A stretch of DNA of 64,000 nucleotides from Leucoraja ocellata (GCA_036785375.1 JAWMAR010000245.1:372001-436000), one strand, 5' to 3'; positions 1 through 64,000 are shown, counted from the first letter of the stretch. Numbers and translations: made by a program. The notes: generated by a model from the letters alone, not told the origin.

Positions 1-1619
1 GGACCTACACAGTGAATGGGAATGAGCCACTAGCAGAGGTAGTTGAGGCAGGTACGATCGCAATATTTAAGAAACATTTAGACAGGTACATGGATAGGAT
101 AGGTTTAGAGAGATATGGGCTAAACACAGGGAAGTGTAGACGGGACATGTTGGTCGGTGTGAGCAAGTTGGGCAAATGGGCCTGTTCTCACGCTACAAGA
201 CTCTTATGAATCTAAATGCTCACCAACTAAAAATCATTCAAAAGTAGGGAATGAAGGATCATATCTGGCCATTGCACTGAACCCAGTACTGATATAAGTA
301 CCCCTTCATTTTCAATTGAAACGGTTGGATTTTTGGCATAATTCAGAATATCATTCAAGCCAACATTCCACCAGGTCATGTAAGATATTCTGGCAGTTCA
401 GGAGACGGAAGGGCTTTAGACTTTACAGTGATGAACAACATCCATTAATAAAAGCTATAGGGGTAGAGAATTATTAGCATATGTCAATGCGCATTAAAGT
501 TGAAATAGCATTTGACTTTATAACCAGGGATAGTGCACTTGAACACAGAGGTAATTCGCAAATGATTGGATTGATGCTGCGTGAATGGGGAAAGAGGTCC
601 TGCCTGATGTGCTAAGAGTTAATGATTTTGGCAGACAGGGTTTTCAACAAGGTATTGCATGAAATCTCACACAAAAGACTGTCACGTTTGTAAAGTCCAT
701 GGAATGGAAGCAAATTGGTGACCAGGTTGGGGAGTTGGCTCAGTGCCAGGAGACAGAGTCGGGATAACTGGGCAAATAGCCAAGAATCTGTGTGTGGCAA
801 CAACTATTAAACATATTTGTAAAAGATGGAAGGGAACGTTATATATCCATGTCTGTTGATGAGAAACAATGGCCAATTGGACAGCATTTTCTTTTTTAAA
901 GGATTTAATTGCAACGAAATATTAGCAGATTGAGCAAATTGTCAAAACTGTAATCATGGTTTTCAGTGTGGACAATTGTGAAGTTATCAAGTTTGGATTA
1001 GGGCACTTTCTAACTGGTGAAAGGCTGATGGTGGAGATTTGGAATTTCATAAAGGCTTGTGTCCATTGTATTATGAGCATCATGGAAAAAACAGCAGTTC
1101 CGCATTGAAGTTGAGCTATAGCATTACAGTGTATTGGTTTTAGACCAAAGTTGGAATTTGTTAAGGGAGTTCTGGATACCACAGGTCCGGAGGAATGGCC
1201 ACACTTTTTTTTTTTAAGCAGATGAGGAGACGTCTTTGAAGGATGCTGGATGTTCTCATCACACCAGCTGCAAAGCCCTCCACAGTCAGAGCCGTGTTCA
1301 TCAGGGCTGCCCGTGGCATTGAATCTTCAAGATTCAATCAGTGCAGGAATTAGTGTAAAACAAATCACTGATGTCTTTTTTGGATAAACAACTGCAATTC
1401 AAAACTCTTGGCAATTATCAGCAGCATTAGAAAGCCGTTTCGTTTTGGGTATTTTGATACCCAAAGGAATTTTATGGTGCACAACACAATGGATGTGGCC
1501 CTCCATGCTGCAACATGCGACACCCAGACCCATATCTAGAGGTCATGCATTGGTGCTGAATTCTATAAGTTAGTGTTTATTATCAAGATGGAAGTAGTAG
1601 TCCCTATATTTGTTTTATC

Positions 1620-2470
1620 TAACAAGCCATTGCCTAATATTTGACCCTTGATGATGCAAAACTAGGTGAGATTGCAAGTACAGAAGAAGATATAAAGAGG
1701 CTTCAAGATATAGAGACAAGTCGAGTTAGGGAAGGTGGAATTATAATATGAGAAAATGCAAGGTTATTGGCTTAACTGCACAAAAGAACTGTGGTGATAT
1801 GTTAAGTGGTGATGTTCAGTCAGATCTAGCTGGGCTTGTATACTGAAAGCTAACATGCAGGTGCAACAAATAATTATGATGGCAAATGGTATATTGGCCT
1901 TTATTAAGAGTATTTGAAACCAGGAGGTCTTACTGAAATTGTGTGGGCCAGTTGAGATTGCCCTGAAGTGTACATTTTTGGTCACTTGCCATGGAGGAAG
2001 TGTAGCGGATATTCAATAGACTGGATCTGGGGATGGTGGGTTTAACTCTTGAGAGTGAGCAGACCAAATCTGTATTCTCTCAAATTTAGAAGACTCTTTG
2101 GAATTTATTAAATTCCTACAGGATCCAACAGGCTAGATACAGGGATTGGGGTGATTACCCCCCTGGCTGATGTGTGTAGAGCAAGGAACATGGTCTCAGA
2201 TTAAGATGGAACCTGTTTAGGACTGAGATGAGGAGAATTTTCCTCATACAATGGGTGGTGATTCTCTCAGATTAATCCTCTGGAGGGCTGTGGAGGCTCA
2301 GTCAATGAGTCATTCAAAACAAAGTTGGAATGAATATGACTGTCTTACTCTAATTAAGGGAATTAACGGATAAAGAGATAAAGGCTAGGCTGTGATCGTG
2401 ATGAATGGCAGAGCAGGCTCGGAGGACTGGATGACCTACTCTTGACCCTATTTCTTCCCTTATTATGTCT
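1620..2470 (+). mobile_element. Old degenerate CR1 fragment
   Basis: Remnants of DD.KLG, RRNF...VV..W and the CR1 3' UTR; many stops. Confidence 0.65.
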
Positions 2471-2754
2471 CAGGAAAATATCTGATTCATTCCTTGTGTC
2501 GGGTGCTATTTCAGGATGCTAACTATGTATAAATAAAATAAAATGCATGCATTTAAAGTAATTACAGGGCCCATTGTAGCAGTATTTCAGATTCTTCTGA
2601 AGGCATCCTGCAATATGTCTTTTTAAATGTTTCCGAGGTTTGTCATTCTGCACGTCGACAGATTCTTCTCAAAGGAGGTTTCCTTTGCACCGAAACAGCA
2701 TTAAGAACTTTGATAAGAGAAATGGGAAGAGAATTGACTGGAGAATAAAATGTT

Positions 2755-2986
2755 GAAACAAGGAACTGCAGATGCTGGTTTACAAAGAAGGACACAAAGT
2801 GCTGGAGTAACTTGGCAGGTCAGGCAGCAAAACATGGATAGGTGATGTTTTGGGTTTGGGAACCTTCTTCAGAGAATAGAATGTAAGAAGTTCTGTCACC
2901 TCTCCGTTGACCCAAACCAAATCGTCACCCATCCAAGTTCTCCACAGATGCTGCCTGACCTGCTGAGTTACTCCAGCACTTTGTGA
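2755..2986. mobile_element. Diverged PLE-derived fold-back element
   Basis: Arms CACAAAGTGCTGGAGTAAC...GGTCAGGCAGCA / TGCTGCCTGACC...GTTACTCCAGCACTTTGTG, with tail GGAACTGCAGATGCTGG on the left. Confidence 0.8.
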
Positions 2987-3437
2987 CTTTTCATTAATAA
3001 ATCCTGTTCCTGGTTCTAAGAGCCATCTAGCCACTTCTCATACAAAAATGCTCTCTCTTAACGCAACAATTTGGCTACTTATTTATAGTCTACATATTGC
3101 CACGTCCTCCATCAATATGCCATCACCTTAATTCCATTAATTCTTCTAAGAAGTGCTTTAATGTCATTTTCGCACCGACTGATAACGTGTCTGAATACTA
3201 TTGGATAAACATTCTCCGGAGAAAGCTCCAGCTCTATCACATATTTTAAGTTCCACAATAATTCTATTTTGTGACAATATATGATTTATATTGCTTGTTA
3301 ATGATTGGAGAATGATTTCAGGATTAGCTTTTGGCCGAGACATCAGCAGAATTCCTTCATTCTTTGTGGGATGTTGAGAGATTGAAAGGCATTGGTGTGC
3401 TGAGGGACTTCACTGCTCTTCCACACACACATCATAG

Positions 3438-3748
3438 GGACGGCACAGTGGCGCAGCTGGTAGAGCTGCTGCCTCACAGCGCCAGAGACCCAGGTTCGAT
3501 CCTGATCTTGGGTGCTGTCTGTGTGGAGTTTGCATGTTCTCTCTGTGACCATGTGGGTTTTCTTTGGCTGCTCGGGTTCCTCCCACATCCCAAAAGCATG
3601 TGGGTTTGTAGGGTAATTAGCATCTGCACAGTTGCCCCCAAATGTGCAGGGATGGATGAGAAAGTGGGAGAACATAGAACCAGTTTGAACAGGTGATGAT
3701 CAATGGTCGGTGTGGACTCTGAGTGTCTATTTACACGCTGCGTCTCCA
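3438..3748 (+). mobile_element. tRNA-derived V-SINE (HE1-like)
   Basis: Pol III A box (GTGGCGCAGCTGG) and B box (GGTTCGATCC), then V-domain GTCTGTGTGGAGTTTGCATGTTCTC...GGTTCCTCCCAC. Confidence 0.85.
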
Positions 3749-3870
3749 ATTGACACACGATCACTAATATTCCCAATGGAGCTGCAGATGCCTGTTTAAA
3801 CCAAAGATAGACACAAAAATAACTCAGTGGGTCAGGCAGTATCTCTGGAGAAAAATAATGTGACGAATTT

Positions 3871-3903
3871 GTCTGAAGAAGGGTCTCGACCTGAAACGTC
3901 ACC
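3871..3903 (+). ncRNA. Minimal type I hammerhead ribozyme motif within PLE-derived element 3778-3922
   Basis: gt-CTGAAGA-AGGGTCTCGACCT-GAAACGTC-ac. Confidence 0.65.
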
Positions 3904-4399
3904 TATTCCTATTCCCCAGAGAATAAAAGATCAGCTGTAGCACTGAATGGCAGAATGACCTCGTTCTGCCTCTGCTTCTCCTGATTTGCCTCTTGCCTCT
4001 TTATTTTTCTTGCAAGATTGAGCTGCTATCCTGTTTGCACAATTACTTCATACGATCCGATATTTCCTGAGTCCTTGGATGATTGACGCTGCTTCAAGGG
4101 TTTGTTTTACTGTGGATTATTTCCGTCAGATTTGAATCTACTGCCATCAGAGTTTAGGTCAGGAATTGTTTTGTCTTTATAACTACAAGACAATTTTCAC
4201 CACAGAGTTGTTCCAACTTTATGACGATGCTGTGCATTGATCCAAATAATAAAATGTGAAACATAAAAAAGTCTTACCACGGCACGCCACGTGTGAATGG
4301 CCAACGTTTTACACAAACAGAGTTACAATTAAAATTGTCTCATCATGGCAGCATTCTGAATTTAAATAATGAAAATAAATTTGCTGATACAATGAAGGT

Positions 4400-4652
4400 G
4401 ATCTGTGGAATTCTCTGGAGTCTGTGAAATGTCTCAGAGAGTGGCGAGTGTGGAATTCTCTGCCTCTGAAGGCAGGTTCTCTGGATGCTTTCAAGAGAGA
4501 GCTAGATAGGGCTCTTAAAAATAGCGGAGTCAGGGGATATGGGGAGAAGGCAGGAACGGGGTACTGATTGGGGATGACCACCCATGATCACATTGAATGG
4601 CGGTGCTGGCTCGAAGGGCCGAATGGCCTACTCCTGCACCTATTGTCTATTG
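4400..4652 (+). mobile_element. CR1 3' fragment
   Basis: Matches 9640-9860, including the CTATTGT tail. Confidence 0.85.
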
Positions 4653-5039
4653 TGAGATAATCCACAGTTTTGACTATAAAAACTAGTTTTGTGTAAGAGG
4701 TATTGAACATGAGGCTAAAATTAATATTTGAGAATAGGTTATTTATGAGAACCAGCAATGGATCCTTTCGCAGCTCTATTGAGATACACATCTGTGCTTT
4801 CAAAATATGGCAGACTGTTTCAGAGTTAGTTTAATTGAAACGTGTAATAAAATTCTAATTTAAGATGTGGCAAAAAAATTTTTTTTTTGTATCTCATGGC
4901 AAATTAAAAAATAATCCTCTGAGATTTCATTCAAAGTGATGTACTGAGGTGTGCTGCTTCAGCTAACAATTCTAACATGACATGATAAAAGCACACCATT
5001 GTTTAGCATTAAATGTAACGTTGAAACTGCAGTGCCTTA

Positions 5040-5406
5040 TAAAGAGAGAGCGAGAGGGGGAGAAAGAGCTGGAGAGAGAGGGGGAGTGAGAGAGGGGAGA
5101 GAGAGGAGAGAGAGCGGAGTGGAAACTGCGGTGGAGCCGCGGGACTGACTACCATCGCCCGGTGTGGTAACAACATATCGCCTCAGCGCAGAGGGAGAAT
5201 GAGGAGGGAAGAGACAGCAACATTAAGACTTTTGCCTCCATCACAGTGAGGAGGTGCCTGGTGAACTCACTGTGGTGGATGTTAATTTGTGTTTATTGTG
5301 TGTTTTGTTGTTTATTATTACATGTATGGCTGCAGGCAACGACATTTCGTTCAGACCTTTCGGTCTGAATGACAAATAAAGGATCTAATCTAATCTAATC
5401 TAATCT
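5040..5406 (+). mobile_element. Unclassified non-autonomous retroposon with (TCTAA)n tail
   Basis: GA-rich head, GC-rich body, GACAAATAAAGG followed by (TCTAA)4; partial similarity to 12630-12895. Confidence 0.55.
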
Positions 5407-5921
5407 GATCTTTTCAATGCAATGTGTAAACATGAATTTAAGAATTTACAGTCATCTTAAAGGATGTATATTTTGAAGAACTCGGTGCAAACAAGCTGAT
5501 ATGCATGCAAACATAAGGCGGCAGTAAGTTGAATTGAACCAACTAATTAGTACAATGGGCTGAATTTACTGGGAAGTACTGGCAGTTCTATACTGAAATG
5601 ACAGGAAGTCAGGATTGAAGTGGTGGTGAACTTGCTGGCTGCCCTTTGCATGGGATTTACTGCCTGTGTTCCAACATTAAGATCGCCACACAGTGCAGTG
5701 CTAAAATGCAAATCCGCTGCAGTTCCTCATTACCGACGCTGGGAAACCTGCCCAATGAACCTTAACACAGCAAAAGTCCATTTATTTTGATAGGGAGGAA
5801 CAGCTGCAAAGAATATTTTTTTGTTTGTGAATTTTAATTGTGTTTTGCAGAGCTGTGCACAAATTCTACATCTGCTCCTTGATATGCTACAAGATTACAA
5901 GGCAGCATTCCATTAGCTTTT

Positions 5922-6192
5922 AAGAAAGAAGTGCAGATGCTGGAAAATTGAAGGTACACAAAAATGCTGGAGAAACTCAGCGGGTGCAGCAGCATCTATG
6001 GAGCGAAGGAAATAGGCAACGTTTCGGGCCGAAACCCGGAAGGGTTTCGGCCCGAAACGTTGCCTATTTCCTTCAGGGTTTCGGCCCGAAACGTTGCCTA
6101 TTTCCTTCAGGGTTTCGGGCCGAAACGTTGCCTATTTCCTTCGCTCCATAGATGCTGCTGCACCCGCTGAGTTTCTCCAGCATTTTTGTGCA
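5922..6192. mobile_element. PLE-derived fold-back element with internal 3 x 34-bp tandem repeat
   Basis: Near-perfect inverted arms. TSD CAT[T/C]CCATTAGCTTTT at 5906-5921 and 6193-6208. Confidence 0.9.
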
Positions 6193-8249
6193 CATCCCAT
6201 TAGCTTTTTCTGATTTATTTTCAGGCGTGCTAATAATTGCTCCACGTAGACCCACTACATTTCTCAGGCCTTCCATTGCTTCTCGGTTTTCAACATTTGC
6301 AAGAAACTCAGTTCTACCCTTTAGAGTCAGTCACACCAGTCTAAATGTGCTGCAGTTTTGTCCATTTGCTTAAATCAATTGGTGTAATTGAATGCTTCTG
6401 CCTTCATTTCATACCATGCTGCCTATCTTTCTTTGACAGTGGTGCCTGGAACTGTGCATCAATCTTATTCCCTTCTTTCCCATCCACCTGATCTTTCCAC
6501 ACCAGGACTGATTTTTTTTTCTTTTTTTTTTTTTGCTCTAATTCCCCCCTTTTTGGTCTTTTCCAAAAGATTCGGACTCCATTTAGAAAGAAAGGTGATG
6601 ACTAACTTTGGTTTAATTTATTTTGGTTTGCCGACACCAACATCTTGTTGCTAAAAGGTGGATATGCAACTCAGGGCTCCTTTTCCCCTCTCTTCCTTTG
6701 GTTAAAAACTTGACCTTGGGAATTTTAATTCTACATATTGATGCAATGAAGAGCCTGTATCCAACCAAGCAGTGACGTTTTGGTATTATATGCCTGAGTG
6801 AATTACGGCAATTTACCATATTAAAAAAACTGGAAAACAGCAGAAAAATATTTAATCTTTTTAATCTTTTAATTAAAACAGAATAATAATATGGAAAGAG
6901 GAGTTGATGTATGACTGAAGGAATGGTGTGGGCCAAATGGCCTCAGAATCCCAAGACATTGGAAGATGCCCTGAGGTATGAGGGATTTATGCAATAATAG
7001 TTTGCATCAACATTGAGACTATTGACCTTGCAGTGTGCTTAAAGAAAGTGAGAGCGTATTGGGCACAATATATCTGTATTCAATTTATTCAAGAAAGACG
7101 AAAAGGACTAATTTCCCCTTCCACAGATGCCTCCTGAACTGCTGAGTGTTTCCAACATCTTCTGTTTTTATTTCACGAAAGAGGATGCTGCTGATGCTTT
7201 AGTAAACAGTCAAGCTATAAGGTAATTGAGTTGGCTAAAGGTGGAGGAAAAGGATCAGGGTAGTTTAAGTTCTGAAATCGAGGCAGTCCAGTCTCATAAG
7301 GTCGGACGTGGATCAGGATTGGCAACAAACAGTGAATGATCAAAGGGAGGCCTTGAAAGAGGAGATCGACGGAGTACAGATTGGAGACATTCTCATAGGA
7401 GAGAGATGGACTTTGACAGAGATCAATGGAAAGAAAGCTTGATGGCAAATTCCAGTTGTGACCTAGTAGAAATCCAAGTTAAATATAAAATAATCCAGGA
7501 AAATATAGAACAAGACATTCATGAATGAATCAATAACACAATGTGGAGAAGGGGGGGGGGACAATTGGGGATCGGGGTGGTCAGACCTGAACACAAAGTT
7601 GCGAGTGATCTTTATATGGAAGCCCCTTCCAGCATGTTATTTTTAAAAATAGTTTTGCCTGGAGAGTGACTACATACCATCGACTTAGTTACTCCCAGGG
7701 CAATGCGATTCCATTTTCTACTTGGGAGTGTAGAATGAAGTTACATAGCCAAGGAGTTAGACAACCGATGAACCGGCCAAATGTCCAGAACAATGTTAAA
7801 CATGACTGTGGCTACCTCCGTGCAATTTATTGATCCCTATTGGATCTCAATGAGCTTGATAAATGCATCGCGGGCTCCAATACCTTCACCTGTACTGTGC
7901 CAGCAGAGGGCAGGGCTGTGGTATTGTACAAGCACGTTGCATCTACCTTCACGGGAAAGGAAAATGAAAATAATAAAACTGTAGATACTGGAAATCTGAC
8001 ACAAAAACAAAGTACTAGAAACACTCAGCAGGACTTTGGAGCTCCAACCTGAAACGTTAACCCTGTTTTCCCCTTCCACAGATGCCCATGAACTGCTGAG
8101 TATTGCCAACAATTTATGTTTTTATTTCACTGATGACGATGCTGTTGATGCACTGGTAAACAATGAAACTGTAAGGTCATAGAAGTGGGTAAAAATAGAT
8201 CATGTCACAGTACAACGATAGGTTTGGCAGAGTCCAAAGTATATAGGCA

Positions 8250-8307
8250 CGCACACAGAGACACAGACACAGACACAGACACAGACACAGACACAGACAC
8301 AGACACA

Positions 8308-8344
<37 letters not shown>
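8250..8344. repeat. Compound microsatellite (GACACA)n(CA)n
   Basis: Directly visible. Confidence 0.95.
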
Positions 8345-8346
<2 letters not shown>

Positions 8347-9424
8347 TAAACATCAGTATGATGCCAAAAGGTTAGGGGGCTGTAAATGCAAATGCTGCAC
8401 AAGGTGAAAAGCGCAAAAGACAATAAACAACAACTGAAGGCCAGTCATCCAAAAATCAATGGAGGGGGAACCTTCCATGGATTCGAACATGTTACAAAAT
8501 GAATAGATATTTGGTAAAATTTAGCTGAACAATTGGAAAGCTGGTATGGATCTACTAAAGGTGGATGGTAACTGACTGCCTTGTTTGAGTTATTTGAATG
8601 AAAGGAGTACATTAATGGGAGATTGGGTAATGTGTGGCTATATGTGTGCAATATATTTCTGAGCCAAGTGATGATACTTCCAAGCAGCTTCTAGCTGGTA
8701 GAGGTCATGTGTTTGGAAGATTTCGCACACTTCCAGATCTCTCTCAACGTGAAACACCGTTAAAATTGTGCTATTTCGTTTCTCTTCATTCGCCCTTCAG
8801 TTCTATGTTAAGATTTACTAGCCTTTTGTGAGTGGTGCAGGCTGCAGCCAGTGCTGGAAGGATTGGATGCTGAGGGGTGACAATTGCTCAGGCTGCTTTG
8901 CCCCTGGATGGTGGAAAGGCTTTGGGGCATCAGGAGGTGAGTCACAATGAAGGGTGCCGGGTACAATGGAAAAGCAGGGAGAAAGAAGACCGCAGACTTC
9001 ATATGGCATTGTTGTCTCCACATCAGTGAAAAAAAAATATTTTTATTGGATTCATTTACCTAATGGCCCAAACAAAAAGTAATTGCATTTACTGATAAGA
9101 TTATTTCCTACCTTTCTGGGTCAAATGAGTATGAATTCATCTCCCAGAGGAGATGGGGAAATGATCTAACACCCTGCGACATTCGGCTGCTCATGGAAGA
9201 GTAAAGAATTAATTTAATCTTAATGGGCAATGGTAAAATACCCAATACCCAAAGGTAAAATAGCAGTGTGCCAACAGACTGTGGCAAATGATATTCAGCA
9301 AAAAGCAAATAGCTTTATTTTGTCTGTATAGAGTGACTGTATCACATGCCCCAGAGAATGAAATAAACATTTGAATTTTGTGCCAACCAGGTCCATTACA
9401 GTGAAGAAAATCTTCTTTAATTTA

Positions 9425-9862
9425 TCTGGATAGACTCGGCTTGTACGCGCTAGAATTTAGAAGATTGAGGGGGGATCTTATAGAAACTTACAAAATTCTT
9501 AAGTGGTTGGACAGGCTAGATGCAGGAAGATTGTTCCCGATGTTGGGGAAGTCCAGAACAAGGGGTCACAGTTTAAGGATAAGGGGGAAATCTTTTAGGA
9601 CTGAGATGAGGAAAACATTTTTCACACAGAGGGTGGTGAATCTGTGGACTTCTCTGCCACAGAGGGTAGTTGAGGCCAGTTCATTGGCTATATTTAAGAG
9701 TGAGTTAGATTTGGCCCTTGTGGCTAAAGGGATCAGGGGGTATGGAGAGAAGGCAGGTACAGGATACTGAGTTGGATGATCAGCCATGATCATATTGAAT
9801 GGCGGTGCAGGCTCGAAGGGCCGAATGGCCTCTACTCCTGCACCTATTGTCTATGTTTCTAT
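9425..9862 (+). mobile_element. CR1 (HER1-like) LINE 3' end, young
   Basis: LEFRRLRGDLIETYKIL...RTRGHSLRI...FFTQRVVNLW; 3' UTR GGCTCGAAGGGCCGAATGGCC and CTATGTTTCTAT tail. Confidence 0.92.
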
Positions 9863-10269
9863 CTCACTTGAATTCAAAAATATATCTAGTGTTGGGGAGA
9901 AAAACTAAAAAAACTAGACCAGCCAATTAACATACCAACAGCCAAGCTTGTCTGCTTTCCTAGCTGGGCTGGAATAGAATGGAGGAACCAAAAGGCAATA
10001 ACTAATATGCTGGATTTGTGCTATAGTGTGGTATTAAAATATTATGCCGAGCCTACCAGAACATCCAAGATGTACAGTGGATTGTCAAGCACTCATTGCA
10101 AAAGTTACAATGGATCAATGATGTTGCAGCAACAATTGTTCTTTACCTTGCTTTATTTTATTACCGACCTTTTTCCTTTTGATCCAGTTTTCTTTGCATT
10201 GTGTATAGTTCTGATTGAAAGTTCACATTGTAAAACAACTGAAGGAATACTTTTCATAAGATTACAAGA

Positions 10270-11095
10270 CATAGGAGCAGAAGTAGGCCATTCGGCCCAC
10301 CGTGGCTGATCAATTTTTCTTTCAACCCCATTCTTCTGCCTTCTCCCTGTAACCTTTGACACCCTTGCTAGTCGAGAACTCTCAATCTCCGCGTTAAAAA
10401 TACCCAATGACCACATCCACAACCGTCCGTAGCATCTGGCTAAAGAAATTCCTCCTCATCTCCATTCTGGGGCTGTGCCGACTTCTCCTACTCTCCCAAT
10501 ACTGACAACATCTTCTCCACATCCACTCTATCTAGGCCAGTGGTTCTTAACCTTTTTGGCACCAGTATGTGCGTACGTGGACAAAATACTGTATGTGGCT
10601 GTACCTTTGTTAGGTTCCTAAACATGGGCTCAACAAATTGATATGTTATTGTGTCCCTTTCATGACCCCCAGCAAAGCCCCAAACGACCTCCAGGTTAAG
10701 AACCACTGATTTAGGCCTTTCATTATTTGGCAGGTTTTAATGAACTCCCCCACCCATCCTTCTAACTCCAGCGAGTACAAGCCCAGGGCCATGAAATGTT
10801 CTGCATACATTAACCCAATCATCCCTGGGACCATTCTCATAAACCTTCTTTGAACTCTCAACAATGGCAGAACATTCCTCCTCAGATATGGGTGACAAAA
10901 CTGCTCACAATACTCCAAGTGCAGTCCAACCAGCACCTTCTAAAGAGCCTCAGCATTACATCCTTTCATATTCTGGTCCTTTCAAAATGAATGCTAGTTA
11001 CTACCGACTCAACCTGCAAATTAACCTCCTGGGAACTGTGCACCAGCACTCCCTGGTCCCTTTGCAACTCCAATTTCTGAATCCTCTCCCCATTT
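10270..11095 (-). mobile_element. CR1 fragment (contains the hAT MITE)
   Basis: HLEYCEQF..P...RVQRRF.RM.PG...LGLYSLE on the minus strand; CR1 3' UTR at 10270-10320. Confidence 0.8.
10538..10708. mobile_element. hAT (Charlie-like) non-autonomous DNA transposon nested in a CR1 fragment
   Basis: Perfect 16-bp TIRs CAGTGGTTCTTAACCT / AGGTTAAGAACCACTG; 8-bp TSD ATCTAGGC / ATTTAGGC. Confidence 0.9.
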
Positions 11096-11379
11096 AGAAA
11101 ATTACTCTTTTTTTTCCAAGGTCAATGATGACAAAGGCAGAAAAGCAGAAAGGAGTAAAGCATTTTGAAAAGAAAATTGTTCATTTCATTACAATAATTT
11201 GTGAGCACAATACTTTATCTAACGTCTAAACAAAGTGATGACCGACCCTGCCCAGATACTGCATCGTTTGCATTCACATTCTTGCTACCTTCACTTGTAC
11301 CTTTTCAAATTATGAGATCAATGCCCTTCATCTGAGGACTTATTGTAGATTGTTGCACAAAAATCAAGATAACTGCACC

Positions 11380-11676
11380 CGTGTTCAATCCTGGCCGTGG
11401 ACGCTGTCTGTGTGGAGTTTGCACACTCTCTCTGTGACGATGAAGGTTTCGTGCAGGCGCTTCAGTTTCCTGCCATATCTCAAAGGTTGGCGGGTTGCTG
11501 GGTTAAATGGCCACTGAAAATTACCCCAAATGTGTCGGTGAATGGTAAAACAGCGGTGAGTCGGAAGGGAATGTGAGGAGATTTTAAAAAATAAAATAGG
11601 ATTAAGGTAAATGGATGTTGATGGTTAGTCCAGACTCGGAGCGATGAGTGGCCCATTTCCACGTTGTATATCTCCA
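11380..11676 (+). mobile_element. Degenerate V-SINE
   Basis: B-box remnant and V-domain. Confidence 0.7.
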
Positions 11677-11839
11677 TAATTTTACATTGACAGAGGGACA
11701 TTGAAACACTTCACATCAGTAAAATATTTAGCTGAAATGTAATGATTGCGTGTTATACAGATAATTAAATCAGTGACTGTATCTAACGAATGTACCATTA
11801 TTGACACTGCATCTGATAAAATAATAGTCACATGAAACA

Positions 11840-12032
11840 GAAGGTAGACAAATGCTGGAGAAACTCAGCGGGCGAGGCAGCATCTACGGAGCGAAGGAAT
11901 AGGTGACGTTTCGGATCGAGACCCAAAACGTCGCATATTCTTTCGCTCCTTAGATGCTGCCTCACCCGCTGAGTTTCTCCAGCATTTTTATCTACCTTCG
12001 ATTTTTCCAGCATCTGCAGTTCTTTCTTAAAG
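11840..12032. mobile_element. PLE-derived fold-back element
   Basis: Inverted arms, tail on the right. TSD GTCACATGAAACA at 11827-11839 and 12033-12045. Confidence 0.9.
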
Positions 12033-12293
12033 GTCACATGAAACATGTTTCTCTATCTTATCTGGAATATACAACTGCAGCTTGACTTAATTGGTAGCAC
12101 TTTCAAGAGTTCAAATTCCAGTCCAGGGTTTTGCCACATGGTTTAACTGATAAATCAGTACATTTATTGAAACCCATAATGCAGCCGAACAAATGGATTA
12201 AAAATGAAAAGGAATTTTGACCAATTTTGATCGGAAAAATGAAAGGATATTAACGTACAAAGTGAGTACATTCAACTTGGGGGGGGGGGAAAA

Positions 12294-12463
12294 AGGCACA
12301 TAGTTCTTGGGTATCTCAGCGAGTTGGGCAGTATCTCTGGAGAACATGGATTGGCAATGTTTCACGTCGAGACCCTTCCCCACAGATGCTGCCTGACCCG
12401 CTTAGTTACTCCAGCACTTTACGTAATTTATTGTAAACCAGCATCTGCAGTTCCTCGTTTCTA
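12294..12463. mobile_element. Diverged PLE-derived fold-back element
   Basis: GTCGAGACCCTT centre; right arm ends CCAGCATCTGCAGTTCCTCG. Confidence 0.75.
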
Positions 12464-14863
12464 CATTCAACTGGAGTTATTTTGGGAAATAGTCTCTACC
12501 CAGGGTTGAAAGATATCTGTCTGTCATAAAAACATTATACTCTAAGTTAGAGATACACTGATTGCCACTGGGTGATATATCACATGGAGATGCAGGAATC
12601 ATCTGTACAGGGTCCACAACTTAGATAGATAGCGATACTGCGGCCTACACCATCTTGAAGCCACGGTCTCCGGTAGGGAAGCACCGATTCGGGACTCACC
12701 TTGCCTGCACATCTGGCCGCCCGCAGCGGCGACTACGGAGGTTTGTGGTCCCGACCACGTTTGAAAATGGAGAAGGACTGACTGAACTTTGTGCCTTTCA
12801 CCACAGTGATGAATGCTGTAGTGGATGTTTGTGTAAAATTTTTATTGTGTATCATGTGTTTTTTATTGTACCGCTGCTGGCAAATTCATTTAGTACAATG
12901 CAACGCCCTGCATCTCCTAGTTCAATTCCATCTGCCATTCCTATACCTCTTTCCCCACTTCATCTCGATCCTGTTGAAATCTTACAGTATGTCGAATGGT
13001 TTAAAACTATCCAAGGATGGAGGAAGCACAATTCCCCACAGGCTGTTGGACCTGAACCCTGACATTGTGAACAATAACAATAAACACAGGCAGCAAAATC
13101 AGATGAAGTAGATCTCTATTCATTGTAGACATAAGGAACTTCAAATACTGGAATATTGCATAGAGCACAAGAACAGTATCTCAGCTGGTCAGGCAGCATC
13201 TTTGGAGCACATGGTTACATTTTGGGTTGAGAGGCACCTGCATTTATTCCCCCATTTTAGGTCCCTTCTCCATTTACTGTGGTGTATTGCAACATTAGAG
13301 ATGAATGGAACATGCAGCACATGCTGATATTCAAGGAAGATATTTTCCAGGAGGTAAAGCAATAGAAGAAAGTTACAATATTGCCTCGTCCAGTTAAGAG
13401 ATCTCAGTTCATCTTTGAAAAAGCAGAGAAATGGTTAACCACTGAACAAGAGCACGTCAACATTTGCTAAGCATGCAAACCTTCTAGCTATGCGGAAACA
13501 TTTATTTAGATTGTTAAATGCCAAGAGAAGCAATCTGTTCAGAAGAAATTAGCCCGTCTTCTTTTCTCGAAATATCTTTGCAATTAAACTGCAGATTTTG
13601 TTGTTATATGGGAAAGAATCATTAAGATGCAAGCCCATCTACAAGCCTGACATCCAAAACAAAGTTATTAGACAGCAGCCTACTGTTCAACTCCTGGGTT
13701 TTCAAAAGGCAGTTGCAGCAATGAGTTCAGTTCTGTCAATAGCGTTCCAAAATTTAAACCACTATAGAAAAGGCAAGGGACACTTAATACTACAGGAACA
13801 AAACCCTTCTGAATCAGAGACTTCAGGGAACAAACCAACTAGTACTGTTTGCCAACTTGTAGTAATGAGAGTAAAAAAGCATGCAAAAGAGAATACGGAA
13901 TTGAAAAAAAAAAAGTCAGGCAACATCTCTGGAGAACATGGATAGGCAAATGATTCAAGTTGGGACTCTTCTTCAGACTCATTGAGTTATGAAGAAACTG
14001 ACTCTAAATAATATTACCAAATATGAAAAAAATAGAAAATAAGGAATTGTCAGAATTAATTCATGCAGTTGGGAAAAGGATTGGTGGCTAGTAAAATTGA
14101 AACAGTGAACGAATCTCTTTGCAAATAAACTCTGAAGATCATGTGCTCAAATTGAAATGCTTAGAGAAAGGTAGTTGAGCCACCATTTGTAAAGAGAATT
14201 GAGATTTGAGTTGTACAGTACGGTGACACAACCAAAGCAATCCATAGCCTATAAATCACACGATAGAGCAGATTAGTAGACAATTCCAATGCAAACATCA
14301 GCAGAAAAGCAAACCATAACCAAAGCCACCCAAACTACAGCAATCCCAAATTGAAAGAACATCTAATTCCAACAGGAACATGCCATGTTCAAAGAATGAC
14401 TTCGTGGGCAAACCAGATGAAATGATTTTATTTGGTGGAGACTTTGTGCTTATTTAACTATTCACATTGGAGCTTTATCCAGACTTAATATATTGACAAT
14501 GTTCAGCTTTTGAGGTGGGAGATGAATCACTAATGAATTAAAATCTGCTATTCCGATGAATCACAAAATGAACCCTGGTTGACCTAATTAATTGTTTTAT
14601 AAATCCCACTTTGGAGTAAAATTAGCTTTGTAACAAAGACCATATTTCATCGTCCTGAATACTCTGAAGTAGCATGTTGTAAGAGTTGTTGTTGGTGGGG
14701 GGGGGGGCGGGGGGGGATGATTGAATGGTGGAGTGGACTTGATGGGCTAAATGGCTTCATTCTGTTCCTATTTCTTTTGGTCTAAAAATTCTTATGGTCC
14801 TAATTTCTTGCCTTTGATTTTCTTCATTTTAAATAATTATCTCCTCCTGGTTTAAAAGACATT

Positions 14864-15230
14864 ATAGACAATAGGTGCAGGAGTAGGCCATTCGGCCCTT
14901 CGAGTCAGCACCACCATTCAATGTGATCATGGCTGATCATCCACAATCAGTACCCTATTCCTGCCTTTTCCCCATATCCCCCGACTCCGCCATCTTTAAG
15001 AGCTCTATCCAACTCTCCCTTGAAAGCATCCAGAGAACCGGCCTCCACCGCCTTCTTAGGCAGAGAATTCCACAGACTCACAACCCTCTGTGTGAAAAAG
15101 TTTTTCTTTATCTCCATCACAAATGGCTTACTCCTTATTCTTAAACTGTGGCCCCTGGTTCTGAACCCCTAACATCGGGAACGTGTTTCCTGTCTCCAGC
15201 GTGTCCAAACCATTAATAATCTTATATGTT
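14864..15230 (-). mobile_element. CR1 3' fragment
   Basis: Reverse-complement match to 9480-9860. Confidence 0.88.
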
Positions 15231-15573
15231 CCAGATGGGCACTTGCCATCCCATGTTCTTACATCGTTGCATATATCACAATTAACCATCTCCCTTTAAT
15301 CCGCTAGAATTACTGATTAGATACTAATTCTGAAAGCAGTGACAATACCGTACAAATTCTGAACCCCTATTTTATCCTGTTTACATTTTCATTTCTTACT
15401 TTTCTCTGCGGGTTCGTTAATTGTGCAACACGAAGAGTCTGGCAATAAAATACTTTTGTAAACTGCTTTTTGGGTGGAAAGAAGGTAGATTGTGCATCTG
15501 CCAGCAGAGGTAGTTGGCCTTGTCCATGAAACAGGACCAGCTTGTTAATAATATTTAAATAATATTTTGTTAA

Positions 15574-15747
15574 AGGGCCTGTCCCACTTGGGCGATATTT
15601 GCGCGTCATTTACTTGACATTTAAGCGTCATGGCGCACGCAGGCCGTGCATTTACCTGGCGCGTGGCGAGACGTGGTGGCGTAGGCAGTGATGCGCGGTA
15701 GCGCGCGGCTCCCCAGGATTTTGGGATTCCCAAGTGGGACAGGTCCT
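15574..15747. mobile_element. PIF/Harbinger-like MITE
   Basis: TIRs AGGGCCTGTCCCACTTGGG / CCCAAGTGGGACAGGTCCT; TAA on both flanks; CpG-rich interior. Confidence 0.85.
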
Positions 15748-16934
15748 TAAGTATGTGTTGGAACGGTGAGTTCCCAGAGGTGACATTTATCCACACCAGA
15801 ATTTTACATGTCATTTTCTCTTGAAGTTGGGTGGGAGGGAGGAGAGGGATGAGAGCTGCCACAGGAAAGTAGGGAGGTGGGAAGTGACACCAGCCCAACC
15901 TTGGTTTTTGAAGTCAGCTTCCACAAAAATATGAGATCACTTAAGGCAATTTAACATTTTCTCCAAAAGGATTTCAAATTAATGATATGCATCAGGAACG
16001 GGTATGAATATTCAGTCACTTTATGTAAAATAACCTTCGCATCTATTAAACATGAAGCCTGGTGTGAGTTTGGGAACAGTTTGCGGATTGATTCCTACCA
16101 AATTACAGTACAGTTTGCATTCGGACAATATAAGATACTGCCTTATGCCTGATAATTTACAGTGCCTGCTATGGCATCTACCGTCATAGGCCTGTACAAA
16201 TAACAACATCAAATCACAAATAAATGTAAAAAAGAGAGAAAGCAGCAGTCAGCTACTTCCTGGTGGATAAACAGCCAAAGGGGCAAATGAAGGGGTGCAA
16301 GTTTAGGTGAAATAACAGCAAATTTGTTAGAGAATCTACAACAAAACTCTGAACAACTTTGGCCACAAAATGATATGTATTGCAGGATATTTTGTGGGCA
16401 ATAAGAACTTCTCAAGAAAAGTATAACCATCTGATTTTTAATGATTATGGACAATTTTAGACTAGTACTTTTATAGGGGTTCAGTACAAGTCATTCATCT
16501 ATGATGGGATAAAATCCTTGTAGATTCTGGAGAAATGCTGCTGGTACAATTCCTTGTCTATGTAGATGAAGGATGTACTGTATTTTAGATCAGTTACCAT
16601 TACTTGTGGATCATTAAAAGAAATAGAAGCAATTGTAGGTATTCAGTCCTTAATATTTGCTCTTCATTTGATTAAATTCAGACCTTTTGACTCAACATTA
16701 CTTTCCTGCAATAATTTTATATTACTGAATTCCCTTAATAACTAAAAAGCTACTTATCTATGCCTTGAATATATTCACTGACTGAGCCTCCACAACTCTC
16801 TTGGGCAAAGAATTCCAAAGATTCACTGGCATCTGGGAAGGAATTTCTTGTCCACTTGATCCTGAATGATTAAGCCGTTGCTTTAGGAATGTGATCCCTA
16901 TTCCTGGCGTCCCAGTCAGGGGAAACATCTATTT

Positions 16935-17170
16935 CAGGTCAAAACATAGTGCTGCAGGAACTCAGTGGGTCAGGCAGCATCTTTGGAAGGAATGGACAGA
17001 TTATCTTTCAGGGTCTTCGGAGAATTCTTCAGACCCTTCTGCGTCTAAAGAGGGGTTCCCAACCTAAACAGTTGCCTCGTCCATTCCTTCCAAAGATGCT
17101 ATCTGACCCACTGAGTTCCTGCAGCACTTTGTTTTGCACAAGATTTCATCATTTGTACTCTCTTGTCTCC
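16935..17170. mobile_element. Diverged PLE-derived fold-back element
   Basis: GTGCTGCAGGAACTCAGTGGGTCAG / CTGACCCACTGAGTTCCTGCAGCAC arms with a decayed hammerhead centre. Confidence 0.75.
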
Positions 17171-19175
17171 ATGATATCAATATCAAATCCCGTAAGAATT
17201 GTCTATGTTTGAATGAGATCACCATTCATTCTTCTAAACTCGAGACCGTATATGCCCAGTCTGTTCAATCTCTCCTTCTGCAAAAAACCTACATCACAGG
17301 GAAAAATAAACTGGTCGTATTTTTTGTCAGTTATATTAGAGCTCCAAAGTGAATCGAAAGTATTAGGGAATAGAACTCTGTATCTACCACCCAACGATCA
17401 GATTACAGCAACTTGGCAGTGACTGAAATATCTTTTTTTTTGTTTTGTTTTGGTCCAGTGTTTAACTGCCAAAGATAATTAAGACTTGCAATATTTTAAT
17501 CACCTTGATGTTTCTTCTATTCCCTTTTCCCTTTGTGAAATTCATTCTCAAGACCACTCAACAATTGTGCAACTCCATTCTGGTTTACTGGCAAGAACTT
17601 TACAGAGAGGACATTTTTTTTCCCAACCATGTCAAAAGCTACAGAGGTCAAATAGGATTAACTCAAATGCCACTTCACCATAATAGTATTGCTGTGAATA
17701 ATCGTTTTATCAACATAGAACAAAATAAGGTGTTTAATTTGGATCAATGGACGAAACATGTAGCATCAACATAGCATATGCATATATCCAGGGAACATTA
17801 TTACGAGGCTGGGAGAGGTATAGATCTTGGTTTTATTGAGCACAAGTTCCTTATGCTTCAAGGACGATGTAGACAAATGGTAGTCATGTTGAACAAAGCA
17901 ATGGATTTATTTAATAGGTCCTCAGTATGAACAGAAGGATTGAATTTTGACTCCAATGTGGCTCAGTGCCCAATTGGCTTCCCCACGTGGAGACTGGCAG
18001 AGGGGGAAAAGTCTAATGGAGAACCATTAGAGTGATTCATGGTTTACTGCAATTCTCAGATATGATCAAGGACCTTGTCTTATTTACTTCTGAGTGCATA
18101 GATTTTAAAAAAATCCACGAGAGTCCATAAAATAATTAAAGGGCTGGATAGTTCCTAGTTTCACATTTATTCCAGTTTAACAGACAGGGAAGGAGTAGAA
18201 GGTGGTTCAAACCAAGTATGAATAAGTATAGACTTGATGTGAGACAATGCATGGAAGTATTTTCTATAGAATTAAGAGTTACTGGAATACGTTGTCTGCT
18301 GTGATTAGTAACCACATCTTGCTCGTCTTCAAGAGGAACCTGGCCCGGTTCCTGACTGGAGCAGAGATTCGACCCTCAGAAGGTAAGAGTTTTTATAGGT
18401 ACCATTTGATTTCAATCACTTGAGTGGATTAAAGAGTACTTTTTTTTTTCAGCAAACTTTCCCTCATTGATCCTGAAACTTTAAAATGTACTAAAAATCA
18501 TGTGTGTTTTAGAAGTGAACCCGGGGTGGGGGGAGGGAGGGCTGAGGGAAGAGGCATGTCGTCTTGAGGGTTCTGTGGCCATGAATTTGTGTAGACTTGA
18601 TAGAACAATTAGCCTTTCCCTTCTTAATAATTCTGCATGTTCAGCATAATACCAGAGTGGTGTTTACTTATCGTGCAGTGTGGAAAGCATGACTACGCAG
18701 ACTTTAATCTAACATTCAGGTCTTGAAGTTTAAGCATTACACTGGCTGCTGTTAATACAAGGTCAGGTTTGAACCCTTTCATTTCCCTCATTAATAAGAA
18801 GATGGATAATTTCCAAGAATCTAATTTTATCTCACTATATCTTTTTTTAGACCTAATTACGTATCATGTCTTTTATATGAAGTGCCACGGATGGTTCTGT
18901 CTGACTACCTCTCTTACCCTTGTATATGATCCTCCCTCTCCATATGTCTCACTTTGTTCCCTTCAGGCCTGACTTGTTCTGTATGTCTAGATACGTTGCT
19001 GGTTACTTGACACTCCCAGCTGTCAAATATTAAGAATAGAATTCAGCACTATTCCCAATCCTCATGTGAAAAGTAGAGAATGGCAGAAAAGGATGGGTGT
19101 AATCTAGACTCCAATCACCAATGAAAGTTCTCTCATTGTAGTTTTTCTTACCTTGTGCAGTTCAGTCTTCAATGT

Positions 19176-19371
19176 GTAGGAAGGAACTGCAGATGCTGGT
19201 TTTAACTGAACTGACACAAAAGGCTGGAGTAACGCGGTGGGTCAGACAGCACCTCTAACAATACGGAATGGGTGACGTTTTGGGTCGAGACCCTTCTTTC
19301 TGAAATTCACCCATTCCTTTTCTACAGAGATGTTGTCTGACCCGCAGAGTTACTCTCTCTTTGTGCATATC
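19176..19371. mobile_element. PLE-derived fold-back element
   Basis: TSD TTCAGTCTTCAATGT at 19161-19175 and 19372-19386; diverged arms. Confidence 0.85.
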
Positions 19372-19799
19372 TTCAGTCTTCAATGTTTTTGATTTTCAAA
19401 AAAGAGCCATTTAAATCAAATAGGTTTCCAGTGCTCTATTAATATAGATTCATGGAAAAATCCAACCTACATTTAGCAGCATAAATCATTATGATTTGTG
19501 GTTGTCAAAAGCAGTGCTGTCTTTAATTGGATCCATGCATTTCCCCCCACCTTCCTCTTGAGGGTTAAACCCTTTGTAATGCCCAGTTTGGGAATGTCTG
19601 CAGAAACTGTACGGAGCCCTACAGATTTCTCCACAGATTCCTGCTACTATCGCCATTTTTGACTGCTTCCTTTCAAATTGCAGTATTAACTCTACAGAGG
19701 AATTATGTGACTGACAAAACAGTTGTGCAGCACAAACTAATCTAGAGCATGAACAGAATCGTCATATTTAATCTGTATCTGCATGAAGTGGTTTCCATC

Positions 19800-19922
19800 A
19801 CAATGCTGGAATGACTCAGCGGGTCAGGCAGCATCTTGTGAGAACATGGTAAAATCTAAAGGCAATCCATGATCTCGAGAAATCCTGCCTGACTCGCTGA
19901 GTTACTCCAGCATTTCGTGTCT
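19800..19922. mobile_element. Short PLE-derived fold-back element
   Basis: AATGCTGGAATGACTCAGCGGGTCAGGCAG / CTGCCTGACTCGCTGAGTTACTCCAGCATT. Confidence 0.75.
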
Positions 19923-20049
19923 GAATACGAGTAATATGGATTGTATCTGCTTAAGAAATATAAATGGAATTTCACACATCTGTCATCCATCTTTAAATGG
20001 GACCATAATCTGCTGTGATTATACTATCAAAGATGAGTTGTTTCTCCTA

Positions 20050-20413
20050 AACAATAGACAATCGGTGCAGGAGTAGGCCATTCGGCCCTTCGAGCCAGCA
20101 CCGCCATTCAATGTGATCATGGCTGATCATCCACAGTCAGTACCCCGTTCCTGCCTTCGCCCCATATCCCTTGACTCCACTATCTTTCTATGTAACGCTT
20201 TCTTGAAAACATCCAGAGAACTGGCCTCCACAGACTCAGAGTTCTCTGTGTGAAAAAGCTTTTCCTCATCTCCATTCTAAATGGCTTACCCCTTATTCTT
20301 AAACTGTGGCCCCTGGTTCTGGACTCTCTCAACATCGTGAACATGTTTCTTGCCTCTAGCGTGTCCAAACCCTTAATAATCTTATATGTTTCAATAAGAT
20401 ACCCTCTCATCCT
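20050..20413 (-). mobile_element. CR1 3' fragment
   Basis: RMRGYLIETYKIIKGLD...SRTRGHSLRIRG on the minus strand. Confidence 0.88.
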
Positions 20414-22515
20414 TAAAAGACACACATTCTTTCAGAATAAAGATACTATGTCTTTGTTCACACACAAGTCAGAAACAATTTTCCAGATGGGATAAATGCA
20501 CCACCTGTCCAGTGACCATGCTAACCAGAAATAACCAGGTTTGATTCCCAGTCTGTTAAATTAATTGGAAATGAGATGCTATATTTTTCGCAGCCTTCTG
20601 GGGCTTTTGGAGACAGTGGTAGTAAAGTGCAATCAAGTGTTCTGTTCATCATCTCCCTCCAGTGATCCTTGTTGGAAAGTGCACATGCTGACATTAGGTC
20701 CATGCATGATACTTAGCTGTCATGCATGATCAAATAACTCACTGACCCAAGCACATTGTTACCCGTCACTGTGGAAGCAGTCTTCACCAAAGGAGAATTC
20801 TTTACAAGAGGAGCGATTTAAATCACTCGCCATTCCTTCAATTCTTTAACAACCATGTGATAACATTGAGTTATAGCTTTACACAAAAGGGATATATATA
20901 TATAATGTATTATAAAATTTCTGAGATTTGATTTTACTGTAACCTTAGTTCCTATTCAAAAATAACTTTGTACGGCACTTCTAATAAAGCAACACGTTCC
21001 AATCCAATTCACAGAACATCTCAGATAAAAGTTGATGCAAAGCCACAAGTTACTGCGTAGTTAGCCAAATGCTTGGTCATAGGAGCTTATTGCAAATAGT
21101 ATCTCAAAGAAGCGTGTTAGAAAGGTTAGTGGTCGGATTTCCAGACCTTGGTAGCTGGTATATGATTTAATTTGGGCATGATCAAGAGGCCAGAATTGAA
21201 TAAACAGATTTCTCCAAGGGTCATAGGACTGAAGGAGATTGCAGGAAATATCATAAGGTGTGGCAAGGCTATTAAAAGATTTTAAAACATTGTCCTAATG
21301 CAAAAATGTAATATTAAGTGTTGCCTAACCCAGGACCAAACTGAGGCTACTCGTACAAAGTTCTTGCGTAGAGAGTTATTGGTGGGAATTAGAATATAAG
21401 TAGCAAAGCTTTATATAATTTCAAACATAAAATAGAATGGGGAAAGTCAGCACACTGTGCAAAATACTCACTTCAAGGTACAACTGCTTTGATATGAGAG
21501 TTTAGTAGCCAATGACCTAGAACAGGGTTGAAGTCCTCTAATGTTGCAGATGTAGAAATAGATGGGTCACCACTTGGTCAGTTGTGACACCAAGGCTCTA
21601 AACATGTCTGGTCAGATCTGACAGTAAAATGGATGGTCTGCAGCAGGGAATTCAGTAGCAGGAGAATTAAGTTTGTGGTGTTGATCAAAATCAATAGCTT
21701 TTGTCTACCCCTGTCCAATGCCAAATAGTTTATGCTATACAACTCGAGTTTCTCTCTCACATTTGCTCCATATTTACTGTAATTTGCAAAAAATGTCACA
21801 TCAGATATAACATGCCACAAATCGATTGACTCCAGAAATTGGGCAATTCCTCGTTGATGAGGATCTTACAGCATTTTATTTGCCCGACTTAAAATAAACA
21901 AGAATTATATTTTCCTTAAAGTCGCATTTATTTTTCTTGTTCAAATTATTTCTGAATCACTCAAGTAACTATCCTCTGATGTCACTTGACAACTTGCTTG
22001 TGTACTTCCCACTTACTCAGTTACACATTTTCTCTCCAAAGCTTTCCTGATATTCTTGGGGTTATCAAGTTACTGACTTACGTTGGTAACATCACAATTA
22101 CTAAAAATGTCTCTTTGATCTATATTTTATGATAGGCACACCCTACTTAGTATGCGTGATCTGTGATGTTAGCTCTGTACTTTGATTCCCAGATCATGAA
22201 ATAACCATTCAGCATGGAATAATTTGTTACAAATGAACCTGTATCCATAGAATATTATGACCATCTTTATTATTAAATTATAGCCCAATATTATAAAGAA
22301 GGGGGAGGTTTAACTGGTGTTCATAATTCAACAGCCTGACAATTATACTAATTTATACATTTGTTCTTTGATCCATTCATACTAATTACATCCACTTGAA
22401 CTACTGGACATACTAGCGAACTATTCCCGAAGTTCCTGTATGAACAAAATATATGTGCCCCTCAGGTTACAGGAGAGGGGGTGGTGTATTTCTAGAACAT
22501 CAGATGTACTACAGT

Positions 22516-22690
22516 GGTACACAAAATTGCTGGAGAAACTCAGCGGATGCAGCAGCATCTATGGAGCGAAGGAAATAGGCGACGTTTCGGGCCGAAACCC
22601 TTCCTCAGACTGATGGGGGGTGGGGGGGGAGAAGGAAGGAAAAGGGGAGGAGGAGCCCGAGGGCGGGCGGATGGGAGGGTGGGAGGACTA
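22516..22690 (-). mobile_element. PLE 3' terminal-repeat fragment (single arm) with intact hammerhead motif
   Basis: Contains the family arm plus GGAAAAGGGGAGGAGGAGCCCGAGGGC...GGATGGGAGG, which matches the 3' UTR directly after the GIY-YIG stop (40358-40400). Confidence 0.85.
22578..22610 (-). ncRNA. Minimal type I hammerhead ribozyme motif
   Basis: Minus strand gt-CTGAGGA-A-GGGTTTCGGCCC-GAAACGTC-gcc: CUGANGA core, stem II, GAAA, palindromic ACGT in place of stem III, GUC cleavage triplet. Confidence 0.7.
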
Positions 22691-22871
22691 CAAACCTGCT
22701 GTAATGCAAACCTGTATCATCTGTCCCTGCGTTAAGGAATTTGAGAAGAAATGTGGAAGATAAATTTTGTGTTGATTTATTTACATTTTTTCCATGAGAG
22801 CCAATTTTATTTCATCTCAAAATTTTGGCAAGTGACTTGTGAATATTGTCAGGACAAATTTCTGTAATGCG

Positions 22872-22966
22872 GGATAGACACAAAATGCTGGGGTAACCCA
22901 GCGGGACAGGCAGTATCTCTGGAGAGGAGGAGTGGGTGATGTTTCAGGTCGAGACCCTTCTTCAGA
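22872..22966 (-). mobile_element. PLE terminal-repeat single arm
   Basis: Family arm ending GTTTCAGGTCGAGACCCTTCTTCAGAC. Confidence 0.75.
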
Positions 22967-23851
22967 CGGGAACGGAGGATGCAGGAGTTGCCTGTGTTAA
23001 CAACATTGACAAATCTGAAAAGAGACGCTGGTAAAAAAGTATTTCCCCATTTCTTTCTCCTTGCCACATTTAAAACTGGTTTTGTCAATCATCATTCTTC
23101 AATTTCGCATATTATTGTCAAATGGGGGCCTTGGTGCTGTCGCCTATGAGCTGACCTTCCCTGCAAAGAATTACTCAATCTTTACTTCCTTGTCTTGAGG
23201 ATTTCACATCAGTGTGATTAGAACACCACATTCTGCCTTGCCTGCATTGCAGCTTACAAGGGAATACCCACTGTATGTTCAAGTCTGATTATGTTTAAAG
23301 ATCAGTCCTTTTGGTTTTCAGATCTACAGGTTCAAAATTATTTTCAGCAAAGGAAAATAAAAACCAAATCCTGTACACTGTTGATCAGCAGGGTGAAAAG
23401 CACATAACGTTTTGGGATGATACCTTTGTATTCTGATGACCAGAAATGTTAACCTACAGAGCACTCTCAGATGTTCATCCTCTCGGCTATTGTATCATAT
23501 GCACGAATATTTAAACTATATATTAACTATGCATATTCTACCTTAACAATCAACCTAATGAAAATATTCCTTTAAATGATACGAGCTATATTTTGAATCA
23601 AACAAGGATATCCACCCAGACTGCACCCGCTGAATTTCTCCAGCTTTTTTGTGTACCAAGGATATCCAACAGTTCTGGTTAGCAATATTTGTCATGAACA
23701 GTGAGCATTTATTCTCTTATAAAGGTGATCGGACTTTTTTTTTTAAGCCTACTACCTGGCTACCAATCTCTCTAATTAGAGCAGACATGAAAACAATCGA
23801 AAACCTAGCCTATTTAATATTGGAATCAGCAACATTTCTTTGTATTGAAGA

Positions 23852-24001
23852 NNNNNNNNNNNNNNNNNNNNNNNNNNNNNNNNNNNNNNNNNNNNNNNNN
23901 NNNNNNNNNNNNNNNNNNNNNNNNNNNNNNNNNNNNNNNNNNNNNNNNNNNNNNNNNNNNNNNNNNNNNNNNNNNNNNNNNNNNNNNNNNNNNNNNNNNN
24001 N
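23852..24001. other. Assembly gap (150 N)
   Basis: Run of N. Confidence 1.
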
Positions 24002-25534
24002 AGTTTTAGTAAAGGTTATTTCTATAAACAAAATAATAACAATTTCCCCAATTTCAACCATTCAGTTTTCAAATTACTCTAAAGGCATCTGGTGGCAATT
24101 GATTATAATTAGTCTTAATATTAAAAATAATTCACTTGATTTAATTATCAATTTTGAAATCTGGAAAAGTTACAATGCAGGATGGATTTTGTGGTTAACC
24201 ATTTCTTCCATGGCCCGAATAGTTTCACTGAACAATGCAACATTTTGAACAGGCATATAGAACCGCATGTTGATTTTTTGCATTACAAGTAATTGTCCTC
24301 ATACCCTGTAAAATAATATGGTATATTTGTAAAAGCAACTAATTTCTCCATTTCCTATGACAACCTCATCAATTCAATTCCACTATATATATCATATGTA
24401 TATATGATTTGGATAAAACTCAGGTTGCCAATACTGTGAACAACAGCATTACTGATGGAGGCATATTAAGTTTTAGCCTTCAGTGGAAGCTGGATCAGTA
24501 TCTGAAAAGAAAGAACTTGCAAAGCAATGAGGTGAGGGTGGGGAACTGGGTCCAAGTAGATTGGTGTAATGTGGAACTGGAGCACGTGTCTGTTCCAGGT
24601 CAAATGACTTACTTTGTGATATAACCATTCTGTAATGTAATAGGTGTAATGTCTCCACTAATGTATCACAGTTTTCACAAACAGTGCCACTGTGACCAGG
24701 TACACAATACTATGACAAGATTATTCAGTATCATGGAATACCATTGAAATAAATTAACAATTAAAATCAAGTTGTGCGTAGTTTAATTTTGTGATTTGGA
24801 TCTCCTCACAATACTGATATGGTACTTCTGTTCTTTAATATTATCATGTTAAAATGAGGTATTTTTGCTGCAGTTGTTACAATGTACAGAAACCTGTTAA
24901 TCTGCCATGATTGACAATGTTACATCTCAATTATCAGAATCTACATTGAATTGTTTTAAATTTCTCATGGGTAGCCTATAGCCCCATCACTCAGGATAGA
25001 TTGCCATTAGGTGTGAATCACCAAGCTATTCCGCAGTCTTCCATAATTAAGGAGTGGTTTCACATCTTGTATTTTTCTCTAACTCTGGATCCACCTTTGT
25101 CTGATGAAGTTCAACCTAAGGCAGCTTGTGGGTGGCAGTAAATAGATAGATGGGGCATCTTGGTCACCAAAGACAGGTTGGGCTGAAGGGCTCGTTTCCA
25201 TGCTGTATGACTCGAAGACCACGATCCGCTCACTGCCAACTAACTTGCCATATTTCTCTTTCATTTACAATAATAATCTGTAGTGGTTGTGAATTGCCAT
25301 GCCACATTTTTGGTGTTAATGGACACGTTAAAAACACTGAAAACGTTAGTATGAAATGGCTGTTTGAACAGAATTAATTGTTAGCAATGGATTGATTGCA
25401 TGATCTAGTTTGGTATAAGGCAACAGCATCATGGCCTAAATAAGTACATGTAATCTATTTAGTATCCTTGTAAGGACTCAATCCCCTGTCTGCTATTAGC
25501 TGAAGGTCAGCACTAGGCACAGAAATGTTGGCTA

Positions 25535-25668
25535 TTTTCCCTTGTGGCTAGGGGGATCAGGAGAAGGCAGCGAGATACTGAGTTGGATGATCAGCCATGA
25601 TCATATTAAATGGCGGTGCAGGCTCGAAGGGCCGAATGGCCTACTCCTGCACCTATTTTCTATGTTTT
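25535..25668 (+). mobile_element. CR1 3' tail
   Basis: Matches 9715-9860. Confidence 0.8.
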
Positions 25669-27407
25669 CTTTCTAGTTAGAAGATATTTTGTAATGTTTA
25701 CTGTAATTATCCTCATCCTGAAAAACAGAAGTAATTCAAATCTAATTTCACAAGTGCATCAATTATAGGTGATTGAAGATTTGAACGAGGTACATTTTCT
25801 AAAATTCCCAAGTGAATCAGTTGGCTAAAATTTGTTTGCCATTCTCATGATGACATTTTTGAGTCTCCTGATGTAGAGACCCAAATGGATAAGAATTACA
25901 CATTTACTTCCCTTAAGACCATTAGAGATCCAAATTGTGTCAGATATTAAATGACTATTAAACAAATGAAAATAATGGTTCATTTTGAGATCTAAGTGCA
26001 GTTAGTCATCAAAAACTATATAGTCTTCCTTTTTCAATTCTTGTAGCTTAATGTTCAAATAAAGATGTGATAATATCCTGTAAAGCAGATTGTGACATAA
26101 CCCACCAAAAGGTGACCGTGGCTTAGTTACTTTTACTTTGCAGTTCAATGGAAATGTTGTATTAGAGTATTAATTGTCACTTTTATAATTTGTTCTCAAT
26201 TTTTTAATCTCAAATATTTATTAATCTATTTCACATAATTCATATTGACCTATTTTTGAAAAGGTTTTGTTTAAACTATAATATTAAAGTTTTTACGATG
26301 AGTCTTGGTCAAATATTATAAACACATGAAAATAACCTGCATGTTCCAATTGAATTGCCATTTTTTATGATAAAACTCAAACCATGATAGATTATGGTAA
26401 GACAGGTTATAAACAGCCTATTAAACCACAAATACATTGTTACCTGATGTTTTGGGTTATACCATAAATGTACCCCTGGCATTTTACAGCCATTGCAAAT
26501 CTCAAAGAAAACTAAATTCAGGAGTATTTATTAAAATGGTGGCTGAAAAATTCCAGACTTTGGGGGCGGGCAAGGATTTGTGGGAGGAACTTCGCTAAAG
26601 TTTTTCATTTTCAAAAGGCAGATTTGACCGAGTTAACAAGTTTTTTTTTTAATGTACCAATATATGTTCTTAGAAATAGAATGCGGTGATTTATTAAAAT
26701 CCAGCAAAATATCCTATTTTAAAATGATAAAAGAATAAGTGAACCTCAATAATTCAAATTATCACTTAAAAACAAAAGAAACGATGTTGAAATGCCATGT
26801 ACCCACAGCAACTTGGAAAACTTACTCCCCAAACCAATTTAATTTTCTTAAAAGTATGGCCCAGTCAATCTAGGAGCAACCTTGCTCCCTTCTGCTTGAG
26901 AAACTGATTCGAAGCGCATTCAGAAATGGACAGGAATGCTTTAAAAAAAAAAACCCAAAAACTCCAGCATGGGCAGGGAGGCCGCGGATCCCGGGGGAGC
27001 CGCACACTGAGCTATTTGGTATGCATGAGTGGGCCGGTAGAAAAGACCAGCGCTGTGGCTTCTTAACTTTACTCAACAATGCAGCGCCAGCACCGGGCTC
27101 GCCCTGCCCGACAACTTCCCTGCTGCTGCTTCCTCCTCCCCCTCCCCCTCCCCCTCCCCTTCAGTAAAATGCGCCAGAAAGTCGCAGCACACGGTGCCGT
27201 CAATGTAGAGAGCGAGAGAGAGCAAGACCATCCGGGTGAAGAGGAAACCTGGCCGGTGCTGCGCTCCACAAAGCTGCCCTCGTCACTGACAAGGCGCCAT
27301 TGGCCCACTTCCACCACCGTACTTTTTCAAAATGATCACACATACACACAATGGGGGCACTGACACTTGTCTTTTTTTTTCCAAAACATACTTCATATTT
27401 TCCCGTC

Positions 27408-27413
27408 TTTATT
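27408..27413 (-). terminator. Probable FBXL14 polyadenylation signal (AATAAA)
   Basis: TTTATT on + about 920 nt past the stop codon, at the end of a TE-free AT-rich 3' UTR-like stretch. Confidence 0.55.
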
Positions 27414-28332
27414 ATATAAATATCAGCTTTTAACGTTTACTGTAAGAATATAAAACGTTTAAGTATCATTTACAAATTCACATACAGTACAATTCAAATA
27501 TAGGTTGATCAGCAGGATATTTTTGTTTTCCTCTCTTTTTCCTTCAGCAACTACCTGTCTCTGCATCATGGCCCTTTTTACAGGCAAATCAGTCCTCGGG
27601 AATTGATGCGTTTTTCTCTTGACGAGCTCCCCCCTATTTAAGGTAGACTAGGCTTTCATAATTTCACAAAAGGGGGGAAAAAAGCCCCCCCCCCCCCCAC
27701 AACTGGCGCAGAATGTCGATCAAAAAATAAGCCAGCACAGCTGCCAGATCAAGGCGTCTAGAATCCAAATTCAGTCCTTTTCCTTTGCATAAAACTATAG
27801 TTCGCGATTCTGACTTGGGTGCAGCCAAGACTGCAAAAACCAGCCTCGTGTGCTTCAGAAATTTCTTGTAAAAATGTTGCCGGCCAACTTATTTTCATCG
27901 AATATCTTTTGTTTTGTTCAAATCCAAAAAGGGTAGTAAAACCAACCAGCGAGGAGGGGCAACGTTTGCCTAGGCATATTTTACTGTTAAACTCCTCAAT
28001 TTCAGGGCACAAAAAAAAACGAGGTAGCCTTGAATGTGTCTATCAGCAATATGCATACCATCTACAAAACAAAAAAAGTATGAACCAGTTTCCATAAACA
28101 AATGTAACCAGTGTCAGAATTACTTCGTTATGAAAACTATGTTGAAGGATGGGAATACTGCAACTTATTTGATAGCACAGTGTGGAAAGAATGTCTTGCA
28201 AGTTACAACAGAACAATCACCTTTTTTTGTTTTGTCGTTTTTGAGTCAATTTTTTGGAGAGAAAAAAACCCAATACTCTTGTTTTGACAGCAATGGCGAT
28301 AATTATTAAGCATTTTTAAGGAAAAAAAATGT

Positions 28333-29535
28333 TCACCTCACTTTTTCACTTTCAGTCATCTGCCAGAGTCCCAAGTTAAGAACTTTAAGGCAGGGCAATT
28401 GCGTAATTCTTTCCAAACCCCTTTTGGTGATTTTTGTGCAGCCATAGAGATCAATGCCAGTCAGCTGGGTCAAATGGTCAGCTATGAGCTCCAGTCCTTT
28501 GTCTGTAATCCGCACACACTGGCCGATATTTAGGGTCCTTAATTCGTGCATCTGCCGGGCCATTTTGTTGATGCCGTCATCACTTATGTGGCAGGAGCAA
28601 AGGGAAAGCGATTTGAGTTGATATAAGCCTTGCGCGATATAAGCCAGGCTCTGGTCGCCTATCTTATCGCAGAAGGAAACGTCCAACCCACTCAGTCTCA
28701 AGCTACCCATGGCCAAATGCATGATGCCGGTGTCGCTGATGTTGTCACAGGACCTTAGGTTGAGACTCCACAAACTCGTCATGTGTGAAAGATGCAGCAT
28801 ACCCGCGTCTGAAATCCCACCGCAGAAACTCAAGTTGAGCACCTTGAGTTTGGTCAGGCCTTTGGAGATGTGTTTTAAGGAGAGATCGGATAGTTTCTGG
28901 CAGTCTTGTAAAGTCAGATATTCCAGGTTTAAGCAGCCTTCCGCAGCGCTTCTAGTCATGCCTGCCAAATGGCCGATCCCTACATCCGAAACATGCCGGC
29001 AACTCCTCAGATTCAGGCTCTTTAGTCTGTGCAAGCCCCAGGCAATCAACAGAAGGCCTGTGTTGGTGATATTGCTGCAGCCGCCCAGCTCCAGCACCTC
29101 CAGATTCTTGAGATATTGTGCGATCCTCCCCAGGCTACTGTCCGTGATCTGTTTGCAGAGGCTCAGGTTTAGCACGTTCAGGGACGGGATCTCTTGGACG
29201 AAAGCGTGCCCCAGGCCGATGTCCGTCAAGTTGTAGCAGCCGCTGAGGTTCAGGCTCTCGATGTTGGGCATGCCTTGGATCACATAGCTGAGGCTGCGGC
29301 GCAGGCTGAGGATCTGCACCCGCCTGATACCCCGTGCCTGCAGACTGGGGAACAGGGACGGGTTGGCTCTCCTCAAATGCAACTTGGCTTCGACCCCTCT
29401 CCAGACGGATTTGTGGTAGGCAGCGTCCCTCCAAGCCGCGCACACTTGCGCCGCCCGCCCTTTGTCCCGGACGTCCAGGTAGCTGAAGATCATGGCTAGG
29501 ATCTCGGGGAAGAGACACGAGATGTGCGTCTCCAT
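28333..29535 (-). CDS. FBXL14: F-box/leucine-rich-repeat protein 14, single coding exon, 400 aa
   Basis: ORF METHISCLFPEILAMIFSYLDVRDKGRAAQVC... (F-box), then cysteine-containing LRRs, ending GLWQMTESEKVR*. This matches vertebrate FBXL14 as I recall it. ATG at 29535 gives 1203 nt; the ORF track's GTG start at 29673 is an in-frame upstream stretch. Confidence 0.97.
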   Translation of the reverse strand: METHISCLFPEILAMIFSYLDVRDKGRAAQVCAAWRDAAYHKSVWRGVEAKLHLRRANPSLFPSLQARGIRRVQILSLRRSLSYVIQGMPNIESLNLSGCYNLTDIGLGHAFVQEIPSLNVLNLSLCKQITDSSLGRIAQYLKNLEVLELGGCSNITNTGLLLIAWGLHRLKSLNLRSCRHVSDVGIGHLAGMTRSAAEGCLNLEYLTLQDCQKLSDLSLKHISKGLTKLKVLNLSFCGGISDAGMLHLSHMTSLWSLNLRSCDNISDTGIMHLAMGSLRLSGLDVSFCDKIGDQSLAYIAQGLYQLKSLSLCSCHISDDGINKMARQMHELRTLNIGQCVRITDKGLELIADHLTQLTGIDLYGCTKITKRGLERITQLPCLKVLNLGLWQMTESEKVR

Positions 29536-30220
29536 GTTGCGGCGCTGCTTTCCCCCCACCCCTCCCCTCCCCCGGCCCCCCTCTCGCCTTTCTCCCCGCT
29601 CTCCCTCTCCCTCTCCCTCTCTCGCTGCCGCCTCCGCCAATCGATCAGCTCGCGATCCGGGGCCGCGCGTCACGTGACCCGCCCGGCTTGCGCAGTCGGC
29701 CGCGAGCAGCCGGCGCCGGCGGTTGGGCGCGAAGCCGGCTCCGTCACGCGGGGGCCCTCGAGCCGCCGACGTCCGACTTAACCTCGCATTACTTCAAAAA
29801 AAAAAACAACCCCCAACAAAATCTTCCCCCCTCTCTCTCCTTGCTCGCAGACTTGTGCTTCTTGGCTTCAATTAGCGCCGCCCTCCATCAGAGCTCGCAT
29901 CCCTCGCTCTCTCTCTCCTGCCCGGGGCCTTCCTGCGGCCTTTGTCTGATCTTTTCAAAAACCTCCACTTGGCAGGCGCGCAGCATTTTCCATTGCGGGG
30001 GTGTCCCCCGGAAATTAGAAACAGAAAAGAAACGCGCTGCCAGAACTCAAACCTCATGTTTTCGCCTAGGCACAGTCAGGATTATTAATACCCGGCCATG
30101 TACTGGTGCGAGGAGAAGAGAGAATAAAAAGGTTTTGAGGGGCGAGAACGTGGCGTGGAGCTCTCGGACTCCCCCGCGGTTGAGTTCGCCATTGGTCTCG
30201 CTCGGATGGAACGGTAAGGA
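29400..30220. promoter_or_regulatory. CpG island / FBXL14 promoter and 5' UTR
   Basis: Very GC- and CpG-rich relative to AT-rich flanks. Perfect palindrome GTCACGTGAC (E-box) at 29669-29678; GA-rich 5' UTR on the minus strand. Confidence 0.85.
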
Positions 30221-33200
30221 CAGTTCCCTAGGTAACCAAGTTCTTACAACCCGGTTCACTTTACATTAACTCCTTAGCTACTTGCCCACAGAACAATCCT
30301 CCACCTGCCAAATCACCAGGATTTAATTACATGAATTTCCCAAAATTATTCAATTTCGACTGTGCATAGTCAAAATTTTGCATTCAATTATTTTGAACCC
30401 ATTAAAAAAAAAGAATTGGCGCATTCCTAAGTGTTGGAATGGCATGCTCGCACTCTGCAAAAAAATTTGCATTTGCAAATCATCCGCATACTTATGCTTT
30501 TCTACATTTTTATAATAATAGCAATTTTTTTTTCCGCAGTGACCACATAACATTTTAATCTAGCACCAATTTTCAGCCTTTCGCTTTCCAAATTGAAGTC
30601 TGATTTTAAAAAGCATAGATTTGCATAACTACTGATGGAAATGAAGTTTGAATTTTGTTTGGATTTTGCAGAGCAAAACTCATACGTAAACCCTAAATTT
30701 TAGGTTCATTTTATTTCCCCAATTATTTAAACTGCTAATTGTATTAGAGGTTTGTGTTCCATCAGTTAATGTTATGTAATCTCTTCAACTTGTACCATGT
30801 ACTTGAACATGACTACCAGATCGCACAATAGCCCCATCTTTAGCATTTGAAAAAAACGGCGCCACCGTTCCTTAACATTGGTCAATAAAAAAAATAAAAC
30901 ACTTTGGGGTGGCGACGAACAGATTGTCAAGGAGGATCGTCTAACATCAAAGAGTTAATTTAAAAGAATAGCGGTGGAAAGAGGCCTTTAAAGGTAGGGA
31001 ACAGGGGAGGAGACTGAAACCAGTGTGAGATTGCCTCTCGTGGCGCATGTTCCAATTGGCCTCAGGACGGAATAGTAGTGAGAAGTGAGAATTTTTGTTT
31101 AGTCAAAGCGCTAGTCTAAATACAAATGATGCAGTCACGAAGATGAATAATGCATGTTCTCTGATCATTTCGAGTACATTCTTGTCAATTAGTTCCATAT
31201 ACATCAGTGACAATAAAATTGGTGGCACACAGTTGCTAACACATTGTGCGCAAAAGGCCTAGTAAATGATTCCAGAGAATGGGCTGTTTTTGTGACTACA
31301 GGGTTTTTGTCAAGAAGATAGTGGGATTCAAAAAATAAGTTTCTTGATCTTGATATTTTTGTTGCTTAAAATAGGTGTAACTTAGTCCGAACGACGATGA
31401 GTAGCTTTGCAGAAAAGAACAAAGTTACAGGTTTGAGTTAAATGAAAAATAATGCTTTCCCATGATTTTCAGAATGCTGAATGCAAGTATATTATTTTCA
31501 CGCAGTGAATAGAGTTCTTCCCCTCTCTAATTCCCCTGCTGTGGGGGAAGGCGAGGCACATCTGTTCGTATATGGTATTGTTGGCTGTTGGAAGAAACCA
31601 CACCTCATCATTTCTGTCTTCCTGTCTCCCGAAGTTGTTTCTCTTTAATGGGAACAGACAATAGACTGCCCCCTCTCGGTTGGTCTGGTTAAGCAATAGC
31701 TCCAACTACCACGCATTGCAAGAACAATATTTCCACAGTATCACAGAGAAGAAGTGGATGTTAAGATTGTAATAATAGTGAAATATTGAAAATTTCTCAA
31801 ATGTAAAGTCAAAACTGTTTAGCATTTTATCTGTTACTGTAAAATAATAGGAAATTCTCTGTACTCAGACTTTAAAAAGGAGCTCATCATTTGAGAATAG
31901 AAATAAGAATTATCGATTTTCTGTTATTAAAAAATACTTCTCCATTGGAAATACTTGGTTATTTAGCAACTCTTTATTTGCTGTTTGAAATAAAATGTTA
32001 GTGTAAAGACATTTGTTAGAATTATGTTAGAGTTAGTACAGGCAACACAATCCACCCAGGCCATATTGAAAGTAAAATGGCTCCCCGATTGTAGTCAAGT
32101 TCCCATAAGAAATATGAAAATATATATATCAAGTCTTCACAAGCTGTATAACTGCATCTCATTGTCTTGTGACTTAGCTGGTAAATATGATACTTGGTTG
32201 TGATGTTCCATTTTCTTGTTTATTCCAATGTTCATTGTCCCCTTGGTATAGGGAAGATATAAAATCATCAGTCTTCGTCAGAATCTTTGTAATTCTCTTA
32301 CCCCTGAAGGTGAAAGAAGTCAGATCATTGGATGTATTTAAGGCAGAGATAGGTAAATATTTGAAAGAAGGAATTGCAGGTTATACACATGGAGAAGTCA
32401 AAGGCCAAATAGTTCAGCCATGACAGTATTGAATGGTGGCGCAGGCTTGAAGGGCCAAGTGGCCTACAGTTCCATTATTCATGTGTTCCCAATCATTGTT
32501 GGTAATTTCTACAGCAAAATATTTTATGTGGCTACCATGAGTATGATTACATTCTTTGGTCCGGCTCATGTGATATTTGGCCACTTTGATTCAGTACCAG
32601 GCATCTATTGTTGAGGGATCATTACGCTGACTTGAATTGCTTTATCGAAGAGAGGTCTTGAAGAGTAATTGGAAAAACAGTCAAAGGGAATTAGCCAAAT
32701 ATATTTTCCAGATATCTTTTGGAATATTTAGTTTCTTGAGGATGCAATAATCACCTTTTTACTTCACAGTAGTACCGGTACCTCTATAGAAAATTGAGCT
32801 TGTGAAAGGAGCTATCTTGACATCAGATTCACAAGTGAGCCCTGATTTTCTTTCCTTTTTTTTGTGTTTCTCAGGAATGGTGAATGCCAAGACCAACCAG
32901 GGAAAGTGACTTTTGCCTTTTTTTCCACTCCTGCGTATTCTAGTCTAGTCCATAGTCTAATAGGCTAATAGTTGTGCCCTCTTATTGCACTAATCGGACC
33001 AGTTAATTCATTTAAAAAAATCAGGAATTGAAATTGAAGTATTATTAGTCTGTACTTTTTTTTTTTACAAACTCGCATCACTCCAATAGTTCAGATGCCA
33101 GATCCATGATAGGCTATGGCTATGGTTTGTAGTTATTTAAACTTTACTGAGTTTACTGAGAATATTCACACATAATTTTATATGCATTTACTTAAAACAG

Positions 33201-34343
33201 TTGTATCATTACAAAATATTGGTGATGTAATATGTACATTTCCTTTAATAAAATGGACTGAGTACATTACAATCTAATATTTTTCTAACATTGCGAGGAT
33301 GGATTTACATTACTTTTCAAATTGTAGCCATTGTTGTAATTCAGTGACTTTAAAGTGTCTTGGGATGCATTGTGGTCATAAATGTGCCACTTAACCAATT
33401 CTCTTATTCCTGCTGTCTGGAAAGTAAGGAAGGCTTGATAGTTATACTGTGCAAATCTATGGCGTGGAAAGAAAGGAAGAAAGAGCAAGCTAATTAATAA
33501 TCCTTAATTTGTATGTTGCTAATTTTGGCTGGACTATTGGGAAGGCACAGAAGGTATGATGTAACCAACAGTTAAATCATCTAAAAATACAACTTTTGTT
33601 TGCCTTTCTCTTTTCCAGGTTTCTCCCCTCTACTACAGTTACTCTGAAGCAGGGTTCCGACCCAAAACCTCACCTATCCATGTCTTCCAAAGATGCTGCC
33701 TGACTCACTTTGTGTTTTGTTTGTAAACCAGTATTTGCGGTTCCTCGTGTCTACAAAACCAACCGGGTGACATTGCTCTCCATTGGGAATGCCATTGGTG
33801 GGGTTACAGTTAATAGTTCCTTAGTTGCCTTAAAATTTCTTTATAGAATGTTGATGGCTGGTACTCATGTTATAGAAATGTTACTTGCCCTAGAAAGCAT
33901 AAACCTAGATGTTGTTGGACCCTTCTAAAGGCCTAAACCAGCTACTGCTTGAATTATAAGTAGAGCTGAAAATTTGTCATAAATAAATAGTTCCACACCT
34001 GGCATTCGGGCAAAAGAAAATCTATGGATTAGTTAGGCAAAAGTGGTTGAACTAAGGGATCCTATCAGGAAAGACAGTTGCAACATTGCCCTGGGGTTAT
34101 GATGATAAATTGGCCTCCATCAATTAGAATTATCTTCCCCATATTGCATCAACCTCAATTTTGCTGGCACGTCTTGGTGCTTTAATCACTCAATTGGCAT
34201 CATAATGTTGATGGTAGTTAGAACTTTAGTCCAAGAAGGTGGATGACAGAATCAAAGAAATCGTAAACCTGAAGGTGATCAATGAGTTCTGAAGAAAGGT
34301 CATTGACTTGAAATGTTAGGTCAGATCGTGCTGAATCCTGATT

Positions 34344-34633
34344 TTGGGGGAGTCCAGAACCAGGGGCCACAGTTTAAGAATAAGGGGTAAGCCATTTAGA
34401 ATGGAGATGAGGAAACACTTTTTCACTGTAGAATTCTCTGCCTCAGAGGGCGGTGGAGGTCGGTTCTCTGGATACTTTCAAGAGAGAGATAGATAGGGCT
34501 CTTGAAGATAGTGCAGTCAGGGGGATATGGGGAGAAGGCAGGAACAGGGTACCGATTGTGGATGGTCAGCCATGATCACATTGAATGGCGGTCTGGCTTG
34601 AAGGGCTGAATGGCCTACGATTGTACCTATTGT
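34344..34633 (+). mobile_element. CR1 3' fragment
   Basis: GESRTRGHSLRIRG and the CR1 3' UTR. Confidence 0.85.
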
Positions 34634-37385
34634 TTAATAATCATTTTTTCCACTTACCTTGAATTAATGGCATCTGGATTGTTAGTTCAATATTGCAGTG
34701 ATTATACTACTGTTAGAGCATTCATAATGGCAGATTGATGATAGTGTTGGCTTAGGTACAAACACATATTGAAACGGTACATATATATATTGCTCGGGAA
34801 TCTTCCATTCCAAAGGTTGATGGTCTGCATCTTGCTCATCACTTTGTTAAACATTGTCTGATGTGCACAAGGGCTCACTTTGTTACGGCAATTTCTGCCA
34901 GACGTACTGCAAGGGAAGACAATGCTGAGCAGTTTTGCTGAATATAGTTTTCTCAAACCCTCTAAGAGAGCTGAGTTTTCCATTTATTTTCTCTCCTGAA
35001 TACTCCTTCACCATCCTGAATAATCGGATCTAAAAGGTTCTAACCTTTGGGGACTTTGAGCAAGACTTTGGTTGTGGCAGCTTTGGCCATTTAGTTTCAC
35101 ACCAATCTACAGCAAAGCTCTTTGAGATCCTCTCCTCATGCTCCTCCGCTTCCCATTTGGCTGTGGGAAGGACTTGATCAAAGTGCTACTTCTTCACACC
35201 CATTTCCTCCCAACAGCCAGTTCCGATGAAGAGATCCAGACCCGAACTGTTAACCATTTTTCTTTCTATAGATGTTGCCTGACCCACTAAATCTTTCCAG
35301 CATTTACTACTTTTATTTCATATTTTTAGCATCTGCATGTTTTGATTTTCCAAATGATATAGGAGTCTGCAGAAGAGGACTTTGTGACTAACACTAGTTA
35401 GACAAGACTATGCATATGGCTGCGTCACTCATTATTAGAGAGTTCTGTTTCATTTATTTTCTAATTTAGAGTATTTATGGTTAATGACTAGCAAGCATTC
35501 TTTTAGATATTGCAAAATAGTGAGATTATGGATTAATGCCAAGATGTGAGCTCAGCCAGGCATGTTTTTCTGTTTTGCGAACTGTTTGTTGTTGCCAAAG
35601 GAAAGATATAAAGACATGAGACACTAGAAACTATAGCTGGAATTTTTAGCAAAACATACAATGGTGGAGGAACTCAACGGAGGGAAAGGACAGGATCTGC
35701 AGAGGGACTGGACAGTCAACATTTTGGTTCGGGACTGAATGTTTTCTAGATGTCAAATGCATGGATTCCCAGCTAAATGATTCTCATAAGATCCTAATTT
35801 GGAATGGACAATAGGCAGGTTGATGGAGTGGAATCCTTCCACTTTCACAAGCACTGCTGGATTGCCTTTTAAAGTACATATGAAGTTGAAAATACCCCTT
35901 AGCTGAAGAAAATCACCAAAGCCACAATCCAGACATCTGTTCATTCTGACTGACCTTGCCAATAGCAAAGATACGTCCTTTATGGACATTGAAGTGTCAA
36001 GTCACCTTACTAATATGTCCTTCGTACCTCTACACTCTTTCCCTCAGTCTATTTTCATTCCTTCCATTCACTGCCTCCCTTATACCCTTTCTCTCCTCAA
36101 TTCTTCCTCTTCCTTCCTGCTCTACCTCCCGCCACCCATATCTCCCCCTTCCACCTCTCCTCCACTTCTCTCCATTTCCCTCCTTCCTTCAGAAGCTCAA
36201 GTTGATTAGCCCTGGTTTGAGTAGCTGGCTGTTAAAAGCTGGTGCATGGGATTTGTGAATTGTCGTGATGTTGGGTAGATCACGGAGGGCTTGCTTCGCA
36301 TTGCAGGGAAGGATTTTCAGATGCAGTTCCAGAAGTCCCTACTTGGAGGATGGCTGTATGTAAGTTTCAATTTATATTTGAGGTCATCTGTAAATTAACA
36401 ATGTTTGCTGCTGAGATCAAAATCAAATGTAACCAAACCAAATCATAATGTTATTCCTGGCCCAGGGCATGATCTTGGATGGAATGCTATTGTCATTCAA
36501 ACCTAGGTTTGAACGAAATTACATTTACTACAGTTTTACATTACAAAAAAAAACCTCAAGACCCACACTTAACACAGTTTACATAAACATCCATCACAGT
36601 GAGTCTCCAACACCTCCTCACTATGATGGAAGGCAAAGTCTTATCTCTTCCCTTTATTCTTCACCCACGATCCAACTGCAGCGTCAAGGCGAACTGGGGC
36701 TTACGGACAATGAAGAAGGAAACCAAATATAAAATGTGGCATGCTGTACCGATGTCCTACAGCCAATTGCAATGTATTTACTGGGTGCTTCATTCAGTGT
36801 GGAACTGATGGCAGCCCTACCTGTGTGTCCTGAAAAATAAGCCTCCTCATGAACCCTCTTCTCTGGACAGCTGCATCTATTGAGGAAGAGCCTGGTGCTG
36901 TTCCTGAGAGTGCTTTTCCTTGGACTTTATTCCCAGCTCCCCATCTTGTGTGTTTTTCTTACTATTGGCTTCTACATAACATAATGTCCTCAAAGTCCTT
37001 TTGTGGTTTTGCACTGGCCACAGTATTACAGTATGGCCATGGTGCAAAGAGCAATGAACTAGTAGACAGTTCCAAACTGTTGAAAATGAACAGCAAAGTT
37101 ACCAAAGATTTCTAAACAAACATTCAATACTAATTTCTGTGAAGGTAACCTTTCACGTGATCATTTAAGAAAGCGGGTATGACGCAGCATTTTCAGATTT
37201 GCATGTTAACCCATCAGTCTGATATCTCTGTGTTTAGTTTAGGGATTTCTCTGGTGATCTCCAGAAAAATTCTGCACCTTGAGCAAAACTCCTGTTAATA
37301 TTGCAGTAGGGAATAGTGGCACTGATGGTTAAATTACTGGGCTTTTAATCTCCTGGCCTGAGTTAAAACTACAGCAACACAAGTT

Positions 37386-37783
37386 TTTTTTTTTTGTTTT
37401 TGTTTATTTTATTAGAAGTTAATACAGCACAAAACAGTACAGTGGAACCTAATTTTAGGTGCCAACTATGTAATACCGTAATCCATTCTATGTACAACCT
37501 CTAGTTTTATGTTATAAGAAGGAAGTAAGCAGGACAAGAAAAAGAAAACAATAGAAAGGGGAAAAAGTGGAAAAATAGATGGTAGAGAGTAGAAAAACGT
37601 GAAGTGTGTAAATAAAAAAAAAAAAAAAGGAAGAGAGAAAGTGGAAAGTAGAAATAGAAGAGAAGGCCCCTTAAAAGAGAATTTTTCAAATCTGTATTCG
37701 GAGATGTAGATCTATCCGCGTCATGAACTGAAATCAGCAATCCTTACGGTACTGCTGCATCACATGATTCCAAAAAGTCGATC
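37386..37783 (-). mobile_element. 5'-truncated poly(A)-tailed L1/Tx1-like retroposon
   Basis: Poly(T) plus TTTATT at the left end. TSD CAGCAACACAAGTT at 37372-37385 and 37784-37797. The minus strand starts IDFLESCDAAVP*, resembling an ORF2 terminus (family assignment is inference). Confidence 0.75.
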
Positions 37784-40357
37784 CAGCAACACAAGTTAAT
37801 CTGTTTAATTTATATAACATTTATGAAATATTGTAACCTTACAATGAAGGCAAATGTCTCAATAATTGTGATATTAGAATGGCTGAATTGTCATTAAATA
37901 ATATCTGGTTTTGTCAGGACAGGAAATCTACTGTTCTTATCCATTCTGGTCAATGTGTGACTCCAGGCTCACTATAGAGTAGCTGAGTAATTTGCCTACA
38001 TCTTGTCATTCTGTTGCATCAAAAGTATTATTTTAAACCTGAATTTGAATAAAAATATTGCAGTTCTGCTGCATCTCGTTCAGAATAGTGGTGAACAATT
38101 AAACAGCTGATGGGAGGAGAAGGCTCCAGAACATTCCTGCCTTCATTGATGACAGCGTTCAGCATTTTAATGTCAAATAAAAGCAGCACATACAGCCATA
38201 AGTGACAAGTGAATAATCCATTTGCTTCTTACTCCACGTGATATTAAGAAGAGACCAAGCGATACATCAAAGAGTGAACAACATCTGTGGTTGTTGCATT
38301 CAAGATATAACTTCCATGAAAAACTGCATTGAGCTGACCAATTTATGTATGATTACAACACTGACATTGTACAAACTTATCCAGGATGTCACGTGGACAA
38401 AATGCTGAGCAGAATTATATTTGCCTGATCAGTATCCTCTCAAATCTCAGCAAATGATGGAAGGTATCGCCAACAGTTTAAGAGATTTTGTTGTACAGAT
38501 GTTGGTGAGGCCATTTGTGAAATATTGTGTATTACATTTGGTGCCCTTACCTAAACATGGATATACAGGTTGAAACTCTGTCGTCTGACATTATGTGGCC
38601 CAGCAGCTCCTGTGGTCCAGCATATTTTTGGTCTTGATGTTTGCTTATTATTCTCACATGTACTGAGAAACAATTAACTTGTTGTTTGCATGCCACCCAG
38701 TCAAATTGTACTAGAGCAAAAACATTCAAATTCTAGTTTTAAATAATACCTTTCATACAACAAATCATTTGGTTCTGTCAGGCCAGGACATCTACCATTC
38801 CTGTCACTGTCGTTTAGCTGACACATTGAATGCATGAAAGGTACTATTGATGATATCCAGCATTGCTGGCTGTCCTAATAACATTCTTAACTGTAATGGA
38901 ATTTAATTTGACGTGAAACAACATGAAATTGTATCTGCTTAATGACATGTACAATCAATATTGTGATGATATCCATTCCTGGCAATGATTCCTATTTTCC
39001 TGGTGGAAGATAAGTGGGATTCCTTCATTGCCAGAAATTAAAGGTGTGAATCACACAATTTCTCTGGAAAAGACCAAGTAATTTGACATTTGAAACTTCA
39101 GGGCATTTAGATGAATAGCATTTAATGAAGAGTTAGTATGATGTGGATTGGGCTAGGTCGCTTCCACTGGTTTGTTTCACCATACCCGCAGTACAGGTGC
39201 AACCAATGTTTAGCCAACTTTCAAAGTTAAATGGTTAAAGGAGTAACAGGAGGCACAAGTTTAAGAAAATGGGCAAAAAAGGGTTGTTTATAAATAAATT
39301 GCTGTTAACAGGATATCATTCTCTAACACAGGATTATTAATGTGGTATCTGTAAGATCTTTTGAAAGACAATTGCATAGTTGCTTAAAATAGACAAGCCT
39401 TAATGCCTGTGTGAGAGTAAATTGGAGAGTGGTCACTGGTGATGGAGAATACAACAGACTTAATGATAGAAAGCTTCTTTCTTTACGATAACATCCTATC
39501 CCAGCCCCAAGCAACTTGTCAAAAGTCGTTGACTTGGTCAAAATATGAAGTGGTTATATGGAGTTATAATCCATCAAAGGTCACCGCAGAAATACAGACA
39601 TACTTGTCTGAGAAATAGTGTCTGCGGAATCCATTGTTGAGTTATATCACGCAGTACAAATAAGCCTGCAGCTAGATACTACATGTAATTGATAGGGAGG
39701 AAATAGTGAGAAAATAATTATTTTAGTGGCTATGTTATATAGTTTAGCTGCAGAATTTTACTGTTCATTGTTATAGCATATTGACTATGTAATATGTACA
39801 TTTATATAGATATTAGTTCCAGAGCAGATTTAATATTGCAGGCTCTTGCCACAGAGAGATGTTGGGAGTTTTACTGTCATCATTTCTGTATTGTGAGGCA
39901 ATTTAATTTCCTTCACATACTGAATTTTACAAACGGCTCCGAGCAATGAACCACACACATCTGCTGATGTTGCCAAGAGTGGATAACAACTGTCTTTGTT
40001 ATCACAGGAAAACTATGTGTATCAAGTATTAGTTCAGAAGTATGGGTGTATAATTATGAAATGATTTTGGCAAATGCACAACAGAACACTAAATTGTGCA
40101 GCAATTTTAGGTCTTTGGATGCCAATAGTTTAGGGTTTTTTTTGCAGTTTTGAATTTGAAAAAGTCTGAATATTGTTCCTGAACATAGGCTGGATATGAG
40201 ACAAATATTCAATTTGCCAACATTTGAACACTGAAAAGCTAGAGTATTTACATGGGCTGCTGAAATATTATGTTTTCTAGATTCTGATTAGTAAACTGTC
40301 CACATACACTAATGATAAATATAACAATAAATAAATGACGAGTACGAGTACAAGAAA

Positions 40358-40695
40358 GGAAAAAGGAGGAGGAGCCCGAAGGCTGGGGGATGGGAGGAGA
40401 CAGCAGGGGGACTGAGGAAGGGGAGGAGACAGCAAGGACTAACAAATTTGGGAGAATTCGATGTTCATGCCCCCAGGATGCAGACTCCCCAAGCGGAATA
40501 TGAGGTGCTGTTCCTCCAATTTCCGGTGTTGCTCGCTGTGGCCATGGAGGAGACCCAGGACAGAGAGGTCGGAGACGGAGTGGGAGGGGGAGTTGAAGTG
40601 TTGAGCCACCGGGAGGTCAGCTTGGTTATTGCGGACCGAGCGGAGGTGTTCGGCGAAACGATCGCCCAACCTCTGCTTGGTCTCACCGATATAGA
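40358..40695 (-). mobile_element. Penelope-like retroelement fragment: C-terminal GIY-YIG endonuclease plus start of 3' UTR
   Basis: Reads YIGETKQRLGDRFAEHLRSVRNNQADLPVAQHFNSPSHSVSDLSVLGLLHGHSEQHRKLEEQHLIFRLGSLHPGGMNIEFSQIC*, i.e. the YIG, R..EH, E and terminal N motifs of PLE GIY-YIG domains. Confidence 0.9.
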
Positions 40696-40767
40696 TACTC
40701 CTCTGCAGTTCTGGTGATGGATGGGGTGCAGCAATTTAGTCAGCTCTGCACAGGAGAGCAAGGTTTT

Positions 40768-40866
40768 ACTGAAGATAGACACGAAAAGCTGGAGAAACTC
40801 AGTAGGACAGGCAGCATCTCTGGAGAGAAGCAACGGGTGACATTTCGGGTCAAGACCCTTCTTCAG
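40768..40866 (-). mobile_element. PLE terminal-repeat single arm next to the GIY-YIG fragment
   Basis: Family arm ending TTTCGGGTCAAGACCCTTCTTCAG. Confidence 0.75.
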
Positions 40867-43390
40867 GTTTTTCCAACCTAAGGAAATTATCAGTTTAGTT
40901 CGCACCAACTGAGTTGAGTTGACTGGGCATGTGCATTTGTATATCTTTATGTGTGTGTTGGTGAGACAGTATGTGTACGTATAGTTGAACACCTTTCCAT
41001 ACTTGTCCTGAAGCCTGATAATTTGCAGAATTTACCTAATATCCAGTGAACACTGATCTCAGGATCCCTTTTGTCTTCCGGAACTTGTGTCAAACGTAGA
41101 TGGACTCCCGTGGCTGTGCGGGTTGGTCGGTGCACATACCGCATATACAACACACATTACATTGAGGAGTATGTGAACCAGGAGCTGTGGAGATTCTGCG
41201 TTTGACATGCACTAACATAATTCTGTCTATATATTTTATTTAATAGTTCATGTATTTTCCCCATAAACATCAGTTATAAAAAGTGTAGATTTAAACTATG
41301 ATTGAGTGACATATATATATTGTCCTATAATTGATAAATAATAGCATCTTGTGCAAAAGAAAGTATTTTTTTGAGTTCTGTCTATCCCATTAATACGTTT
41401 TGATTGCACAAGTATACTTGGAAACTCCATAATTTGTCCGAGTCCAAATATAAATGATTGGCTAAGCTGAGTCTTGATGTCGGCCAATAGCAAAGTTCCC
41501 AGTATCTTGGTAGGAACCAGAATATGTGGTCACGAACGAAATATTCAGTTGGAAAAGATTGTGACTCAGCGTTAGGAAAACTGACAAGAAATGCCCTGGG
41601 GTGGCAATGTGATGGAGAAATAGATGCGAGTTAATCAACGTATGTGAGAGAACCGGCACGAGTGTTATGTGCAGAGATCCATTTGGTTAAAACTCAGCGG
41701 GTCAGACAGCATCTCTGGAGAAAAGCAATAGGTGACGTTTCGGGTCAAGACCCTTCTTGTTAACCAATTCTATCTTATTCCATAATTATCTTGAAGTAAA
41801 TAGAACAATGGTCCTCACTGACATATCTGCCACTTGTCCAGCCTCGTAAACTAACATGAGGTTGAGTGTAGCCATTGTATAGTAGAGCTATCTACATATT
41901 GCTTCAGAAAAATTTCCCGGACACTTAATAACAGATTCTGCCCCATCTAAATCGTCAGCACCATGACATTTCCCATCAAAGTTAAAATCATCTAATATTA
42001 CTAACCTATTGTTCCTTCACTTATCTGCAATTTCCTTAAATATTTGCTCCTCTAAATAAAATCATCAAACAATTACATTGGATGTTAAATTGTGTGTGGG
42101 TTTTCATTAATGCAAGAACATGCAGTATAATGCGGATGTTATAAGCAAACATTAAAATAAAATGAAAACCAACCAAAAACTCAAGAAATGTTATATTCTC
42201 ATTAATGTGCAATGGAGCATTTGCTGTAATTCTCCAACCAGATCAGGATACAACACCTGTAAATGGAGGGTTCTGATATTTCTTCTATTAGTCTCCTGTT
42301 TTACTTCGGAGTGAAATGCTCTGAAATTTGAAGACGCCACCATGTGGCATGACATGCAAATTAAGACCTGAATCCTACAGCTCAAGTCTTGTAACCAGAA
42401 AATATGCAAATATTTCGATGGCTGTGGAGTTTACAGTTTTGTTGTATGCTGGCGGGTTGTGCAAAAATGGGATACCTATTTATTGGGGTTTTAACCATCC
42501 CACATGCAGTTACCTCAATTAACACAGATTTCTGAGATGCTTTTATTGAAGATAAAATCTGTATAAGGAACTATGATGGCGTGTACAAGATTCACAGAGT
42601 CAAAGCATCGTCATTGATGTAAATTGATTCTCTTAAAGGTAAGTTGAAAGTCTTTAAAAGCAATCGGAGCAGAGTATTATTTGGGAGATTTCATTGGAAT
42701 TCTCTGCTTTAAAAGGACATTATAAGCTACACGAAGCGCTGCCTCAAGTAGGCAGATGCTATAATCAAAGAGCCACATTACCCTGTTTACATTCTCATTT
42801 TGTTGCTATTGTTGGGGAAAAGAGGTACAGGAGTCTGACAACCATTACCTCCATGGTCAAGAATAGCTTCTCATCAATCATCAGTTTCCTGAACCGCCCT
42901 GCACAACCCCAACTACAACCCTATGTTAGCATCGAACCACTACGGACTATTGTATATTGTTATTGTTGTTGCATCTAATATGCCTGTACAGCTACAGCGA
43001 GTAAGAATTTCATTGCTCTGGTTCATATCTGGTGCACCTGACAAACACTTTCTTAAATGAATTTCAATTAATCGCAAGAATGAATTAAGCTTTGAATACA
43101 AGTACGGCATCATTTGCTTCCTGAATGAGTGCTATTGCTGCATAATGTGAAACAGGTTCTTTTCAGTTTAATTGCCTGTGAAAATGGTTTTGCAAAGTTC
43201 TCAAATATAATTCACTCTATCAAGTGGGATATTAATGCGATTTGGGATGTCAATAAATGTAACACATTTGCAGGAAGTAATATAGTTATGATCATGGTTT
43301 TATAATTTAACCTTCATGACTTAAAATGTTTTGCTGTTTTCGTGTTGTAATCTTTGCATGTCGTGTGGGTATACTTTCATAGAATATGAT

Positions 43391-44015
43391 GGCCCCCTCC
43401 TCTTCATCATTTACATCCTCCCCCTTGGTCAGATACTCCGCCACTTCAACCTGGACTTCCACTGTTATGCCGATGACACCCAGATCTACCTCGGCAACAT
43501 CTCCCACCGGATCACCTACTAAATCCTGATCCTCACCTACAAAGCCCTCCACCATCTGCCCCCCCCCATATCTCACTGACCTCTTCTCCCCCTACCAACC
43601 CTCACGGTCCCTCAGATCCACATCAGCCGGTCTCCTCTCCATCCACAAGTTCAACCTCCGCAGTTTTGGAGACAGAGCCTTCTACAGGGCAGCTCCCAGG
43701 CTCTGGAACTCCCTCCACCAACTGATCCGCAATTCCGTGTCCCTCACCATCTTCCATTCCCGCCTCAAGACCCATCTCTTCACCTCTGCCTATCCTTAGC
43801 CCCACGTCCCCCTCCCTTTTCATCTGTGCATTAATTGCCTCATATTGTGTTTTGAATTGTATTCTGTCTTTACTTTGTGTACTAGTCATGTCTCTACTAT
43901 TTATTTCATTCCCCTTACATGTTTTTCCTCTACCTGCTAAATTTTTGTAAGGTGTCCTTGAGACTCTTGAAAGGTGCCCATAAATAAAATGTATTATGAT
44001 TTATTATTATTATTA
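43391..44015 (+). mobile_element. L2-clade LINE fragment (RT piece joined to 3' end)
   Basis: [36 protein letters not shown] motif, then C-terminal ORF2 (RAF..AAPRLWNSL), AATAAA and a (TTA)n tail. Confidence 0.85.
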
Positions 44016-44214
44016 ATAATAATAATATTAATGAATGGTGAAACCAAATAATTTGAGCATGAGAGGTACAGAAGGGTGCAGGTTGCTATTGAACTAGACA
44101 GGTGAGGTTTCAATCAATGATCCAGGCATGCAAGTTTGAATCACTGGAAAACCAAATTGAAGTAATGAAAACATCTAAAAATAAAATAAAAGCAAATTTG
44201 TGTAATGGCAGCCA

Positions 44215-44522
44215 TTACTTGAAATTGGGGAATTCAGTGCTCAAAGCTACCTGATGAGTTCTTCCAGTTTGCATAGGGTCTCACTCTGGCAATGGAGGAG
44301 GCCCAGGACAGAAAGGTTCTTATTGGGAAAGGGAAGGGAAGCTAAAATGGTTAACGATCATTCCAGCAGGCCTTGAAGGATTGAGTATAAATGTTTGGCA
44401 AAATGGTTGCTTTGTTAATTAACATTTGCTCTCGCTGATGTAAAGGCCATATCTTGAGCACCAAATGCAATGGACAAGGCTGGAAGAGGTGCACATCAAC
44501 CTCTATCTCACCTGGAAGGGCT
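44215..44522 (-). mobile_element. Degenerate Penelope-like GIY-YIG fragment
   Basis: Nucleotide similarity to 40440-40690 (e.g. ATGGAGGAGGCCCAGGACAGA vs ATGGAGGAGACCCAGGACAGA). Minus strand reads FQVR..CTSSSLVHCIWCSR.GLYI, the PLE CxxC-YIG region, with stops and frameshifts. Confidence 0.75.
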
Positions 44523-45961
44523 GCTGGATCCGCTGAATGGAATTGAGACTGGAGTAGGGAAACTATTAGATCATGTTTAACAACTCATCCGATTCACCAA
44601 AGTGACATCCTGACATCCTTACCCAATTGACCTGTATGTCACCCCGCCCCTTAAATATGGTTTATTCTTTACAGCCTTCTTAGTTCAGGGATAGACAATA
44701 GATGCTGGTGACATCCATATGCTTGAGTGAATAAATTTAGTAAAAATAATTGACAGTGATTATGTTACAAGTCACATAGGAGTATTAGCTAATGAGTTCC
44801 AATCCCACTAAGCTTCAATAACAGAGAGCCCTAACCACAATCCCTTAACAATCAATGACACGGCCATCATTGACTACACAATGTAGGATCAATGTGGATC
44901 AGAAATGCAATTGGGCCAGCCACTGTAATACAAGACCAGGTCACAGACTGGTCATTCTGTAGTGAGCTACTTGCCTCTTGTACAGCCCTCTCTTATTTCC
45001 GGCAAATGCATGGCACAAATCAGGAATGTGCTGGAACATTTTCCACCGCCTTTCTCAATTTCTGTACGTAGTGTCTCAAATACACAGCGAACCCAGCAAC
45101 TCTCCATGGCTCTTTTTGAAGACACGATGAACTGCAGATGTGCTTCTGAAACTAATTGACCTGTTTATGTAAAGATAGATCCAAAGATGCTGCTAGACCC
45201 GCTGAGTTACTCTAGCAGATAGACACGAAAAGCTGAAGTAACTCAGCGTCCTCAAGCACCTTGTGTCCTTTGTTTCCACACAATCTGACCTGTTCGTGCA
45301 AACAGTGATGGCTGCAATAGATCAGGCGGATGCTTGAATTTCTGTTTTGTTTCAATAACAATTACATTTATTTAACATATTTAATAGAATAATAACTCAG
45401 GTGGCACACTTATGCATCGTGCACCGTCTAACCACGACTGCTCTTTGCAAGAGCAGGTTTTTGGCAGCTAGATTTTCACTTAATTTGACCTTAGACTGAC
45501 ATCATAATATTCCGAGCAATCTGCGTGTCGTCTGAATGTTAAATGTGAAATCAGTTTGGGGAATTTCGAGCGTTTTTTTCTCTTTTCTGGGTCCCGGCAA
45601 GGGCGGCGTTCGTACTATTTTTGGTTGTGAGGTCCAAACATCTGGTACCCAGGCGGAGGTCTGGGTGGCTGGGTGGCTGGGTGTATTGTCTGCAGGTGAT
45701 GGATCTAGCTGAGAATTGCTGAACGCTATCTCGGGGCTGACCACTTCTTGTTCCCGTTTCGGCATTTGCAAAATTGAATGTATTTGTATTGGCACGACGC
45801 CCGCTACCAGCGGTTGTCATCGAAGTCAGTCTTTACTCGTAGCATTGGGAAAGTGAGAATTCATGCCTCCGGAAGCGACTTCACCTCAATGAAGTTTTGT
45901 CCGTGATTTCTCACCATCAGCAAACTCTTTAGGATGATGGCACGCGATCTTTGATAATGAT

Positions 45962-46132
45962 AAGACACAAAATGCTGGAGTAACTCAGAGGGGACAGACA
46001 GATTCTGAAGAAGGGTCTCCACCCGAAACGCCACCCTTCTTCCTTCTTCCCATAGATGCTGCCTGTACCGCCGAGTTACTCCAGCATTTTTGTGTCTATC
46101 TTCGGTGTAAACCAGCATCTGCAGTTCCTTCT
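45962..46132. mobile_element. PLE-derived fold-back element
   Basis: GACACAAAATGCTGGAGTAACTC / GAGTTACTCCAGCATTTTTGTGTC arms; CTGAAGAAGGGTCTCCACCCGAAACGCC centre. Confidence 0.8.
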
Positions 46133-46208
46133 TGCACTGGCCGGAGTTACAGGAGGCGGTGGTGATGGGGGGGGGGGGGGAGGGAGGCGAGGGAACATGA
46201 ATACATAC

Positions 46209-46428
46209 AAGGTTACACAGAAAAGCTGGAGAAACTCAGCGGGTGCAGCAGCATCTATGGAGCGAAGGAAATAGGCAACGTTTCGGGCCGAAACCCTTCT
46301 TCAGATGCTGTGCAGATTCAGAGGCAGATTCAGATTCAGATTCCATAGATGCTGCTGCACCCGCTGAGTTTCTCCAGCTTTTCTGTGTAACCTACGATTC
46401 TCCAGCATCTGCAGTTCCCTCTTTAACA
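46209..46428. mobile_element. PLE-derived fold-back element with (CAGATT)n-like spacer
   Basis: TSD ATGAATACATACAAGGT at 46197-46213 and 46429-46445 (overlaps the arm end); identical arms. Confidence 0.9.
46274..46305 (-). ncRNA. Minimal hammerhead motif
   Basis: Minus strand CTGAAGA-A-GGGTTTCGGCCC-GAAACGTT-gcc. Confidence 0.6.
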
Positions 46429-47559
46429 ATGAATACATACAAGGTCCTTTGCAAGGAAGGTGTGAGCGTTGTGACGATTTGCTGGCAGAAGGCGCCAGGC
46501 TATTTCCGAAATGTCGCTGCATAATAATACGAAGCCATCGAGAGCAGTCTGCGGCCCGCACTTTGATCATCTCGGCTCCCTTCTCAGGGGTGGGTGGGTG
46601 CCCACCTATCTCCCTGTGGAAGTCATGTAATTTAATGTCTGCAGAGTCCGCTGCTGCACTGGCGCTCGGTGCAAGTCAACGCGAAGGCTCTGTGGGGGTG
46701 GGGGGAGGAGGAGGAGGACCACAGTCTGGTCTGCTTCCTTTGGTGAATATTGAGGGAACACCCCACAAACTAGGAAAGGGAAATCACCCCAGGGGCCACA
46801 TGAGGGGCAAGAGTGTTTTGTGTAAAGCCAGGTGTTAACACTTTTGACTATGACACTATTGAATGTATAGATCTCAAATTTGTATGAAGAGTTTATTTAC
46901 AGTATTTGGTTTGTACATATTTTTATCATTCTAAATTAAATTCATTTTTTTAATGAAAAAAACCCCCGGAAAAGTAATGACCCCACAAAAGCTCAATCGC
47001 TCAAAAAGTTTACCTTTTCCAAATTAATTCATTGTCGGCTAATGGTTTACAGATGTCTCTGGCATTTCAAATGTGAATCTGCGTGCACCATGTAGTATAA
47101 ATATAGTTTAATACGTTTCAAAACTACTGTTGGACTCTTGGCTGTTTCCCTTTCGACCATTTAGTTGCCCCCCCCCCCCCCCCCCCACAAGTTTATTGAC
47201 GACAAATTTCTATTGAGTCTGTTGAACGGTTCAACAGATGGGAATGCGCTTTCCTTGGGCTGGCTGTGGCATGCTGGTACATCATCTACCAGCCCCCGGG
47301 ACGCCGTGTTTGTACAGCCCACGATCTGTATCCATTTGGTGTTTGGTTAACACTGGTGGTGGGGCACGCTCTGGGCGTGGTGTTGGCTGCTTCACCGGCC
47401 AGGCGTCTCCCCCTCTTCTCCACTCCACCACATTGATACATTCCGCCTTTTTTTTGTTATCGAATAGAGTTTCTGGGAGGGGGGGGGGGGGCACACACAA
47501 AACGGACAATGGAGCAACAACGTTCGTTTCTCTTTCAACGTGTAAACACACTTTCAGAC

Positions 47560-47868
47560 GCCCAACCTGAAGCTAAACCTTTCTTTCTCCGTTTATTGTG
47601 ATAGTCCCCGACCAATCGGAGCGAGGAGATGCCCCTCATAAAAAAACTCTTGTCTTCATTAGTGGAATCGCGAGTATCCATTCGGAGGCCAGATACTGCA
47701 GCCGGGAGCTGTAGGACTGCGGGTCGAGTTCCTCGGGGGGTACTATTAGAGTCAGTGGATGCGGTGGGCTTGACTGCCTTTGACCTGCTGTGTTGACAGA
47801 GCGCCGTGGCGGTGCGATTGCTGGCGCGGGGAGCGCTCCATGCGGGATTCACCCCGGACACGATCACC
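47560..47868 (+). promoter_or_regulatory. CpG-rich WNT5B proximal region (candidate promoter / 5' UTR)
   Basis: CCAAT at 47612-47616, TATA-like CATAAAA at 47637-47643, CpG-rich. Also a candidate acceptor tgttgacag|A at 47799/47800. Confidence 0.5.
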
Positions 47869-47948
47869 ATGACTGGGCTTCACCTCCTCTTGGCTGCCGC
47901 TCTGCTCTCCAGCTTTTCCCAGAGCTTCGTGCAGGCAAACTCCTGGTG
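47869..47948 (+). CDS. WNT5B: Wnt-5b first coding exon (signal peptide MTGLHLLLAAALLSSFSQSFVQANSW)
   Basis: ACCATGA start context, hydrophobic signal peptide ending in the Wnt5 ANSWW motif, donor TG|GTAAGT. 80 nt, phase-compatible with the next exon. Confidence 0.9.
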
Positions 47949-48774
47949 GTAAGTACCCCCAATGCTTTGCACTTTATTTTCCTGTCAAGCACTCTCGTAC
48001 GAGTTTCATGATCAAAGTTAGTTCATTTCGAGCGCTGGGGTGGGTGATGTTGGGGTCAGTAATTATTACAGTAAAAACAAACACACCCACACACACATAG
48101 TACATAGCGAGGCGGGATAGCGATATTAGATACTGTGGGACTTTATTGCAATTAATCGATTTTAATAGTGGGTCCCCACTTGAAGAAAGATGCGGAATTT
48201 AGCATTGTAACCACATTTCTGGATACAGGTTTAATCGTTAATAGATTCAGGTTATATATATCATTGCCTATATTGTGCTGAGAAGAGATTTACCGCCTGA
48301 CACTGCACTTTTTGGAACCCGTGATCAAAACTTCAGTGTATTTATTTATCTCATATAAACGAGCTGGCAAACACGCGTGAGCGGTCGCTTGCAAAACAAT
48401 TATCCACTGCGATTTTCAATCCACAATATCGATCATTGATTGGTACTGTATGTCTTGAAAAATATGTGTTCCACAACGTGAAAAATATAATCCACAGTAG
48501 ATGATTTCATACAAATACAAAAAAAATGTTTTCTTAAAACGAATAGTTTCCCCCCCCCCCCTCTAATTAAGCTCTAATCAATTAACAGAGCTGGGGATAG
48601 TCCTTAATGTGAACCGTATTTTGCTTAGAAATGCAAAGAAAAACGTATTTAAACAAATACTGAGGTCATTTTGCAAAGTAAATAAACACCATTCAACGAG
48701 ACAGTTTCAACATTCACGCTGTAAGATAATGTCCATTCTCCTAATAAACATGCTTTTTTAAAATCCACATTTAG

Positions 48775-49022
48775 GTCTTTGGCAATGAACCCAATTCAAC
48801 GGCCTGAGATGTATATTATTGGCGCCCAACCTCTCTGCAGCCAACTGAACGGCCTGTCGCAGGGGCAGAGGAAGTTGTGCCAGCTGTACCAAGATCATAT
48901 GGTTTACATTGGCGAGGGGGCAAAGACGGGCATCAAGGAATGCCAGTACCAGTTCAGGCAGAGGCGATGGAATTGCAGCACCGTAGATAACACCTCCGTG
49001 TTTGGAAGGGTGATGCAGATAG
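48775..49022 (+). CDS. WNT5B: Wnt-5b second coding exon ([21 protein letters not shown]...GRVMQI)
   Basis: Acceptor tttag|G, donor G|GTGAGA, 248 nt. QRPEM is Wnt5b-type (Wnt5a has QMSEV). Confidence 0.96.
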
Positions 49023-51149
49023 GTGAGACTTTCCACTGCGGTCGGTGCATGACAAAAGGAAGTTTCTATGAAACAGAGGTTTAGCACGCAAGTGTTAGAT
49101 CCGTTTTGTTCGTCCCCTTTGAACAAAAGTGCAGCCGAACCCTTTTCTCTGGAAGCGCGACCCTGTGAGTCATTAGTCCTTGTCGTCTAGGGCTATAGTA
49201 AGGTGTCGCCTCGATTCATTGTCCCTGGCTTTTTTTGAAATTCAATTATCCATTCACAGGGTTTCGAGAAATCCGGGAGTAGATTGATGTTACCGACACG
49301 CAGTGTAATAAATGAAGGTGTCAGTCAGGGGGCTGGGGGGAGAGATGAGCCCAATTCCATGTACAGAGCAGATGGATTGGCCACAGTTCCAGGGCACCTC
49401 TATTCTTTCCACCGCTTCCTTAGTTTAGCCGCTTCTATCTGGTTCTTGGAGGGGGGGGGGGGGGGGGGGAGGGTGCTTTTGTTTACAGTGTGTGTGTGTG
49501 TGTCCACCTCAGATGTCTTGTCACGTCAGCAAAGTCATTCATTAAAAAAAAGTGACGGCTGGGAAAACGCTGTATCCAAGTTCGTTCGTTCATCTTGGAA
49601 GAATGTTTGCTTGCCCACACAGTTATACTAGAGGCCAGCCAAGATCTGTGCACCTGCACTTCGCTCACCAATACCAACCCCACCCCCCACCCCCTCCCCG
49701 TTGTGCGTTTTGTAGATGTTGAAAATGCCCATTATTTAGTATGAATTTGTCCCCGCTGATTTGCAGGAGTGGCATTCAAAATATAATTGAATACCCCCTC
49801 GATAAAAAAAACCCAGAGGAGACTGCAGATGCTGGCATCCCGTGTAGAACACAGCGTTGGAGTTGCTCAGACTAACCCGCTGAGACACTCCAGCACGTTT
49901 GTGTTCGACCCGATAAAATAACATGGTTTAGCTTGTTTTTCAGAAGAACTGATAAACAGAAACGTGAGTTTCATCACATGGGATTAACGTTTGGAATAAA
50001 AATAGATGCACGACGCAAGTGTATTTCAATAAGATTAAATTAAAATATAAGTTATCTCTTTACCTTAAGTGACGTTAAAGTAACAGCGTCGTATTTGCCT
50101 ATTAAACTCTAATAGTTACAATGACTAAATATCCCCTCTTAAATTATCCACTTGGTGGGGGTATTACTTCTAGTGCTTTACTTTCTCATCTCCTGGAACG
50201 ACTCTGGGGCATGGATGTTTACAAATAGAAAGTGTGATATTTCTTAAAAGGTAAGGATGGGGCAACAGATGGTATAGGCACCATAACATAGACATGGCAG
50301 GACCATTCACAAACTGTGGACTGTTTTCCCTTGTATTTGTAATATATTAAGAAGCTTTTCAATAGTCCAATTGTTTGCCTTTCTTTGTCTTTCTTGGGCT
50401 TATAAAGTTAGCTGCCTGCAATGTTTTGAAGTTCAATTAAACATGTTTTTACTAAGCATCATTTTTCATTTTGGGCTGACCTGCCTTTTATGTGTAAAAA
50501 TAATACTTAATGTTCCACTTATTACCATTTTTTGAGGAAGCTTCATAATACAGATACTAATGGAATTGAATCTTCAATATGTACAGTGAAGTTTAACATA
50601 TTCAAATATAGAACGCATCATTAAATGGACTGAAGAATTCTGCTTGTACTGAATATTTGCTGATTTAAACTTTCAGCAATCAATACTTCTTTGTGAATAC
50701 CCTTAACTATTTAATGTCTACCCCTAATAAAATGTTGTTTATTGGTTACTTTTGCCATTTTATAACTGACCTTCAAATCCATTAGCTATTTCAAATCTCA
50801 CAATCGCCAATCGCAAATACTATTCCCTTATATATATTCCTGCTTTAATTATGGTTTATCTTTTTTGTATTTGGGGGGAATGAGTCAGTGATCATAATTC
50901 TTCACTTTAATTGATATAGAGTGAAAATAAAAATGAGATAGTTTGAATGAGTGTCAAAATCAACAGATTTTCAGATACAGTCACCATTGCCTTGGATGTG
51001 GAAATGACCCAACCCCCCCCCCCCTCCCCCAACTAGGAACATAAAACAGTACAGCGCTGGAACAGGCCCTTTGGCCCACATTATTAATGCAAATTAACAT
51101 CAAATATTACAACTAGAATGATAAGTGAATATTTTGCATTGGTATTTAT

Positions 51150-53005
51150 CAAGAACAAAGATACAACCAAACTCTAAATTGAAGGGGTGGCAGCAGAAAT
51201 AATGGATGGAGTGAAAATTGTAAAGAGGGGTGTACTGAAAAGCCTGGCTCTACTTAAATTTAACAAGCCATTTGGTTCAGATGGATGCATGCCATAATGC
51301 TTGGGGTGCAGATTGCAGAAGGCTTGCCATTACTTTCCAATCCTGCCTTGTTCCAAGGGAAGTGCCAGAGGTCTGGAAAATAACAAATTTAACACCCTTG
51401 ATCTAAATGGGGCATAAAGACATACAAGAAGAGGCTGGTCAGTTTAACCTCAGTGGTGGAGAAATTGTTAAACTATGTGCTGGAGGATTTTGTAGAAACT
51501 TTGATTATAATTATTTGATTGTCCCTGAGGATATGCCAGAGGAATGAAGGACTGCTAATATTGTGTAATTAAAAGAGGAGGAAGGGATAAACTGAGAAAT
51601 TACAGGCTGGTTGATTTGACTCCAGTGGTTTTAGAAAAGTTTGGAATCAATTCTAAGGGACAGTATCAATCTACATGTGCAAAGACAGATTTATTGTGGG
51701 CCATCAGTATGGATTTGTGAAGTGAAGATCCTCGCTGATGAATTGATTACATTGTTTTATGTGGATATATCAAGAGTTGGGAAGGGTGGTGCATTTGATG
51801 TAGCCTAGAAAGATTTTAGCAACGTTTCTGGCAAAAAAAAAAGTTAAAAACATGGAATTTGAAGATGTTCACATATTCTGTTGTCCTGCTGCAAGTAAGA
51901 ATTTAATTGTTCTATCTGGGATGTGTGAGAATAAAACACTCTTCATGATGTGGAAAATTACATCTGAAATTGGCAGTGACAGGAAGCAAGGTGTAACAGT
52001 TCTAACTTAAAATCTGCTGCCAGTGCATGTATTGTAATATAAATTATGGATTTTGGCTTAAATGTAGAGTTATGATGAAGAAGTTCATAGAAGATACAAT
52101 AGTGAGCATCCTTTTGAAACTTGACCACAGATAGAGATGGTCTGGTTGGACTTCATATGATTCAGATAAATTATTTCTGGTTCATTTAAAGAGGTGAAAT
52201 AGTGCGAGATATATAATAAAACCCCTGTCCCACGGTACGAGTTCATTCCAAGAGTTCTCCCGAGTTTGCCCTGATTCGAACTCGGAGGTTTACAGTAATG
52301 GCCACTCGTCGCAAAATCTTCACGAGTTTTCTCGTGCTTACCTGCTGTTAGCGAGTCTTCCCCAGTACCTGCCGTTAGCGTTACGAGCCGCTAAGAGATG
52401 TCCCCGAGCTCCGACGTACCCGCTACGTTCATTCTCCGTGCTTACCACGAGTTTGATTTTTTTTTAAACTCGGGAGAGCTCTTGGAATGAACTCGTAGTG
52501 TGGGACAGGGCTTTAAATTGAAAGATATTGAGTACTGTAGAAGAGCTGCACGTGGACTGTGATATGTGTGTACGTCCAAAGATCCTGGAAGTTAGCAAGA
52601 AAGGTGGTTAAAAAGACATTCCGAATGTTTTCCTTTAACAGCTGAGGTAGAGTCGGTTAGATACAACTGTACAGAATACCAGTTTTTGAGCACTGCGTGG
52701 AGTTCTTCCCACCCCTTTACAAGAAAGATGTGACTGTAGCACAAAGGGTGCAGAGGAGATTTATGAGAGTGTTGCTGGGACTGGCAGATTGTGGCTATGA
52801 TGAAAGATTGGAAAAGCTAGGGTTGTTTTCTTTGGAACTGTGGAGGTTAGGCAGACTGCGTAGAAGTGTATAAAATACATGAGAGAGAGTAAATGAGAAG
52901 AACCTATTTCCTTTGGTAAAGAGATCAAAAACTGTGGTTGTAGATTTAAATTGGTAGGGAATTAAAAGGGAAATGAGGAAAAACGATCTTTCACCTGGGG
53001 GATGG
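51150..53005 (+). mobile_element. Old degenerate CR1 ORF2 remnants in a WNT5B intron
   Basis: VPE.W..AN, NYR.V.LT.VV, Q.GFV, DF..AF and VQRRF.R.LP...LGLFSLE remnants; interrupted by the Harbinger MITE. Confidence 0.7.
52220..52513. mobile_element. PIF/Harbinger-like MITE in a WNT5B intron
   Basis: About 48-bp imperfect TIRs AACCCCTGTCCCAC...GAGTTCATTCCAAGAG.TCTCCCGAGTTT and the complement; TAA on both flanks. Confidence 0.85.
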
Positions 53006-53052
53006 TCGGGCAGGCTTTTACACTGACTATACTTTCTTTTGTCCTTTTTCAG

Positions 53053-53345
53053 GTAGCCGAGAGACGGCTTTCACTTATTCTATATCGGCAGCAGGAGTGG
53101 TGAATGCAATAAGTCGTGCGTGCCGTGAAGGGGAGCTCTCAACCTGTGGGTGCAGCAGAGCTGCCAGACCCAAGGAACTTCCCCGAGATTGGCTGTGGGG
53201 CGGCTGTGGTGACAACGCAGAATACGGCTACAGGTTTGCCAAAGAGTTTGTGGATGCCAGGGAGAGGGAGAAAAATTACCCCAAAGGCTCAGAAGATCAT
53301 GCCAGGACGCTAATGAACCTGCAGAACAATGAAGCTGGCAGGAGG
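53053..53345 (+). CDS. WNT5B: Wnt-5b third coding exon (GSRETAF...WLWGGCGDN...NNEAGRR)
   Basis: Polypyrimidine acceptor ttttcag|GT, donor AGG|GTAAGA, 293 nt. REREKN and LQNNEAG are Wnt5b-type. Confidence 0.96.
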
Positions 53346-53511
53346 GTAAGAAATGGAGATGCTTTATCATTTAACACATAACCTCTGGAGACAAATACAT
53401 TCCCATTCCCTGCTCTTTCCCAACGTGTTGTATTGTCTATTGTTTATCACTTTCTCTTCATCTGTGCATTTCTACATCATATACCCTCATAAATAGTTTT
53501 GCCTCCATTCA

Positions 53512-53728
53512 TGGAAACGTAGAAAATAGGTGCAGGAGTAGGCCATTCGGCCCTTCGAGCCTGCACCGCCATTCAATATGATCATGGCTGATCATCCAAC
53601 TCAGTATCCTGTACCTGCCTTCTCTCCATACCCCCTGATCCCTTTAGCCACAAGGGCCACATCTAACTCCCTCTTAAATGTAGCCAATGAACTGTGGCCT
53701 CAACTACCTTCTGTGGCAGAGAATTCCA
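53512..53728 (-). mobile_element. CR1 3' fragment
   Basis: Reverse-complement match to 9645-9860. Confidence 0.88.
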
Positions 53729-54572
53729 GCCATCACAATATTTATTTTAATATATCTTTGAATATTTATTTGTTTATTCACCCACCTATTGACCACTCAA
53801 CCATTCACTTTTAGTTTGGTTTTTAATATTGCATTTTCACAGTTGTACTTTGGAATTGTGAGTAGTTTTAATTATTGCTCTTTTAAGCTTTAATAATTTA
53901 TGTACATAAAGATGAACATTTACCACCTATATTTTCTATGAGATTCTTAAATGTTAATCAGATTGAAATTTCATCATTCTATCTATTTTCCCTGCTGGAA
54001 TCTCAGAGAATAATTTGTATATGCGTCATATTATTTTATGATGGGTTTCTAGACTATCTGAAAGTAAATGTATTGGGAATGAGATTTGATTTGCAATTTC
54101 TATTCTGAAATCTGTTGGAAAAACAAGCAAAAAAAAATCTCCTCCTGGGATTGCATTGTTTGGGACATTTATCAGGCAATAATAAAGAAAGTTTGTAAAG
54201 GGTTTCAGCGAATGGAGAAGTGTATTAGTTCTCTGGGCTGAGTCATTATTAATATGACTGTTGGACCCAGTGATCGAGTGCTTGCAGGTTCCTGCTGAAA
54301 TTAATTTGTTCCTGTTTTGACTTCTGTGGGCTTCTCTCTGGCCTTACTTCACATCTGCTTCGACAGGCAAGAGTCCTGACAACTTAATAACATTAAAAAA
54401 GACTGCAGATCCTGTCCCCTCTCCCATCAGGCAAAAGGTATAGAAGTGTGATTTGGGGGGGATTCCCAGCTGTTATTAGGCAACTTTGAGTCATCCTGCC
54501 ACAACCAGAGAGCAGTGCTGAACTACTACCTACCTCTTTGGTGATCTTCGGACTATCCTTGATAGGACTTTG

Positions 54573-54776
54573 TGTTCAAGAAGGAACTGCAGATGCTGGA
54601 AAATCGAAGGTACAGAAAATTGCTGGAGAAACTCAGCGGGTGCAGCAGCATCTAGGAGCGAAGGAAATAGGCAACGTTTCGGGTCTGAAGAAGGGTTTCG
54701 GCCCGAAACGTTGCCTATTTCCTTTGCTCCTAGATGCTGCTGCACCCGCTGAGTTTCTCCAGCAATTTTGTGTACC
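54573..54776. mobile_element. PLE-derived fold-back element in the last WNT5B intron, nested in a Rex1-like tail
   Basis: TSD CCTTGATAGGACTTTG at 54557-54572 and 54775-54790. Confidence 0.9.
54682..54715 (+). ncRNA. Minimal hammerhead motif, sense to the WNT5B pre-mRNA
   Basis: ggt-CTGAAGA-A-GGGTTTCGGCCC-GAAACGTT-gcc at the apex of a fold-back element. Confidence 0.65.
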
Positions 54777-55229
54777 TTGATAGGACTTTGCTGGCTTTAC
54801 CTTGCACTAAACGTTATTCCCATATCATGTATCTACACACTGCAATTGGCTCGATTACAATCATGTATTGTCTTTCTGCTGACTGGATAGCACACGACAA
54901 AAGCTCTTCACCGTGGTACACGTGACAATAAACTAAACTGTAAATCCAAAATAAAAGCAGAAAATGCTGGAAACACTCAGTTGGTCCGGCCACATCATAG
55001 GAAGAGAAACAGAGTTACTATTTCATGTTGAAGATCCTTTGTCATAACAGTCTTCAGATAGATTGTGATTATATGATAGTAGTATAAAAAGATAAGAACA
55101 TAGGTAAAAATAAATCTATAATAATGGGCTGGATCCCATTTACTCCATGCACTCAGCATGTGATCTACTGTTAAATTTTACCTATTAATCTTTGTCCCAT
55201 GCCAGTTCCTAAGCCATCTCATAATTACT

Positions 55230-55640
55230 AGTGGGCCTTTACTCGCTGGAGTTTAGCAGGATGAGGGGAGGGGGCCTCATTGAAAATTACCAAATTGTGA
55301 AAGGCATGGATAGAGTAGATGTAGCTAGGATGTTTACACTAGTGGGAGAGTCTAGGACCAGATGTCACAGCCTCAGAATTAAAGAACGTTCCTTTACCAA
55401 GATGAGGAGGAATTTCTTTAGTCACAGGGTAGTGAATCTGTGGAATTCTTCGCCACAGAAGGCTGTGAAGGCCAAGTCAATCGATATTTGTAAGGCAGAT
55501 AGATACTTGATTAATACTGGTTTTAGGGGTTATGGGGAGAAGGCAGGAGAATGGGGTTAGGAGGGAGAGATACATCAGCTATGATTGAATGGAGGAGTAG
55601 ATTTGGAGTAGGTCTGAATGGCCTAATTCTGCTACTATCA
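55230..55640 (+). mobile_element. CR1 3' fragment
   Basis: GLYSLEFSRMRG...SRTR.HSLRI...NFFSHRVVNLWNS. Confidence 0.85.
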
Positions 55641-56289
55641 CATGAACATATACTACGTTGTGTAACTGTCTTGCCACCAATCCAAGCTGGATTCTGCCCC
55701 AAAAACCTCTGAGTCTCTGACATATTTTGTGGGCTCAATGTTACTTTAAATGCATTTCTACCTGAAGCAAGTTACACAAGTGCAAGCTGTTATTGAACAA
55801 CTCCTATCTGCAGAGGACAGCAACAGGTGTGTTTCTTGTGTTGTGTGGTAAGATATCCAAGGGCTGCCTGTGTAGGTCTACATGTCACCACCTTCATGCT
55901 CAGATCATGGAAATTAGCCCAAAACCAAACCTAGGATTTCTCAGCAATTCTGTATAGCACCATATCCTGAACTTGAATAAAAATATATTTCTTATCGAGT
56001 GCACGCTACTTTTTATTTTGTCTTAAATTACTTGAAATTTGCTGCTTTATTTTTCTCCTACAATTTTTCGTTCCTTGTTCTCTCTTGATGGTGCGAGTCT
56101 GTTTCTGACTGTGTCTCTCACCAATTATGCAATTATACTCTAACATCATTTGTTTCATTAGCAATCGGGACCATGAATCCTAATCCTTAGGCTCTCTCTG
56201 CCACCCATAGAAATAGAGTGTAACTAATTTTGCACCTGGAATTAATAGATCTGTTGGGCGTTATTCATAACTGGGCATTGACATATCTT

Positions 56290-56477
56290 GTTTAAGAGGG
56301 AACTGCAGATGCTGGAGAATCGAAGGTTACACAAAAAAGCTGGAGAAACTCAGCGGGTGCAGCAGCATCTATGGAGCGAAGGAAATAGGCAACGTTTCGG
56401 GCCGAAACGTTGCCTATTTCCTTCGCTCCATAGATGCTGCTGCACCCGCTGAGTTTCTCCAGCTTTTTTGTGTAACC
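56290..56477. mobile_element. PLE-derived perfect palindrome in the last WNT5B intron
   Basis: 76-bp perfect arms at 56325-56400 and 56402-56477. TSD CATTGACATATCTT at 56276-56289 and 56477-56490. Confidence 0.92.
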
Positions 56478-56541
56478 ATTGACATATCTTACTTGTTTCA
56501 TGAAATCAATTTCTAAAGGTGGTTTTGTCCTTTTATTCCAG

Positions 56542-57000
56542 GCTGTGTATAATCTGGCAGACGTGGCGTGCAAGTGCCACGGAGTGTCTGGTTCCTGCAG
56601 CCTGAAGACATGTTGGCTTCAACTGGCTGATTTCCGGAAGGTGGGCGATCTGTTGAAGGAAAAGTATGACAGTGCAGCTGCCATGAAGATCAACCGCAAA
56701 GGGAAGCTGGAACTGGTAAACAATCGCTTCAACCCTCCCACGGCAGACGATCTCGTTTACCTCGACCAGAGCCCTGACTATTGTGTGAAGAATGAGACCA
56801 CAGGTTCACTGGGCACCACAGGCCGCCTATGCAACAAGACGTCGGAGGGCATGGATGGCTGTGAGCTAATGTGCTGCGGGCGGGGTTACGACCAGTTCAA
56901 GACCGTACAAGTCGAAAGATGCCATTGTAAATTCCATTGGTGTTGCTACGTCAAATGTAAAAAGTGCACCCAGATAGTTGATCAGTTTGTTTGCAAATAA
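56542..57000 (+). CDS. WNT5B: Wnt-5b last coding exon ([19 protein letters not shown]...[14 protein letters not shown])
   Basis: Acceptor ttccag|GCT, Wnt signature [10 protein letters not shown] with the lipidated serine, TAA at 56998-57000. Exons sum to 80+248+293+459=1080 nt = 359 aa plus stop. Confidence 0.97.
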
Positions 57001-57876
57001 CTCCAAAAAAAGAACCTTCTGTTGTAACGAGCGCCCAAAAGTCTTCACTTGTCCAAGCACAAGTGCTAACATGGTGAATGTATGCATCCTTAGACTTCAG
57101 AAGAGAAACAGAATCACTTACCAGATAAAATGAACATCTTTATAATCACTTCTAAAAGAATATATGTGTATATATTTATATATATATAATTAACTGGATC
57201 TAGTTACTGCACTCTGCCTTTAGCTTCTCTGGATCTCCTTGTACAGGAGTGTAGCAATAATGACCAAGTCTTGTCTGCTGACTATTTATTGAAGATGAGG
57301 TCACAAAATTTTGCATTCTGACCTAATTTAATTCAGTCTTGAAAGCCATCTTTTGTCTTCTCCTCCCATCACCATTTTCACCAGCTACTTCATTAAAGTA
57401 CCGTATCTGTTGTAAATAAACAAGCAGCAGCCTAACACCATTAGCCTGGACTGCTCACAAACAAGGAACCTTACAAGTGAACTGAAAGAGAAAGGAAAAT
57501 GATCCTGTAAGGCGTCGGTACCAGTTTGCGTTAATCCATTTTAAGTTGCTTGATCTTTTTTTCTTTCAAATAGCTGTTCGTGTATTTTGTATTTTGCAAC
57601 TTAATAACCTGCACTGTTGTTTTGCAAAATTTATTATCCATCTTTGCAAGGTTCTTGAATACCTTTTCCTTACATTCTGCACAAATGTGTATATATGCTT
57701 GTACTTAAAACATGTGCCAGAATGAACACAGGCATGTCCCTCCCAATTATACTGCGACTTCAATTTGTGCAAAGATACATATTTTAAGATTAAATATCGT
57801 TTGGTTGCGTAGAATGTTATAAATATTATTTTTCTCTAATAATAGTTAAAATTGAATGATGGAAACGCAGTTTTAA

Positions 57877-57951
57877 AATAAAATGTGGAAATTGAAAATG
57901 CGGATACTACACTTGTGAGAATAAAACCAAATGAGAAACAAACTTAATAAA
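57877..57951 (+). terminator. Cluster of WNT5B polyadenylation signals
   Basis: AATAAA at 57877, 57920 and 57946, followed by T/GT-rich sequence near 58030-58055; TE sequence resumes at about 58120. Confidence 0.6.
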
Positions 57952-58508
57952 ACATATTCTCAAAAAGCTAAAACTCAAAGATGGCTGTCCAAAAACAACA
58001 TCTTTTCATTTGCTAATATCTATTGACTTTTAATGTGTCAATGTCTTTTTGTCAGCTGATGATGGATAGTAAATTCTAAAAGTGTAAATGAGAACCTGTA
58101 TATACTTAATTAATAGAGACATTGAGCAGGAGTCGGTCATTTTGCCCTTTAAGCCTGCTCTACCATCGTATTACCATTTTCCTGCCCTCTCTCTTGATGC
58201 CTGCGTATCTAGAAATCTATCTATCCCTTAAATGTATTGTGACTTCTACAGCTTCACCACCCTTTGAAGGAATACATTTCCATTCATCTCAGCCTTACGT
58301 ATTGTCAAGGTAAACGCCCTACATGACAGGATTTTGCTTGTTTCCATGAAATCTCTCAATTGCTTTTAGCTCTAGTGAATATAGTCAATCCGATCTCGCA
58401 TCGTACAACAATCCCACCGTGCCAGGATTCAATCTGATGAGCCTCCCTCTGCAGCAAATACATTTCTTAATTGGGGAAACACAAAGTATTCACACAATAC
58501 TCCAGATG

Positions 58509-58814
58509 ACGGCGCAGCGGTAGAGTTGCTGCCTTACAGCGCCAGAGACCCCGATACGATCCTGACTATGGCTGCTGTCTGTACTGAGTTTGTACGTTCC
58601 CCCCGTGACCTGGGTGGGCTTACTCCGGAAAGTTCCAGTTTCCTCCCAGACTCCAAAGACGTACAGGTTTGCAGGTTAATTGGTTTGGTAAAATTGTAAA
58701 AACTGTCCCTAGTGTGTAGGATGGTGTTAGTGTGTGGGAATCACTGGTCGGTGTGGACTCGGTGGGCCGAAGGGCCTGTTTCCGCGCTGTATCTCTAAAC
58801 CAAACTAAACTAAA
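58509..58814 (+). mobile_element. V-SINE (HE1-like) nested in a minus-strand CR1 remnant
   Basis: GGCGCAGCGGTAGAG head, V-domain, GGGCCGAAGGGCCTGTTTCC and (AAACT)n tail. Confidence 0.88.
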
Positions 58815-59482
58815 ATGTGGTCACTAAAGCCCTGTATAATTGTAATAAGAAATATTTGCTTTTAGTGACCAGGATAATTGAACCTCAGATCCCTTTTCCC
58901 AACAACATATCTCAATCTATCGAAATAATGTTACTGCTTTCTTTTTTTTTGCAAAGTCGACTTATCCATATTATATTAGATCTGTATATGCTCACAATTG
59001 TCTTCAAGTCTCGATATCATCCTCAAAACTCCAGCAAGTTAAATGTTAGTTGGCAAATGTCACCTTTCATCCATCCATCCATCCAATCTTTGGATGTGTA
59101 TTGTGAATCACTGGCACCAGGCACTCACTCCCCCTGTGGTAACCTACTGCCACCCTGAAAGGAATCATTTATTCCTACTGTTTCTTGTCTGTCAACCAAT
59201 TTTCAATCCCTGCCAGTATATTACACCCAATCCCATGTGCAATCATTATGCAATCTAACATGTGGAAGTTTATCAAAAGCTGTCTAAAAATCCAAATACA
59301 TCACAATAATTGGGTTTTCCTCTCTACCAATACATCGCCAAAAACTCCAGTAAGTTTGTCAAACACGATTTTCCTTTCATAAATCAATGTGGACTTTGTC
59401 TAACTCTGATGGGTTTTTTTTAATGTCCAGTTATAATATCCTTGATAATCACATTGTAAATGTCTTTGGTCGTTGTGGACTC

Positions 59483-59615
59483 GGTCTGAAGAAGGGTCTC
59501 GATCCGAAACATTACCTATTTCCTTCGCTCCATGAATGCTGCCTCACCCGCTGAGTTTCTGCAGCATTTTTGTCTACCTTCGATTTTTCCAGCATCTGCA
59601 GTTCCTTCTTAAACA
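59483..59615 (+). mobile_element. PLE terminal repeat, single long arm starting at the hammerhead motif
   Basis: GGTCTGAAGAAGGGTCTCGATCCGAAACATTACC...CCAGCATCTGCAGTTCCTTCTTAAAC. Confidence 0.8.
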
Positions 59616-61607
59616 TTGAAACAGTCTTTAGCCTTTTCCTCACTGATGAAGATAGACTAAATCGGCTGTAGAGTCAAAGATATACATCATGGAAACAGGC
59701 CCTTGGGTCCACCTTGTCCATGCCGACCAAGTTGGCATACTGGGCGAATACTATTTGTAGTTTAATGCTTTCTCTCAATACTAGTGTAATTAATGGGATT
59801 ATCAATACCACCCTCTAATCTGCAGGAGCCATTTCTCAATATGTATTGACTTTTGGAAGATGATAACCAATGTAACCATTATTTTCATGGCTATTTTTAA
59901 AAATATTCTGGATGCAACCCTGTGGATTTTATGACCTTAGTTTCTCTGGCACTTTTCTCCCCTTATTGATTCCCCTCACTTCTTTTCATTATACTGTATA
60001 TCAGATGGAATATTTGTGACATCTAGTAATCTTACACCTGTGTGTTAATGCACTATCTGCAAAAACTTTGAAATTGTTTGAAAGAATAAAATAAATGTGG
60101 GAGTCGATTGAAGAATTCTTTTTACAATTTAATTGTTTACATTGTATTGGGATATTATGTATTGCTATTTAACAATATTTTTTTTATCTCACATGCCTGC
60201 ATTTCATTTCAATACAAGAAACACATAAGCCATTCACTTAGTCACTGTCTGGATCTAAAGTAAAACTGTAATTATACTTTTTAATTAACACAGGTTTGGT
60301 AGCTATAAATTATTTAACATGACGTCTAATTTGATAACAAGCCTTTCTTCATTGCAAAGTTTTTTTTTAAATGGCATCCTTACCTCAAACAACTATAATA
60401 AAGATTTTGGAGAATTCTTCATGTTCTTGTTTATTTTGTCTTTGAGATTAATATTTCGTTGTTTGATGTTAGAATATCTGCATACATCAGGTTGCTTTGT
60501 TCCACCAGTTAAATTAAGCAGTTTACAATTCTAATAAAAGGTTGCCACTCTGTAGTCTTTTTAAAATCTAAAGCAGTGCATTTTATACTTGTTTATGATA
60601 CAATAATTAAGCAATTATGCAGATGAATTGTCAATTTCAACATGATAGGTAGTTCAGGAGGTTTAAACTTGTTTTGTTTTTAAAACTTGGTCTGAATCCA
60701 GCAAATAAAAAAGCAAATCTACAGCTCTCACTTGAGACAAGTTTAGAAATATGACGATCTTGATTTCATTTTACGGGATTAAAAAATTCAACGTCTTTTA
60801 ACCAATTGGATTATTTTACCTAGTGAAGCCATACAAAATAACCATTAGGGAAATAAGAATGTCAAGAAACCTCCGAACTAATATCCTCCTTAAGTTTGGG
60901 TTATGACAGATTGTCTTTGCAACAATAGCAATCAAATCATCTGTTGGGAAGTCTGGCTTCTGAGACATAAGTTATTTGGCCCACTGTTGTAAATCAAACC
61001 AATTTGAGTTTGCAGTATTTGGATTAGTAATTACTTTTGGATTTGCAATCTCATCATATCTAATTTAGACACAACAACGTTGAACATGGTAAGAGAAAGC
61101 CAGGAGCAACAAAGGAGTTAGTGAGGGAACAGCTGAGGGAGTTCATATCAATGAGGCAGAGAATAAGTAGCTGCAGAAAAAAACAGGGAAAGTTTCTGAA
61201 ATAAAAATAAAGTGTATTGGTCGTCTAATATGGCTTTTTCTAATGTTAACACTCTTACTTTTGTTATACCCCAAAACATTTATAGTGAGCAACTCAAATA
61301 ACAGCAAAGATATCACTGTGCTTGGTAAAAATACAGAAAATGCAACTAATTCAGATTGTGGCTTCACCAACAGGGATAGATTAGTTAAGAGGTTTAAGAG
61401 AATTCTGTTTGATATTCCATAAAGGATGGTGGACGATGTACACGAGTCTGAAAATAATTTAAATTGGAATGTGGAGCAGAATTTTCCTTTTGTTCCTGGG
61501 TTCAATCCTGATTCAAGCCAGTGCTGTCTGGGTGGAGTTTGCATCATTTCCCCAGCAAATGCATGAGTCTCTTCAGAGAGCTCCAATTTCTGCTTGCATT
61601 CCAAAGA

Positions 61608-61790
61608 TGAGTCTGTGGAATTCTCTGCCTCAGAGGGCAGTGGAGGCCGGTTCTCTGGATGCTTTCAAGAGAGAGCTAGATAGGGCTCTTAAAAATAGCA
61701 GAGTCGGGGGATACGGGGGGAGGCAGAACAGGGACATGATCAGCCATGATCACATTGAATGGCCTACTCCTGTACCTATTGTCTATTGTC
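61608..61790 (+). mobile_element. CR1 3' fragment nested in a degenerate V-SINE (about 61480-61870)
   Basis: SLWNSLPQRAVEAGSLDAFKRELDRAL and a (CTATTGT)2 tail; SINE sequence resumes after it. Confidence 0.8.
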
Positions 61791-61910
61791 TGAGCAGGTT
61801 GGTAGGTAAATTGGACACTAAATTACCCGTTGTATGGGTGGGTGGTGAAATCTGAAGCAAGTTGCTGGTAAGGGAGAAGAATAAAATGGAGTAAGTGGAG
61901 GATTGATGCC

Positions 61911-62418
61911 TGAACATTGTCCGGGAACATTGCCATCTGGTTTGGGAATTGCTCTGCCAAGGACAAGAAGGCTCTGCAGAGAGTAGGGCGTTCGGCTGAA
62001 CGCACTATGGGAATTTCACTCGCCCCCCCTGCAGGAACTATACAACAGGAGGTGCAACTCCAGAGCAAATAAAATCATGGGAGACCCCTTCCACCCCTGC
62101 AACGGACTGTTCCAGCTGCTACGGTCAGGCAAACGCCTCCGTTGCCATGCGGTGAGAACGGAGAGGTTGAGAAGGAGTTTCTTCCCAGAGGCAATTCGGA
62201 CTGTAAACGCCTATCTCACCAGGGACTAACTCTACAGAACGTTTTTCCTTCCATTATTTATTATGTAAAAGAATATGTGTGTTATGATTGTGTTTATAAT
62301 TTGTTTGGTTGTTTTGTTGTTTGTCTTTTGCACAAAAGTCCGCGAGCATTGCTACTTTCATTTCACTGCACATCTCGTATGTGTATGTGACAAATAAACT
62401 TGACTTGACTTGACTTGA
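61911..62418 (+). mobile_element. Rex1/Babar LINE 3' end
   Basis: IWFGNCSAKDKKALQRV...HPCNGLFQLLRSGKRLR...RLRRSFFPEAIRTVN; tail AATAAAC(TTGAC)n. Confidence 0.85.
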
Positions 62419-63279
62419 TGATCGATGCAGATTCAGAGACATGAAGGGCTCAATATCACCAATTTTATGTTTCAATGTTTGGATTTGTATGTGGTCTTTT
62501 AAAAAACTTTCTTCCCTAAAGGTGATGGAATATTGAGAAAATGTAATCTTGGTCATCTGTGCTAAACATGCATGAAAGTTGTACCTACTCCATATTAGAA
62601 ATTCAGTATTAGCGTTTTGAAATGGAAATTTTGGGAGTGAAACATAAAATACATGTGTTACTGTATTGCATGTTCAGCATGTGTTATACATATAGCGTGA
62701 GATGCACATTCTGCGTAACTGCTTGTTTTCACATGTTAAGCTTGTTCTTTAACAACTGTGTTACCAGCTTTGAAGCAATTGATTACCTTTTGCTAGTTTT
62801 CTACTTCGTAAATAGATGACTTCTCAACAGCTAGTTGTCAAATTCCACAGCATAGATTTCACTCCCTCAGAAACAAAGTTTTTTATCTGCATAATTCAGC
62901 AGACTCTCCAGTGTAAACTAATTTTCCCCCTCTCTGTCTCCGCGAAGAAACTCCCTCTCTGTGGCCTTTCATCTGCCTGTGAGTAAAATATTTAAATTAA
63001 ATCTTGCAACAAGTGATTGATAAATGCATGCATCTGTCATGGTGCAGATAAGCCCTCCTCCTCCTCATCATCATTCCCCCAGTTTAAAACTACAGCTTGA
63101 AAACTACAGGCAATCTGATATCTGGAACAGCTGAGAAAGTGGGAGAAATGCTCCGTTAGCTATCTTCCTTGCACATGCCCCTTGAATGGCCATTGGAGGA
63201 GGGCAATGAGAAGGAAAGGCAGCTGTGCGCAAATCCAACTGTAGCTAGAGGCAGCAATTCATTCAGCTGCAAGTGTTAT

Positions 63280-63515
63280 AGTGGCACAGCTAGTGGAACC
63301 GCTGCCTCGTAGTGCCAGAGACCTGGGTTTGATCCTGACCTCAGGTTCTGTCTATGTGGGGTTTGCATGTTCTCCCTGTGACCACATGGGTTTCTTGCGG
63401 GAGCTCCAGTTTCCTCCCGTATCCCAAGGGCGTGTGAGTTTGTAGATTATTTGGTCGCTGTAAATTGCTCCTTGTGTGTAAGGAGTGGATCAGAAAGTGC
63501 GATGATGTAGAACTA
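63280..63515 (+). mobile_element. V-SINE (HE1-like), diverged
   Basis: A/B box remnants and V-domain, similar to 3438-3748. Confidence 0.8.
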
Positions 63516-63621
63516 GCTGATTAGTTTATTACCAAAGAACGAACAGTGAAAAGCTTTTTAGTTGCGTGCTATCCAGTCAGCCTAAGGATTATACTTTGTG
63601 TCAATATTAATAAATACAGTG

Positions 63622-63808
63622 TTTAAGAAGGAACTGCAGATGCTGGAAAATCGAAGGTACACAAAAATGCTGGAGAAACTCAGCGGGTGCAGCAGCATCT
63701 ATGGAGCGAAGGAAATAGGCAACGTTTCGTCCCGAAACGTTGCCTATTTCCTTCTCTCCATAGATGCTGCTGCACCCGCTGAGTTTCTCCAACATTTTTG
63801 TGTACCTT
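63622..63808. mobile_element. PLE-derived fold-back element
   Basis: Near-perfect arms (2 mismatches seen). TSD TTAATAAATACAGTG at 63607-63621 and 63808-63822. Confidence 0.9.
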
Positions 63809-64000
63809 TAATAAATACAGTGCTCTTCAAACAGTTACAATAAATTCAGTCAACGCTTCTTCTTGCGTATGGCATGCAAAGCCTAAAGTTGTAGGACAAC
63901 TTGTTCTATTTGATCTTATGTGGTGGTGAACGCTGAGTTGAATTCTTTTCATCGAAACAGGGCGCGGATTACGTAAAGGTTGCAATCTCCCACCCCATTC

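Follow-up and report, generated by a model that had tools for sequence, protein, structure and literature searches.

The family and its census

The window, the whole stretch of 64,000 nt of Leucoraja ocellata DNA that was analysed (GCA_036785375.1 JAWMAR010000245.1:372001-436000), contains a family of short, mostly inverted repeats together with two remnants of GIY-YIG endonuclease genes. Using eight window slices as blastn queries against the 64-kb window, 26 related loci were found. Searching with a profile of 19 window arms returned 46 hits, which fall in 28 loci, while the reversed window gave none. The 28 loci measure 48-278 bp each and together cover 4179 bp (6.5% of the window), which is about one locus per 2.3 kb, although numbers from a single 64-kb window are small. 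This agrees well with the preliminary description of about 25 related elements of 100-270 bp at roughly one per 2.5 kb. Two-armed loci make up 15 of the 28, single-armed loci 12, and one locus (45118) is complex. The inverted arms described before at seven loci (5922, 11840, 19176, 46209, 54573, 56290 and 63622) were seen at all seven, whereas as a family-wide rule the two-arm design did not hold, because it applies to just over half of the family (15/28). Among the profile hits in the window the arms form 15 head-to-head pairs and one tail-to-tail abutment. A different, MITE-like element, at 52219-52514, has symmetric ends of 49 nt and is flanked by a 3-bp repeat.

Arm ends and target site duplications

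Arm positions are numbered with hammerhead C3 as +1. Outer ends fall at two fixed sites, short arms ending at about +91..+96 (inner site) and long, tailed arms at about +124..+130 (outer site). The two sites are about 31-38 nt apart, in line with the 30-35 bp by which one arm had been said to exceed the other. Exactly one tail was found in 13 of the 15 two-armed loci, none in two, and two tails in no case; without locus 3778, the second arm of which is cut, one tail is present in 12 of 14 (p=0.006 against an independent 50:50 choice). A short motif recurs 27-31 nt apart, one before each arm end, and could represent a candidate pair of binding sites.

At the seven loci listed above, target site duplications (TSDs) of 16 (1 mismatch), 13, 15, 17, 16, 14 and 15 bp were found, respectively, as against scores of at most 9 for random flank pairs in 393 trials; the 13-17 bp reported previously are thus confirmed. 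The inserts from TSD to TSD are 186-271 bp long. Two more duplications, at 12304 (11 bp) and 23621 (12 bp), emerged from a wider search, whose null reached a score of 11 or more in 1 of 1000. Hence, significant TSDs of 11-17 bp are present at 9 of about 26-27 family loci searched, 7119 being left out, and the search gave no significant TSD at the remaining 17. Target-to-RNA microhomology at the inner site amounted to 13 nt over 6 correctly placed junctions and to 14 nt over all 8 junctions (null mean 2.5; 2 of 20000).

Structure of the individual loci

Five two-armed loci appear young. At 5906..6208 (5922; TSD 5906-5921/6193-6208) the tailed arm (-) extends to +9, and the short arm (+) contains three tandem copies of a 34-nt unit (+8..+41). 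The locus 46197..46445 (46199, 46209; TSD 46197-46213/46429-46445) has a short arm (-) with the entire core (46304), about 31 nt of repetitive filler, and a tailed arm (+) from +44. At 54557..54790 (54573, 54574; TSD 54557-54572/54775-54790) the tailed arm (-) extends to about +18 and the short arm (+) holds the entire core (54685); a 1-nt deletion is common to the two arms and absent from every other young arm examined. The other two are near-perfect palindromes. At 56276..56490 (56290; TSD 56276-56289/56477-56490) the centre is a 7-bp quasi-palindrome of stem II/GAAAC with the loop read from the tailed arm; 63607..63822 (63622; TSD 63607-63621/63808-63822) has the same centre, its loop being more simply read from the short arm.

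Another three loci have TSDs as well. In 11827..12045 (11837, 11840; TSD 11827-11839/12033-12045) the short arm (-), spanning +9..+96, provides the loop, and the tailed arm (+) is joined via 4-nt stem II self-complementarity. At 12267..12472 (12304; TSD 12267-12277/12462-12472) the short arm (-) from about +6 and the tailed arm (+) from about +38 overlap by 5 nt. The arms of 19161..19386 (19176; TSD 19161-19175/19372-19386), with the tailed arm (-) from +4, are 26% diverged. At 3778..3922 the tailed arm (-) is paired with a (+) arm that contains the entire core (3873) and ends at about +50, and 45962..46137 consists of a short arm (-) from about +56 and a tailed arm (+) with its core at 46005. 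Two loci are diverged: 7972..8125 (7977), with the tailed arm (-) from +62 and the short arm (+) from +13, and the small locus 49800..49918 within a Wnt intron, where the TSD search gave an 8-bp flanking repeat that is not significant. The old two-armed loci are 2755..2990, whose tailed arm (-, 2757-2872) reaches +1 and is separated by 34 nt of filler from the short arm (+, 2907-2988), no TSD being found in the flanks; 16936..17135, with both arms to +1, both without a tail, and 12 nt of filler; and 19796..19921, also without a tail, with arms from about +33 and +41 and 18 nt of filler.

Six single-armed loci came from the profile search: the diverged arms 7119..7166 (+) and 54945..55066 (-), the tailed arms 13124..13232 (-, decayed) and 35205..35337 (+, diverged), the fragment 41690..41758 (-), and 13915..13987 (-), which has the core and has lost its 3' part. 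The arm at 22873..22968 (-), running from the core to the inner site, was found by both the profile and the hammerhead descriptor. The arm at 22511..22680 (-) ends at the inner site (+93), contains the entire core (22608) and continues into about 70 nt of upstream sequence matching the 3' UTR behind a GIY-YIG remnant. At 23603..23668 (+; 23621) a 42-bp insert (23615-23656) starts at the inner site and has its own TSD (23603-23614/23657-23668). The tailed arm 33603..33755 (+) has an upstream extension of about 40 nt and an internal deletion, 40762..40869 (-) ends near +104 with its core at 40866, and 59481..59615 (+) is a full arm from the core (59486) through the tail end (+129). A diverged minimal hammerhead core with its 3' part missing was hit by the descriptor at 34287..34319 (+). 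The rearranged locus 45118..45248 comprises three short pieces (-,+,-) and provides the sole tail-to-tail abutment.

Junctions between the arms

As described before, the inversion lies within the hammerhead at 6 of the 7 named loci; 46209, with its filler and long arm from +44, departs from this. No two of the 15 two-armed loci in the window share an identical junction and the ribozyme is usually cut short, which speaks against amplification as a palindromic unit, as had been considered. At 11837, 12304, 46199, 54574 and 7977 the short arm has 5' sequence absent from the tailed arm, and the tailed arm has the tail. Since each arm holds unique sequence, neither can have been copied from its partner, although later asymmetric deletions in the palindrome centres could be another source of such non-nested arms. 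Filler of 9-34 nt occurs at several loci. Both arms belong to the same subfamily variant at 5 of 5 young loci, where paired arms differ by 0-2.6%; gene conversion, or one source element active at a time, could account for this concordance. By hand count, 22 of 30 arms of two-armed loci reach 5' of the predicted cleavage site. Among the 46 profile hits, 13 begin between -10 and +2 and 3 run further upstream.

The hammerhead motif

A descriptor of the minimal type I hammerhead gave 8 hits in the window and none in 100 Markov shuffles, so that the motif named in the preliminary description is supported at the sequence level. The core boxes, helix II, the extra base after A9, G10.1-C11.1, a helix III that is palindromic in 6 of 8 hits, and the UH site were all found. 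Helix II comprises 4 bp and is 96% paired over 14 copies, whereas helix I has 2 bp in 6 of 8 hits and is 56% paired over 14 copies. Among these 14 copies a single two-sided change in stem II did not exceed the shuffles, so covariation gives no support beyond conservation. An Rfam search found no hammerhead at E<=1 and matched only hairpin families below threshold, and the monomer hammerhead fold was not predicted. Of the 14 arms at the seven named loci, two (46304 and 54685) keep the entire core and 12 have it truncated. As read from the sequence, the hammerhead is a real motif that most palindromes truncate: the elements are built around it as regards the position of the junctions, not in the sense that the copies retain its function. 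In a transcript the palindrome would bury the hammerhead within a hairpin of 71-104 bp.

Penelope-like origin

A Penelope-like element (PLE) GIY-YIG endonuclease remnant with its 3' UTR is located at 40352..40696 (-), the C-terminal 85 codons (40442-40696) being open to the stop. A second, decayed remnant with stops and frameshifts lies at 44259..44559 (-), and no hammerhead arm was found adjoining it. The UTR that follows the GIY-YIG stop codon has 47 nt in common, at 87%, with the upstream extension of copy 22511 (E 5e-10), the best non-self piece of the window (0/1000 shuffles). Because copy 22511 thus continues on its 5' side into sequence of the remnant's 3' UTR, the copies are almost certainly PLE terminal repeats (pLTRs); the attachment to a GIY-YIG ORF is indirect, by a single 47-nt overlap of pyrimidine-rich sequence between two separate loci.

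The 40442-40696 remnant matches Pfam GIY-YIG with E=0.057 and is 48-85% identical to 23 longer relatives, with 85% to a protein of Leucoraja erinacea and 65% to one of the whale shark that has a PLE-type RT, linker and GIY-YIG. Its closest relatives are Penelope-like (Neptune/Nematis-type) proteins of cartilaginous fish. The decayed remnant at 44.4 kb shows the CxxC of the CCHH motif between its GIY and YIG boxes, as do 101 of the 106 relatives of sufficient length; the remnant at 40.6 kb starts just 3' of this position. The CX2-5CxxC linker, which the window remnants do not preserve, is present in 65 of 106 relatives, including the close chondrichthyan P0002, P0003, P0026, P0027 and P0029, and absent in P0001 (a chimeric gene model) and P0024. 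A telomerase-like RT is present in P0003, P0007 and P0020. In a tblastn search of the window with 205 relatives only the two endonuclease pieces matched and no RT remnant; no relative's N-terminus matched the arms, few relatives being full length. The window holds no full-length element, no full pLTR-ORF-pLTR copy and no empty allele. The inverted pLTR, 30-40 bp one-sided tail and variable TSD of endonuclease-encoding (EN+) PLEs were all found, an architecture already in print for PLEs. Both the PLE origin and the view of the repeats as ultra-truncated PLE retrotransposition products are therefore supported, by copy 22511 and the protein relatives and by the TSDs.

Proposed mechanism and alternatives

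We assign a probability of about 0.75 to the reading that the loci are separate aborted insertions of an endonuclease-encoding PLE, Neptune/Nematis-type to judge by its relatives, of which only the pLTR was copied. The insertions were very probably independent of one another, and each two-armed locus probably records two priming events; that both used one RNA may be the case, at odds slightly below even. The PLE protein would nick both target strands 11-17 nt apart, giving rise to the observed TSDs; nicking of both strands has been shown in vitro for another PLE (PMC11167929). As the two end positions suggest, each 3'-OH would prime internal reverse transcription on uncleaved PLE RNA, one primer at the outer and the other at the inner site, and the stretch between them would form the tail. 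Two antisense cDNAs growing towards each other would result in the head-to-head arms and one-sided tail that are observed. Both presumably stop after about 40-135 nt, in most cases within the hammerhead or a little 5' of it, and would then be joined, as the junctions suggest, via self-complementary ribozyme hairpins or else filler DNA. Hairpins would serve here because two antisense strands pair only at self-complementary sequence. Loss of one cDNA would leave a single arm. The two fixed outer ends count for double priming, as with the two RT start sites of the lizard PLE, the variable TSDs at 9 loci for retrotransposition, and the arms extending 5' of the predicted cut for an uncleaved template. 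A point against double priming is 56290, which a tailed arm simply folding back on itself would explain.

Such fold-back, in which one cDNA (or an antisense RNA, as proposed in PMC3846280) snaps back on the hammerhead hairpin and copies itself, seems unlikely overall. It would have to add that copying stops about 33 nt short and that later deletions scrambled some centres. It has been put forward in the literature for the PLE palindromes of rotifers, and is favoured by the 1-nt loop at 56290, by tiny loops at self-complementary hammerhead sequence at 63622 and 11840, and by the near identity and shared variants of young arms. However, the loop at 11837 is in short-arm orientation, so that synthesis would have begun with the short arm, in which there is no tail to be copied; at least five loci have extra 5' sequence in the short arm, and several carry 9-34 nt of filler. 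Moreover, the solo inner-site insert with its TSD needs no fold-back, which also gives no reason for a stop at the site where solos start. Read as a mechanism, the fold-back of the preliminary description is thus not upheld, the arms being often non-nested and the inner site also priming alone (23621).

The 28 mini-copy loci as against 2 ORF remnants, and the hits starting at -10 to +2 with only 3 further upstream, as a fixed RNA 5' end predicts, would suit a non-autonomous, ribozyme-bearing, retrozyme- or SINE-like element derived from the pLTR, which would either spread as a palindrome or provide, as a short RNA of the pLTR alone, the template for double priming; non-autonomous pLTR-derived elements have been proposed for vertebrates and Chlamydomonas. 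We regard this as improbable, as the 15 junctions all differ, 12 of the 14 arms at the seven named loci have lost part of the core, the window shows no head-to-tail arrays of complete units, the retrozyme hallmark, and copies 22511 and 33603 continue into the PLE 3' UTR; a short source RNA would alter the template and not the two-primer mechanism. A non-LTR retrozyme proper was rejected, since no head-to-tail tandem units with a complete hammerhead were found, the sole tandem being the 34-nt triplication without a CUGA box. Hammerhead cleavage as the cause of the arm 5' ends is very improbable. Junctions do cluster in the ribozyme, and a lizard PLE hammerhead cleaves with protein present (PMC11167929), but the predicted cut is after +28, 22 of 30 arms pass it and none was seen starting at +29; helix I is just 2 bp, and catalytic mutants left in vitro insertion by the lizard PLE unchanged (PMC11167929). 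A DNA-transposon MITE, also short, palindromic, abundant and duplication-flanked, is hardly credible and was rejected: instead of a fixed short TSD and symmetric terminal repeats, TSD length varies, one end reaches 31-38 nt further than the other, single arms account for 12 of the 28 loci, and the sequence runs into the UTR of the GIY-YIG ORF.

Under the double-priming reading the hammerhead is probably a passenger that marks the junction, cleavage not being needed. We tentatively propose that the two PLE start sites are coupled, a protein dimer on one RNA priming one target strand per site. The head-to-head palindrome with a one-sided tail might then be a fossil of coupled twin priming, and the long-unexplained inverted pLTRs of Penelope elements would be explained without antisense self-priming. 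If the window density holds, the genome would be a very large natural read-out of this reaction, with long intronic hairpins as a by-product.

Comparison with known systems

In L1 twin priming, the other target strand also serves as a primer, at an internal position of the RNA, which results in an inverted 5' segment located upstream of the direct part, not duplicating it and without a fixed start. Second-strand internal priming is common to L1 and our model; in contrast, the two window arms are copies of one and the same 60-100 nt, started at two fixed sites.

A literature search outside Dfam and Repbase found no paper describing a miniature inverted-pLTR family. According to PMC3846280 and PMC8557442, EN+ PLEs have head-to-head inverted pLTRs, a 30-40 bp tail at one end, variable TSDs, a pLTR hammerhead and strong 5' truncation, all shared by the window family; there, antisense self-priming is given as the origin of the inversion, and resolution by the endonuclease as that of the tail. 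The window copies differ in that little but two pLTR stubs was inserted, at one per 2.3 kb, and in TSDs of 11-17 bp as against 8-10 bp in the rotifer examples given there. De novo PLE insertions reported for Chlamydomonas have a median of 128 bp. Animal non-LTR retrozymes, as far as covered in PMC7229834 and bioRxiv 10.64898/2026.07.22.740005, are likewise non-coding, pLTR-related and equipped with a type I hammerhead, and are present in the sole chondrichthyan sampled. They are head-to-tail tandems with whole ribozymes, whereas in the window the pairs are head-to-head, most ribozymes are truncated and each junction is unique.

According to the available part of PMC4209133, which does not mention cartilaginous fish, minimal type I hammerheads of metazoan PLEs have a CUGANGA core, an extra base before helix II, G10.1-C11.1 and a palindromic 15.2-16.2 without loop 3. 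All of these recur in the window. Helix II is 4 bp as against 7-8 bp in Schistosoma families, and helix I is 2 bp as in Drosophila virilis, compared to 4-5 bp in Schistosoma families. Opposite-strand hammerhead pairs 100-700 bp apart are noted there for Schistosoma.

The closest experimental parallel is the Poseidon element PAc of Anolis carolinensis, in which two internal RT start sites bracket a 30-40 nt tail in vitro, cutting and extension take place on both strands, the template is mainly RNA that has not been cleaved, and the prediction is of a dimer (PMC11167929). No strand difference in start site and no target homology were seen in vitro, which counts against the double-priming reading; the text of that study does not discuss inverted copies or site-to-strand coupling (PMC11167929). 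By eye, a short motif is repeated 34 nt apart in the printed lizard RNA (PMC11167929). PAc belongs to the Poseidon clade, whereas relatives of the window endonuclease carry the CX2-5CxxC linker of Neptune/Nematis. Both share the same palindromic helix III, and the AC-rich outer start site of PAc lies about 120 nt from hammerhead C3 (hand count on the printed RNA), compared to +124..+130 in the window.

Results

The profile search, based on 19 arms of the window (an arm being one pLTR copy of a Penelope-like element, PLE), resulted in 46 matches representing 28 loci, with 0 matches in the reversed window, and blastn found 26 family loci. The 28 loci sum to 4179 bp, i.e. 6.5% of the window. An inverted-repeat search detected arm pairs at all seven loci named in the preliminary description (5922, 11840, 19176, 46209, 54573, 56290 and 63622, also designated 5918, 11837, 19175, 46199, 54574, 56288 and 63620), which carry target site duplications (TSDs) of 13-17 bp (null maximum 9 in 393). 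The related mini-elements proposed there are thus real. Their two-armed design applies to 15 of the 28 loci, but 12 are single-armed and 1 is rearranged. Further TSDs of 11 bp and 12 bp were present at loci 12304 (12267..12472) and 23621 (null >=11: 1/1000), and in all a TSD was present at 9 of 27 loci of the family that were searched. A and T made up 87 of 129 TSD bases compared with 59% in the background, and no clear motif pointing to a target preference was seen among these bases. At 19161-19386 the 15-bp TSD is perfect, yet the arms are 26% different; chance, two templates or raised arm mutation are possible reasons. A 150-base assembly gap (N run) is located at 23852-24001.

All 15 pairs are oriented head-to-head; a single tail-to-tail abutment was found at 45180/45215. 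Counted from C3 of the hammerhead as +1, the outer end falls at about +91..+96 in short arms and at about +124..+130 in tailed ones. One tail was present at 13 of the 15 two-armed loci, none at 2 and two at 0, and the excess of one-tailed loci persisted without locus 3778 (12/14, p=0.006). Single arms are either tailed (13124, 33603, 35205, 59481) or end at the inner site (22511, 22873, 23621, probably also 7119 and 54945). Among the latter, 23621 is a 42-bp insert that ends at the inner site and has its own TSD.

Inner ends are unlike at every one of the 15 two-armed loci, so that the question raised earlier, whether any two loci share identical junctions, is answered in the negative for this window. 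Given as (-) arm/(+) arm, the junction lies at +9/+6 in 5918, next to a triplicated 34-mer, at +9/+17 in 11837, where the arms are joined through helix II, at +6/+38 in 12304, whose arms overlap by 5 nt at a further self-complementary pair, at 0/+44 with filler in 46199, and at +18/-1 in 54574. The junctions of 56288 and 63620 are both centred on a 7-bp quasi-palindrome in different subfamily variants, and their loops most simply come from opposite arms. In at least 5 loci, 5' sequence of the short arm is missing from the tailed arm. At the inner start, 1-5 nt are common to target and RNA, as determined by a script that placed 6 of 8 junctions rightly and misplaced 11837 and 19175; the inner ends of 3778, 11837, 19175, 45962, 49820, 56288 and 63620 were read by eye. 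Of 46 profile matches, 13 start at -10..+2 and only 3 further upstream. This accumulation, and with it the early stop of the cDNAs, could stem from an RNA 5' end, from stalling at the C-rich tract or from missing upstream references.

Several junction regions contain additional sequence. At 6041-6142 the hammerhead segment +8..+41 (34 nt) is repeated in tandem within one arm to give three copies; the unit ends coincide with a self-complementary pair, which suggests repeated re-priming. The filler at 46311-46341 is built from short repeats similar to sequence close by, in the manner of the templated insertions left by end-joining repair. Locus 12304 has a G/A run (12278-12292) that separates its TSD from the short arm, perhaps due to slippage at priming or later expansion.

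Arms of young loci diverge from each other by 0-2.6% and those of old loci by 11-27%, and the latter led us to reject a general ongoing homogenisation of arms. The same variant was present in both arms at 5 of 5 young loci, the chance of which is about 0.005 by a hand calculation assuming independent draws, three variants and 7 young loci.

A minimal type I hammerhead descriptor matched 8 times in the window and 0 times in 100 shuffles. Helix I comprises 2 bp, and helix II is paired to 96% over 14 copies, with covariation not above shuffles. The putative hammerhead around which the loci had been described is therefore real as a sequence motif, its ribozyme activity being putative. No hammerhead family was returned by Rfam, where only chance hairpin matches below the gathering score appeared. 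The whole core is kept in only 2 of the 14 arms of the seven named loci and truncated in 12. The predicted minimum-energy fold of the single-stranded monomer is not a hammerhead, and RNAalifold gave no consensus structure. An 8-bp stem of +49..+56 with the tail is paired to 96-97%, again with covariation not above shuffles, and may be regarded as a lead. The motif CCAGC occurs twice in tailed arms (e.g. 56290-56408 and 63622-63729), one copy before each end; in 7 of 8 arms examined the two are spaced by 27-31 nt. Both copies are complementary to about +51..+56, so that two alternative stems are possible, to which covariation gives no support. The family is neither a new ribozyme class nor a new kind of element.

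On the (-) strand, an open frame at 40442-40696 can be read as the end of a GIY-YIG endonuclease (Pfam E=0.057). The best relatives were one protein of Leucoraja erinacea at 85% and one of the whale shark at 65%, the latter with RT, linker and endonuclease; other shark and ray proteins followed, which points to a skate or ray as the probable host. A stretch of 47 nt behind the stop of the frame aligns with the 5' extension of copy 22511 (87%, E 5e-10); this overlap was the best non-self piece of the window, and 0 of 1000 shuffles came near. Because this UTR match joins the remnant to copy 22511, the predicted order endonuclease, 3' UTR, hammerhead, arm and tail gives the 3' pLTR of a PLE, stitched from two loci. 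Hence the family is real and PLE-derived as had been supposed, although RT and ORF-start remnants were absent from the window. Another endonuclease remnant, at 44259-44559, is decayed, and ORFs at 35907-36258 were ruled out as GIY-YIG. According to PMC8557442 a CX2-5CxxC linker marks Neptune and Nematis; 65 of 106 testable relatives have one and the window remnants keep none. Directly 5' of the GIY-YIG remnant, at 40696-40711 and in opposite orientation, a 10-nt exact tail piece follows 6 nt of arm sequence. It may be what is left of an inverted arm, in which case the remnant would represent the canonical long version of the structure seen in the family.

The window is vertebrate DNA and also contains a single-exon F-box/leucine-rich gene on the (-) strand (28333-29793, ORF 28.3-29.5 kb), which we take to be FBXL14-like, and a presumably Wnt5-like Wnt gene on the (+) strand (48725-57000), three exons of which lie at 48.7, 53.0 and 56.5 kb. 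About 65 nt separate the end of the 187-bp palindrome at 56290 from the splice acceptor of the final Wnt exon (56290-56541), and loci 49820, 54574 and 54945 are likewise intronic. An unrelated palindromic element at 52219-52514, whose 49-nt terminal inverted repeats are symmetric and which has TAA on each side, is presumably a PIF/Harbinger-type MITE. We assume that 9405-9770, 34320-34450 and 55225-55560 are CR1-type LINE 3' ends; no Pfam match was obtained for 9405-9770, and a diverged hammerhead core at 34289 adjoins the fragment 34320-34450.

Discussion

According to PMC11167929, a lizard PLE cuts and extends both target strands, reverse transcription starts from two internal sites whose interval equals a 30-40 nt tail, the main template is uncleaved RNA, and a dimer is predicted; the later insertion steps are left open there. 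For the family described here we infer that each nick primes one antisense cDNA. The two cDNAs would extend towards each other, halt near the ribozyme and be joined by a presumed repair step. Such double priming accounts for the orientation, the one-sided tail, the TSD, the non-nested arms, the single arms at either site and the junctions at hairpins, the last because two antisense strands can pair nowhere else. That both priming events are coupled on a single RNA is a more tentative extension of this reading (probability about 0.45).

The term fold-back used in the preliminary description implies another mechanism, in which fold-back or antisense self-priming, as put forward in PMC3846280, produces the palindromes. 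We consider it unlikely: it fits locus 56290 but requires later deletions for most other loci and cannot yield 11837 or 23621. Amplification of a non-autonomous family as a palindromic unit predicts shared junctions, and none were found among the 15. A DNA-transposon MITE, the alternative named earlier, is excluded by the variable TSDs and asymmetric ends. Ribozyme cleavage as the setter of arm ends was rejected, since 22 of 30 arms of two-armed loci (hand count) pass the predicted cleavage site after +28. Retrozymes, described as tandem in bioRxiv 10.64898/2026.07.22.740005 and PMC7229834, differ from the head-to-head pairs of the family.

Since the insertions are shorter than 300 bp and preserve their junction, TSD and two ends, each documents a single event in full. 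With this compact natural record it becomes possible to test how PLE inversions originate; PMC8557442 calls the way in which inversions and one-sided tails arise undefined. The family resembles MITEs or microRNA hairpins, and Rfam gave sub-threshold microRNA families. Given this appearance, its share of the window and the long hairpins in Wnt introns, it is a likely source of mis-annotation.

In the literature covered, mostly freely readable text without figures, no account of the miniature family or of PLE double priming was found, and PMC5753468 and PMC6431247 added nothing further; the family may already be deposited in Dfam/Repbase. Inverted pLTRs, the one-sided tail and the TSD have been described for PLEs (PMC3846280, PMC8557442 and PMC2377424). 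A paper of 2014 (PMC4209133) reported pLTR hammerheads, among them pairs on opposite strands, and the window copies share the features listed there for PLE minimal hammerheads: an extra base before helix II, G10.1-C11.1 and a palindromic helix III. For de novo PLE insertions elsewhere, PMC9977147 gives a median of 128 bp.
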